A DNA stretch of 64,000 nt from Moniliella sp. 'wahieum'. Taxonomy: Eukaryota. The stretch is taken from the NCBI GenBank assembly GCA_003971905.1, contig RSEE01000049.1:434001-498000 (forward strand), written 5' to 3'. This document shows, in pieces, positions 1 to 64,000 of this stretch; positions within the stretch are counted from its first letter, which is position 1; each line of letters begins with the position of its first letter. The translations under genes were made by a program, and so were the position numbers. Under the pieces are notes generated by a model that was not told where the DNA came from, did not search any database, and saw only the letters and a list, made by a program, of their open reading frames with translations.

Positions 1-411
1 AGTTGCAGGGGCAGCCGTGCTGGAACCAAATCCGCCAAAGCCGGTGGTTACAGGCTTAGCGGCAGAGCCAAAGAGCCCAGTACGGTTGAGTTGGCGGCCG
101 CTGCTGGGCCGCCTGGCCAAAGCCAAAACCAGTGCCAGCGGGGGTTGGGTTCGCTGCGCCAAAGAGGCCGCCAGCGGGAGGGTTGGCAGCAGCGCCAAAG
201 CCGCCAGTGGCGGGCTGGGCGGGCTGTCCAAAGCCTGGGGAAGGGTCAGCGGCGCAAGCGCGGAAGGGGGGATGAGACGTACCACCAAAGCCGGTCTGTG
301 CGGGCTGCTGCTGCTGGGGGGCGCACCGAGACGCCGGTGGCGGGCTGCTGCTGCTGCTGGGTGTTGTGGGTTGGCGGCGCCAAAGCCGCCGAAGCCTCCG
401 CCACCAAACAT
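1..411 (-). CDS. FG-repeat nucleoporin, N-terminal part (runs off the window start)
   Basis: Minus-strand ATG at 411 gives MFGGGGFGGFGAAN..., followed by repeated TGFGG, GGFGAAANP, GGLFGAANP, GFGFGQ with Q-rich spacers; frameshifted. Confidence 0.8.
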   Translation of the reverse strand, partial: MFGGGGFGGFGAANPQHPAAAAARHRRLGAPPSSSSPHRPALVVRLIPPSALAPLTLPQALDSPPSPPLAALALLPTLPLAASLAQRTQPPLALVLALARRPSSGRQLNRTGLFGSAAKPVTTGFGGFGSSTAAPAT

Positions 412-863
412 GATGGACGTGGAGGGGAGTGGGGGGGAAGGGGTCCAGGCGCAGGCGGGAGGGAGGGGGGGGGTGCGCTGGGCGGAGGCGGTGGTGGGCG
501 AGAGCTCGGGAGCAGCGGCGCGCGGCGAGGCTGGCCGCCGCAGGACTCGCTTCCTGCCGCCCGGCCTGTTCCGCACAGCAGCGCCCCACGGGGGGGCACT
601 GCCGCCAACCCTACTGCGTTGCGATTTTTCTACGCACTGCATTCTGTCGCCCGCTGTCGCCTGCAGGCAGCACAGCGCCTGCCCGCCCTCCGAGCCATCA
701 CCGGCACATCACACCAGCCTGCGAGGGGGTCTCATGTGCAGGTCACATGTGATGTTGGGACATGATGCATGGCGTCATGCACATGATGGTCCTGTCTCAG
801 GCTGCTGCTGCTCGGGCCGTTGCCACTGGGCACGCCCGTCCCCCCCCAGCGCTCACTTGCTAT

Positions 864-1720
864 ATGCCCACGACGCCCCTATCTCGCCCTCCACCGCCAG
901 CCCCACCCCTACTTGCACGTGCTTCCCACTCGCTTCCGTCCCACCACCGCATCCCACATGCCGCCCCCGCGCAAGACGCAGCCTGCCATCCAGCAGATGC
1001 TGTTCCCAGCCGCTCGCCCCACGCACAAGGCCCGATCTGCCTCCGCAGCGCCCAACAGCACCACGGCAAGAGCAAGAGCAAGAGCACGAACACGAACAAA
1101 AGCAAGGTCATGCCCTTGCACCCTCCCCGCCCGCCTCTTCCATTCCCAGTGAGGCAGATCTGACCGATGCGCGCACCTCTCCCGCTCCTCCGCAGGTGGG
1201 GGCCATCAGCAGCGATGCCGACGAGGACGAGGAGGAGTACCCAGATGAGGAGCCAGAAACGAGCAGTGGTGGAACACCTGCCTCTCCTGCCTCTCCTTCC
1301 TCGTCTGGCTCTGTCTCGCTAGCTAAATCGCAGCAGAGCCAACCTGGACGTATTCCCAATGCGCACTCGCCGAAGCGCATGGCGGCGTGGAAACCGTCAG
1401 TTGCCCAATTGCACGATACGGCCAAGTTGCCCGAGCTGCATGGGACGATCCGGCATTCGATGCGTACTGGAACGTAGCCAAGGCCAAGCTACGCTACACG
1501 CAAGTCAAACCTGGTATGCCCCCTACTTTTTGGCCACCTCGCATGCGTTTCCACGACCCGGATCCTAGTTCATGTCGAAGGGGAGAATCGCGTACAGATC
1601 ATGCTGCGAGTGTTTGACCTGGATCCCCAGTGAGCGCCAACCCGCCTCGTCTCTCTATGTGTATTGCTGGCTTGAAGCACTGACTCTTTCTCTAGGTACG
1701 GCCATCAAAAGGCATGACTA
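864..1720 (+). CDS. Hypothetical protein (P/S/E-rich N-terminus, short ordered C-terminus)
   Basis: Coding-like frames: acidic DADEDEEEYPDEE, then ...AAWDDPAFDAYWNVAKAKLRYTQVKPGMPPTFWPPRMRF; boundaries uncertain. Confidence 0.4.
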
Positions 1721-1940
1721 GGCTGGCGCGATGGAAGCGGGCTCAAGCGCTAGGGCTCGATCCGCCCGAGGGGGTACGTGCGATGCTGGAAACAAAGCAA
1801 GGCCAGTTGGAGCTGAACCGATCCGTTCTCGAGCGATACTTATTCTAAGATCCGTGAATCAATCAATGTTGTAACTGGGCATACATATATGTGAAGGGAA
1901 ACAGAGGTACTTTGCAACGAATAGAGCCAAGCGTCATTCA

Positions 1941-4616
1941 TCATTGGTTCAGCATTTTGGTCCAATCGAACGGTGCCCACAACCCAACAAACGTATCCTG
2001 TCGTGCCTTGTGCGCCTTGTAGTCCAACTTGCGAGGCGGCGCCAAAGCCGGGGCTCGCGATCCAACAAAGTACCCAACAACTGCGCTGCAAAGTTGCCCG
2101 GGAAGGCGGCGCGTTCCAGGCCCATAACCCCATCTTTTTGCTCTTCGTCATTGTTACTCATATCGCGATCCACGTCGGGGGCCTCGATCACGGGCCCATG
2201 CGTCGTGCCACGGTAGTCAAATGAACAGCAAAGTAGGGCAAGTGGGCACTAGGCTGCGGCGCATGGGGTCGATCCGGTGTGAAGGGGATGATCTTGCGGT
2301 GCTGACTCCATTCATCACCCGTTTGAGCAAGCTCTTCGCGAAAGTAGGCAGGAAGGTCGTCGGCCAGGTCTTGTGGCACCCCCACACAACTCGAGGTAGG
2401 TTGCTTGTGCCAGCGGAGATTGAGCACCGTCTCAAAAACACCATCTTTCCTTACGTGTGTGGGCGAGTTGTATGAGACACTTCATAAAGTTCTGCGAGCC
2501 ATGTTAGTTGGGAGCACGGCGCGCCTGACAAGTAAAGGAATAACATACCTTGATCTCGTCCCATGAATCGTCGTCAAGCTCGAGCAGGCTCAAGGTATGA
2601 TCGATGGGCACAACGAGGGCATGGATTGGGGCCAAGCTCTCCCGGAGAGGTAGAGTGAGGTATGTGCGGGTCCCCGAGCTAATAGGATCCGTCTCCTCCT
2701 TTTTATGGGACGAAGACGAGTCGGCTTGGTCCAGACAATAGGGCACTCGTCCAACGCTTTCTTCACCCGGGCAAAGTCTTGGATGGCAAAGTTGCGCTTG
2801 AACAATGCACTCTTTTCCCTCCGCACGGCCAGTCGATCGACATTGTCATCCATATAGTCCGCATTCGCGTGGAAGGCAGCGTCACGGGAGATGCTCTGAG
2901 CAAGCATAGCATCGGCACCTTGATCGGGCCCACCCTGGAACCGTTCGGCACGAACCAGGTCGGCAAGAGTCTCACTTTCCTCCTGGGCGTTGTAAGCCAC
3001 AATCTCGCCCGTTTGGGATCACGCACTGGCAGTAGCTGTAGATAAACCAGGTCAGCACATTGAAAAAAGTAGGGTGAAAGGTACTCACATCCTTGGCCTT
3101 TTTGCGCCGGTTCCCTGGGAGCACCTGCTCCTCTCCTTGCGATGTTGGCGTGCCAACGTCATACAAGCGCCCTTGCCCATCAAGAGTAGGAAGTACCCTC
3201 AACTCGACTTGCTCGTCCGGATGTTCCTCATCCTCATGCTGGTGCCCCTCCTGATGAAGAGAAAGCCGCTCATCACCCCTGTCCCCGCCTTCTTGGGCCC
3301 CAGGTTCGGACCCGGCACACGCTGCTTCATATTGCTCCCGCAACTGTGCAGCATTGGGTTGGTTCATCATTTCGGCCTTCATCACTTTAGCACGCAACTT
3401 GTTGAGTTCCGTTGGGGAAAGACGGGACATTTTTTGTCCTTGAGGCAAGGAAGTACCCGCTCGTGTGGGAGCCACCGGTGCAAATACAGATGGGATGGGG
3501 GTGGACGCTTGTGGGCGGGAAGTCAGGCGTTCTTGACTCGATCCCCGGCTGGGAGCGTTGTCCACCCCAGCACTACTGGGGGCTGGACTCTGGGTGTGGA
3601 GGTACGCGATCGTAGAAGACTCGAAGAGCCTGGCTTACGGAAGAGCCAGGGCGTTGGAAGCCGACGGGTGGGGTGCCCGTACGGGAGGAAGAGACGTCGT
3701 GAACCATGATCCCCGTGGTAGGGGCGTTGCTGCGCGGCAGATCGCGACTATTGCCCGGGGGCTGAACAGTCTTGTCTCCATCCAGCCAGCGTTTCTCAGC
3801 CCTAGCCCATTCGAAGGCGGCTAAGCCATTGTACTGTTCCAGGGCAACCTCCTCTACAGGCCGTCCTTCCTCCTTAGCCCGCTCAAGCACCCGACGAAGT
3901 TTAACCATGCGCCACTTGTACCCTGGTCCCCCAAATTGAGCCTCCTCCTCCTTAGGGGCAGACGCGGAGTACTCTTCGAGTGACTTTCCCTCCTTAAACT
4001 GAAGGTTGATTTCCCTCTCGGACACGTGAAGCTTTCCTGCAGCCGAATCTGCAGCCGCCTTGGCCTTCTCCTGCAGCCGCACAGGCTTTTCCTTTGCTTT
4101 GCCCAGGGACGAGAAAAAATCCATCTCGTCCCCAGCGCCATCGTTTCCCGATCGTTCGTGAGGGGGAAGCATCCAGTCGTCCCGCTTCAGGCCTGTTGTT
4201 GTATTGTCTCCCGTAGTACGGATGGGCGCAGCAGCAGCATTCTGATTGGGTCGATCTGGATTAGCCTACAGCAGCAGAGGAAGGACAGCCAAACGCACGG
4301 GTTCCTCAGACGTGGGCTGCTCATCCTGGCGCCTCCGCTTGCTGGAGGAGGACTGGTGGGTATCTGGAGACCGATGGCGACGGGACGGTCGACTGCGGCT
4401 GCTGTGCCCATGCCCATGCTCGCGCTCGCGCGCGCTCGCGTTCGTCGTGGGGACGGCGACTGGAGCTGTGGCGGTGGCTGGAGCTGGAGCTGTGGCGGTG
4501 GCTGTGGGAGTGGGAGTCGCTGGATCCGGTGGTGTGGTGGCGGTCATGGCGGTGGCGGTGCGATCGCGTGGAGCCGTGGTCGGGGAGCGCTTTCGGCGCT
4601 CGTCGTCGTCACTCAT
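1941..4616 (-). CDS. CWF19: Pre-mRNA splicing factor Cwf19 (CWF19L2-like, CwfJ C-terminal domains)
   Basis: Fragments GGPGYKWRMVKLRRV..A.EEGRPVEEVALEQY, LNKLRAKVMKAEMM, DYMDDNVDRLA, HALVVPIDH..SLLELDDDSWDEI, LPYF, FPGNFAAQLLG.LLD, ending PFDWTKMLNQ*; several introns and frameshifts. Confidence 0.88.
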
Positions 4617-5089
4617 GATGGTGGCGGGGCGGGGGGCTAGGACCCGGCAGCGCCTGGAGCGCAGGGGCGGAATGGCGGCTGGGGGCGGGCGGAACAGGCG
4701 GGGCGGGGGGAGAGCGGGCGAGGACGGAGAATGTGTCAGCGGTCATTGGCAGTGCGCGTCATGCACCCTGCATGCTGCTGTGACGTGGCGAAGACAACAC
4801 CTGCGCTTTGGGATCGTCACGCGCCAGCGTCATGCATCATGCGTCTGGCCTCCGACATTCGACGGGAGAACGCGCGTAGGACGCCGCACGGGGGCAGTGA
4901 GGCGAGGGGTGGCCAGGTGCAGCGCAGCAACAGACGAGCGCAGCGCCAGAGGCCGTATTTTTTTCTCGCCTGCGCCCGCCCGACTTGGGGCGACGGCAGG
5001 GCAGCACGCCCAACGGAGGCGCGGGGACGCGGCACCTCTTCCTCCTGGCCACCACCTCCCCCCCCCCCCCCCCCCCCCAACACACCGCC

Positions 5090-6494
5090 ATGGCTGCTCC
5101 CGACGCTGCTGCTGCCAAGGACAAGGGTCCTGCCAACATCAACCGCGATGGCTTTAAGGTTGCCGACATGGAGTACTACGATCTCCTGGCGTCCGCGCCG
5201 ACGCACGACCCCTCGAGCTGAAGAAGGCTTATCGCAAGGCAGCCATCAAGAACCACCCTGACAAGGGCGGTGATGAGGAGACATTCAAGGTAATTGGAGA
5301 AGCATACCGTGTCCTGTCCGACAACAACCTGCGTGCCGACTACGACAAGTACGGCAAGAAGAAGCCGACAGACGAGGTGGGCATCCACGAGGCCACCGAG
5401 ATGGTACGTAGATCTTCTTGGGCCCCACATGGTTTGCGGCGCGCTGACACTAGGACTAGTTTGGCAACTTGTTTGGAGGTGAGGCGTTTGTCGACTACAT
5501 TGGCGAATTGTCCATGTTTAAGAACATGACCAAGTCGGCCGAGATCATGATGACCGACGAGGAGCGCGAGGAGGCCGCCGCCGCCCTCCGCGGGGATGCA
5601 GACAAGGAAAAGGAGAAGGAGAAGGAAAAGGTTGCTGGCTCTGAGGCCCTCCGATTCAACAAATGTGTCCGAGTCTGACCCTGATAAGAAGGAGAAGGAG
5701 AAGGAAAAGGAAAAGGAAAGGCGCGCAAGGGCCTTACCCCTGAGCAGAAAGCCAAGCTCGAGGAGCTGGACAAGGAACGCGAAGCCGATCAGGAAAAGCG
5801 GATTGCAGACTTGACCGAGAAGCTGAAGGGGCGGATCCGTCTTTTCGTTGAGGCCAAGCATCCGGGTGACAAGGACGACCCCGAGACTCAATTGTTTGAG
5901 AAGAAGATGCGCGAGGAGGCTGAGGATCTCAAGCTGGAGTCGTTCGGTGTTGAGCTGCTCCATGCGATTGGTAGTGTCTACCTGACCAAGAGCAGCATTT
6001 GGATCAAGACCCACAAGAACAACTTTTTGGGTGTTGTCGGCTTCTTCAGTAAGCTCAAGGAGAAGGGCTCTGTGGCGAAGGAGACTTGGGGCCTGCTCGG
6101 TTCGGCTGTAAGTGCTCAGATGAGCATGGAGGACATGGCGCGGAGGCAAGAGAAGGGTGACATTCCCGAAGACGAGATGCGTCAGCTGGAAGAGGAGATG
6201 AACGGCAAGATGCTCCTGGCGACGTGGAAGACGACCAAGTGGGAGATTAGCGGGGTGCTCCGGAAGGTCCTGGATCGCGTTTTGAACGAAGAGAAAGTGG
6301 ACAAGAAGACGCTCTTGAACCGGGCCAAGGCGATTGCGTTCATTGGGGCCATTTACAAGCAAGTCCAACCGGACCCTAACGACGAGCAACGCGAGCTCGA
6401 GCGTCTCATGGCCAATGCCCAGAGTAAGAAGCACAAGAAGAAGTCACACTCGGTGCACCAAGTGAACCCCTCTCAGCCTGCTGCCTCCGAGTAA
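5090..6494 (+). CDS. DJP1: DnaJ co-chaperone with J-domain and DnaJ-X domain (Djp1/Caj1 family)
   Basis: DMEYYDLL...[18 protein letters not shown] (HPD motif), [36 protein letters not shown]; intron near 5405-5458. Confidence 0.88.
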
Positions 6495-7694
6495 GCCGTC
6501 TCCCTCCACCTGCCCCCGAGGGAAATCTCTACCTTCGCTTCTTTCCCAGATACCGCCGACACTCCATTGAGGTCTCTTTCCTTGCACCTGGACGTTCGGT
6601 CCCCCCCATCCTCTTTCTCTTTCCCCTTTCCCCGCTCGCGTTAGCAATCTCTATAAGTTGACCACATTCCTTCTTCATCGGATATGGAGAATCATCTCTC
6701 ATAGGGACCTTCACAGAGCAAGGCGTTTACTAAAAGTGGGGGCGGGGGGGGGGGGGGTGAATCCTAATTATACGGCATGTGAATCGGATCGATGGATGCA
6801 TAAAATAGCACAAGTGTAAATCACAAGAATTGGCTTCACTGAACCAAGCTTGCGCTGGTTCATAATGTCGATGCATCATCGACGTTGCCCACATCCATTG
6901 CCAAATGATGTCGTTCAGGATAATATCAAAGGTCTCGATCGATGTCTGCTCGATGTGGGACCGGTAATGGCCTCCGGCCCAGAATCTGGCTCCTGTGCCG
7001 CAGACTTACAAGTGGGCACGAAAGGTTCTCCCAGTCCCTTCAATGCCAGTGCCGCTATGTGAAGCGGAATCTGCTTGCGGACAACATATAGGCTGGGTTG
7101 GTCCGCAAGCGAACAATTTCAGGTAGAATGAGAGCGCCTCCATCTCGTAGCTCAGGGACATGTCCACATCCTTAGGGTCTGGTCGTATCCGATGCCCGGG
7201 CAGGAGGACGAGCAGGCAAGGCTGGGGGAGCCGCTTCTGTCTGGCCGTCAAACCCGCTTGACATATCTGCGTTGCCATGAAGACGACTAATGGCAGGCAA
7301 AACCTACGTTCTTTCAAAACCATTTCGCAGCTGGCTTGTTGGCTTTCACGTTGAACGTTCAGTTGAACGTTGAATCAACGTTCCATTACGTTGATAACGT
7401 TGACGTTGAATCATCACATGTGACATGTGACATGTGATATCAGTGCATCATGCATCAGACAAGCTCTTGGGAACTTCCGCCGATTAACCGATTCACGACT
7501 CCTGTCCGTCCAGCCACACAAAAACCCCAAGATGCTGTGCTCCTCAAGTACCTAGTAGTGCACCATTATGTGGGGCGTGCGTATCAACCGAATTCATTGT
7601 TCCCGCGCGGGCCCATCCCCACATCACGATTCTGGCCAGCCCACGTAATCCCCTTCCCTCCACACCACCACCGCCGCCCACCGCCAAGACAGCC

Positions 7695-8400
7695 ATGAGT
7701 CCCACTCTGTTTGAACAATTCCAGCAACTCCCCAACGTCTCGCTTGGGGCTGTGCCTGCGGCTGCGGCGCTCGCTGCTTCGTACGTCCTCCTGCTTGCCT
7801 GCAACAAGTGTGTACTGACTCAGTGGGGCACAGCCCATTGGTACGCTGTCTTCCTCGCCATGCGCAAGAAGACGTCTCCCCCATGGGACGTTGCCAACCC
7901 GCGCATATGGGTTAATGGCCTGCAGTACCGCGCTATGTTGGAGCGTACAGGAAGAGGTGAGCAAAAAGCTTGCCAAGCACGAATGGCTCATCCTCCAAGC
8001 CGAAGCCGCGCAGGCCAATGCGTTCGAACACTTGCCTATGTTTGCTGTGGCAATGGTACGTATTCTTCCAAGCGACTCTTGTTAGTTCTGACAAAAGGGT
8101 GCACAGTTAACTGGCACGGTCGCAGGCCCCTGCTCCGTTCATGAACGGTGTCGCTCTCAACTACTTGGTCATGCGCCTCTTCTAACTTCTGTTACCTGAA
8201 GATTCAAAAGGGAGACCTAGCTCTGCTCCGTACATTGGTCTTTTGGGTGATGTATACCCCACTCTTGTGGGTCTTTGTCAAAAGGTACGTCTTCTTGTCG
8301 GTTACTTGGCGTAGAAGTGGATCTGACCGAATCATCACTGATCTACAATCCTCCTTGCGGACAGTTCGCTGGCATTTACCAAACAGCAGGGCAAATAAGC
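7695..8400 (+). CDS. MAPEG-family membrane protein
   Basis: NVSLGAVPAAAALA, WDVANPR, AEAAQANAFEHLPMFAVA, LRTLVFW; about 3 short introns starting gtacgt; end approximate. Confidence 0.7.
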
Positions 8401-9038
8401 CAAGCTCTCGTAACTGTACCTATAACAAACCAGGTTGCCCAACAATATATGCATCGGCTGCCTGGACTGATAGGGATCACAGCGTGAAGAAAACGACAGG
8501 AACCACGACTCGGCGCGTCAACATCGGTAGATGGAACTTGGTACTTTGGTGCTACTTGAAAAGGTGGTCTCTGTCATAACACTATCCCTGCCTGCGTCCT
8601 AAACGAAATACACGAACGCCGAATCGACCTGAACAATCCTTCGCCCCTCACGTCCTAAGATGAGAGAAGGGTTGATAGCAAATTGCACGTGAGGTGCAAC
8701 AAAAATCTCTATTGCCTGAGAGTCGAGCACGCTAGGCCAGGGTTGATTGCATTCCCTCTGAGTAGGACGTAGGCAAGGATAACACCTCTGGCTCCCATTG
8801 AACGATGACAGGTAACACGGACGACAGACCTGAGTGGGTAGCCTGCGACGGACGCTCGAGGACCAACTATATGGCAAGCAAAATGATCAGGCGAAGCATA
8901 ACATTGCCATATTTTGGGATTGGTTGAAGCCTGTCCATGGCGAGCTCCGTTTATCTGAAGCCGCCAGGACAATGTACGAGTAAGGGGGACCTAGGGGGAC
9001 AACAAAATGAGGGAAGACAGGGAGTATTAATACAACCA

Positions 9039-9642
9039 TTACTCCTGGTCAATGACGACCGTCTCAAGCCCCTTGAACGAAGTGATGCCAAAAGGGAGTG
9101 GCCACCACGTAGAGCTTCTCTTGGCGTCCTCATCGTCGTTGCGCTTGCGCTCCAGGCGTACCCGAATCCGACGGGGCACCGACTTGACTCCCAACTTCCA
9201 AATCTCCTCGTTGAGCTTAGGGTCGATGCGAACATCCTTGACGCTCATCGCGCGCTGGGCAAAACGACCACCTCCTTAATGGCGCGAGGGCCGTCTTCTT
9301 GTCCTGCATGCGGAACACGCGCTTGGCCAAGTGGATCGTGTACTCGCGCTAACCCAGATGAAACAGAACAAGTCAGTCAGTCAGGCCAGACCAGAGGAGA
9401 CGAAGCCAGGTCAATGATGCGCACAGGGCAAATAAAGCCAAGCGTGAACTCAACGTGTCCAACGCTCTCGACGATTTCTCCCTCAGGGGAGCCGGGGTAC
9501 TAGATAGGACCAGCACCGAGGCGTCGACCGGCAGACCTTCATGCACTTTGGCATGCGAAGGACGGCATTCAGAGTCCCAGCAGGATACTCACGGTCACGA
9601 CGTCCTTGAGGACGGAGCGCTGGTCTTCTTGGTCGGGGCCAT
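9039..9642 (-). CDS. RPL31: 60S ribosomal protein L31 (eL31)
   Basis: DVVT / REYTIHL..R...FKKRAPRAIKE, DVRIDPKLNEEIWKLGVKSVPRRIRVRLERKRNDDEDAK, SFKGLETVVIDQE*; intron about 9349-9591 (GTGAGT..CTGAC..TAG). Confidence 0.95.
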
Positions 9643-10225
9643 TGTGGAGCAAGTGATGAGAAACGTTAGGTGGATGGATGAACGTGGCAGGGGCTGAAGG
9701 CGCCACATCAAGCAGGCGCGTATGCCCGCCGCAACGAGCCTTTTATTGCGCCTCGAAAAGCGATAGGGTGGGTTGGGTTAGACTCGTGGGCTTGGCGAAG
9801 CCCTCACGGAGTTTACATTTCAATTCGCATTATTTCCAAAACATGGCATGAATATTGAAGCGTCAAAGCTAGTGACTTCAGTGCTGCTAGTGATGTACTC
9901 GAGTAGTCTGGGTAGAATATGACCTGCATCATGCATCAATCCGCATCTCCACCAGACAAGTGCAGCGGCATCAAGGCCATTGTGAGCATTGAGCATGAGC
10001 CTACCGCGTGTGCATGTGCTTGCTACACCATCCGCTGTCGTGTGTTTCATTCTATCAATTGTTCCTGTCGTGCCAATGTGTGTGGCTCGTGCATTACGGC
10101 AACGATGGGAACATCGTTTCAATGGGAGCACGCCAGGAAAGCCTATGGAGTGAAGTGGAAACTCGAAACGGGCATGCTTTTGTACGAAAGACAACGCAAG
10201 ATTATGGCACAGGGCACCATGGCCA

Positions 10226-11689
10226 TTACCTCCTACCCGCACGGGCATTCTTACCTGGGCGGTTCTTCTTGTTCGAGGGAGCACGCACTCCTGCCGTTCC
10301 AGAGATGCGACGCTTCTTAGCCGGTCCTCCTGAACGCCTCCAAACGAAAAGTTTTCCGTAGACTCACGTGTGTTGGCTTTGGAGTGCTTCTTCTTGCCCC
10401 CGTAGCCGTATTTGGCGTCACGCGCTGAGCGGGGCATATGCTTCCCCCCGCGCCCCCGTCCGCGTCCAGCAGGACCACCGCGGGCCCCACGAGACGGTGC
10501 TTCGCCCTCCATGACATCAGCCAACTGGATATCAAACCCATCATCACCACCTCCGGAATGTTCTGCACAAAAGAGAGTAATGTCAGCGCCACCAATCTCG
10601 CATAGGCGATCCAAAGTAGCGAGAAATAAGAGATGGGGACGCACTGCGCTTCAAATCCTTGACCTTGTCGGCAAACTCTCGCTTTTGCTTTTGGCGCTCG
10701 AGCTGCTTTTCCACCTGTACCTTCTTGCCGAACTTCTTGAGCTCGCGCTGACGCTTAGCCTCTTCTGATGCCTTGATTCCGGCACGTTCATCAAGCATGC
10801 GCTGGCGAACGCGTTCCATGTGCTCATCTGACTTGACCATCTCGGCAAAGTAGTCTTTCGGACGAATAAAGGGCACGCCAGCCTGCATCAGGCGGCGACG
10901 ACCCTCCTCGGCGCCCGCAAGAGCCTGTCGATAAAAGACAAGTTCACGCTTCAGGTCATCCTCGAGAGAAGTGCCAACCTCCTCCGCTACATTCTCCGGC
11001 CATGACACATGCATCGTCTCGGTCCACGCCAAGGAGCGCCTTTCGCAGGAGCATTAAGCGCAATCGACTCAGTCAGAGCCTTAAGCGCAACCACATTGTT
11101 GATCCGTACTCGGTTGTGCTTGGTGGCCAAAACAGCAGGAGACACTTCCCCAGCAATTTGGTCCAGTTCCACGTCTTCCTCCTCATCGTCCCCCTCCTCT
11201 TCCTCCTCCTCTTCCTCCTCGTCGTCATCAGCTGAGAATCCGGATGGAACAAGGCCGCTGCGTAGGATGCTCTCGGCCAAAGTGTTCTTAGACTTTGGTT
11301 TATCCTCACCATCGCCTTCATCTTCGTCCTCGTCCGTGTTCTCGCCCTCGGCCACATCCTCGTCCTCTTCGCCCTCCTCAGAATCGTCCTCATCACCCTC
11401 GTCTTCGGAGTCATCGTCGTCATCCATAGGGAGTTCGACACCTTGCCTCTTGAGGGCGGCCATTAAGTTCTGCATGCCCTCTTCATCAATGTCCTCGTCC
11501 GAGTTGTCGTCTTCCTCTTCGTCCGAGTCATCGTCTTCCTCCTCGTCCGAGCCGTCTGAATCCACCGACGCCGGCTCCGGCCGGTGCCGCTTTCTTTTGG
11601 GCCTTCCCAATCTTCTTAGCCGGATTAGAAGTAGGTGCTGGCTTGCTGGGCGCAGCAGCGCGTGCGGCAGGAGCAGATTTGCGGCCCAT
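10226..11689 (-). CDS. EBP2: rRNA-processing protein Ebp2
   Basis: Acidic N-terminus; DDLKRELVFYRQAL, FIRPKDYFAEMVKSDEHMERVRQRM, QRELKKFGKKVQVEK, KYGYGGKKKHSKANTRES, C-terminal RPGKNARAGRR*. Confidence 0.93.
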
Positions 11690-12751
11690 GATCAGCGCTT
11701 GTATCGAAATGACCTGGTGTTGGAGGTCGACGTGCGGAGCACAGGCGAAATAAGCAGGCGGACAGGAAAAGCAAAAAAATAAGAGAGCGGAATGCCGAGC
11801 CCACACCTTTCCGCCAACACCGCGATTCCGCCGATAGGTAAAATGGGATGGGTAGATAATTAGCTGGGGAACACTAGGAAACCCCTACTGGCCGGTGAGA
11901 CCCTGAAGCCGGAGGTCGCTTGACCCCTGCCGGCCAGCCGCAGAGGCTATAAGCCCTAACCACTAACCGCTTATCAGAACCAGCACGGCACCCGTGTTAA
12001 ATGTTGCGAAGACATACCTTCTTCGACATCAGTACAAAACGTCGGACGTCGAGCTCAGCGTCTACACCAGCAGACGGCAATTACGGGGAAACATTCAGTG
12101 TACCATTATCGATTATCTTCCAACGAGGTAGCGCGAGCGTAGATACGAAGAATGAAGAACGTGCTGGTATATAGTCATCAAGTGATCGAGCGCTGAGCCA
12201 TCTCCAATGAGGCACTTCTCTTACTAGTAAAACCCTCTGTAAATTTTCTTCCTTCCAGAGCTCAAACATCTTACTGACCGTCTTGGGGGTATGGTATCCA
12301 CACGTCGCCACAACCAAGGGGAGGGGTGTTGGCTTTTGAGTGTACCCCTGGTACTTGACGATCTTGTAGAGCGCTCCGCTGGCTCTCAGAGGGCGTGTGG
12401 TACAGTAAACTATTTTGGAACTATTATAGAACACAGAGACAACACACGGATGAAGAAAGCTCGTCAAGTAATTCAAATGGTGACGAGTCGTATATACATC
12501 AACGAGAGAGTGAGAAGGGAAAACAAGTAACGGTGGTTTCCATTCAAAGCCATCAACAGCTGTATCCGCATGATAACCACGGGCGCAAGGTCTATCAGAT
12601 AGGGCTGACGAAGACGAGCCGTGGCGGGTGGGTGTGCCCGATGAATGAAACCACACAGGGGAGTGAGAGAAGAGGGAGGGGATCGGCGATACTGTTCAAT
12701 CGAAGGCCGGAAGCGGGGGTAGGGCGCTCTGACAGAGTTGCGAATGCGTGT

Positions 12752-15107
12752 CTAGGTCGTGTGGTGTGCGGCGTTCTTACGGTCGTGGTGAAGCTCATCC
12801 TCCAACCGTTCTGCTTCGCGATCCAGGTTGTTGAGGTGCTCCTCTTGACGGTCCAGGTTGTAGAACACTGTATATAGCAAAAGCGAATTAAAAGTAGTTA
12901 GTTTCCTGTTGGTCCGGCCTCGATAGAAATGACGTAAATACGCAAAAGATGAACACAATGCCTGCTCCAGACGAAAGACCGGCGACGATGGCATAGTTCT
13001 CCACCAACTTGGGGTCTTCACTGATGGGAGTAAACGCCTCGCCAATTGCCGAGCTGATGGCCGAGGTGAAGAGTTGGATGCCCATCACGAAAGACTTCAT
13101 TTTCTTGGGCGCCTTCGAATATGCGTACTCGAGTGCAGGGACGTTAACAAAGAGCTCCGAGGTGGCAATGAGAATGTAGGCGCCGGATTGTTGCCAGACG
13201 GTAATGGGTACCTTGGTGTCGCACGTGGCAGCGTAGTTACCACACGGCGACTTCTTATAAATGAAGGCTGGGTAACAGCTGCGTACACCATGGCCAGCGC
13301 CGCAACCTGGTACCCGACGGCCATACGCTGCAGTGCCGACACCCGCCATCCACGGCGCCGTAGCATGGGGTAGACAACAAAGTCAAGAATGGGGACAAGG
13401 ATGATGATGGCTGCGATTTGTTGGCGGGAATAGAGTTAGAAAACAAACGAGGGCTTCCTTCAAAGGGGCGGGAGGAAACGTACCAATTGGGTCTAGGTTT
13501 GAATAATACTGTTAGGAACACCGTTCAGCTGCATGGTGGCGGCTTGAGAAAGAAGATTGGACGTCATTTGGTTGTACGCCAACTGGTAGATAGGCAAAAG
13601 ACAGAACACTTGGCACGCTTTAAACGTCCGGCGCACCTCCATTACCCACACATCATCGAATGCCATCCACTTGGGCCGCGTTTCCGGCGCATAACGACTG
13701 GGAAGAGCGTAGTCCCAAAAGTCGTCGGCTTTCATTTGCTTGCACATCTTGATTGGGTTCCAACTCAGGCAAGGCTTCGTGCAGTACCACAGGATACGGA
13801 AAGCAGACGGCATGAGGGATCCTGAGGGGGGCGTCTTGATGTAGTGGTTGCGCCAACAGTAAAGGATTGGTGCACAAATCAGCAGCAAAATGGTTGGAAG
13901 AGTGTACTCGAGCCAAAACCCAACGTACTCTGTAATTCAGAATGATTATTAGCGCCTGACTGCTCATCATCAACCGTAACAAGAGGATTGCCTCCAGGGA
14001 GACGTACTTTCAGAGTAGGCCATGCCAATTTGGCCACCAAGAGCGCCAATGTTAATGAACAGGTAGCTTTGTACAAGGTGTGAAGTCAGCAGCAGGTCGT
14101 ACTTTTCAGAGAATGATCACGTACAAGACCATGAAGAGACGCGTCAGAGTCAAGTTCGGGTCAATGATCACTTTCTCCCCGGACTGCTCCAACGTGGTGG
14201 TGTACATCTTGGTTGCTGACACCTGCTCGGCGATGAGGGGGCTCACCTGGTAGTAGGAACACCAGTCAGTATCACGTGTTATGGTAACACATCGTTCGAG
14301 AGGGACGAGAGGCCACGTACCGAAGACTTGAACCAGCCAGTGCCTACCAAAGATGATGATGGCAATAATGAGGCAGGCATATGCACCGTTGGCGTTATCC
14401 ATGACTGGGGGGAGGGCACTGACTGTCATGCGGAATGCACGCAATGTGTTTTGTCATGTCAGAAGGGCATATCGAGATGGGGATGGACGTACTAATGAGA
14501 ATAATGTGGCCTATCGTGGCGATGACCAAGGCAATGCCAATGGTCTTGAAGCGGCCCCAGTACGAGTCAGCCAGGTAGGCTCCAAGAAGTGGCATGCAGT
14601 AAACCCAGAACGAGTTAAATGTTGTGATGCCGAAAGCGGCACGTTGACCCTTGCCAAGGGCACCTGTCACGCCGTTCGAAGCTCGATTGGCACCGGTGCG
14701 GCCTCCTTGGCTGTATGCCGGACGGGGTTGTTGGATAAAATTGGTGAAGGCGTTGATCACACCGTAGTACGAGAAGCGTTCGGCCAGCTCACATACCGCC
14801 ACACAAATGCACGCCAGGGTACAGGGGCGGGGAGACGACGCAAAGTTTTGAGCTCGTCAATTGTGGGAACCGGGTGAGATTCGGCAGGATCGTAGCGATG
14901 GCATCTTTGCCTTGAAACTCCTCAAAGACATTAGCGTCGATTCATCTAGCTTCTTCTCGTCAATGTGGTCATTGCTTGAACCGTGGTTTCGAGAGCATGC
15001 TCCTCTTTGGACAACACAGCGACACCGTTGTTGGTACCCACTGGTTGGGGTGCTAGTATAGAGTGGGGAAACGAGGTCAGAAAAGGTGCATGAATACAAA
15101 TGGCCAT
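12752..15107 (-). CDS. PTR2: POT/PTR-family di/tripeptide transporter
   Basis: ELAERFSYYG (ExxERFxYY motif), PLLGAYLADSYWGRFKT, QAATMQLNGVP, LEYAYSKAPKKMKS; multiple introns. Confidence 0.92.
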
Positions 15108-18100
15108 GCTTTTATATGCAGAAAGGGAGGTAAGGACGTACGGGAAGCCATAGTGATAACGATCGAAGAATGTGCACGGATCGAAGGGACGGGGATCAAG
15201 CCCAACGCAGAGCCTTCAGCGATGAAGTGTGGGGATGAGGGGGTCGGCTGAAATTATGGGGTTGTAGTTTTACCAGCAGGTGGTAAGAAAACTACAGCGG
15301 CAAGGGGAGGGTCCAAGGATGAAAAAGAGAATCCACGGAGGGTATGCGTCGCTTATATATGCATCGCTGATGTGTGCAAATGCGATCAGACTCCCATATA
15401 CTTGGGGAAAACCCATGATACAGAAGAGACTCAGGTCAGGCGCTAGAGACAGCCACAGCCGTAGACCGCGCTCCCTCTACCGCAAAAGCCCAGCCCCAGC
15501 ACCTGAGGCAGTGTGTGGGCAGACAAAGGACAGGATTCTACGTATCCAGTGGTAATGCATAATGGCGGAGCCACAGCAGCTAGCTAGCTTATCTTGGCCC
15601 CGACGGTTCTTGCTATATAATACGGACGCCAACACTGCCCCCCTATGGCGGGAAGCAAATCGAGGCTTAAGCCCCCCCCGCAATGTCAATACAGGTACAG
15701 GGCCAAGCTTGGCAACGGCTGACACTGGCGCCAAGCCGCGCGAAATTTCGACGCAACACTGCACTAGTGCTGGGTGGCGGCATTTTTGCGTCGACGGATG
15801 GCAGTGTTATACCGTGGCCTTGGCCTCAGGCGCTCTTGGCACACACCGCCGCCTTGCCTATCTCTCACAGCTGCGTATCTATATCAACTAAAAGCCTCTC
15901 GTGGAAGGTGGCACCTGATGGTGCCTGCCGTTCCTGCATTGGGTGTCCCTGGATAACATGGATGACAACATGTGGCCTCTGAGAGATCTGGAGGAAGAAG
16001 CGCCGGACGCACTGTGGCATGCACAGAAGATAAGCACTCCCCCAGACATTCGGCGAAGGTGACACCGTTGGCAACGAATAATCGTTGAGGTCATTAATCA
16101 TTAACGGCATGCCTTCGTATATTCCAGCCTCTTGCAGTGGAAGCTGTAACAAAAGGACACACAAATCGTTAATTGTTATGACACCGCTGCGGCTCAGCGC
16201 TCAGACTGAACACGGAACGTACTGAACGAAGGCGCACTAATCTTTCGACGTATAAAGCTCCACAAAAGATTGGCCGACGAAAGAGATAATAAAGATGTGT
16301 ATAGAGACGAGATGAGAGCCGGCGCTGACCTATATGCTTTTGTTACGGCGTTTTGTATGAATTAGAAACGACGATGTAATAGATATTCCCTATGCCTTTT
16401 CCTTTATATTCTCCCCTCCTACCTACTGACCGCAGGCTGATTAAAGTGGTGCCTTGTGCTGATTAAAGTGGTGCCTTGTGCCGCCACTTTAAGAGGGCTG
16501 CTGAAACTTGAATGGCTGTAAACGCAGCATGTGAGCGCTTAGTAGTTACTACGCCGACATGAACCGCGTTTTTGTGATGCATGTGATGAGAGCGCCTGAG
16601 CCCTTCTGCCAGAGGTTTGAAGCTTGAAGCCTCAGGCCCTGATGGCTGAACTGATGTGCTTAGAGAGTCAGGCCTCAGGAGCTAATCAACCTGATTGCTC
16701 AGCTGAGCGGCTGAGCGGACAGACTGACTGGACATGGTATGGGACAAGGATGGTCGAGATGGCATCTTCTGTGGCCCACTGCAGAGGCTAGCCCCGCAAA
16801 ACGTATCATTCATCATACATCATCGACATTCATGATATTCATGCATCATGTTATGTCGGTGAATATTGAACGAGACTATGTATCTCCGCACGGCGGCACC
16901 GCCGCACTGACAGTGACTACTAGTGAGTTCTCACTTCTGAGATCTGAGAGAGAGAAACGCTGAGACCTGTGACATTGGGGATTAATTGATGCTACGATGG
17001 ACCACAGATTGATGGATCGAATTGATCATCGATGATTGTTCATGACATGTACGCGCCCCCCTACTGTACGGGATCTCGGAAGTGCGCCTTAGTGCGCCCC
17101 CTGCTGGAAGGCTTTCGCGGGCCGTTTTTTGTTTTTAAATCGGGTCGCTATAGTTCTGTTTGGGGTCTCTGCGCAGTGCATCGTATGCATACCGATACTA
17201 CAAGTACACAGAAGGTGTAAGAAGAGAGGGGAGGCGCCATTAGTTCCAGTCACTAGTTACTAGGCACACAGTTATACGGTCCCAAAACCTGTTTCGACTT
17301 CCCGGCGTGGCGCGCGCAGACCGAAACCATGCGTTTGCCAAGTCTGATCAATTGCCATCATGCTCCTCCATACACCATGCTTCTTCAAGCTTCAAGCTTC
17401 AATAGACAGGGTGGACAGGATGTTGTGAGATTTAGTGAGAACCGCAATCGTTGTATTCACATGCTGATGATCATCACTCTGTTGACTGAAATAGCAGAGG
17501 GCACTGGAAAAGGTCATATCGATCTGTGTACAGTTCAACGCTTATATAGTTTGTGTTGTGTATGTAGGATTCGCATCCAATCTCCGGTCTTGAGGTGTTT
17601 GCAAATACTACCCACACAGTGTATGTCATCCGGGCCTATAGGCCGAGGGGGTCTCCCAATCATCGCCCCATCCACGCCATATCCATGGGGCTGGTGCGAG
17701 CCGCATGCCTTATGGAACGGCGTAGCGCAAGAGAACCAGCGAAAACTCGCTAGAAACGTGCGGTATGAAGTACCGACGCTCGCTTCCCTCTTCCACGGAT
17801 GTGTCAAAGCAGCCCTGACCCCTTCCCCGGGCGGGTAGCCCTCCGCCGTAATGACCAGGGACACAAAAAGGCGACTGATGATGTGCTCACTTGAGGTCAT
17901 TTTTGCCTTGCCCCGTGTCGACAAAAACGTCCATCTCCTTATTCCTGCACAGCTCGTATACCGGGGTGGTGGGGGCGTGTTGGTGACGGACGCGGCGCCT
18001 CTCGGCGTCACGCGTCTTGTTCCCGAAGGAAGTCCAAGACATATTAGGTTGTACGATGTCATCAAGGTACTTTTGAAGGCAATGATGCTGTCATCTTGAT

Positions 18101-18317
18101 GCCTGTTCGGTTGGTGGTGGTCGTAGTGCCTGGGGCGCTTCAATTTGGCGAAGGGGCCTCAACAAAGACGGGGCTTGCCCCCCCCCCCATTGGCATATAC
18201 AGCTTGGCTGTGATCTCGTTCCCAATTCCAATCTCTTGTTCGCCCCAAGCGTCTCCCTCCTTTCCTCTTCCTTCGCTTCGCACATTGTCATCTGCTCTTG
18301 CTTTCTCCCCACGAACG

Positions 18318-19031
18318 ATGCTACAACCCTTGGCCTAGTCTCCACTCTGGTCTCCCTCGCCTTAGCCGCGCCTGTGACACCGCTCAATCCAAAAACGAAA
18401 GGTACTGTTGTGCCCTCGATGCCCGCACCCATTCTTAAAGGGGTACCGTCCGGACGAATGGGGCCTCTGCCCCTCACCCCCCTTCCCATTCTGCTTTCGG
18501 CTGCTCCCATTATTTGCGGTTGGTCCGTGGCGCATGCTTACCCTTGTGACGGTTCAGCTAATCGGCTCTCCTTATTTCTTTCCCTCTGTCACCCGAACGA
18601 CTTTTTATATTCGGCTTCCTGCCCCGGTTCGACTATCGTCAGGGAAATATTGCTTCCCGTGTTCCCACTTCGTCTTGACTCCCGTCGGTGCTTCTCTCTA
18701 CCACAAGCCCCGAAAATGTATCATCAATCATCCGATTACTCCGAAACCCAGTGGCATTTTCAAGGCATCTGGTGATTCTCTTCATTTTAGCCGCTATTCC
18801 TGGCTTCGTGCCTGTCCCCACCTTGAATTCTATCAAAACATCGGGAACCATTCTCACTTTCAGGTTCATGAAGGGCGCGCCTCCCTTTCCTCTGCAATGG
18901 GGAGACAATACCAGAGAATGGCCAGTGGAAGTCGACAAGCTCTGCCCACGCTGCTGTATACAACGCTGGCTCTGCATGACCCCTCTGAGAGAGAGTCCCA
19001 TATTTCCTGTGAAACCGATCCTGCCTCATGA
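18318..19031 (+). CDS. Possible small secreted protein, no recognised domain
   Basis: ATG at 18318 followed, after a 1-nt shift, by signal-peptide-like LGLVSTLVSLALAAP; downstream frames open but unrecognisable. Confidence 0.3.
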
Positions 19032-19264
19032 AACTTGAGGCCTGAAAAGCAGGAGATATCCGCGTTCTAAGGGTGGGTTTTAGATCGTCAACAGGGGCCA
19101 GTATAGTACACCGATTATCCAGGAGGGCGGACAACAGTAGATGAAATAATTGCGCCCCTGCATAAAATCGTCCTTCGCGATGATCGCGCAGAAACCAGGA
19201 TCGGCTCCTGTGGTATGTGGCGCACACGGCAGACAATGAGTAGAGGCAGGAGTGGAGTTGAATA

Positions 19265-20906
19265 TTAGTACAGGATCTGAGACACTGCAGTCCCAGTTTC
19301 CGCCAACGACGATCCCCGAACAAAATGTGGTTGATCCGAGGAAATGGTACCCAGCAGGCGTGTGCCGTTATACGGGTGGGTAATCTCCATTTTCTTATCA
19401 GGGCGTATACGCAGGGAGAAGAGTTCAATCTGCCACGTCTGAACCGTAAAATCGCCAACGAAAGAGGGGTGGTGGGTGAGAGAGAGCCGCCCGCGATGAC
19501 AAGCAATGTGCGAATGAAGCTCCACTACCCCGCGGGAACGGAGTCGAGGTACGTGATTGAAACGGCACCGATTTCACTCGAGACATGCACATAGAGAGCA
19601 GGGTCACTCCGGGGCGGGTAGACTTGGACCACCAACATATTGATTGCCGCATTTATGTTGCCAGATAAGGTGCGCAGGTCCACGTCCCCCCCGAATCAGG
19701 CGAAGAATTACTCCCCAAGGGGAAAAGCTCGACATCAATCGTGCCCGAGACGGAGTAAATCGAAATTTGGCGGGTCTGGGCAATACGGCAATTGAAGCTG
19801 CCATAGTATGCGAGGGCATGGACCAAATCCGAGACGACAGCGGCGAGGCGGATGTGTCCTATTCGGCTCCGCAGGGCGATTTCAGCGCCATCATCAGAGG
19901 TGGTGAGGTCGTCCAAGCTAGAAATATCGCCACTGTCGGTGACGAGAGAGATGTTGCTTGTTGTGCCGACAAGTCCATCCATCTCGATTGCCCCACTGGT
20001 CGTTTCAAGAACAAGTGAGTGCAACGGCGCATGCCAAGGCGTTCGTGGCGCACGGCGCAAGTCCATCTCAATAACCATTGCTCTCGATGACACATCTAGC
20101 GCCACCGAGCGAAACAAGGGTACAGACAGATTTGCCTTTACCTGCACCCCAGCCCCTGCGTTGTCCGAAGAACCAAAGGTCCAGCCCTGGTGAGTGCACT
20201 GGGTCCCATCGCCAACCCTGATACACCCGGATTCAACCTCAGCCAGTGTCACTCGCCGCACTTCTTGTGGGGTGGCCGCAGATATGGTCACATTAAGATG
20301 GACCATTGCCGGGGCCAAGGGTAAGGGAGCCTCAATTACCAAAACTGGGTCAATACGCTCAATGGGAATGGGGTGGGAGGGGAGATCTTGCATGATTCGG
20401 GCCCTATAATCCATCCGAGGACCAGGCTGACCAATTCCGAAAGCAGGATCCGGCTCCGGTTGAATGAGGATGTTTCCTCCATGAGAGCCATAGGAATGAA
20501 GGAAGACACCAAGAGGTTGCACAGAATTAGGTTTGGAGTGCTCTTGGAGTCGGACGAGGGGCAAGGCGAGCTCGAGATGTGTGGTATAAAAAGCCGATCC
20601 GGCGCTTTGACGCGCAGCGGGGAGAGGAATTACTCGGCGTAGGATCGTACCGTTGGGAAGATAGGGTTGAGGGGACGGTTCCATTTGCGACGTCAAGAAC
20701 AAGAAAAGGGCGCCGCCAAGAACAAGGTAGAGCACGAGGTGGGCGAGTAGGCGCAGTTTCTTTCGCTTCCGGCGGAATCCATTGGGGCGGGCACTTTCTC
20801 CATCTACGATCGTATCGTACGAAGGTGGGAGCGCATCGGGGTCATAGAGATGCGTGTGCTCGTCGGCCTGCTCGAGTGGTGAGATATGTGGAGGGAGGCC
20901 GGCCAT
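19265..20906 (-). CDS. Type II membrane protein with C-terminal beta-repeat (DUF4097/adhesin-like) region
   Basis: PPSY motif, basic stretch RRKRKK then TM segment LLAHLVLYLVLGGALFLFL; repeated L.TTSGAIE / VTDSGDI / SVSGTIDV strands. Confidence 0.6.
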
Positions 20907-21712
20907 AAAGGAGCAGCGCGAGAAGCCTGGATGGGAGAAGAGATGGGGGCAGGAGCCGAATAAGAGCCAGCGGCAGAGGCAGAAGCAGGGGCAGAAGCAG
21001 GAGCAGAAGCAGGAGCAGCCGTGGACGCAGACGGTGGCGTTGCGTGGGGGCTGGAATGATAGGTAAACGGGGTGGGAGGGTGCGTGCGCGATGGCGTATA
21101 GGAGAGGGTAGACGGGGGATGCGGTGGGGGCGAGTGCGGCGAGGGCGGAAGCGGTGGGTCTGCTGTGGGGAGTGCTGCCGGGAGGATTGTGGCAAAGGAG
21201 GTTTGCGGTCAATGATGGCCATGGTGGTGTGGGAGGGAGCGTGTGGGCTGCGAAAGGCTGCGAAGCAACACGCAGATGCTAATCGCCGCGCTAATCGGCC
21301 CAACTGAATGCACGAACCCATGCCAACCTTCAATTTCAATTCTGATATCGCTTGCCATACTTCGCTTCTCAAAGCCATTTGGGATGGCCACATGGCCAAA
21401 CTCTCTTGCTCCAGAGACACTCATATGGCTCAGCCACTTCAGTATTCCTGCATCATGCATCATGCTCGCCCAGAAAAGTTCCGACTTTTCCCTTTCGGAT
21501 CTGCAATACAACTATGCCTCCGGCGCGAGAGGACGAGGAGGGCGAGAAGACAAGGAAAGGGGACGGGGGGGGGCGTGAATTACTGCGTTACAAAATACTA
21601 TATCAACGAGGTCGCACGCGCACAGGGCTGACAATCATCCTTCTAAGTAGATGCATCCTCACCGGCGATGACTGGCATTCCCACCCTTCCACATTTTTGA
21701 GAGGGAAACAAG

Positions 21713-22063
21713 TGCTAGAGTGCGACTTGGGAGCACTCGCGATCCTATGGATCAGCTGCAAAGCAGCCTTCAGACAAGGCGTGAAGGCAAAGTGGTGAGC
21801 CACAAGTCTTCAAGCAACGTCTCATTGTGAGGAGCAACAGGTCAAGAAAGGAAGCAGAGGCGTACCTTCAGACAAGGCGTGAAGGCAAAGTGGTGAGCCA
21901 CAAGTCTTCAAGCAACGTCTGAAGGGAAGGAGAAAGGAGAGAGAAGGGAGATGGAGCGAGCAGGGCGTGCGCGGCCTGCGAGCGGAACGCTTCCGCTCGG
22001 CTAGGCGAGCGTCACCGATCCATTGAGGGCCGCGCAGGAGAACCCTAGCAGTACCCTCTAACA
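21713..22063 (-). repeat. 3' LTR (351 bp)
   Basis: TGCTAGAG...CTCTAACA (imperfect terminal inverted repeat); matches 25960-26312 except for one GA unit. Confidence 0.95.
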
Positions 22064-22071
22064 GCCCCCTC
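22064..22071 (-). other. Polypurine tract
   Basis: Minus strand GAGGGGGC abutting the TG of the 3' LTR. Confidence 0.7.
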
Positions 22072-22217
22072 GGTGAGCTCGCCAGACCACAGGTGGTGGT
22101 GGTCCTCGGCCAAGGGCCAAGGCATGGATGAAAGAAGAAAGGATGTCTCCAGCGCCTCTGGTCAAAAAGTGAAAGGAAAACATAATTGGCAAGCGATGTT
22201 GCCAAGTCAAGGTAAGA

Positions 22218-22570
22218 GAAACAGTATATTCAACGCATGGAGGTAAGGAGGAAGCGTAGAAAGTCACAGAGGTCAATTCAACTTGGAAGTATAAACAACA
22301 TGTTCCAAGTCGAAACAGGATGTTCAGCGTATGAGGGAGGAAGCGTAGAAAGTCATAGAGGTCAATTCAACTTGGAGGTAGAAAACATGTTCCAAGTCGA
22401 AAGAGTATGCTGAACGTGTGCAGGTAAGGAAGTTTTGAAAGTCATAGAGGTCGATTCAACTTGGAGATATAGACAACATATATGCCAAGTCGAACCGAAG
22501 CCAAAGTCGAACAGTAAAAACGTAGAGTTGGAGGTCGAGTAGAGCCATAGAGGCAATTCAACTGGAAAAG
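22218..22570. repeat. Tandem array of about 89-bp units, 3 full copies plus 1 degenerate, each containing an ACTTGG..CCAAGT inverted repeat
   Basis: GAAAGTCA.AGAGGTC.ATTCAACTTGGA at about 22259, 22348 and 22437; degenerate copy near 22545. Confidence 0.85.
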
Positions 22571-22859
22571 AAACCAACAAGTCAAAGTGGCACAGTCATG
22601 AAAAAGAGAAAAAAGGACCAAATTCAGGACAGAAAAAGGATGACGACTGGTTCAACCGCCACGCGGACCAGCGTCAACGATGGTTCGAAAGTACCTTGTA
22701 GGTGATCAGTACACTTCGCAAGCAGCACCGCTGGCAAAGGAGCGACCAAAGTCTTCCGGGCCCGGGTCAGGGATGAAGTGCAACGGCTGCTCATGTAGCG
22801 TACACTAGAGACAGTGCCTCCCGTCTTGAGACAGCCAAAGAACTCCCACTTGGGCCAGA

Positions 22860-23330
22860 AAGGAAACCATAGCCGCCCATGCAGCCCACATAGTCAACAG
22901 CACCGCCAATCTTGGAACGGTCAAGGTACCCCGCGCGCGGGTCAGGTAGGAAACGGCCACAACCATTAGTGTAACCTAAACCGTCAACAGCGCCACTGCT
23001 CTTGAGACGGTCGAAGTATCCCCCGCCCGGGTCAAGTAGAAAATTGCCACAACCATTAGTGTAGCCGAAACTGTCAACAGTAGCACTGGTCTTGGGACGG
23101 TCAAAGTACCCCCCGCCCGTGTCAAAGAGGAAACTGCCACCGCTGTCAGTGTAGCCCAAACATAAACGGTGCCCCCGATCGTCGATCGGTCAAAGTACCA
23201 CTGGTCCGAGTCAGGTAAGAAACTGCCACAGCCGCCCGTGTAGCCCAAATCGTAAACGGTGCCTGTGGTCTTGGAACGATCAAAATACCACCCGCCCGGG
23301 TCAGATAGGAAGCCGTCAGAACCGCCCATC
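22860..23330 (-). repeat. Coding tandem array, 90-bp / 30-aa unit, 5 copies plus degenerate ones
   Basis: Y(F/L)DR anchors at 22921, 23011, 23101, 23190 and 23280; consensus GCG.FL.DPGGGYFDRSK..G.VD.LGYT. Confidence 0.9.
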
Positions 23331-23799
23331 ATGTTGGGTGCAATGGGAGAGCGGGACGTTAAAGCAGAGCACACAAGAGGACCAACGAGTCCGCACATTA
23401 CCTCCCTAGCTAACCAAGTAAGAAGGGCAGCTAGGGTGGCTTGCGTCGGTGTTGGGCCCCGGCCAAGAGACCTCAGGTCAGTATCAATATTCTCCCCGAC
23501 ATGACAATGTGTGCCTGAGGGTCGGTGCCGTGCCCGTGCTTAATTTGGAACAGGCAGGCCTGCCAACACATGGTGAGTATCGCTGAAAAGGGTGGGTGGG
23601 AGGGAACAGTAAGGCAAGGTGGTCCGGGCGCGTAAATGCATGTGCGGAAGGACGGGGGCAGCCCCCCTTTTTCCCGCATCCCGTCGATGGCCGCAAGCTC
23701 TGACACAGCGGCAATCGCCTTCCCTGCGTATGGTGCTAGGCCGACCGTGCAAAGCTTGTCCGCAAGCTCGGCGACCGTTAATTCTCCATGTCCAGCCGC

Positions 23800-24496
23800 C
23801 AGGTCGACACCGCCACACGCCATCGGCCCCCCTTGATCGGACGCTCGGCCAATAGCAGCGCGCGATATCGGTCCCCCTTGGTCAGGCACCAGGCCGACAC
23901 GTCCACACGCCATCGGCCCCCCTTTGTCAGGCGCTTGGCCAATGGCACCACACGCGGTCGGCCCCCCTTTGTCGGGCGCCTGGCCAATAGCGCCACACGC
24001 TATCGGCCCCCCTTGGTCGGGTGCCTGATGGACGTCAATGGGAACCGGGCCACCAAGCGCCTGGTCGGACGCCATGCCATCCACCGGCCCCCCTTTGTCA
24101 GACGCTAGGCCAACCACCGGCCCCCCTTGATAGGGTGCCAAGCCAACCACCGGCCCCCCTTGTCAGACGCTAGGCCAACCACCGGCCCCCCTTCATCGGG
24201 TACCGGGCCAGCCATCGTTTCCTCTTCATCGGGTGAAGAGGCACCAAGCGCCATCGGCCCCCCTTGGCCAGGCGCCTGAACTTTAACAGGTACCAGGCCA
24301 CCGAGCGCCTGATCAGGTGCCATGCCATCTACCGTCCCCACTGTATCAGGCGCCAGGCCAGCCACCGGCCCCCCTTGATCGGGTGCCAAGTCAGCCATTG
24401 TTTCCCCTTCATCGGGTGCAAAGGCACCGAGCGTAATCAGCCCCCCTTTACGAGGCGACGGGACTGCAACGGGTACCGGGCCACCAAGCGCCTGAT
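23800..24496 (-). repeat. Coding tandem array of (A/V)PD(Q/K)GGP units, about 33-bp and 48-bp periods
   Basis: More than 12 occurrences of GLAPDQGGPV / GQAPDKGGP.ACG in ORFs 24105..25160 and 23473..24150. Confidence 0.85.
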
Positions 24497-25160
24497 CGGT
24501 TGTCTGATCCTGAGCCACGATAGCAACTGACATGGACCTGGGGGAATGCACCTCCCGTGACGCATAGTCACCACCCGCTGGGGGTAAGTCCGGGCCGACA
24601 GATGCCATCGCAGCCACAGGATCCGGCTTGGCGATAGCAGCTGGCGTGGACCTGGGGGAATGCACCTCCCGTGACACATAGTCACCACCCGCTGGGGGTA
24701 AGTCCGGGCCGACAGATGCCATCGCAGCCACAGGATCCGGTTCGGCGATAGCAGCTGGCGTGGACCTGGGGGAATGCACCCCCAGTGACGCATGGTCACC
24801 ACCCGCTGGGGGTAAATCCGGACCAACAGATGCCATCGCAACCGCTGAAACCTGAGCAGCAACAGCAACTGACCCCTCCTGAAGCGAATGCGCCCCCGAC
24901 GTCGTATGGACTTGATCCGCCGGTCGTGAATCAGGGTCGACGGATTCCATCGGAGCCACAAGGTCATGAACCACGACAGCAGGTGACATGGACTCGGAGG
25001 AATGTGCTTCCGACGGAATACAGGCACCATGTTCTGTGAGTAAGTCCGGGCCAACAGACGGCATTGCTGCAACAGGGTCATACCCAACAGCAGCTAACTC
25101 AGCCCCGGACTTGGGACTAGCGGGATGCATCGTCAGTAAATCAGGACCAACGCGTGGCAT
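24497..25160 (-). repeat. Coding tandem array, 114-bp / 38-aa unit, 5 copies plus a partial copy
   Basis: GGACCTGGGGGAATGCACC at 24534, 24648 and 24762 (period 114); peptide AMASVGPDLPPAGGD.AS..VHSPRSTPAAIA.PDPVA. Confidence 0.9.
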
Positions 25161-25955
25161 CTTGCCCAGAGGCTCATGGGCGACAGCAACTGGCTCACAC
25201 GCGGGCGAAGCAAGGTGTTCCGCTGGCTCGCTGGCACCCGAGCCGGGAAAGGCTCGTCAACGAGTGGTGCTGCAGCCAGAGGTATGCCAGCACGATCACG
25301 AGGGCAATCCACATGCTTGGGGCCAGACACGACCACACCTTGGGGCTCTCTGATACAGTCCGCTGGGTCGAGGAGCATGTCACGCATGGCGCGACTTCAG
25401 AGCGACACGCTTGCGAATGTGTTTGGAAGCCTGATCGATCTCGTACAGTTTCCAAGCAAGCCGCACATCACGGAGACACTGGTCCAGTTGCCACCGCAAG
25501 TCATCAATGCTAGAGAAGCAGTGGTTCCTGGTGTAAAAGGCATAGGCAACATAGAAGTCGGTCGGTGTGAGCAAGACGTCTTCGCCGCCATGGTCCTTGC
25601 TGTAGTTGGCAACGAGATTAGCCACCAAGGAGTCCTTGTCTGCAACTGTCGAACCAGGGAGCGGGGAGGCGATGCCACTCATCGGCATACCCCAGTGGCG
25701 AATGGTAGGAATGACTTCCAGGATGAACTTGGCAGCGACGTCCTCGTCAACGTCCGAAAGAACGGCGTTCAGTTTAGCCCAAGCATAAGTCGTGCCCTTG
25801 ATGCGAAAATCCGGCCACTTCGCTGTCGTGCCAGGGGCTATCCCGACTTGGGAGTTGGGGTCAAACTCGCCACGACGAACATACGCTTCCACAATGTCGC
25901 GAGGCGAGTAAACCGGGTGCGCAGAATGCGCAGAGGCAGAAGATAAGGGCGACAT
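25133..25955 (-). CDS. Gag-like ORF of the LTR element
   Basis: Starts at the ATG inside the PBS; helical-looking 191-aa ORF followed by a frameshifted remnant resembling a zinc knuckle (WSCLAP / HVDCPR) near 25300-25340. Confidence 0.55.
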
Positions 25956-25959
25956 AACC
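25947..25959 (-). other. Primer-binding site for the internal (anticodon) portion of initiator tRNA-Met
   Basis: Minus strand GGTTATGTCGCCC immediately after the 5' LTR. GGTTATG is complementary to CAUAACC of the tRNAiMet anticodon arm, as in copia/Ty5-type elements. It overlaps the gag ATG. Confidence 0.75.
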
Positions 25960-26312
25960 TGCTAGAGTGCGACTTGGGAGCACTCGCGATCCTATGGATC
26001 AGCTGCAAAGCAGCCTTCAGACAAGGCGTGAAGGCAAAGTGGTGAGCCACAAGTCTTCAAGCAACGTCTCATTGTGAGGAGCAACAGGTCAAGAAAGGAA
26101 GCAGAGGCGTACCTTCAGACAAGGCGTGAAGGCAAAGTGGTGAGCCACAAGTCTTCAAGCAACGTCTGAAGGGAAGGAGAAAGGAGAGAGAGAAGGGAGA
26201 TGGAGCGAGCAGGGCGTGCGCGGCCTGCGAGCGGAACGCTTCCGCTCGGCTAGGCGAGCGTCACCGATCCATTGAGGGCCGCGCAGGAGAACCCTAGCAG
26301 TACCCTCTAACA
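25960..26312 (-). repeat. 5' LTR (353 bp)
   Basis: Second copy of the LTR, directly adjacent to the PBS. Confidence 0.95.
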
Positions 26313-26709
26313 ACAAGGAGCCTTACTTATACTTGTTTATAGAGCTGTGGGGAGAAGAGCGCCAACCAGCTGTGGGATCACATAAAAGTAATGTTTCGTC
26401 GTGGGGCTTTGAGTCAGAGACCTCGCTCGGGTAGGTGAGGTTGTTAAAGCAGGCTTCGAAATGATGGTAGGTACATCGGAGGACATCGTGCGGTGGTATC
26501 ATATGCCGGACAATGTGTGTACTGCGCTATATATACAGACCCCACACCCTAGTTTTGATTAACCCTGTCGGTGCGCGTCATGCATCACACAATCAGTGGT
26601 CGTCACCAATCGCGACCACCGAACGCGTACGTAATCGACCCTCAGCTTTCCTCACTCAATATTCAATGGTCTCGTTTAACGTGCCTCCTCAAGCGCCTCA
26701 TCGCCACCA

Positions 26710-28536
26710 ATGACAGTGTGCAAGTTCTTTCGGCAGGGCAACTGCCGCTTTGGGAACAACTGCCGCTTCGAAGTGAGTCCACCCCTTTTATCACTCCTCG
26801 CACCGCTTCGCTAACCTCTTCCACAGCACCCCCAAGACCTGCAGCCCTCGAGAGGGGGCACGTCCGCCTTCGGCAACACATCTGCTTTTGGCAATACATC
26901 CGCCTTCGGTAACTTGTCCGCTACCTTTGGCCCCGCTGCATCAACCGGCGGAAGGGCTGCAGCTGGCGTCCCCCCATCAAAGTTGGCAAATGGTCTCGCG
27001 GCTGGTGGGCGCGAGGTCGCCAAGTACCCAGATGGCCTAGACTGGAACAACACCCGCAGCGGTCAAATCCAGCTGACGCATGAGATTCTCCAGTCGACTG
27101 TCGCGCCACAGGAGCGGCCACAATGGCCAGCCAGCGGCTTTGCACCAGGAAAATTCGAGCCCAACTTGATCCCTGGACTCGACATGAGTCCCGAGGAGAT
27201 GCGGGTTGCGGCGTATGCCGCACGCAGCGCCGCTAGCATAGCAGGGCAGGACCCTTCAACAGCGGCTTCGGTTGTGGCGGCGCAAGAGAACGAGGCCTTT
27301 AACAAAGTCAATCAAGCCTTAGAAGGAGTCCGGAGGGACATCCCTGGTGCTTTCAAACAGGCCTTGACTAACAGACAAGCTGCCATGGAGGCTGACAAGG
27401 CTCTCCTCCACAAACTTGGTATCCCCATCGTGGGAGAGGGTACATCTGCTCCAGTATCGGCTTTTGGAGGTGGGGCAGCGGCAGGAGGGTCGGCGTTTGG
27501 AACATCTTCGGCATTCGGTCAACCTTCCGGCTTTGGCGCCACCACGCAAGCCGTCAACGTCGGCATTTGGGCAGCCTAGTGCATTTGGTACAACAACAGG
27601 AGGGAGTGGAGTGCCTTCGGCAAGCCCTCTGCATTTGGCCAATCCAGCTCGTTTGGCCAACCTAGTTCTTTTGGTAAGCCAAGCGCCTTTGGAGCAGCGT
27701 CTTCTCAAGGATCAGCTTTTGGCCAGACCAGTGCATTTGGGGCACCAGCCAAGCCTCCTACCGGGACAAGTGCGTTTGGGGCTCCGCCACAACCCACTTC
27801 TGGGGGGAGTGCGTTTGGCCAAACGTCCGCTTTTGGCCAGCCTTCTGCCTTTGGCCAAACCAGTGCTTTTGGTCCCAAGCCATCAGCCGCCCCTCAAGCG
27901 AGCGCATTTGGCCAGACAGGCAACACCAGTGCGTTTGGGCCTCAGTCTGCGCCGAGTGCAAACACGAGTGCCTTTGGTCAACCCAGTGCCTTCGGCCAAC
28001 CCAGTGCCTTTGGTCGATCCAGCGGATTTGGTCAACCTAGCTCATTCGGTCAAACTAGTTCTTTCGGGCAAGCTAGCACCTTCGGCCAAGCCAGTGCACC
28101 TGTAGCCAGCCTGGGGCATTTGGCCAGCCGAGCCAACCTAGCGCGTTTGGCCAGCCAAGTGCATTTGGGACCACCACTGCCCCAGCTAATTCACCATTTG
28201 GCGCGACATCGAACTTCTGCGTTTGGACCGAATGCTAACGCGGTTGGACCGCCTGCTGGCTCTGCCTTTGGAGCGGCCCCTACTCAAGCCACATCAGCTT
28301 TTGGAGCACCCTCTGCTCAAAATACCTCTGCCTTTGGAGCATTCTCTGCTTCTGCCCCTGCTGTCTCATCTGCCCCTACTTCTGCCCCTGCCTCTGCCCC
28401 CGCCCCTGCCCCTGCCCCGGTTTCATTAGGCGAAGACTTGGCCAAGCTCCCGAAGATGGTCCAGGACATTTTCACTGCAGAAGAGTTCGAGTGGGGGAAG
28501 GTTCCAGCGATCGAACCACCTTTGTCAGTACGGTGA
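26710..28536 (+). CDS. NUP42: CCCH zinc-finger FG nucleoporin (Nup42/Amo1/NUPL2 family)
   Basis: MTVCKFFRQGNCRFGNNCRFE|H (CCCH, intron about 26773-26826), DMSPEEMR, many SAFG repeats, C-terminal FEWGKVPAIEPP Gle1-binding-type tail. Confidence 0.88.
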
Positions 28537-30638
28537 TCGCATCATTGATGTAATATCTCGCCTCCTCTCATCCAATAAGCCCTTTCTAGGGCCTTTATAT
28601 GTACGTTTTAATTGGTGAGATGGATGAGCGCATCGCGATGAGCGCTGAGCATGAACATCCTCCTGTAGTGTTAATGATTTGGGCCGAAGAATTCCAACCT
28701 GACGAGTGTTTTCGGGGGAACAGGAGAAACGCTCAACTTCAACTTCGACCCGACCATTTAAGCTCAAGCTCAGATGCAAAAATCAAAGGGCGTCCGGATC
28801 AGTCCGACCCTGTAGTTTTGTTTGCATCCAATATTCGTAGCCGCCTGCTTCCTAACCGCTATGGTCAAGATACCGAGTAGGCCGACTTGTTGTACCTTCC
28901 GTTTAACGTTTAACTTTCAAAAGCAAGCAAAAGCCCTCAGGCCCCAGGCCTCGCTGTACTGGCAGTTCTCTTCCGGGTTCAAGCTTAAAGCTCTTTGAGC
29001 TCACTCGGAAGGGGTTTTCAATCCATTCTGTAGGGTGTGCGTCTCACCTTTTCTTGCTCAGCCGTATTTCCACGTGTCGCTCAGCAACATCAGCGCTCGC
29101 GTTGCCCTTTCTCCGCTGCCCGCCCACTATGATACTACTACGGTAAGCGTGTTTTGCATGGTGGGGTGTGTGGTCTTTCACACGCGCTTCATTACATCCT
29201 GTGCCTGTGCCCCGCTCGGTGGTCATCGGCCATCCCCTATACGCTCTCGCTCCCGGTTTGCTATGCATAACTTTGTCCTCTGTCTCATCCAAGACCAAGG
29301 CCAAGGCCAGAAGGCGGTGGTGAGACATAGGGTCTTTATGGCCTTCGAGAGAGTAATGTGATCGCACTGTGGTGGCGATGTTTGTCGACTGCGGCCAACA
29401 AAAACAAGCGCCTACAGAGGAACAATAAACAGCCAGTCGCCACCAGGGACTAAGCTGCGGAGCAAGGAAAACAGAGGAGGGAAGAGAAAACGACGGAGGA
29501 ATTCTTAGAAGCCTGAGGCCTGAGAGGAGGGGGACTGGAGCGACGTTGGCCGAACACTCGAGCCACCCACGACGGGTCAATAGGCAATCATACGGATAGA
29601 TACGAATAAGGAGAAGAAAGGTCGTCAACCCGACTGTTTATTATGAAAAAAGTGTCCGAAGAGAGAGTATGCCAGAACCACCTGTCTTTTGGCTGGTGTG
29701 CCCAAGCTAAGAGGCTCGAATTTGTTCCATCTCTCTTCCCTTGCACTGGCATCGCGACCATGAATCCCATTCTCATTTCCGACGGTACGGATGTAATTGT
29801 TAGGGTGTTTGGACGAAGCAGCATGGTGCGTGCCACCCTAATGGCCAGCATTGCGTCAACCGACGGAATGATTACCGCGTTCGTCAAGCCCTATATATAG
29901 GTGTCGGAGATGCGGCTCCAGCCCAGCGGCTGCGGCTGCAGGAAAGGAGCCCAGCCTCCAGATGGTCCCTAGCAATTGGCCACGGCTACTCCGCCCGCTT
30001 ACCATCTATTGGAGTCGAAGCCCCATTCAATGGGAAGCATGTCAAGTGTGATCATCATAGATGAGTGAATGGGCGATTGGTTGCTGCGACGGTTGAGCAA
30101 AGACCGGTCGACCGCGGTTGGGGGACGATAACGACTTGGGAAAAATGCGCAGGGATAAGGAACCCTTGTGCGGCACTTTTCCAAGTTCCGACTATCAGCT
30201 TGGGGCTAAGAGTTACAATCACTATGAGGCCCATGGAGAAAATCACAAATGTATGTGATGCTTTTGTTTGCCGAGTTGGAAATCTGCCCTACCAGAATTG
30301 TAGCCGATCGGAGCTTCAAGCTTCACCGAAGGAGTAGGAACCGGCCAAGCCAAAAACACTGAAGCCTCGCGAGGAAGAGTGGGGTTCAGTACGTTCATGC
30401 GTCCATTGCAAGAACGAAGGGATGCATCGTGACAGAAAGGATGCAGCGTGACAGAAAGGATACAACGTATAGTGCAAACGTCTAACATGTAACACATGTA
30501 ATTCGCAGCCGAGTAGCTGGATTCCATCTGCTATTTGAGTGGCGAGAGTGTAACATGTAAAGCCCTGTCCCAACAAACAGCCGAAGATTTGTAACACATA
30601 CGCAAAGCCGCGCGCTCTGTTTACAGGTCGCCTTGTAG

Positions 30639-30683
30639 TGAAGCTTGAAGCTTGAAGCTTGAAGCTTGAAGCTTGAAGCTTGA
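30639..30683. repeat. (TGAAGCT)6 TGA heptamer array
   Basis: Perfect 7-bp tandem repeat read directly from the sequence. Confidence 0.95.
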
Positions 30684-31549
30684 AGGGGCACGCTCTACTG
30701 TGGGTTGAACCGGGACTTTCATCCATTTTTCGCTCTCTTTCTTCTTCTTCCTATAGTAAGTACTAGCCTCTGCTTGATCATAGCTGCCACAATGGAGTTG
30801 CGGGGACCTCTCTGAGGCCAGAGCGCCGGGAGCCAAAAACTCCCTCCCCACCCCCACATTGTCTTCGTAGTCTATGAAGTGGCGCAAAACGAAGGCCGAG
30901 GCCCCCCGGCCGGGGGACACACTAACCATCGGGAAATGACCCGGTGATGCATCGGCGAAAAGGGACGCTGAGTACCTGAGTACCTGAGTAACCCATGTGC
31001 AGCGGACATGCCACACTGGGGTAGCAATGTCATGTCAAATTTCACTAGTCCAAGGTCGAGGATGGCCGAGGATGGCCGAGATGCAACCCCAGACTAACCC
31101 CCAACCATGACGTTTAAAATTTAACGTTTGACGTTTAACGTTTAACATCGCACGTGAATACGTGAAAAGGAACGCTGCTATACGCATGATGGGTGATGCA
31201 TGCCGCATGCCGCGTGACATGTGACAGCGTTTTTACGCTCAGGCCGTGGCGCGATTATACGTCGACGCAGGCACACGCGACGGGAAAAGCGGGGCAGCTG
31301 ACGCTGGCCAGTGCCACCGGCCGCTACGCGCCACTGCGCCCTACGACGCGCAGTGGAGTACTGAGACTGTTTTTTAACTCAGTACTGAGTACCAGAGAAA
31401 CAGGCATATTGCTAAGCGGGGAGCGGCATCAACGTCAACGTTCAACCCTATCAGGCCTTTTAAGAAAGGTGGAAGAGCGCATTGGCCACTATAGCATCTT
31501 TCTTTCGCGCCGCACCAACTCCTGAGCGTTTCCCTGGCGATCCCTCCTT

Positions 31550-32602
31550 ATGGCTTCAGCAACGACCACTCAAGTCGATGTCATTCCTGCCCTTGGCGGC
31601 AGCAGGCCCCTCTCAGGCGCCCCAAACCTGCGCTCACCTTTCCGGGGTTGGACCCGGTGGAGCAGACCCTTTTCCGTCAGCGGCGCTTTGGCTTTATGCG
31701 GAGTGTATACGAGAACACCAAGGGGAAATCCATGGGCATGACTGTGGCGGCGCTCTGTTTGTATGCGGGCATTAACCGCTTGCCCTCCTTGATTCGCCCA
31801 TTCTATGACTTGGTCGAGTCCTACCCCCCCGCGGTTTCCTTTGTGGCCACCCTGTATACCTCTGCAATTATCTCACAAATGACAATCGGAAGCATTTTTG
31901 CGTACCTGGACTATGCCAAACCCAAGTGGATCCAGAGATACCGGGTTCAAGCACTGAAGGACCCGACGCTGAAGGACTATCTCCACATCCAACCCACCAT
32001 GCTGACCAATCTACTCTTCTGGAACTTGGCGTTTTCCGTGACCATGGCCCCGGTCTTGATTTGGCGTGGCAACCAGTTGTCGTATGACACGATCCCTTCC
32101 ATTTCCAGGGCAGTGTTTGACCTGATCGTAAGCGCGTTGGTGACCGAGGTGGGTTTACTATATTCACACGGACGCTGCACCACCGCAAGATCTACAAGTA
32201 CATCCACAAGCAGCACCATGAATACACGGCGCCCTTTGCCTGGGCCGCAACGTATGCCCATCCGATTGAGCACATTTGTCTAATTTGGTCCCGCCGCTGG
32301 CCGGGGTAGCCCTGTGTGGGTCCCATCTGAGTGTTGCGCTCATGGTATTTAACCTGCTTATCGTCCACACCCACTTTGACCACTCTGGTTACAATATCCC
32401 CTTTTTCAGCTCCTCTCTCCAGCATGACTGGCACCACTACCTCACCAGCGAGAACTATGGTCCTTTGGGCTTGCTTGATACGTTCCACCACACCAACACC
32501 CAGTTTAAGGCTTGGATGTCTCATGTCCACAAGGCTTTCAATGGCGACACGGATGCTGCTGAGCGGTTCGCAGCCAATGCCATTGCTGAGCGCACCGGTT
32601 AG
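31550..32602 (+). CDS. Fatty-acid hydroxylase/sterol desaturase superfamily protein (FAXDC2-like)
   Basis: Histidine boxes: [49 protein letters not shown]. Confidence 0.88.
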
Positions 32603-33044
32603 CTGTTGTTGCTTTTTGCTGTGCTCCACACCACTTCACCTATTTTTTTTCTTTTTTTTTCTCCTTCCTGTTTTTGTCTCTATTTTATCGCGCTTTTGTA
32701 AATTTACCTCCATCAGCTTCAAATATCTGAGCGACCACATACACAGTCGTAGGTCGCTTTGCCAGAGTCTACCCGCGACTCCGCATGGTGTGTCTTCATC
32801 GAGTTTGCGGGAGTTTCGATTATCGTCAAGCGGCAGAATATGAACAGCTGAATTGGATCCAATCTGCCTGGAGCGGTGCAGCGGAATGAGAATGGCCAAG
32901 GCATGCTCTCATTCCGCCTCCCAGTAGGCCAGTGCGGAGAAAGAAATAAAAATTCAACTCGCAAGGACCATTTTTCGCTCGCTCTTCCCATCGTCTCCAT
33001 CCCATTCTACCCCTACCTTCCCTTTCTTCCCACTAAATCCCAAC

Positions 33045-33731
33045 ATGTCGTTCCGTGGTGGCCGTGGTGGCTTTGGTGATCGCGGAGGTCGGGGTGGTTT
33101 CCGTGGTGGCCGCGGTGGCGCTCGCCCCTTTAACGCTGGCCCGCCTGACACCGTTCAAGAGATGGGCAGTTTCGTCCATGCCGTTGGGGGAAATGCTCTG
33201 CGCCTCGACGGACGCAAAGCATGTGCCTTACTTCAACGCCCCCATCTAGTATGTATTTTCAAGTCCTCACTGGTCACACCTATGGGGTTATCTGACACTT
33301 CCTTCCCAGCTTGCAAAACAAGTCCCAGATCGGCAAGGTGGATGAGATTCTGGGTCCCATCAACGAGGTCTTCTTCACAGTCAAGATGGACCCGGGCATG
33401 GTCGCCTCTTCCTTCAAAGCCGATGACAAGGTCTATATTGGCGGTGACCGGCTCCTTCCCATCGAGCGATTCCTTCCCAAGCCCAAAGCGCCTAAGGCGC
33501 CCAAGAAGAAATCGGGCGCTCAACGCGGTGGCTTTGGCGAGGGCGCGGCGCCCCGCGTGGGCGCGGTGGCTTCGGCGGCGCGGTGGGCGGTGGTGGAGTG
33601 TGGGGTTTTCGGCCCGTGGCGGTGCTGGTGGCCGGGGCGGGTTTGGCGCGCCTCGTGGTGGACGCGGAGGTGGATTCGGCGGGCGTGGAGGCGGCCGCGG
33701 CGGTTTCCGGGGTGGTCGTGGAGGGTATTGA
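33045..33731 (+). CDS. GAR1: H/ACA snoRNP subunit Gar1
   Basis: RGG-rich termini; [54 protein letters not shown]; intron about 33249-33309. Confidence 0.96.
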
Positions 33732-34060
33732 ACATGCAACGTCCTTGTGTTTGTGTCCCTTAGCCTCTCATCACTATGATGCATCTCGAGCTCCCCCGCT
33801 GCCCTCAGACCCGTCTGTTTGCATACAGATCGCAAACACAGCAGTGTTGGCCACTTGCTGACCCCGTGTAATCGCATTGAAGGCGGGTGGATTGGCTGCA
33901 AGGCCAGTTAGCCTAGTGCACCCGCAAGCGGTTGGTTCATTTGGGACCACAAAAGAATAACGCCTGCTGCACGCAACGACTTACGAGGCACTAGATTCTG
34001 TTCTCGTTGTAATCGTATCTATCCGTCTTTGATTTGGGCAGTGACTCGATGAACGGAGGG

Positions 34061-34199
34061 ATGGGGGAGGGAGGAGAAGGAGAAGGAGGAGGAGAAGGAG
34101 AAGGAGGAGGAGAAGGAGGAGAAGGAGGAGAAGGAGGAGAAGGAGGAGAAGGAGGAGAAGGAGAAGAGGGAGAGGAGGAGAGGAGAGGGAGGAGAGGGA
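34061..34199. repeat. Polypurine (GGA/GAA) microsatellite tract
   Basis: About 135 nt of almost pure G/A, (GGAGAAGGA)n. Confidence 0.9.
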
Positions 34200-35558
34200 C
34201 CAGGGGAGCAGGGGCGCAGGCTCAGCGCTCAGAGCCCTCCGAAGTTGGTCTGATTAGTATGTTAGCTTGGCCGTCATAGTACTCGCGCGTAGGGTCGTCA
34301 TGGCCAGGGGAAGAAGGAAGCGAAGGCTCTGAATGCGTCCCAGTGGCACTTGCCGTTTTTGTCGCAGTCCGCTTGCTCTCGAAGTCGATACAGCTCCTTC
34401 TCCCGGCGTTGGCAGACGTTGCCGTCGCCTCGTGTGCCTTCTGGCAAGGCTTGTACGGGTTACAGGCCTCTCAGATCTCACTGATCATTCGTGCCCGAGT
34501 CCCTCGGTGTGTGTGGCCCGCTTCCGTACAACATTCGGCATCGTCTGTTTCTCCCTCTTTGCATCCTCCTTCTCGAGCTCTGCAGCGAATTGCTGCCGAG
34601 CAGGTAGGTGTGTGCTTGGGCCTAGAGCTGGGGCACCTGAGGATCTTTCAGCCTCAGAAACCTCCAGCACAGCATCCTGGATGCGTGGACTACTAACTAC
34701 AGACGGGACAGAGCGCACATGCTTGAGGCCGTGCATCCCTTGCACAGCACACACGGCTGCCTCTTGCAGCAGGCACCTGGAAGCGCACGTAAGCCACGTA
34801 AGCGGAATTGAGCAGCTCAGCGTCGCCGCGCTGCAGCTGAGGCTCAGCCCTACGGCCGGCCGACTTGGCGATCTTGGCATCGCACCAGTGCGTACGTACA
34901 CAGCGCCTCGGGCATCCGACCACTCTTGCCTGTACCACACACGCCCACCACCGCAGTCCGCTTCCTGAAGGCGGACCGTCAGCCTTCAGCGCTTCACCTG
35001 GGGCTCCGGCCCGCTGAGGCCGGCACTGAGGCACTGAGTGAGTACTGAGGGAGGCCGGATGCGTGGTGCATGATGGGCGATGCATGATGTGGGGTGCTGA
35101 TCGGCAGCCACCGAGACAGAGGGTCGGTGTGGGGGCAGTGTGTGTTGGATTTTGCAGCGTCTAGGACCCGGTGCCGCGCGAGGGCCCGCTGTGCTGGTCG
35201 TGGGCACACAGCCGTACTGCTGCGCACATCCCCTCTCGTAGAGCTTAAAGCCAGCATCCTTCTGCCACGCGCGTGGCATTCGTGTACTGCACTGCCCCGT
35301 GCTTGATCACATCCCTCGGTGCAGAATAACGGACTGGCCCTGTGCCTGTCTTCACCCACCGCAGTCGTCATGCATCGCGATCTAGCTTGCTGGGCGCTGG
35401 CCTCGCCCAGCCAAGCTGCCAGCTTCAAGCTTCACCTCCCCTCGCTTTGGACCCACCCGAAACCACCCACCGTCTTGCTTGTCTCGCATCTTCCTCCCCC
35501 TCTCCATCAATCTCCTACCCCCTGCTCATTTCCTCGCTCGAACGACACTCTTTTGGCC

Positions 35559-36447
35559 ATGCGCTCCTTCACTGCCCTTGCCGTTGTCGCCGCTGCAATT
35601 GCGTCCCCTGCCATCGCTGCTCACGGCGAATCAGGCTCCCGCTTTGCCCTCCACCGCCGTGGCGCTATGACGCTCACCGCTCCCGCTCCTGGCGATGTGT
35701 TCAACGAGGACGCTACCTGCACCGTGCGTCTCTCTTTTGCTCTTTACCGCATGGCATGCTGACAGTCTCTAGGTGAGCTGGGACCCCGACACGTCGGGTT
35801 CCAAGAAATGGAAGTCCTTCACCCTTGACCTCTACACTGGTTCCAACCTGGCTATGCAGAAACTTACCAACGTCGCTACCGGGCTCGATGGCACTTCTTC
35901 CGGCCCGGGTAAGTACTCGTGGACCTGCCCTCAAGTTACACCCAACTCGGCCATCTACTTTTACCAGGCCACCGTTGATGGTACCAAGAGCCCCCAGTGG
36001 ACTACCCGCTTCGCCATTGCCGACTCCACCGGAAAGACCACGCCGCCTGAGCATGACAACCAGCCCACCCCGGTCACCCCTGCCGTGCCTTGGGGCAAGG
36101 GCACGCTCGTGTCGGGTGGGGCTGCGGGTGCGGGCTCGGGCTCGTCGGGTAAGGCAGCCTCATCGTCAGCTGCGTCGGAAAGCTCGTCTTCCTCCCCCTC
36201 TGAATCTTCTTCTTCTTCTCTGCCTCGGGTTCTCCTCGGCCGCGTCCCAGCACGGCGCTGCCACCTCGTCGGCACTGCAGCAAGATGGCTCTACTGCTGC
36301 TGCGGCGTCGAGCGAGGCGAAAGCCACGGCATCGGCCGGGGAGGGCGCAGCTGCCAAGAGCTCCTCCACTTCGCCCGCCGGCCACATCAGTTCGGGTGCG
36401 GTACTGGCTGTGGCTGGTGCTGTGGAGTGGTGGCAGCCATTCTTTGA
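35559..36447 (+). CDS. Kre9/Knh1-like N-terminal domain, Ser/Thr-rich GPI-anchored cell-surface protein
   Basis: Signal peptide MRSFTALAVVAAAIA; PAPGDVFNE...C...W, WKSFTLDLYTGSNLAM, YSWTCPQVTPNSAIYFYQ, WTTRFAI; S/A-rich stalk and hydrophobic tail; intron 35724-35772. Confidence 0.85.
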
Positions 36448-37775
36448 TTCGAAGAAGCATTGTGCAAGTTCGATTTTTGGTACGAGGCGATCCCTAGCTC
36501 CCTGCCTCTTGTTTCCTATCTCTCTTCCCCTCCTCCATCACCTACCGGCTGGCCTGTTAGTTCTCCAAAGCAACCCAGTAGCGCGAGGCCGCCAATGCCT
36601 CTTCCCCCTCACTTTTTCTTTGCCTCGTTGCAACATACTTTTATTACCCGATTCGCGCTTTGTCGTTATATCGAGCATATTGTGCTTGTGCAGTTATGGT
36701 TTAGTTGCCCTTCTCCTTGTTACGTTTCTTGCCGGTGGGTGTGACTGGGTGGATAGGCCTCATAGGTCTTCCAGGAACGGACCAAGGGTGAAGGAGAGGG
36801 TTCAAGTCGGGTAAAATGGACATGCTTTTTCGTCCACTACAGTGGTAGTAGGGTGCGTCTACACTCCCGATGCTGTGGATGCATGTGGCTGTGGAAGAAA
36901 TAGACCCTTTGGCATGCAGTGCATGTATAATGACAAAACAATGGGCGCTTCCGTAGCTGTGGTGGATCGCCCAATCTTGCTTGGTGAACCATGTAGCCCA
37001 CGGCTACTAAGTATGACAGCACATGAAAGGATGGGTACGCCTTGTGTGGGCCAAAAGTCCGTGGCGGTGGGGGTAAATATGAGCATCTCTTTGCTTCAGT
37101 GTGTTCTCGCCTCCATCATACACATGCCCCTGCTATCAGTATATCACAGAACTCAAGGTGTAACAGGCTGTGTACCACGGACCGATCTTCCGTCCACAGG
37201 GCACAGAGAGTGCTGGAGTAACCCTAACCCTAGAGTTCCACAAATGAGAGTTCCACAAAGGAGAGTTCCACAGTAAGATCTCGGGATACTCAGAACGTAC
37301 CACCTTGCATGGGTGTTGCAGCCGTCTTCCTCCTCTTTAATCATCAGGCTGCTTCAATGTCCCTATTGGGCAGGACTTCCAGTGGTCTCATGCATCATGG
37401 ATGCACACCTCATCACGAAACCTAACTTCAACGAAGGGACTGCGCTACAGGGGCTGCATACACGTATTAACGCCATGCAATCAGATCACTTTGGAGGCAC
37501 GGTACATAGCTACAATACAAGTGGTGCTGCAGTGGTGCGGAAATGGGCATGCAATCTTTTTGACATCGACAGCATCGGAACAAAGGGAGATAAAAAGCAA
37601 GGGCTGCAGCGAAAAGCAAAAGGGCAGCAGCGAAAAGCAAGGAATTAATGCAAGTGAGAAACTAGACAAGCACCCAAACAAGGCAGCTAAGGCAAGGCAA
37701 GGCAAGGTGAATCGCAGGTTGGGTCCGCTTCAGGCTGAGAGCTGAGAGCGGAGAGGCGATCCGTCACGGTAAGCT

Positions 37776-40231
37776 TCACGCCGCCTCGTCGACGGAAGAA
37801 TCGAAAATCTCACGATGCAGCACTGGCAGAGCGACCGCTGAGTATCCGACAGGCCGATACGGATCGTAGTACCCACGCCCTGGGCGATTCGAATCGTACA
37901 CGTACCCACCCAACGAAGAAGGGGTGCGTGCGGTGAAGCTCGAACTCGACTCGCCCGTCGAAGCAGAGACTTTACGTAGCGACGTGGAGCGTGCCGTGCC
38001 GACCGGGGCAGGCGGAGCGCGTCGGTCTCCTCCGGAGACGGGGGGGGTAGCGGCGCGTCGAGCGGGGCAGAACGAGTGGGGGCGTGTTGGAGCGAGGTAG
38101 ACCGAGGATGGAGAGAAACGGTGGGTGGGGACGGGAGGAAAAGGGTGAGAAGATGGGAGGGGTAGGTCATTGTCATCCACAATAGCGATCTGTGGCATCT
38201 GCGTTTCTAGCAAGGGCGAGGGAGAACGGCTCCCGCCCTCGTCCGGCTCGTCTTCGACAGGGGAGAGGAAGCGAGCCGCATTTGTAGTAGGGATGTGGAG
38301 GTAAGCAGCGTGTTAGACGACGAGTGTGCCGGCAGAAGCGGCTGGATCTTGCATTGTCCCCGTAGCGCGATCCGTGGCAGTCCAATGCTTGAGCTGGCCG
38401 AGCAGTTGCTTTTGCGCCTCACGTTCCTTACGTGCCTCAGCCTCGATCCACTCCATTTGTTTTTGCGCCTGTTGGGCGCGTTGCTGGGCCTGGGCCAAGG
38501 CCCGTTGCAGATGGAGCGCCCGCGCCACTTCTACACGCAAATCCGACCGCAACCCCACCCCTCCCGCCTTGCCTGCAACGCCGCCGTCTCGGCACGTTCC
38601 AGCGCATCCAACAAACTTTCTCGCTCAAGTTCTGACGTTCCGTCATCTGCTCCGTCGCAGGCGCCAACCCCAACGCCTCCGCCCTCACTTCTGGCAGAGG
38701 CTGTCGTCGTGGGTCCGACGTGAACCTCCGTCGGGGAGCTTCCTCCTCTTGCTGCTCTTTTTCTTGCGCCTGCTCCAGGCCTAGCTCCTGTTCGGACATA
38801 GGCCCGTACACGTCCGGATGGGCCGAATAGTCTGCCCAGGCAGCTACGGCACGTGTACGCTCGGCCCGGTCTCTGCCCGACGGGAAGAAGCGGTCGGAAG
38901 AGCTGGTAGGCGGCAAGTGGGCCGGTGCAGTAACGTCGATCTGGCTCGAAGCGCCAGTACCCTCTGTGTCCAGATCATTCTTCAACTCAGCCCTTAGCTC
39001 ATGCTCATGCTCGGGGTCGTGCTTGTACCGATGAATCTGCCCTTGCGTTCGCGGCTTTGGAGTAGACATAGACGAGTTGTTCAACGCGAGAGAAGAGGCA
39101 GGCACAAGGGATTGGGGGAAAAGAGCGCGTGGAATGAAGGGTCGTCATGATCATCGGTGGCGAGGGCGACGAGCGTGAGCATGCGAGCATATGCCTCCTC
39201 GACCTCAGAGCGGACGCTGGCGTTGCGATGGGGTCGGCTAAGCTCGGTGGCTGTGGTGGCTGAACCGGTGGGAGTGCCGGTAGAAGAGGCAATAGGCGAG
39301 AGGGCTTGTCGTACCTCCCATACTGCTTGGCTCAACGCCTGCTTCGAGCCGGGAGGTAGTTTGCACCGCCGTTCCCCTGAACCCGAGTGGACGAGGCCAT
39401 TCGAAGGAGGAGGATGGGGGGAAAAACTGGCGAGCGGGAGAGGAGGCCTGCTTGTGGAAAGACGGACCGAGTGGTGCAACAAGCGGAAGTCAAACCAATC
39501 TTCCACTTCTCCGTCTTCCAACGCCGCCTCAACTCGCGACAGAGTCGTCTCAATCTCCGCTACCGACAGCTCTCCCGGCCCAGGATCAAAGGCGGCTGTG
39601 TCGTCCAACTTGGATTCGATCAGCGAAGTCCGTGGCGTTTGGTGTGCCTGAGTGCTAGGACCGTTTTTCAGTTGGGTTTCGCTTCCTCTGCTGCTTGCGC
39701 TTCGGCCCTTTCCAGATTGGGGATAAGTGAGGTGCGGACGGGTGACGGGATTAGGCTTGGTGAGGGCGATGGAAGCAGCGAGGCACTAGGCTTGGCCGGG
39801 GCGGAAATGGAAGTGCGAGATGCATGGGAAGAAGGGGCAGAGGGGAAGAGGTGCAGTGTGGAAGAGAGGTGCTGGGACTCGTGGTACTCGAAGATCTCGG
39901 GAGGAGGGAGGGCGACTGAAGCTGTGTCCGCTCCTTGCGTGAGTGTGGCTGCGGGTCGGGCAGGTGGGTGGACGGGAGGTGGGTCGACCGGGGCGAGTAG
40001 GGGGGCGATGGAGAGGTTCCAGTGGCAGCGTGGACTCCCCCCGCCTTCTCGCTCGCCGCACACGGGGAAGGGGAGAAGAGACTGGTGCGGATGCGAGGTA
40101 GGACCAAGAGCGAGACGCGCCGAGTTGGTGGCCGAGCCTGCCAAGGGCCCAGCAGTGGGGGTGGAGGCGGATGTGGAGGTGTATGGATGTAGATGCAGAT
40201 GCAGATGCAGATGTGGATGTAGATGCCGATG
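37776..40231 (-). CDS. Hypothetical low-complexity protein with a coiled-coil segment
   Basis: Chain of overlapping minus-strand ORFs (39668-40336, 39081-39608, 38437-39105, 38313-38558, 37776-38213) consistent with one frameshifted gene; no family recognised. Confidence 0.5.
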
Positions 40232-41508
40232 CTGAGGCGGAGCGGGAATGGGCGTAGGAGGGGCGAGGGATGGACATGGTGGGGGGAGAGAAAACGCAGA
40301 GGAAGACCAGTAGACGAAGGGCAGCCAAACAAACAAAAGCAGGCATGCCTGCTGACCTCATCACACGAAAGGTTTACCCCGCGATTCAACCGATTTATTA
40401 GTTGCCCCCTGTTCACTCTGGAAAGGGAGTTCTCTGCTAACCTGCCATAGCCCCAGTCGCTCTCCTTTGGTGCACACCTCAGGCTTTCGGAAGAACGGAG
40501 GTTCATGTGAGTTATCATGGACGACTCATTCTTGCCTACAAACACCATCAGTCTGGATGGAGTGGGCAGGATCTGTTTTTCTCTTTCTTTTTTTTCCAGC
40601 TGCTCCGGCAGTTTGGGGGATCACTATATTACGAGGCGTCCACGTGCCGAGAACGCTTATATGGGTTGTCTCCTGGTTGACTCAATCACAAAAGCCCCCA
40701 TTCCGAAGGGAGTGCAAAAGGATGAAAACTGGGGGACGCTTCTCCTCCGGTGGGGGGTCTTGGGGGCACAGATGAAGTTTTTTTGGTTTGCCACACGCCA
40801 CTGCACAGTCCAATTAGTACTCATCATTAAGTTCGCACGGCATGAAGCACGAGAGATTGCGCAAGCTCGACATGATATAGGCGTCCGCTGGACAGATGTA
40901 TGGAGTACTTCATGCCAAAATTGGGCAGAACTTATGATCTGTGTATGCTAAGGTGCCAGATACCCCCCTCCAGAGATGTGGACGTCGGCTTTTACAACTG
41001 CGCAACAAGGAAAACAGACTTCCCAACTTAGCGGTCCACAGCTGCTCTTTCTATAATTCCTGGGGTTGTCCCCTGCTTCGTCCCCAGCCGCCTTAACATC
41101 CTCATCTCCACCGAGTTACGCATTGGTGTCTTCTTTTGCAAGTTTATGCATCAACGCATGTACTCACTATCCATTACGAGGACCAGACCACGGAATGAAC
41201 TAGTCGCAACGATCATGCAAGCCGGCTATTGAGGTACACTCGTGTCTGTATGACTGGTGCGAAAGACGGAACCATGGCTGGGATCGAAAGAAGAACAAAA
41301 CAAATGAGGAACATCGAGAAAGTGTAACTTGGAGCATGAATGCCAGGACTGTTGAGATACCAGTAGAGATCAACGTGTAGGCGATGAAGAATTGGTTGGG
41401 AACGGTTGAGAGGGTGGAAGGTGAGCGAATAGGGTAAATCCCTACAAGAGCAGGATGGAGGTTTTCCTGATGCGCCACCCTCCTCCGTTTCCGAGTAGCC
41501 AACGCTGC

Positions 41509-41948
41509 TCACACCTGGAAACGGAGGGTAAAGTTGATCACCACAGCGATGAGGAGAAGGACCGAGAGCATGGTGGGGCCCAAACGATCGTCGTATGGCC
41601 CTGAAGTACGGTTGCGGATGGCATGGGCCGCCAGTGATAGATAATTAGCGCGTACACCATAATTGCCATCGCGACAAAGCTGAACAAGGACGCGCTGATC
41701 CGTCCGACTCGGTCCCCAAAGTTCAACAGGCCCACCGCCAGTGCTGACAGGGTGACAGTGAACGAGAGCCAAGAAAGGACTGGGAAAGCAGGTAGTCAGC
41801 TATACTGCCTAGCAACCGGTGTGCAGGGACGGATGAAAGAAGGCAGCACGTACAAGTACGTTCGTTGGCAAAGAATACTTCGGCTCAACGCGTACGGGAA
41901 GTGCAATGCGCTTGCCGGCGGTGGCTGCAGAAGTGGCTGGGTGGACAT
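41509..41948 (-). CDS. VTC1: Vacuolar transporter chaperone Vtc1
   Basis: [26 protein letters not shown] / [28 protein letters not shown]; one intron. Confidence 0.93.
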
Positions 41949-42340
41949 TTTCGAAGAAGGTGGTTGTGGTAGAGGGCAGGCAAATCAAATGTGGGTCATT
42001 GAAGTTCCAGAGAGACAGACGACGCTGAACTGAATTTGGCGTATGGCCGATTACGTAAGTGGACAGTGCTCTCCTGCTGCCGTCATGTATAGCGTTGGGC
42101 ACGTGGCTTGGCTTGATCAAAGCGTTTGTCTACTTTCCAACAGATGTGCCACCGGCTGCCACTCCATCCGCTGCCATCTTCCCTACGTGAACCGGCTTGC
42201 TATTAGGTTTGCGTGTTCGGGCATACATGTTCATTCAATCGTTGAATTGGAAGGAGGAAGGGATGCGTCGCCTAGTACACTTACTTTGTCCATGGCAAAT
42301 TGGGCTAGCCGGCGTCATGTAGAAGGGAGAATGCACAGGT

Positions 42341-43540
42341 TTAAGCCAGCAGTCTAGGAGGACAAGCCTGAGAGCGCCGGGCCTTGATCTGCAGCAAGGT
42401 GGTGGCGCCCATCTCGAAAAAGTCGCGGGCGACGAAGAGCAAACTTTGAGAGATGACTGTTTTGTGGATATGAGCTTCCATGCCGCGGTAGGAGCCGCGA
42501 AGGCCATCGGGCCCATGGGTAAGCTCGTACATAATGGCACGCAGGGAGTTGCTCTGATGAGCCAGGCCCGCCGCGCGCGACCGCGCTTGCAGACGCACTT
42601 TGGCCAAATAAAGGAACGTTACTATTGTCGCAACCGTCTTGGATGCTGCACCAATCCAGAAGGATTGTGATGGGCTAAGTCGTTCCTTGCCTGAGTTGCC
42701 GAGCACCAGTGTCTTCATCCCTGATGATAGTAGTTGTGTCAATAATAGTGCTGAACAGGAAGTAATGGAGAAGCAGACGTACGCTCAAATACACCGTAGT
42801 CAGCGCCGGGTTGATGCAAAGGATCAAAGAGGGCTTGAGGCCGGACCAAAAACCAGTAATCCCATCTCCTCGTACACATCCTTGGCCACGTCCCAAAAAG
42901 AGTGGTCATGGTCCTTGGGCGAGGAGGAGGCCGTTTTGGCTGCGGCACCATTCCCGTCCCGTTCCGTTCGCCTGGGACTTGGGTGACTTGGGCGTCTGGG
43001 CCACCTGCTGCCGTGTAGCAACAATGCTCATGGGCAGGATAAAGAGCTGTGCCAGAGCGCCTGCGATGGCACCCAAGCTGAGCTCAGCTAGCGTGCTCAG
43101 TGGCACGCGGCGGGTACCCTTGGCCTGCCCAATTACACGGCGCACATAGTTGGCTCGTAGGAGAGTGTACCAGTAAAGTAGCAAAATTATGACAAGAGGT
43201 GCAGAGCGTCAGGAGAGAGTCCACAAATCACGCAGCAAACGTACGCATGAAGAAGGTGGTGACCATTTGCCGGGAAAAGCCCTTGTAGAGCGCATTAAGA
43301 TCGCCGGGCGCAGGTGGACGAGGATGCCTAAAGGAGAGGCACACGGCGCCTCATAACAGGGCCAGCTTTCCCGGTGGATGAAGCGTTTCGTCGACCGCGT
43401 CAGCTTGGAGTCGAGTCTTGACGGTATTGGGTAAACGACGGCACTGGACAAAACGCCGGAGAGTGCCGACGTTACGGCCGTTTCAAAGAGGTCAGGCGCA
43501 CGGGCGCAGCGGCGGGGCTGGTAGACGCAGAGGAGGCCAT
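42341..43540 (-). CDS. ANT1: Peroxisomal adenine nucleotide carrier (SLC25, Ant1/PMP34-like)
   Basis: AVVYP, YFYWYTLLR, ELSLGAIAGALAQLFILPMSIVATRQQ, GITGFWSGLKPSLILCINPA, LSPSQSFWIGAASKTVATIVT(YP)..AKVRLQ. Confidence 0.85.
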
Positions 43541-44138
43541 TTCTACTGTCTGAGGGCAAGAGGCAAAAGGTGTGGTGGCTAGGAGCCAGGCCAGGTAGGC
43601 AGCAGAGTTGCTCATCTGTCGACTGACAAAGCGCAATCCCCTGCGTGCCAGTCGTTTCACACGGTAAGGAACCGCGGCATTAACCCAGTGATGTTGATGC
43701 ATGGTGCATTCGATGATGGAGACAGCGCCTCCAGCGGATCCCCTTAAGACCGTCACGTTTCAAAGTTGTTGTAGTTGCGTACCAGTGACGTCCTTGTGAG
43801 TGCTCTCCGCTGGCTGAGCGCCCATGCAGCTCTTATGGATACTCACGGTACTCACGTGAGTAGTGAGTGGTGAGTGCACTGAGCCAAGGGGCTTAAAGAA
43901 GCTGGACCCGCGCGGGACCAGGTGGGCCTCGCTCGACTACTGCGCCGGTTACCGGTTACCGGTTACCCGTTACAACCATCATTAGGGTCATGGTGTTTGC
44001 GCTTCGCGCAGTGCTCCAGTCGCTTAGCTAGTTGGCCACCCAGCTAGCTAATCAGTCAGTGACAACATACCGGCATGATCAGGACGCAGGTCACGTCGCA
44101 CAAAACCACACCAGCAATGCTGCGACGACGCCCAATGA

Positions 44139-45714
44139 TTACGACGCCCACCCACTCCAGCCGAAGGTACACACGATCAGCACCCCCTGGTCATGGAGAC
44201 GCTGTGCCCGGCTCGCCCCGCCAAAATCGTCCTGCCCATACACGACAGCAGCGTCGAGCATGCGCAGTTCGTGCATCCCGGCCGCGCTGGCAGGCGGGAA
44301 CGGTGAGCAACGCTTCGATCTCAGTCCGATGCGTCTCACGTAGCGGTGAAGTGATGTGCAGCCGAGCGTCCGAAGACCGGGCAAGGAACTTGTGGGCCAC
44401 TGCTTTGATCCACACCGGATGAGCTGGGTCGTATACGCAATCGGCCGCTATGAGTACTTCAAAAGATTTTGGAGCCAATGTGGCATCGTGAGCTGTCAGG
44501 GGTGGCGTGGCTGTTGCAGTAGGCGTCCCTTGCCCTGTTTGTTGAGGAGTCGAAGGCAGTGTTTGTGCACTCGTGTTCCAACTGGTTGCCCCTCCTTCCA
44601 AAAAGGGACCACTGCGAATCCCGCTTGAAGAGGCATATACTTGGTACCAATCCAACGGAAGGACGGTCACGTTGACACATTGATCGTTCGGGTTGTCCGT
44701 ACGAAAGAGGGTGGCATTGTACTCTAGGTTGTCCAACACAGTAGGGTGATGATCGGTCAAGACAACCGATGAGCGCCTCTCGGCAGAGACTGCCTGTGCA
44801 GCGAGTGCCAACCCCACCAGCCCGGTTCCTGCACCAAGCTCCAACACCTTGCTGGGGAAAGAGTTTTTGCGACTGAGTAGTTCAGCGGCCAATAAGGGTG
44901 CTGACCCCCATGTACGAGCACCCAGGGCGTCATCGACCAGCGTCCCATCGCGAATGGTTACTTGCACGTCTGGTGAACTCTGTGCACCCTCCTTCTGCTG
45001 GGGGAAAACAAAGATGGTCGTTTCCGGTCCCGACGCTGTTCGAAAGTGAGCCAAAAGAAATCGAGCAAGTGTGAGTTACGCATGTTCGTCGGACCGATGG
45101 TGGTGTCGCAAACAGTACGGGGAAATGAGGACCTACCGGCTTTTCCAGCCGCACAAGCCAACAGCTCGGCGGCCCAGTCAATCAACTGATCCACTGAAAA
45201 TGAGGAGTTCGGATCCTCAAGTACTTGCAGTTTGCACGAAACGATGCGTTGGAGCCAACTCAGAGCAGTCCGATGCTCGAAAGCATCGTCGAGGCCAATT
45301 TGATGTTGAACTGCTCGGGCCGAAGCCTGGGCATCAATATGGTCCTGGGCAGCGCGGACAGTATGGGAGGCAAGAGGGGTCGGATCCAGTCGGGCCACTC
45401 GTCCGAAGGAACTGCTGCTCCAACGACGACACGGCGTAGAAGAGGCGCACCTGGTGCAGGCAGACCAAAGGCGCTACGCAGGCGAAACAATGCGGTAGCC
45501 ACAGCCGCTGCGTCCAGCGTGCGTCCGAGAGGGAGGTGGCGGGAAGGTACAAATGTATCCTCCACCCCCGCGTGCAATGCGTTGCTCGTCAAGAGGATCT
45601 GGAGGCTGGGCCATCTGCTATCGTCTGTTGCCAGCCAGTCTGGGCTATTGTGGGCTTCTGCTAGCTTTGGGAGGAGGCTGGTGGAGCAAGAAAAAAAAAG
45701 GTTTGGCGGAGCAT
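44139..45714 (-). CDS. Family-16 SAM-dependent protein lysine methyltransferase (Efm2-like)
   Basis: LGARTWGSAPLLA, VLELGAGTGLVGL, LTDHHPTVLDNLEYN, LDW, IAADCVYDP; ends approximate. Confidence 0.85.
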
Positions 45715-46439
45715 GAAATTGAAATGTTGGTACATGCACACGTGACATGGATGGGGGTGTGCGTTAGGGCCTGGCGCAGTGACTAGTGACTAGTGACTAG
45801 TGACGCGTGACGGCAGGCAGAGGAAAGCATAGCACTGGCATGGCTTCCCGGGCGGAGGGCATACCAGGCACCAGGGGTAAACTGCTTAGCGCTTGCACTG
45901 AACACGGCAACAAGAGGCTCAGGCCTCCCCTGAGGCTCATCTGAGGAGAGCCTGGACCGCAGCGCTTACAGATGGGCCCGTGACATGTGGCATGCTGACA
46001 CCCGCTGACAAAGGTGCCCAGTGGCATGTGTGGCGCTGCACCCCAACTGGTCTGGAGCGCGTGAAAATACAGCGACTTAAAGTGACTGCGGCACTGTGTT
46101 GCTTAAAACACTGCCGCTGTGCGGCGGGGATAGCTGGCCCCGTGCGAATATCCGAATGCCCGTCCGTCGCTACGAAGCGTACTGGTACGCCAAGGGCAAA
46201 CACAGCCGCTGTGGTAGCGTCGTAGCTGCAAAGCCCCCTCCGTGCTCTTCCTGGCCATGTCCTGGGGGGGAAGGCAGATCTGCGATTTGAAAGATACCAA
46301 CGGCTCTCGGGTGATCTGCTCGATTCACGAGGAGTAGCACTGTGGATCAGTAACCTTTGGCCAAAAGTGTGCAATAGTGCTCTTCTTGCCCCCCCCCCAC
46401 ACCCACCACCACCACCCCCTGCTTCCCATCGCCCCTCTC

Positions 46440-46994
46440 GCCTTCCTTCGATCGTCCCCTTCCACCCCGTCTCAATTACAGAAGCCGAGCTGGCCAAGCA
46501 CAACACGGCTGCTGATTGCTGGATGGCCATTGGGGGAAAGTCTACAACGTTACCGACTTTCTCGACGAGCACCCAGGCGGTGACGACATCCTCCTCGCTC
46601 AGGCTGGCAAGGACGCCACTGAGCCTTTGAGGAGGTAGGACATTCAGACGATGCGAACGAACTCATGGTCCCGATGCTGGTTGGAGAACTAAAACTATCG
46701 GAGGTATGTGTATCAGTCACGCTGCCACGCCTTCTGCACTCACGCTCTCTCTACCTCATCCGACTAACGCATCTGTGACTTCCATTCGTATCCAGAAGGC
46801 AGGAACGTCCACGAGGGGAAAAGGGACCCAGCCAGCGTGTAACACAGACGTGAGTGCTTCAGTCTTGCTTGTATTCGGGGCCATGTTGACCATTTCCTTG
46901 TTTGCATTTCCATCCCTATCACAGTCTTTTCCTTCAACTCATTCCAATTTTGGTTGTGGCGGCCTCGTATGGATACCACCAATACTATAGCTAG
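46440..46994 (+). CDS. CYB5: Tail-anchored cytochrome b5
   Basis: [56 protein letters not shown] (both haem His); two introns; TM tail [18 protein letters not shown]. Start codon not located. Confidence 0.85.
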
Positions 46995-48434
46995 CGACTG
47001 TATTGGCAAAAAGAAACGCACACATCCAGCTATACCGATCCATCACGCCCATGCTGCCCATCTTTTCCGTGTCATGGCTCACATTCTGCCCTCTTCGAAC
47101 CTGTCTGCAAATTCATCTGCCGTGTGTTATGCTTCCACGACGTTAACATATAACGTGTCCAATGAAAATGCGTAATGCATACACGATGGACGGTATCAAC
47201 TTCAGGTTCTAACGGCAAGAAGGGAATGGTGAGCAGGACACCAAGTAACGGGAAATACAGACTGTGCATCAGCTTAACTCTTTTCTTTTCACCGATCATC
47301 TTCTGCTCGTATCAGAGTGTTTTACAATGTTTCGCCGATTGCCCCTCCCATCTTGGCACGGTGAACATAAAAGTATCACAGCCGCTGCACCATGCCAGGA
47401 GATGGTTCGTGTGGCGATTGCTATCCACCGCCCAATGAGCAGTCGTATCGCTCGCCTTATTAATCTGGAGCAGACGCGAGCCAACAGGAGTTTCGTTCAT
47501 TGCTTCGACGCCTTGACAAATCGTGGGGGTTGGAAAGCGTACCAACCAAATCCCCTTTGTATTTGGGCCGTATTTCCTCACCACAGGCGTCTTGCTGGAC
47601 AATGGGCACCTTCTAAGCGCATTCGTTAGCATTTCATCCGTCACCCCCCATTACCCGAATCCCACGAGTACTAGTCGCTTGGGTGCTGAAAGGAAGGACG
47701 GGGCGTAGTCTTCGTGGTCAGTAATGATGGGCTGCGCACACTCCAAAAAAGAGGGTGGGGAGAATATATAAGAATCTCATTAGAGCAGCGCTTGGTGGCT
47801 GTCCCATACTGTCCCCACCGCCTACAAGGTACCGTACTCCTCGTAGGTTACCCTTTTAAAGTGCCCAGTAATCGATTTCCTCTCGCCATCCTGTGGGATC
47901 TGTCCACCCTGGGACGAAACCGAGGACTCGCTGATTTCCATCGCAGCAGATAGATTGGAGTACACACAGTCCCCGTGCGAAACAGCAGACGGGCTCTCTT
48001 TGGTAGTGTAGTACATTCCGTACATCTGATGGAAACCATCGTAGCTGAACGTCCAACTTCCGCGCGGCTGTCCCACCTGTAAAAGGTGTGTGCACGACGT
48101 TCTCACTTGCCTCGGATCCACAAAGAGGGTGGTGGCAGACGTAAATGTTGAGGCTGTGTGATTGGCCCTACCCTACGAACTATGCGCATAGCGGGGGCAG
48201 AACATCATTGGTAGCAGTGGCGGTGTTGGCGGAGGCGGAGGCACTCGTTTCCCGGCCCAGCATCAGCGTCATCAGCATCATGCGGCGGAAAGACAGAAAC
48301 ACGCAGAGGACTGGTGTAGCGCCCGCACCCGAATTCCGCCCTAAGTTTCCGCCCCCTGGCAAAAACGGGGGGCAGACAAAAATCTTCTCTGCGCCGCTTC
48401 GCCGACGGCGGCTACCTCCAACGTACTGTGCACC

Positions 48435-50308
48435 ATGGCGTCCTTCAACATGCCCCCCTGCCCCCGGCAGGCACTCTCTTCGGCCCGCCGACGGAAGATC
48501 CTGCGTCAGATGTGCCGCAAGAACTCAAGGGCATCCCCTTTGCTCCTTTCGCCATGGCTGATCCCGTGGGCCGTATCGCCGACTGGAACAACATCCTTGG
48601 CCAGGGCCAAGACGAGCGGACGCGGCGCCAGAACCAGCGCCCTGCTGCGCCCACTGCCTTGAACGTTTCCACGGTCGGCAGCACTTTCGGTTACACGCAT
48701 GCCCAGGACGAGGCTACGTTCAGTGTGGTGAACAATGCCCAGCGCCCAGGCGAACGCTCCAAGGGATTCAGCACCCGCGGTGGAGCTCGGTCCAGCGCTC
48801 GCGGCGGTCGCGGTGGTACCAAGCTGGGCGGCGCTGCGCCCGTGTACAACACCCGTGCTGGAACTGCTACCCGCGGCAACGCTCGCGGTGGTCGTGGTGG
48901 CCGGATGGGTGGCGGTGGTGGTGGCCGCTGGCGCGATTGGGACCGGCCGCAGCGGACGCGTGAGCCGTCGGTTACCGTTCGTTCCGCTTGGAAGTCCGTG
49001 GAGGAGATTGAGTTTAGCCGGTTGGGCAAGCTGCGTCTGGACGTGCGTCCCGGTGCGACGCTCAAGCAGTATGGTGTGCTGGCCGAGTACAACCGGACCT
49101 ACGACCGCACCGCGACGGTTCGTACGCCGCAGCCGCTCAAGCCGGTGGATCGGACCACGTTCCAGTTGACCACGTCGGAGGACGAGGTGCTGCGACAGAT
49201 TGCTGCTGCTCCTCCGGTCTTCCCTCCGCCGAGCGAGGATGTGCCCATCTCGGCCGGATCGGGTGTCATGGCCTCCGCAGAGGGCCCCAAGCCGCATCGC
49301 ATCTTCCTCACCGACTCGATTCTGGCGCTGCTCATGTGTCTGCCCCGCTCGGTGTATCCTTGGGATCTGACCCTGACCGTCGAGGATGGCAATGTCTACT
49401 TTGACAAGCGCGACGGTGGTGCGTTGGACTATGTGACGGTGAACGAGAACGCGGCGGACCCTCCTCTGGAACCGGCGGAGCTGAAGGACGAGAAGAACGA
49501 GGCGAACGCCACGATTGCAGCGGCCACTGCGGCGGCGGCGGCCAAGAGCGACCCGATCAACACGCCTTCTTCCTTGGCGCTGGAGGCGACGTACGTGTTG
49601 CACAACTTTGCCTTCCTCGCGGTCAACGAGAAGAAGGAGATCAAGCTGCCCGATGGGGCGTACCCTGCGCCCCAGTCGGCCGACGATGTGGACCCGCCGG
49701 CGGCCGTGGGCTACCGGTACCGCCAATTCGACCTTTCTTCCGAGGCTGAGGACCCGATTCAATTGGTGGTGCGGACGGAAGTGGATGCCTACCTGCCTTC
49801 TTCGGCCGGAAGCAAGAAGCGCCAGCTGGTGAGTATCAAGACACTCAACGAGTTTGACTCTAAGGCCCAAGGTGCCGGTGGAGCGCCGGATTGGCGCACT
49901 CGTCTGGACAGCCAACGTGGTGCGGTCGTTGCGACCGAGATCAAGAACAATGCGTTCAAGTTGGCCCGGTTTGCTGCCCAAGCGATCCTGGCTGACTCGG
50001 ATGTGCTCAAGCTGGGGTACATCTCGCGTACCAATCCCAAGGAAGCTGGCCGGCATGCCATTTTGGCGACGCAGACGTTCAAGCCGCGTGACTTGGCGAT
50101 GCAAATGAACCTTTCGCTTGCGAACGGATGGGGGATTGTGCGCACGATTGCCGACTTGGTGCGCAAGGAAGATGGCAAGTACGTGCTTGTCAAGAACCCC
50201 AACAAGCCTGTGGTCAACCTCTACAAGGTCCCCGACTCCTATCCTGACGAGGAGGAGAGCGAGGAGGAGGAGGAAGAGGAGGAGGAAGAGGAGGAGGACG
50301 ACTACTGA
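48435..50308 (+). CDS. EIF3D: Translation initiation factor 3 subunit d
   Basis: IPFAPF...D.VGRIADW, RSVYPWD, FDKRDGG, TVNENAADPP, DWRTRLDSQRGAVVATEIKNN, NGWGIVRTIAD, DGKYVLVK.PNKP; acidic tail. Confidence 0.95.
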
Positions 50309-50579
50309 TTGGGAGGCGGATGAAGAGGTTTTGATGCAGCAATCTACTCTTCCCATTTGGTGACTCTATGCACATGTCCGCGTTTCTGGCCCAAGGTCCG
50401 CTTAGCTAGCTCTATAGATTGTAGGATTCCTCGTGCAAGCTTGCATTTTGCAAGTGTGCAAAATGGGGCACAAGTGGCCACTGCTATAGTCATCCCCTGA
50501 TACCCCCAAAGCGAGCGCCATTGCGGTGAACACATGAGCGGAGAAGTTGGATTATTATGAAAAGAGAACCCGACGAGAC

Positions 50580-52080
50580 TTAGACAACCGCAGCAACCAA
50601 CCCAACCGCAAGCCCCGAGGCAAGGAGCAAGACGTAGGTATGCGGAGCGAGCAAGGCCGAAGCCGGGCTTGACGAGCTGGTCGGTCCGGTGACCGCAGAG
50701 GAAGTACGGGAGGATGGGGAAGATACTGCAACCGCCGATGAGGAGGAGGGAGCGACGACGGAACTGCTCGTCACAGTCGACGAGGCAGAAGAGCTGGTGC
50801 TGGATGGAGCAAGGGACAGGGACGGTCTGGTGTTGTTCAAACCAAGACTAAACAGACGCATTTGGGTTTCGGGGTTGGAGTAGACTTTGTAGTCTTGGTG
50901 CGCCGTGTAAGCAAGGAAGGCAAAGCTGTGGTTGGCGCCCGCTGGGTTGCCTGGGATGCCATCGATGGATTTTTGGAAGTTGAGGCACCGGTTCAAGTGT
51001 GAGTTACCTTCGCATTGAGCAGCTGGATGCGTGTCTCCGGCACCATAGTCCGACAGGCCACAGACAGTGGTGACCTGCCGAGCGAAAAAAGTGGTAAGCG
51101 TAGCGTTTTTCGCGTTGGTGAGATTGGCAGAGTAAGTAGAATTTTGGTACGAGGGGATGTTACCGTCCAGTCCATAGGGCCATTCGGTATAGTTCCCGCC
51201 CGGTTGACAAGTCGACAGGTTGGTCACCGCAGGTTGATCCGTCACTTCCACATAGGCACCCGGGTTGCCAGAGAGAAAAGTCATGTAAGGATCTTGAACC
51301 GCGTTGGGCTTGCGCAGGACGGCGTACCGCTGGGTGAAGGAGCCCCCCTACTTGACCGGCCACGATGACTGAGTTCAAGTTGGGGAAATTGGTCTGATTG
51401 AAGAAGAAGTCGACCAAGAGATCAAGGGCATCAAACGCACTTGCATTGGTTGTGCCGGGACCAGCGGCCATGCTGCCATCGGACCACGATTCGAAATAGA
51501 CATCTTTCGGGCCAGCGGCGCCAGCGCTAGACTCGAGCGGGCTCATCCATGCCACCCCTCCCACAATCACATCTCCCATGTCCCCCCATCGTTTCGTTGG
51601 TAGCGGCACAGATGAGGGAGTTGCGGACCAGATCATGTAGCTCCACACATCCCGGGCCAAACCTGGGTTGACAGCGATAGCCCGTTTTACCTTGCTCCAG
51701 TCCTTGCGCTCAATATAGTACGGAACCACGGCGCCGGTTGCCCGGTCCAGAACCAAGTCGCGGTAAAAGTCAAAGCCCGTGACGTTGGGAAGCTGTGTCC
51801 AGCCAGTGTTGACACTGCCTACTGCCTCGGCTGCACCAATAAAGATGGTGTTGCACCAAGGGACCTGAGACGCACTGTCATTGCACCAGGGCGAGGTTGC
51901 CGTTCTGGTAGCCCGTTCCATAGTACGAGGCAATGGCCGTGGGGTCGCGTGTATTGTTGCCAGGCGTATTGCCGGGGCCACCATCTTGGCGGTGAACAAT
52001 GCCAGGGCGAAAGGGAACGGTAGAGCAGTGGACAGCGGTGGTCACGAAAAGCACAGTAGCCCCAGACGAGAGATGAGCAT
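50580..52080 (-). CDS. Secreted, probably GPI-anchored alpha/beta-hydrolase-like protein
   Basis: Hydrophobic N-terminus; SAFDALDLLVDFFFNQTNFPNLNSVIVAG..GG.F.QRYA, NPGAY, WPYGL; Ser-rich stalk and hydrophobic C-terminus. Confidence 0.65.
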
Positions 52081-52831
52081 GGGCCGAGGGGTAGGATGGT
52101 GACGGAGGAAGCGGGCGGAGAGGCGAAGAGTGGCTCTATCGTCTTGGCCGCAGAGCAGCGCTATCCGGACGAGAGAATGGAAATGTGGGTTTGGATTTGC
52201 GAGCAACTCGGGCGGGAGAAGGTGGGGCGGGATGATGGATAGATATGCTGTGCGGCGGGTCAATCGACCAGCGCATGCTTCCGGCTTGGAGGCGGGCAGT
52301 CGGGGTCACTTAGCCACTGCCCCATGGTCCATTTTACGGGTTTGGGGCCAGGCCCTGCCACGCAATGGAGGCCTGGCCACATTCAAGCTTCAAGGTTTAA
52401 GCTTTAAGCGAGGACAGGCGAGGATTTTCGGAGTCTCGGTCTCAGTAACTCAGTACTCAGGTGCCTGAAGATCGGTCACGCGTCTGCATGATGTGGAGAC
52501 TGGGGCCCCAAGCAACACAGATTCTCGATTATCGATCACCAGCACCATGGTGCATGGGTGCCAGAGAGCTGCGCCTCAGGATCCAGGCTGAGTATATTGA
52601 GTACCAGTCCTGCATCCGAAGCCAGAGAAACGAAAGAAACCCCCAGCGCGCTCAGCCCGCTTATAGCCCAAGTATCCAACGAACTCATCAATCTTCCTCC
52701 CAAATATGTAAGAGACGGAACGCATATCCCGTTGGCCTACTATGCTCAGCCCCTCAACTCATTCTCTACACGCCAGGACGTATTTCACCTCTTCGCGTGC
52801 TAGGTATTTGCCCTGGGAAGGGGACCCGGCG

Positions 52832-54264
52832 CTAGCTGAAGACCCTGCTGGAAAGTAGTACATTACGGATCGGCGGTATGATCAAGGTAGCACACGAAGC
52901 GCATGAAGAGGTAACCCCCGTGGCCGAGGTACTCATCTCGGGGTGTGTTCGGCCTGGGAGGACCTGGTAGCGACGCAGCCACGGCTCATTGACTGTGACC
53001 GCAATGTAGTCGTGACAGACACGCATGCGCGCATGGGTTTCGACCAACGGCTGCAGGAACGGAGCATGGACCACAATGTTGGCCGAGCCGGCAAGGTAGG
53101 GCGTGAGCCGTTGGATGATCGGAAAGGGGTCGTACTCGGCCGAGGCAATGACCAGACCATCAAAGTTACCCGCAAACAAGTCTTGCCTCGTGGCTTCCAG
53201 GTGGGCAAACATGGTACGCCGACGCTTGAACTTACGAATGTCCCGCGAGTTGACTCGGTCCCCATGTGACGTAAGTGGGGCACGCGAATCGGTAGGGAGA
53301 CGCCCTCTGGCTCAAGTGGAAGATCAGGCAAGGTCCAACTAGGATCGACTTGGGCCCAATTCAGAACCCTGAGTACTCCATCCGTCGCCTCGGTGGGTAG
53401 GTTCATGTCCTTCATGATTGGATGGGCTGGCGGCGAGTCGGCGTCATGGATCAGCAGCAAACACCATCCACGCCCATCCGCTCCAAACATGCCGCCCGTC
53501 AGCAGTCCATTCGTCCCGTCTACAACAATATACCGCCCTCCTGATTGGATCTCGCCCAAAGTCAATGTTTGGGCCAACGAGTCAGCACGCAAGTTGCTCG
53601 CCGGTCGATCCGACGCAGGCGGACGCTTGTCAAATGTGGCCGATGCGAGCTGGTGGGCCGTAGGAGCACGCGGGACAAAAACTGTCGAGTGTTTCTCCGC
53701 CTTTTTGCGACGAAACTTTTCCTGGCTGTAGACGGTGCGTTTGGCGTACGAGGCACTGCGCTGAGCCACCAACTCGACCAATTTCGCGCCAGCCATTCCG
53801 GCTGCCTTCAAGTCCGCAATTTCCAGGCTCGTCAAAGCTTGTGAGTCATTGTCGTCGTAAATATGCTCGTTGGTAGCGTTCGTCTCGATCAACTGTTCAA
53901 CGGGCGTGTCCATCAGAACGCTGAGCTTACCAAAGCCGGCCTTTGCGCGCTGATGTTGCTTGGCCTTGTTGGTCTTTTTGCCCCGCGTCTCCTCCTCCGC
54001 AGTAGAGTCGGCACCCTCACCCTGCCCAGAAGCGGTAGGAATGATCTCGTACTTGAGGCCATACGGAAGACCAATGAGCTCATCGGCAGAAAAGCTGCCA
54101 AACTTGCCGAGTTCAATCGTCTTGCCTTGCTCGAGGACAACCGTTTTGGTGTTTCCAGAAGGAAGTTCGAGAATGACAGGCTTTTGGGCAGGAATGAAGG
54201 TAAGCCTTTGGCGTATTTCCTCGCGCGGACGTTTCTGGCCGACACGGATATCGTCGTTGCTCAT
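52832..54264 (-). CDS. TRM6: tRNA m1A58 methyltransferase non-catalytic subunit
   Basis: IELGKFGSFSADELIGLPYGLKYEI, SQALTSLEIADLK, KRTVYSQEKFRRKK..KH, LRADSLAQ, EPWLRRYQVLPGRTHPEM. Confidence 0.93.
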
Positions 54265-54496
54265 GGCGGTGGCGGGGTGGTGGTTAGGGTGGTGCGGAAG
54301 AACGGCAGAGGGCGCGACAGGGGAGAGACTCGCAGCAGCAGCTTTTCCAACCCCCAAGGCTACCAGAAAAATAAGAGCGGAATTGGGGTCGGGCTGGGAG
54401 CCGTCGGAAAAAGGACGCTGACTTAGGTCAGCACGGGATGAACATTCCCGTGCGACTTCTGCTGCTTGACCGCCAGCCCCACTCGTCCTACTAGCC

Positions 54497-55443
54497 ATGG
54501 CGGCCGCGTCCTCGTTGCTTGGCGGGCTTGCCCGTGCAGTGTGCCTACGGCCACCAGTGTCTGCTCCATTTGGTGCGCGCGCCTTCAGTGCGTCGGCCCC
54601 TGTGGCCATCCTTCCCCGTGTCCTCAAGGCCAAGGCCATCAAGCGCACCAACTTGGAGCGCCGCAAGGCGACTGAGCAATTGCTCAAGCAGAGTGTCAAG
54701 CGCGACGCTTGCCGTGGCCACACCCTCACCCCCGAAGGGTTTGCTCTTTGGAAAATTCGGATCTCAAGTCCCTCATTCTCATCCCTGAAGAGATTTGGAA
54801 AGGAAATGTGCCTGCCTTGCCCAAGTTGTTGGAGGGCGACCCCGAGTCGGAGACCTGGACCAGTGTGATGGGCCGGCCGCAGATGCTCAACTATGGTCTG
54901 ACCAAGTCCGATTCGGAGTTCATATTTAAGCAGGTCCCCCAGCTTATGGCCGAGGACCGTCTGCAGGACTTCCCCGAGGCGGTGAATGACTTGGCTGACC
55001 AAGAGAGTCAAGCTAAGAGCGCTATGTTTACCGAGCTGCTCCAGACCGAGCAAGCAGGGGCAGAGACACTCTCGCGGATCTTGGATTTGCGCAACGCTTC
55101 GGGCCAGCAGATTGAACGGGAAAACTTGCGGCGAATTGTCAAGGTGTTTGGAGATGGTTGGAACGTGGGCTCGCCTGAGTGCCAAGCCGCCGTGCTGACC
55201 TATCACATGCGCCGCCTCATGGACCACCTGAAGCAAAAACGCAAGGACACTATTGCCCGTGTCCGTTTGGGTCACTTGATCCACAAGCGTGCCAAAATCC
55301 TCAAGTATCTCCGCCGCAAGAACTTGGCCGGGTACTATGCCCTTCTTCCCCGGTTGGGACTGGAGCCTCTGGGTGTCGAGGGCTCTCTCCCCATGCCTCC
55401 CATGGAAAAGATTGCCCCCAAGTACAAGATGACCAGGCGCTAA
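54497..55443 (+). CDS. MRPS28: Mitochondrial ribosomal protein uS15m
   Basis: Presequence-like N-terminus; RILDLRNAS, VGSPECQAAVLT..M..L..HL...RKD....L..LIHKRAKILKYLRRK. Confidence 0.88.
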
Positions 55444-55669
55444 AATCACATTCTACATCGCATCATCGATTAATGTCATCGACCTTAACGCCATGCATTA
55501 GCTTCATATTTTGTCGTTGAAGCCAGCTTTACGTTAGGAACGGCAGATGCATATGGTGAGGCTACGGCAACAGATGCAAAAACACAGCCAAATGATGTCC
55601 AAACTTAATGCCAAGATGACTTACGACACAGTTTATGACGCTACAAATAGCTAATAAGCTTGGATTGAC

Positions 55670-56403
55670 TTAAAGGTCAGCCTTCGCTCCCTCTGTCTTG
55701 GGAGTGTCGTCCACAAGCTGGCCCGACTTGACGATGGTGACGTCCTCCTTGGGGCGGTCCGCGGGGCCCGTGGGAACCTTCTCGATGTACGACACAACGT
55801 CCATGCCATCAATCACGCGGCCAAACACGACGTGGCGGCCGTTCAACCAAGGGGTAGGGACAGTGCAAAGGAAGAACTAGAACAACAAATTAGCATCAGG
55901 TGTGGCCGAAGTGCATCACGGAAACGTACCTGGGAGCCATTCGTGTCACGACCAGCGTTGGCCATCGAAAGAACACCAGGCTTGTCGTGACGGAACTTGA
56001 AGTTCTCATCGGGGAAACGAGCACCATAGATGGACTTGCCACCACGGCCATCGCCCGAGGTGAAGTCACCACCCTGGATCATAAAGCTGGGGATGACACG
56101 GTGGAACTTGGAGCCCTCGTAGCCAAACCCGTGCTTTCCGGTGCTGAGTTCGAGGAAGTTGGTCGCCGTCTGTGCACGCAGTGTTAGTAGCTTGGCCTTG
56201 GGGAACTGTCGATCCGAACAGATCACCATACCTTGGGCACATCCTTGCCGTAAAGGCCGACGACGATGCGGCCGATGCTTGCCGCCGTGCTCCATGTCAA
56301 AAAAGACCTTGTCGGTAACTTCGGGCTCCGGATCCGCGTGGACTCCGCCAAAGAGGCCAAGAGCGAGTGCCAAAAAGAGGGTGACAAGCACGAACAGACG
56401 CAT
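55670..56403 (-). CDS. CPR5: ER cyclophilin B (peptidyl-prolyl isomerase)
   Basis: Signal peptide; [63 protein letters not shown]-terminus ...KADL*; two introns. Confidence 0.93.
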
Positions 56404-56793
56404 GACGAGGGGGGAGGGGAAGCGGGTGTGGTGGTGGGGGGGAGGGATGCGGGATGGTCTTCCACGTGCCACGTGGGCGTTGCTTCGCTGCAGCGGGCTC
56501 GCACGGCCCCTCGCTGCGAGATTCCGCCTGCCGCCAAAGTTGAACATTCAAATGTCCTAATTCAATCACAGCGCCACAATGTTTGCGCCGAGACTGGCGC
56601 TGTGGCCGGGTGGCGCGGCTGCCTGCGTGGCACAGCAGCCATACCCAGTTTAAACTCCGTACTCGTGGGTGGGTTCTGCCGGGGTTGCGGTCCTCCGTGC
56701 AACCACACCCCGGCCAAGTCGGAGGCTCAACACCACCCCGACGCTCGCTCGCCTCCTGCGTTCCCTTGATTCCTCTCGCTCGTCTTCCCAACC

Positions 56794-57771
56794 ATGAGTT
56801 TTTTCAAGTCGATGGGACGGTCTGTCCGCCCAAAGGGCGCTTCTCCCCGGCCCGACCGCGACGGCTTCTCTCCTGCCCCAGCCACTGACGGTGCCATGAC
56901 GAGCGTGGCGGGCCAACCGGCCGGCAAGCCACTGTACTTGTGCAACCCGTTTGTTCGATCCTCCCTCATTAAAGGATCGTACAAAACCATCGTTGTGCTT
57001 CCCAAGTATGTCGATCAGCGCGAATGGGTCGCAGTCAACCGTACGTTGTCTTGCTCCCTTTCCTAGTGACCCATCTAATCCCCCTCCGCCCCTCCATTGT
57101 CCCCCTTCTGCAGTGTTCGACTTTTTCAACAACCTCAATCAGTTCTATGGCGTCATTACCGAATTCTGCACTGTCCGTAACAACCCCACCATGAGCGCTG
57201 GCGTCGGTCTGGACTACACTTGGGTCGACCAGAACCGCAAACAGGTAAAACTCCCGGCGCCGCAATACATTGACTACGTCATGACCTGGGTCGGTGGTTT
57301 GCTTGGCGACGAGGCCACCTTCCCTACCAAGGCGGGTAAGCACCCCCCCCCCCCCCCCCTATCCCCGTTTGATTCCGCAGAGCAAGGACCCTTACTCTAC
57401 TTTTTGATTCGCTTTCCAGCTCGGGACTTCCCCCCACGTTTATGATCACGGCAAAGCATGTTTATAAGCAGCTTCTTCGCGTATTTGCTCACATTTACCA
57501 CGCTCAATTCTCTTGGCTTTTGCATTTGTGCTGCGAGGGACACTTCAACAGTCTCTTCGCTCACTTCATCGCCTTTGGCAGCGAATTTGACCTTTTTGAC
57601 TTTGAAGAGTTCCGCACCTCGGGTCGATCGACGGGGAACGCGTCGCAGGCCAACACCGTGTCCGGGAATGGATACCCAGGTGTATGCGATCTAATTGTCA
57701 AGTGGACCGAGATGGAGATCCTCCCCGAAAAAGTCTTAACCAAGTCGATCCCGCAGATTGCCGGGGCATGA
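56794..57771 (+). CDS. MOB2: MOB kinase activator (Mob2)
   Basis: PLYLCNPFVRSSLIKGSYKTIVVLPKYVD..EWVAVN, LPAPQYIDYV, FPTKAG, HFNSLFAHF; two introns. Confidence 0.93.
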
Positions 57772-58443
57772 ACGTTGAGCGCTGAATCACAGCAGCATCC
57801 CTGTATTCAGCTCCCTTGCCCTCTTCAGGCCTCCGTCTGCTGCTGCTCTTGTATCAAATACCACCAACTTGACCATGCTTATCGTGATCTATTTTCGCTC
57901 ACTGGTTGTAGTGTTAGTAACCCATCGATGGATCGACACCCCAGCCACCCGAGGGGGCAACGGTGCTGTAGGGTGCAGTTGGCTGGTTGTCTATGCTGAG
58001 AGCTAGCTCCTTTTTTCTCACCCTATTCTTACCCTGTCTCTGCCCTTTGAGCAGCGTGAGGCACGGGATGCACTTCGCGAGAATCATGTAGATAAAGCAT
58101 GTGGTGCAGGATGCATGATGGTCCAGTACCCAGGGGCTCGCAGTTTTCCCTGTCCCAGCCTTAATCTCTGTCAATGACATGGATGGAGAGGGGCAATGGG
58201 AAGAAGAATAGGGAAGGGTTGACGTCATTGAAGTTTCACACTGCGGCTGGTGCGCCACTCTTACAGGATTTGGTTATGCGGGACGTTTGGTTCCGAGAAC
58301 TGATGACGGCTCGCTCTCGCTCCGCTCCTCAGCTTCCTCAGCGCGTCAGCTCGATCCGCCACCACCGCTACAGACCAAGGCAACATTTGTCTGTTGGCTG
58401 CTTTTCTTGGTTGTCTACTATCACCTGCGTGATCTTTGAAGCC

Positions 58444-59203
58444 ATGCTCTCCCGCCTCGTTCTTCCTCGCGCCGCCTCGCGCCCTCAGATATCTGCGTTG
58501 GCATCTTTCTCTCTTGCGCCGTGCGCACTCGGCATCTTCTCGCCTATTACACACCTCGTCTTTGGCGCCTGCTGCGGTGCGTGCCACTCCCCGTCAAGGC
58601 AGAGGTTGGCTCGCCTTCGGCGGCCTCCGACCCGGTGCCCCCGCAAAATGACCATCCGCACCCCCGCATTTGGCTTGACACCGATTTGAAAACCACTATG
58701 ACTCTCTTGCTCTCCCAAGCCTCCCAAAATAGAGACTCGATCCCGGCTGAGGTTCAAAAGGGCTGGGACACGAAGCGCATCGAAACCAAGAACTCATTGA
58801 TTACATTCTACAGTGGTCAGTCAGAAGCGTACAAGAGCGACCTCCTTCCAGTTCTAGAGACCCTGGCGCGGGATGATGCGCTGGACACGTCGCTGATTAC
58901 CATTGATGTGGACAAGACCCCCAAGATGGGCGAGGCATTTTCGGTGGTTTCGCTCCCTACTGTATTTGGAATGTACAATGGCATGGTCGTTCGGAAAAGT
59001 ACGTACGATGCCGATGCGATGTCTTCCCAGTACTAACTTTCTGATGATATTTAGTCCCAGACGTCCCTGCCAAGGCAGAGGCCCTTCTGCGCCAGTTCAT
59101 TCACGACCTGGGCCCACTGGCGGAGCTTGACCAAAAGAAGGCTGAAGCCGAAGATGCCAGCGGCGCTGATAATGCTGATAACTCCAAGACCAACAAGGAG
59201 TGA
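58444..59203 (+). CDS. Thioredoxin-fold protein with presequence-like N-terminus, lacking CxxC
   Basis: LITFYSGQSEAYK..LLPVLETL, LITIDVDKTPKMGEAFSVVSLPTVFGMYNG.VV (cis-Pro loop); intron about 58999-59054. Confidence 0.7.
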
Positions 59204-59740
59204 AGATTGATGTATATGTGTTGGTTTTCTTGACAACAACCCACGTATTATATTTGCCTGCTGTCGCGGGTGCTATCGTCTTATCTCGTGTATGGATGGG
59301 AGGACGAAAGCACTATTTAGCGTTGCTCCATCTGAAGATTGGACGAACTTTAAAGAAGGGTTTGCTGTGGCGAGAGGCGAAAGCCGCCAATCAACGATAT
59401 ATACACTGCAGCGAGGTGGATCAATTCATCACATATTCACAACTAGCGGGTGCTCCGTCTGATGAAGCAGGAATATTTCATTTCTTCCTTCGCTACGCTC
59501 TTCTTCACCACCACCATCCTCTTGCTGCAACATGACGACACTAGCACCACTTGCGCGGGCCGAACCTCCCGGCAGTCCTGATGAAATTCGAGCGTACGAG
59601 GACCAAGGCCGTGTATCGAAGTGGGTGCATCATTCTCTCCAAACCGTGCGCGATGGGTTGCTGCAGGTTGGGCTGGATGGGTCCCAGCCATTGGCGGCGC
59701 GCATTTTGGGCTCGTGCTGTGTGTGATCTGAGGATGAGAA

Positions 59741-60298
59741 GTGTTCTATTGTGCTGGATTTGTATTGACCGGTGCATGGGAAGTTTTGGTGGCCATTCCC
59801 GTCTCCATGACCAACACTTACCGCCCCTACATGTCGTTTGAGGGGGAAATGTGGAAACCACCCACGACCGACAAACAAGGCCGGCCTTTATCCCCCACTC
59901 AACAAAAAGCGGCTCGGTTGCTGGTCTCCATGAAGCGGGCCCAACACGATGCCAAAATCAGACGACAGCGCTTACCTGCCTTTTGGCAGCTGTTGGGTAT
60001 GGCCGGCATCTGCTTTTCGTCCGGCTATATCTCTGATCCCAAGCAGGGCGGCGACGCCATCAATGGCGCAGGCATCCTCACATCTTGGTCGGCCATTTAC
60101 CTCCTTTGCTTTGGTCGTCGAGTCACCCGCCCCGCCACATTTGCCCTAACCTCAGCAACGACCGTGTTTGGCTTGCTTACCTATGGCTCGTACTACTATG
60201 GCACTGCTAGTTGGCGCGATGCCCTGCCGGGCCTATCTCGTCGGATCGAAGGCAAGCCATTGCCTCCGGGTGGCACAGGGGCGCTTCGACTAGAATAG
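59741..60298 (+). CDS. Small membrane protein, Aim19-like
   Basis: GYI....GDAINGAGILTSWSAIYL plus three hydrophobic segments; true start may be 59807 or 59831. Confidence 0.55.
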   Translation: MFYCAGFVLTGAWEVLVAIPVSMTNTYRPYMSFEGEMWKPPTTDKQGRPLSPTQQKAARLLVSMKRAQHDAKIRRQRLPAFWQLLGMAGICFSSGYISDPKQGGDAINGAGILTSWSAIYLLCFGRRVTRPATFALTSATTVFGLLTYGSYYYGTASWRDALPGLSRRIEGKPLPPGGTGALRLE

Positions 60299-60545
60299 AA
60301 GCAATGCGAATTCAACTATGTACTTGCATCGCTACTTGGACATGATGAACCGGACATAGGAGTATAGTCATTCGGGACAAAATCAAAAAGGGCACGAAAG
60401 ACTTCCGAATACGGGCCAAAGGAGGTTCACGGTCGAAGAAGAAAAAATAAACGGGTATCAACGAATGGGAAAACCGAACGAAAATGGACTGGGCTCAATC
60501 ACGAATCAAATGAGGCGATATGGACATATCTTCCCGAGGAGACGC

Positions 60546-63180
60546 TTAGAGGGTTGCGAGCGAGGCCCGGGTGGGCTTCTTGAGGGTCTGCTTCTTGGCC
60601 AACGCCACATCGTGAGGCAGGGCCACCACAATGTTGCGCGAGTTGTACCCATACTCATCTTGGACAACCGTATCGGCGTAACGGCGGATCTGGTAGTCGT
60701 GCGTCTTGCCTCGCTTAACCGACTCAAACGACCACGCAATAACAAACGGCCCTGACGAGGTCACAATCGAGGTCTCGTCGTCCTCTCCCACATCGAACCG
60801 AGCCGGGGTGAACTCGACGCCCTGGCCCATATACGCGACATGGTGTGGCTTAAGCTGCAACCGGCGCGGAACAGGCTTCGAGTTGGCAGGGAATGATTTG
60901 TCAAAGCCCAAACTACCCGCCCAGCGACCATCGCCAATCAGAGTGTCGATAAGCAAGAGATAAGTCTTGCACGTCGCCAAAACGTACCGCCCGTCGGACG
61001 TGACGTCCACTCCAGTGATCGGGTCACCCAGCGCAGGAAGCGCCGTCTTGGCATTCTTACCAATCTTGTCGAACAAACGCAAGTCACCCTTGTTGGAAGC
61101 GACCACGAGTCGCCCAGATGCATCGGTGGCAGCCGAGGAAAAGTCAGCCTTGGTGGCATACTGCTTGAACTGACTGTCGACCAACTTCTGGCCCGATACA
61201 CGAGGGTCAATCCGGTAGACCGCGTTGTGGCTTGTACCAACCAGTGTCTGCTCGGATGTCATCTGAGCGAACTTGGCCGAGGGGATCACGTTGGCCACTT
61301 CGACGTCCTCATGAATCCCCCACTCCTCAACCACCTTTCCATACTCCAAATCCATCTTGAAGACCGAGTGTTGGTTGCTAGGATCCATCAGTACCATAGC
61401 CGTATCCGAGTCGTGGAGCATAGCCTTGCGCGGGTTGAATGCGTTGCCCCCCGGTGTGGAGACATTGTTGATCGTCGTCGAAAACTCTAGGCCAGGCTGG
61501 CCTCTGAGCCATTAGACGTCTTAAACACTCCAATCCGGTTACCGCGCACGACGAATGCACGATCGTTCTTGTAGCCAATCGCCAGCTGGGAGTTCAGTTC
61601 CCTAGCCAAGGCGTCCGTCTCGTTGGGCATCCCCTCCGGCGCATCTCCCTCATTGCCCGCGTCGTCTTCTGGTTCCTCCTCCTCAGAAACCTCGTCTTCC
61701 TCCTCGATCGGGTTAATGGTCTCACCCAGTGCTTGGTCGATCGCCGCATCGTCCTCCTCGTCCTGGTCTGCGTCGGGCATGTCGACATCTTCCTCATGCT
61801 TCGTAGAGGTACTTCTGCTCATCCGGCTTGAGCTTGGACAGAGGAAGTTCATTCAGGGTTTGCCACAGGCAAGCGCTGAATCCGTGCTGGAACTGCTCGT
61901 ACGCTGGGCGCTTGTAAAAGCGCAATAGCCACGAGTAGTACAGCACCTTTCCTTCGTCATTGGTGGTAAAGTAGTTCCATACTGCACTCAGATTGTCCGC
62001 AGCAAAGTTCATGTTCATGTCTGCCGACACACGCTGAGAGAGCCAGAGCCGGCTCTGTCCATCTTCTTTGGGGGAAGACTGAACAGTCATCCAGAACATG
62101 TACTGGCCGGCTTCCACGACCTTGGCAACAGCGTTCTTCTCCTGGCTCATAAACAATCCCGAAGCCTCGTCATACAAGTACAGATCCGCGACCGCTTCCA
62201 CTGCCACAGGGTTGCCTGTTTCTTCAGCCCCAGGCACAATGGGGGGCAGGTTCTCGGTCGGAGCGGCCGGGACCAATGGTTTGCTCTCTGACACAGACAC
62301 CGCCGCAGTCGATACAACGCTTACATCCCCGCGCCCGCCGCCTCCGTTGCCTCTGTATTCTTGGCTGGGGTAGCAGGGGCCGATGGGGCAGCCACTGACT
62401 TGGCTGCAGGTGTGCTGGCTGACTCTGTTGAGCCGCAGTGGAGCGCGCTGGGGTAGCAGGAGTGCCAGGGACCGACGGGGCTGCCACCGACTTTGCCGCA
62501 GGCGTGTTGAACTGAGTCGATGGGGTCGCACTGGGGCGCAGTGGGGTGGCCGGAGCGGCGGGGATCGAGGGATAAAGACGGGGAGGTTGATATTGAGAGC
62601 ATCGAGATCCTCATCGGAGGCCTCCTGGTGAGGACGGTTGTACTTGCGCTCGTAGCAGCACTGGAGGTAGGTCACCTCGAAAATCGAGCGGGTTACGGCA
62701 TTGACCTGCTGTCCATCCACGACAAACTGGTACAAGTCTTCGTCCGGCGTGTCAGTGGCAGGAGTGGTAGGCGAAATGAGGGCCGACGAGCTCATATCCA
62801 ATTCTTCACCCAGATCACGCCAAACCAATGTCGGCTCGTCCGGCTCATCCGTATCGTGTGCGCCGGGATCAGCGCGCAAAGTGGACAGGCGGAAGGCGAG
62901 CGAAGGGTCAATGAGGAACGATTTTTCGTCGTCTGACTCATCGTCGTCGTCGAGAAGTGCCTGTCACCCTCATCGTAAGCGCGGGTGATGACCAGCTGGT
63001 AGTTGAAGGGGATGCTGGTGCGGCGGATGGTGGCGACGGCGTCCTTGTAGATGCACTCACGGGCGCTCTTGATCGCCCCGGAGCGGACGAGAGGTAGAGC
63101 GCACCCGCAGGAATCTGGATCAGCTCAGCGTTGTTCTCGTCGCCCCAAATTTTGCCAAAGAGGGACTTGAGCATGAACAT
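60546..63180 (-). CDS. VID27: Vacuolar import and degradation protein Vid27
   Basis: MFMLKSLFGKIWGD..AELIQIPAG.LYL, YSWLLRF, NSQLAIGYKNDRAFVVRGNRIGVF, MDLEYGKVVEEW, AKTALPALGDPITGVDVTSDGR. Confidence 0.95.
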
Positions 63181-63445
63181 GACGGGCAAGGGTACCAGGA
63201 GATGGTGGCGTGAAAAAGAAAGCTGTGGCGAGATGCGATGGCTTTGACGGGCGTTTGAACGTAGAACAGCCACCAACGCAAAGAAAACATTGAAGCCACG
63301 TCTCCCAATTCCGCTGGGGTCCGGGCGCCAGCGGAATTAGATGTGGCGGACTGGCGACGCGTGGACTATATTGGCGGTTGGTACTGTAGGTCCTGAGTTG
63401 CCCTCTCCACCCCGCCGCCGCCACCACCACCTCGCCTCCTCCATC

Positions 63446-64000
63446 ATGCCGCCCAAGGCCGACTGGGAAAAGTACGAAAAGCCCGACAGGACTCTACCGA
63501 GGACGATGGCCCCATTGTGCCGCTGGACGAGAGTGACATCCAGATCCTCAAGACCTATGGCCAGGGGCCTTATGCCCGCGCACTGAAGGATATTGAGAAG
63601 GAGATCAACGATGTTCAGAAGCGGGGTAAACGACAAGATGGGTGTGAAAGAGTCTGACACGGGGCTTGCTCCGCGCAACCTGTGGGATTTGGCAGCCGAC
63701 AAGAAGCGGCTGGAGGAAATGGGTCATCTGCAAGTGGCCCGCTGCACCAAGATCATCCGCGGTACCCGCCTGAACCCGCTTCCGGAAGTGGTGGGGCAGG
63801 TGGGGAAGTGGTGGATTGAGCGACTTGATGAACTCCATGTCACCCTTTGGTCGCTCCCGCGCGCCCAAGGTGGACGAAGAGGATAAGTACGTGATCAACA
63901 TCAAGCAGATGCCAAGTTTGTTGTCTCGCTCAACAAGAACGTCGCACCAACCGACATTGAAGAGGGAATGCGGGTTGGGGTGGACCGCAACAAGTATCAA
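63446..64000 (+). CDS. RPT1: 26S proteasome AAA-ATPase Rpt1 (PSMC2), 5' part
   Basis: [81 protein letters not shown]; runs off the window end. Confidence 0.96.

Follow-up and report, generated by a model that had tools for sequence, protein, structure and literature searches.

The window, by which is meant the whole 64,000 nucleotide stretch that was analysed, contains stop-free ORFs of at least 200 amino acids over 49.6% of its length and Pfam-matched ORFs over 16.8%. The eIF3d protein has its best named match in Tilletiaria anomala (56% identity), followed among the named matches by other Ustilaginomycotina, which fits an earlier guess that the host is a relative of the smuts; the eIF3d proteins of two close relatives are 89% and 83% identical. 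The sole long repeat found when the window was compared with itself is the LTR pair of a young element at 21713-26312. These LTRs are 99.4% identical and the single indel is a 2-base GA slip. No paralogous copies differing by 7 bases were found in this self-comparison.

The window also carries many pairs of TNA triplets that are separated by a 4-base palindrome. The pattern T[ACGT]A-N4-T[ACGT]A occurs 185 times, 68 times with a palindromic and 117 times with a non-palindromic spacer. Markov backgrounds of order 1, 3 and 5 (40 simulations each) gave an expectation of 8.4, 6.7 and 9.9 for palindromic spacers (maxima 17, 15 and 16) and of 134, 102 and 94 for non-palindromic ones. The excess is restricted to the palindromic class, where it is about 7-10 fold, and the enrichment over background anticipated in the preliminary description is thus borne out in the window (68 against 7-10 expected). 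All 23 of the 10-mers quoted in that description were recovered exactly and in place, while its count of ten palindromes out of 16 was too low: 15 of the 16 are in use as spacer and the sole absentee is TATA. The 68 matches group into 50 clusters. Among pairs in which both triplets have the same N, 55 have a 4-base palindromic spacer against 2.2 expected. Palindromic spacers of 2, 3 and 5-10 bases are near expectation, the largest count being 13 against 7.9 for spacer 3, and spacer 5 gave 4 against 2.1.

Templated 7-base insertions at TNA

What stays constant is an insertion of 7 templated bases. One half of the palindrome repeats the dinucleotide that adjoins the pair on the outside, and the other half is the reverse complement of this dinucleotide; such a flank match on at least one side is found in 47 of the 55 same-N palindromic pairs. 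There are two mirror forms. In form A, yz-TNA becomes yzTNA-z'y'-yzTNA, and the mirror product, form B, is TNAab-b'a'-TNAab. Each event comprises five bases copied directly and two inverted, a net gain of 7. Exact 12-mers that obey this rule number 62, in 35 separate places, against 0.2 12-mers expected. The two forms are about equally frequent, with 30 12-mers of form A (0.15 expected) and 32 of form B (0.07 expected; Markov order 3, 40 simulations, maximum 1 for each form).

The 103 TNA-N4-TNA sites with the same N include 15 that match form A only, 17 that match form B only and 15 that match both. The rest are two plain 7-bp duplications, one that would fit an opening one base from the tip, one doubly inverted site and 52 of no form. 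A flank match is missing in 14 of the 68 palindromic-spacer sites, a number comparable to the 7-10 given by chance. When any centre triplet is allowed, 62 of the 85 rule 12-mers are centred on TNA, where the model expects 9.9 in total and 0.2 with TNA. A scan of core lengths gave a sequence-specific excess at length 3 only, which corresponds to a 7-bp duplication. The centre is TSA in 26 places, TWA in eight and mixed in one, roughly in proportion to the 1090 TSA and 490 TWA sites available.

A single extra unit is present in 29 of the 35 places, which are given here without strand. The form A places with a TCA centre have the core TGCA at 7446-7457 and 9927-9938, GCGC at 16192-16203 and 34220-34231, AGCT at 30314-30325 and 35423-35434, GATC at 34469-34480 and GTAC at 52448-52459. 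The same form is found with TGA and the core ACGT at 7362-7373, within a complex AACGTT-rich stretch (7345-7410), with TGA and GGCC at 29512-29523, and with TAA and the cores CATG (30549-30560) and AATT (31113-31124). Form B places centred on TCA have the core TGCA at 4830-4841, 16839-16850 and 37388-37399, TTAA at 16091-16102, GGCC at 16668-16679, ATAT at 26656-26667 and ACGT at 31435-31446; those centred on TGA have AGCT at 16618-16629, GCGC at 28639-28650 and CATG at 31215-31226. The other form B places are TTA with TCGA at 12106-12117 and TAA with TGCA at 15553-15564 and with CATG at 30483-30494. Both flanks match at 16936-16949 (TGA, GATC), 21451-21464 (TCA, TGCA), 28901-28914 and 31133-31146 (both TTA, ACGT).

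The other six places are arrays in which 2 to 6 perfectly identical units have been added. Two-unit arrays are found at 7419-7437 (TGA, core CATG), where a preceding TCACA gives a 10-bp perfect palindrome with the N flipped, at 17383-17401 (TCA, AGCT) and at 43947-43967 (TTA, CCGG). The longest array (30639-30685) is TGAAG followed by six CT-TGAAG units that are 100% identical. Two adjoining scars with the core AGCT, TCAAG-CT-TCAAG and TTAAG-CT-TTAAG, occupy 52383-52408. The array at 45778-45812 has two cores, its left flank AG having given three CTAG units and its right flank CG one CGCG unit, and is the clearest case of each core being copied from its own flank.

Like microsatellites made by slippage, these are short perfect tandem arrays in non-coding DNA, and ordinary micro- or minisatellite slippage of 7-bp units may have lengthened sites that already had two units. 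As the origin of the pattern slippage is already contradicted and scarcely credible. The unit obeys the TNA and flank-derived palindrome rule, whereas slippage cannot make an inverted dinucleotide, pick TNA or put two cores at 45778; moreover, plain 7-bp duplications are rare (2 against 47) and the 29 places with one unit are single events.

Location and age of the scars

The places are found mainly in non-coding DNA. The stop-free ORFs of at least 200 amino acids contain four of the 35 against 17.4 expected, the Pfam-matched ORFs contain one against 5.9 expected, and 31 places lie in the 32 kb outside the long ORFs. An equal density in coding and non-coding DNA, which according to the preliminary description would speak against its pattern, was thus not seen, four of 35 being in long ORFs that cover half the window. 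The bias is real, the measure of it crude. Some clusters lie between genes as judged by eye against Pfam-supported ORFs, which here stand in for gene models.

The scars are of different ages. Places one change away from the rule number a further 30 against 6.1 expected, and none of the 35 lies in the young LTR element; together this indicates that scars accumulate with time.

That the palindrome mirrors the local flank points to a mutation scar and speaks against a grammar of binding sites. Arrays of TNA half-sites in 7-bp phase, read by a putative dimeric factor and maintained in promoters by selection, had been proposed and would agree with the 31 places outside long ORFs, with the clusters between genes and with the recurrence of the TGATGCATGATG version, found 10 times with at most one mismatch against 0.43 expected. 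As an origin such arrays are not supported and very improbable, since the spacer is set by the local flank (47 of 55), 15 of 16 palindromes are used and 29 of 35 places have one extra unit only. The spacing does not vary, but the half-site would be only T-N-A, the use of TSA and TWA centres roughly follows availability, and selection would purge a gain of 7 bases from coding DNA anyway. Some scars could have been co-opted secondarily.

As a natural background, 80 loci from fungal metagenomes (723,428 bp), retrieved with an alignment, were used; their best segments are 34-52% identical and all are too distant for orthologous comparison. They contain 14 rule-conforming places, that is 1.24 per 64 kb, against 35 in the window. 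A search of the metagenome contigs with the eIF3d protein as query brought up no close relative. Agaricomycete-like contigs contain 16 of the same 12-mers against 4.4 expected (maximum 8 in 10 simulations), a weak excess, which suggests that the process may extend more widely in the basidiomycetes. The TCACGAT-type smut repeats mentioned in the preliminary description have nothing alike among the titles and abstract starts of the literature matches listed.

Possible origin in transposon excision

On balance, the motifs are probably scars left by the excision of a cut-and-paste element whose target duplication is 7 bp long and centred on TNA; the excision would leave blunt flank hairpins that are opened 2-3 nt from the tip. 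The inferred part, from the transposon and its 7-bp duplication to the hairpins, the point at which they are opened and a heteroduplex step, follows the simplest symmetric scheme with exactly this product. The element would insert with a 7-bp target duplication NN-TNA-NN, and its excision would turn both flanks into blunt hairpins with the strands joined directly opposite, as in RAG, Transib and the MULE Muta1. A host nuclease would open each hairpin 2 nt from its tip, giving two 4-nt palindromic 3' overhangs, abb'a' and z'y'yz; opening at 3 nt would yield the same product because T pairs with A. The untrimmed overhangs would be ligated opposite each other, and replication or repair of the 4-nt mismatch would fix one palindrome or the other. 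A new scar would be a second TNA with matching flanks, which further hits or replication slippage could extend into a 7-bp array.

As in flank-hairpin footprints, there is a direct duplication, TNA and one flanking dinucleotide being repeated at 7 bp in the 62 exact 12-mers, and the two added bases are the flank dinucleotide in reverse complement. It had been suggested earlier that a hairpin or template-switch process leaves inverted duplications at TNA centres. The inverted duplication at TNA stands and its product is corrected to five direct and two inverted bases, net +7; the trace is accounted for best if transposon excision leaves breaks with hairpin ends, and less well by template switching during replication.

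Several other geometries predict other products. From a 3-bp TNA duplication with flank hairpins one would expect TNA-TN'A, net +3, and from a 7-nt staggered cut that is filled in, plain duplications. Canonical Tc1/mariner footprints are a stereotyped short insertion at the duplicated target, in which the added bases derive from the ends of the element and do not vary between sites; those of the window are taken from the flank of each site, which element-derived footprints would not track. A 5-bp duplication with a one-sided 2-nt inverted addition yields the identical sequence. An 11-bp product keeping both overhangs was not found in the window; the only palindrome-palindrome case (12183, against 0.4 expected) has flanks that do not fit.

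The window contains no terminal-inverted-repeat elements with a 3, 7, 8 or 9-bp duplication, and a single inverted-repeat candidate with a 5-bp duplication looks like chance. The candidate end motif CTCACTG has six matches where 11.2 would be expected, and no two of them form an inverted pair placed like the ends of an element. Domain scans of 129 ORFs (one set of 35, and 94 of the 108 that are 125-199 amino acids long) detected no transposase.

The product could also have arisen by templated insertion without a mobile element, although this seems unlikely to us. The DNA would be broken at TNA by a host nuclease, which might be a domesticated transposase, or by a fragile structure, and fold-back or template-switch repair would copy two bases back and five forward. 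This would suit a product in which the immediate flank is copied partly in direct and partly in inverted orientation, a window in which neither a transposon nor, in the 129 ORFs, a transposase was found, and scars that are more uniform than published transposon footprints. The 5-base direct copy, however, requires the same bases at both broken ends; these would come naturally from a target duplication but not from a single break. One break with hairpin formation would leave just two inverted bases added, filling in a 7-nt stagger would produce simple 7-bp duplications, of which there are few (2 against 47), and snap-back priming at a 3-nt TNA loop would presumably have no paired primer end.

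Under the excision reading, the even length of the palindromes fits hairpins of the RAG, Transib or MULE type and not the chemistry of Ac and Hermes (hAT). Like V(D)J coding joints made by RAG and the products of Transib and Muta1, the scars carry an even-length inverted copy of the bases adjacent to the break, as one would expect if the strands were joined directly opposite and the hairpin opened about 2 nt from the tip; the excess of even 4-base palindromes (55 against 2.2) agrees with the zero-offset hairpins of Transib and RAG joints. The target duplication of Transib and RAG is 5 bp. With a symmetric 5-bp duplication one would expect a one-base core and a period of 5, and core length 1 is without excess (113 observed against 113.2 expected), whereas the duplication here would be 7 bp and TNA-centred. 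It would differ likewise from that of Muta1, which is 8-9 bp with no target preference and about 90% precise excision in yeast (PMC5225508, excerpt). The flank hairpin of Muta1 is 43+43 nt according to an excerpt of PMC5499845, in which hAT, Transib and RAG are named as flank-hairpin enzymes. Compared with Muta1 and with RAG and Transib, the scars of the window are almost invariant and very dense. Their uniformity exceeds that of published hairpin footprints; part of this is ascertainment, as trimmed scars would go unrecognised. To our knowledge, no described superfamily pairs a 7-bp TNA-centred duplication with blunt flank hairpins.

An element of the hAT7 lineage with the usual Ac/Hermes chemistry is a distinctly doubtful source. 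Fungal transposons with 7-bp duplications include, in the excerpt of PMC12730594, hAT7 in the Pucciniales, which are basidiomycete rusts, and Kyakuja in Laccaria; the hAT7 families group with Ac and Tam3. The 7 bp of the present scars is deduced from their geometry. The hAT elements have flank hairpins and palindromic footprints (PMC5873905, excerpt), and like the process suggested for the window their excision leaves the target duplication with short palindromic additions. The centre of Ac/Ds palindromes, however, is one base, complementary to the base that adjoins the element, and the footprints are heterogeneous, with 28 different ones in 128 excisions in Candida (both from the same excerpt), while those of the window are even and essentially of one type. 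Odd spacers are not enriched, and the six one-base-offset forms predicted on a 7-bp duplication total one occurrence against 47 even scars. The 129 ORFs yielded no hAT domain.

The Kyakuja (KDZ) elements of the Agaricomycotina are basidiomycete DNA transposons with 7-bp duplications (PMC12730594, excerpt), a length that would fit. Their hallmarks are the 7-bp duplication, CA..TG termini and a KDZ transposase, and the window is without a KDZ gene; Agaricomycete-like contigs show the weak excess of the window's scar. Tcr1 is a Kyakuja element (Chlamydomonas genome preprint). The duplications of Cryptococcus CNIRT6 (3 bp), CNEST (2 bp, TA) and KDZ (8 or 4-8 bp) do not match, and footprints are not described in the excerpts of PMC9942834 and PMC12810828.

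Source of the scars and birth of repeats

None of the literature matches listed, a coverage outside which most subscription journals lie, describes such a genome-wide pattern. One may think, though we regard this as improbable, of a host-encoded, hairpin-forming nuclease directed to TNA, for example a domesticated transposase, that without any mobile element keeps adding units of +7 to non-coding DNA. It would be a main source of new short tandem repeats near genes, some of them co-opted as regulatory sites. Less radically, an undescribed transposon lineage may join RAG- or Transib-like blunt hairpins with a 7-bp TNA-centred duplication.

The geometry of the scars would read out the chemistry of an enzyme that is itself unseen, namely its duplication length, the blunt hairpins and the position of hairpin opening, and could be used to find it. 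If the excision reading is true, one transposon family or enzyme has left about one recognisable scar per kb of non-coding DNA. This genome would then owe its 7-bp tandem repeats chiefly to that agent, and the scars would be a clear natural example of the birth of repeats through insertion and excision.

Palindromic spacers and their relation to the flanks

The 23 sites quoted in the preliminary description, in which two TNA triplets (T, any base, A) enclose a self-complementary tetramer, are all exact at their coordinates. The window contains 185 matches to T.A-N4-T.A and in 68 of these, grouped in 50 clusters, the spacer is palindromic. The expected number of palindromic matches is 8.4, 6.7 and 9.9 under Markov models of order 1, 3 and 5 (maxima 17, 15 and 16; 40 simulations per order). 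The 117 non-palindromic matches agree with the Markov expectation of 94-134, and the excess over the Markov background in the window is in the palindromic class. The variety of palindromic cores described earlier was confirmed, but their number is 15 of the 16 possible tetramers and not ten. Exact period-7 runs with at least five matched positions number 133, compared with 75-95 for nearby periods other than multiples of three; those with at least seven matched positions number 31, compared with 8-16.

When the arrays are read together with their flanks, the palindrome is found to be constrained by the flank and not free. With yz and ab as the dinucleotides to the left and right of TNA, and z'y' and b'a' as their reverse complements, a site yz-TNA-ab takes one of two forms, yzTNA-z'y'-yzTNA-ab (form A) and yz-TNAab-b'a'-TNAab (form B). 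Each event therefore consists of five bases of direct copy and two of reverse complement, with a net gain of 7 bp. At least one fitting flank is present in 47 of the 55 palindromic matches with the same N in both triplets, and in 15 both flanks fit. The 14 of all 68 palindromic matches that have no fitting flank are comparable to the chance number. Exact 12-mers of form A and form B number 30 and 32 (0.15 and 0.07 expected), and occupy 35 distinct places, of which 25 are 12 nt long, four are 14 nt long with both flanks fitting, and six are arrays carrying two to six added units.

Both outcomes are found at one site, 45778, where the left flank AG gave rise to three CTAG units and the right flank CG to one CGCG unit. 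Such a two-core site can be generated neither by slippage nor by a code of binding sites. Two readings had been offered, binding arrays for a dimeric factor and the trace of a hairpin or template-switch process at TNA centres. The first is unsupported as the origin of the pattern, given the flank-derived spacers and the two cores at 45778, while the second is in the main supported, with a +7 product of five direct and two inverted bases.

Specificity of the centre, the repeated core and the spacer

With the centre triplet left free, TNA was found in 62 of 85 12-mers, where the model expects 9.9 12-mers overall, 0.2 of them centred on TNA; several of the remaining 23 are these arrays in another register. 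By place, the centre is TSA in 26 cases, TWA in eight and mixed in one, and TNA sites outside long ORFs comprise 1090 TSA and 490 TWA; set against these available sites, the places show that any N is used. Spacer lengths of 2 to 10 gave enrichment at 4 only (55 vs 2.2 expected), and palindromic spacers of odd length were not enriched (13 vs 7.9 expected at length 3, 4 vs 2.1 at length 5).

A scan of repeated-core lengths from 1 to 7 gave a sequence-specific excess at length 3 only; ordinary repeats account for the excesses seen at periods 6, 9 and 10. Core length 4 is represented by 7 cases (1.9 expected), three of which come from a perfect 8-bp array at 30968-30990. This array, CTGAGTAC x2.9, resembles a scar (a templated +7 insertion adjoining TNA) with a 4-base core (CTGA + GTAC), such as an 8-bp duplication would produce, and is the sole such case in the window.

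One version of the scar, TGATGCATGATG, occurs 10 times with at most one mismatch (0.43 expected), at 4828, 7446, 9927, 16811, 21451, 26576, 35064, 35078, 43695 and 58109. Its recurrence may come from a preferred CA-TSA-TG target, from the common CA/TG dinucleotide or from retention of an ATGCAT motif. A dense and irregular cluster of AACGTT and ACGTTGA at 7345-7410, with shifting phase and flipped N, does not parse into single events and may represent several overlapping scars.

Proposed mechanism and candidate agents

The mechanism proposed here is the simplest symmetric process that would yield exactly TNA + (abb'a' or z'y'yz) + TNA, and duplication, hairpins, opening, ligation and segregation are all read back from the sequence of the product. 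Transposition would create a 7-bp target duplication, NN-TNA-NN, and excision would leave both flanks ending as blunt hairpins. Opening of the hairpins 2 nt from the tip would give 4-nt palindromic 3' overhangs, with the duplex ending exactly at TNA, and the two overhangs would then be ligated opposite one another. The resulting 4-nt mismatch would segregate into one palindrome or the other, a model that predicts equal forms A and B and no mosaics and that matches the observation (30 vs 32 12-mers). Opening at 3 nt would give an identical product because the T and A of TNA pair, and opening at 4 nt would flip N to its complement. The latter may explain why full 10-bp palindromes are slightly in excess (6 vs 2.0 expected); the sites at 743, 7414 and 31379 are examples. 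Among the 103 TNA-N4-TNA sites with the same N, form A alone fits 15, form B alone 17 and both forms 15. Of the others, two are plain duplications of 7 bp, one fits an opening one base from the tip, one is doubly inverted and 52 fit no form. With a 3-bp target duplication the gain would be +3, and with a symmetric 5-bp duplication the period would be 5; neither is seen.

The putative agent would be one that duplicates 7 bp centred on TNA and leaves blunt hairpins on the flanks. Footprint palindromes of Ac/Ds are described as centred on a single base, complementary to the one bordering the element (PMC5873905), whereas the palindromes of the window scars are of even length; Ac/Ds-type footprints on a 7-bp duplication occur once in the window over six predicted forms. 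No transposon family is singled out by the scars, and their assignment to hAT or hAT7 is disfavoured. The MULE Muta1 is reported to form a flank hairpin of 43+43 nt in an account that classes hAT, Transib and RAG together as flank-hairpin enzymes (PMC5499845). Its duplications are given as 8-9 bp and its excision as precise in about 90% of cases (PMC5225508), in contrast to the 7 bp inferred for the window scars. Duplications of 7 bp are published for hAT7 of Pucciniales and for Kyakuja of Laccaria, the latter with CA..TG termini and without inverted ends (PMC12730594). Neither a candidate element nor a transposase domain was found within the 64-kb window by the element search and the Pfam scan of ORFs. 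The titles and opening abstract lines of the matches listed from the full-text literature contain no description of a genome-wide pattern of 7-bp TNA-palindrome scars. The scars are akin to flank-hairpin excision footprints, and what is unusual is their uniformity, their density and their role in building tandem repeats.

Distribution, age and possible occurrence in other fungi

Stop-free ORFs of at least 200 aa make up 49.6% of the window and hold four of the 35 places (17.4 expected), and the Pfam-matched ORFs of the main domain scan, 16.8% of the window, hold one (5.9 expected). Because a frameshifting +7 would be purged from coding DNA regardless, this non-coding bias is uninformative on function. 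A further 30 places are one change away from the rule (6.1 expected), and the proportion of about 24 excess near-matches to 35 exact places suggests, by our own estimate, that the scars have a mean age of around 5% divergence.

A 4.6-kb LTR element at 21713-26312, young and non-autonomous, contains none of the 35 places, compared with about four expected at the density outside ORFs. It has TG..CA termini, the 5-bp target duplication ACAAG and 353-bp LTRs, which are 99.4% identical with a 2-base GA slip as the sole indel; its interior of 3.9 kb is filled with 33- to 228-bp tandem repeats and lacks a Pfam match. Perfect or near-perfect intergenic tandem duplications outside the TNA rule are present at 16436-16481 (22 bp), 30416-30461 (19 bp) and 37232-37272 (15 bp), and homopolymer runs at 5058-5078 (C21), 6738-6757 (G20, 89% pure) and 57343-57359 (C17).

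The window has a G+C content of 56% and eukaryote-like ORF breakage, and its Pfam matches fall in common housekeeping genes of fungi, namely Ebp2, a POT/PTR2 transporter, Gar1, a mitochondrial carrier, a lysine methyltransferase, eIF3 subunit D, Gcd10, cyclophilin, Mob1, Aim19 and VID27. The best match of the eIF3d protein among named sequences is Tilletiaria anomala (56% identity), with other Ustilaginomycotina next; two closer proteins have 89% and 83% identity. Judged by these matches, the source of the window is a smut-related basidiomycete.

Fungal metagenome loci around eIF3d served as natural background: 80 of them (723,428 bp) contain 16 12-mers in 14 places, which corresponds to 1.24 places per 64 kb compared with 35 in the window. 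The Markov expectation for these loci is 4.4 12-mers (maximum 8, 10 simulations). The scars are restricted to ten contigs (L040, L044, L050, L051, L055, L057, L058, L072, L073 and L080), and in all ten the best eIF3d match is an Agaricomycete protein. The excess over the Markov expectation for all 80 loci, with its 12-mers in these Agaricomycete-like contigs, is a hint that the TNA scar may be present at low density in other basidiomycetes.
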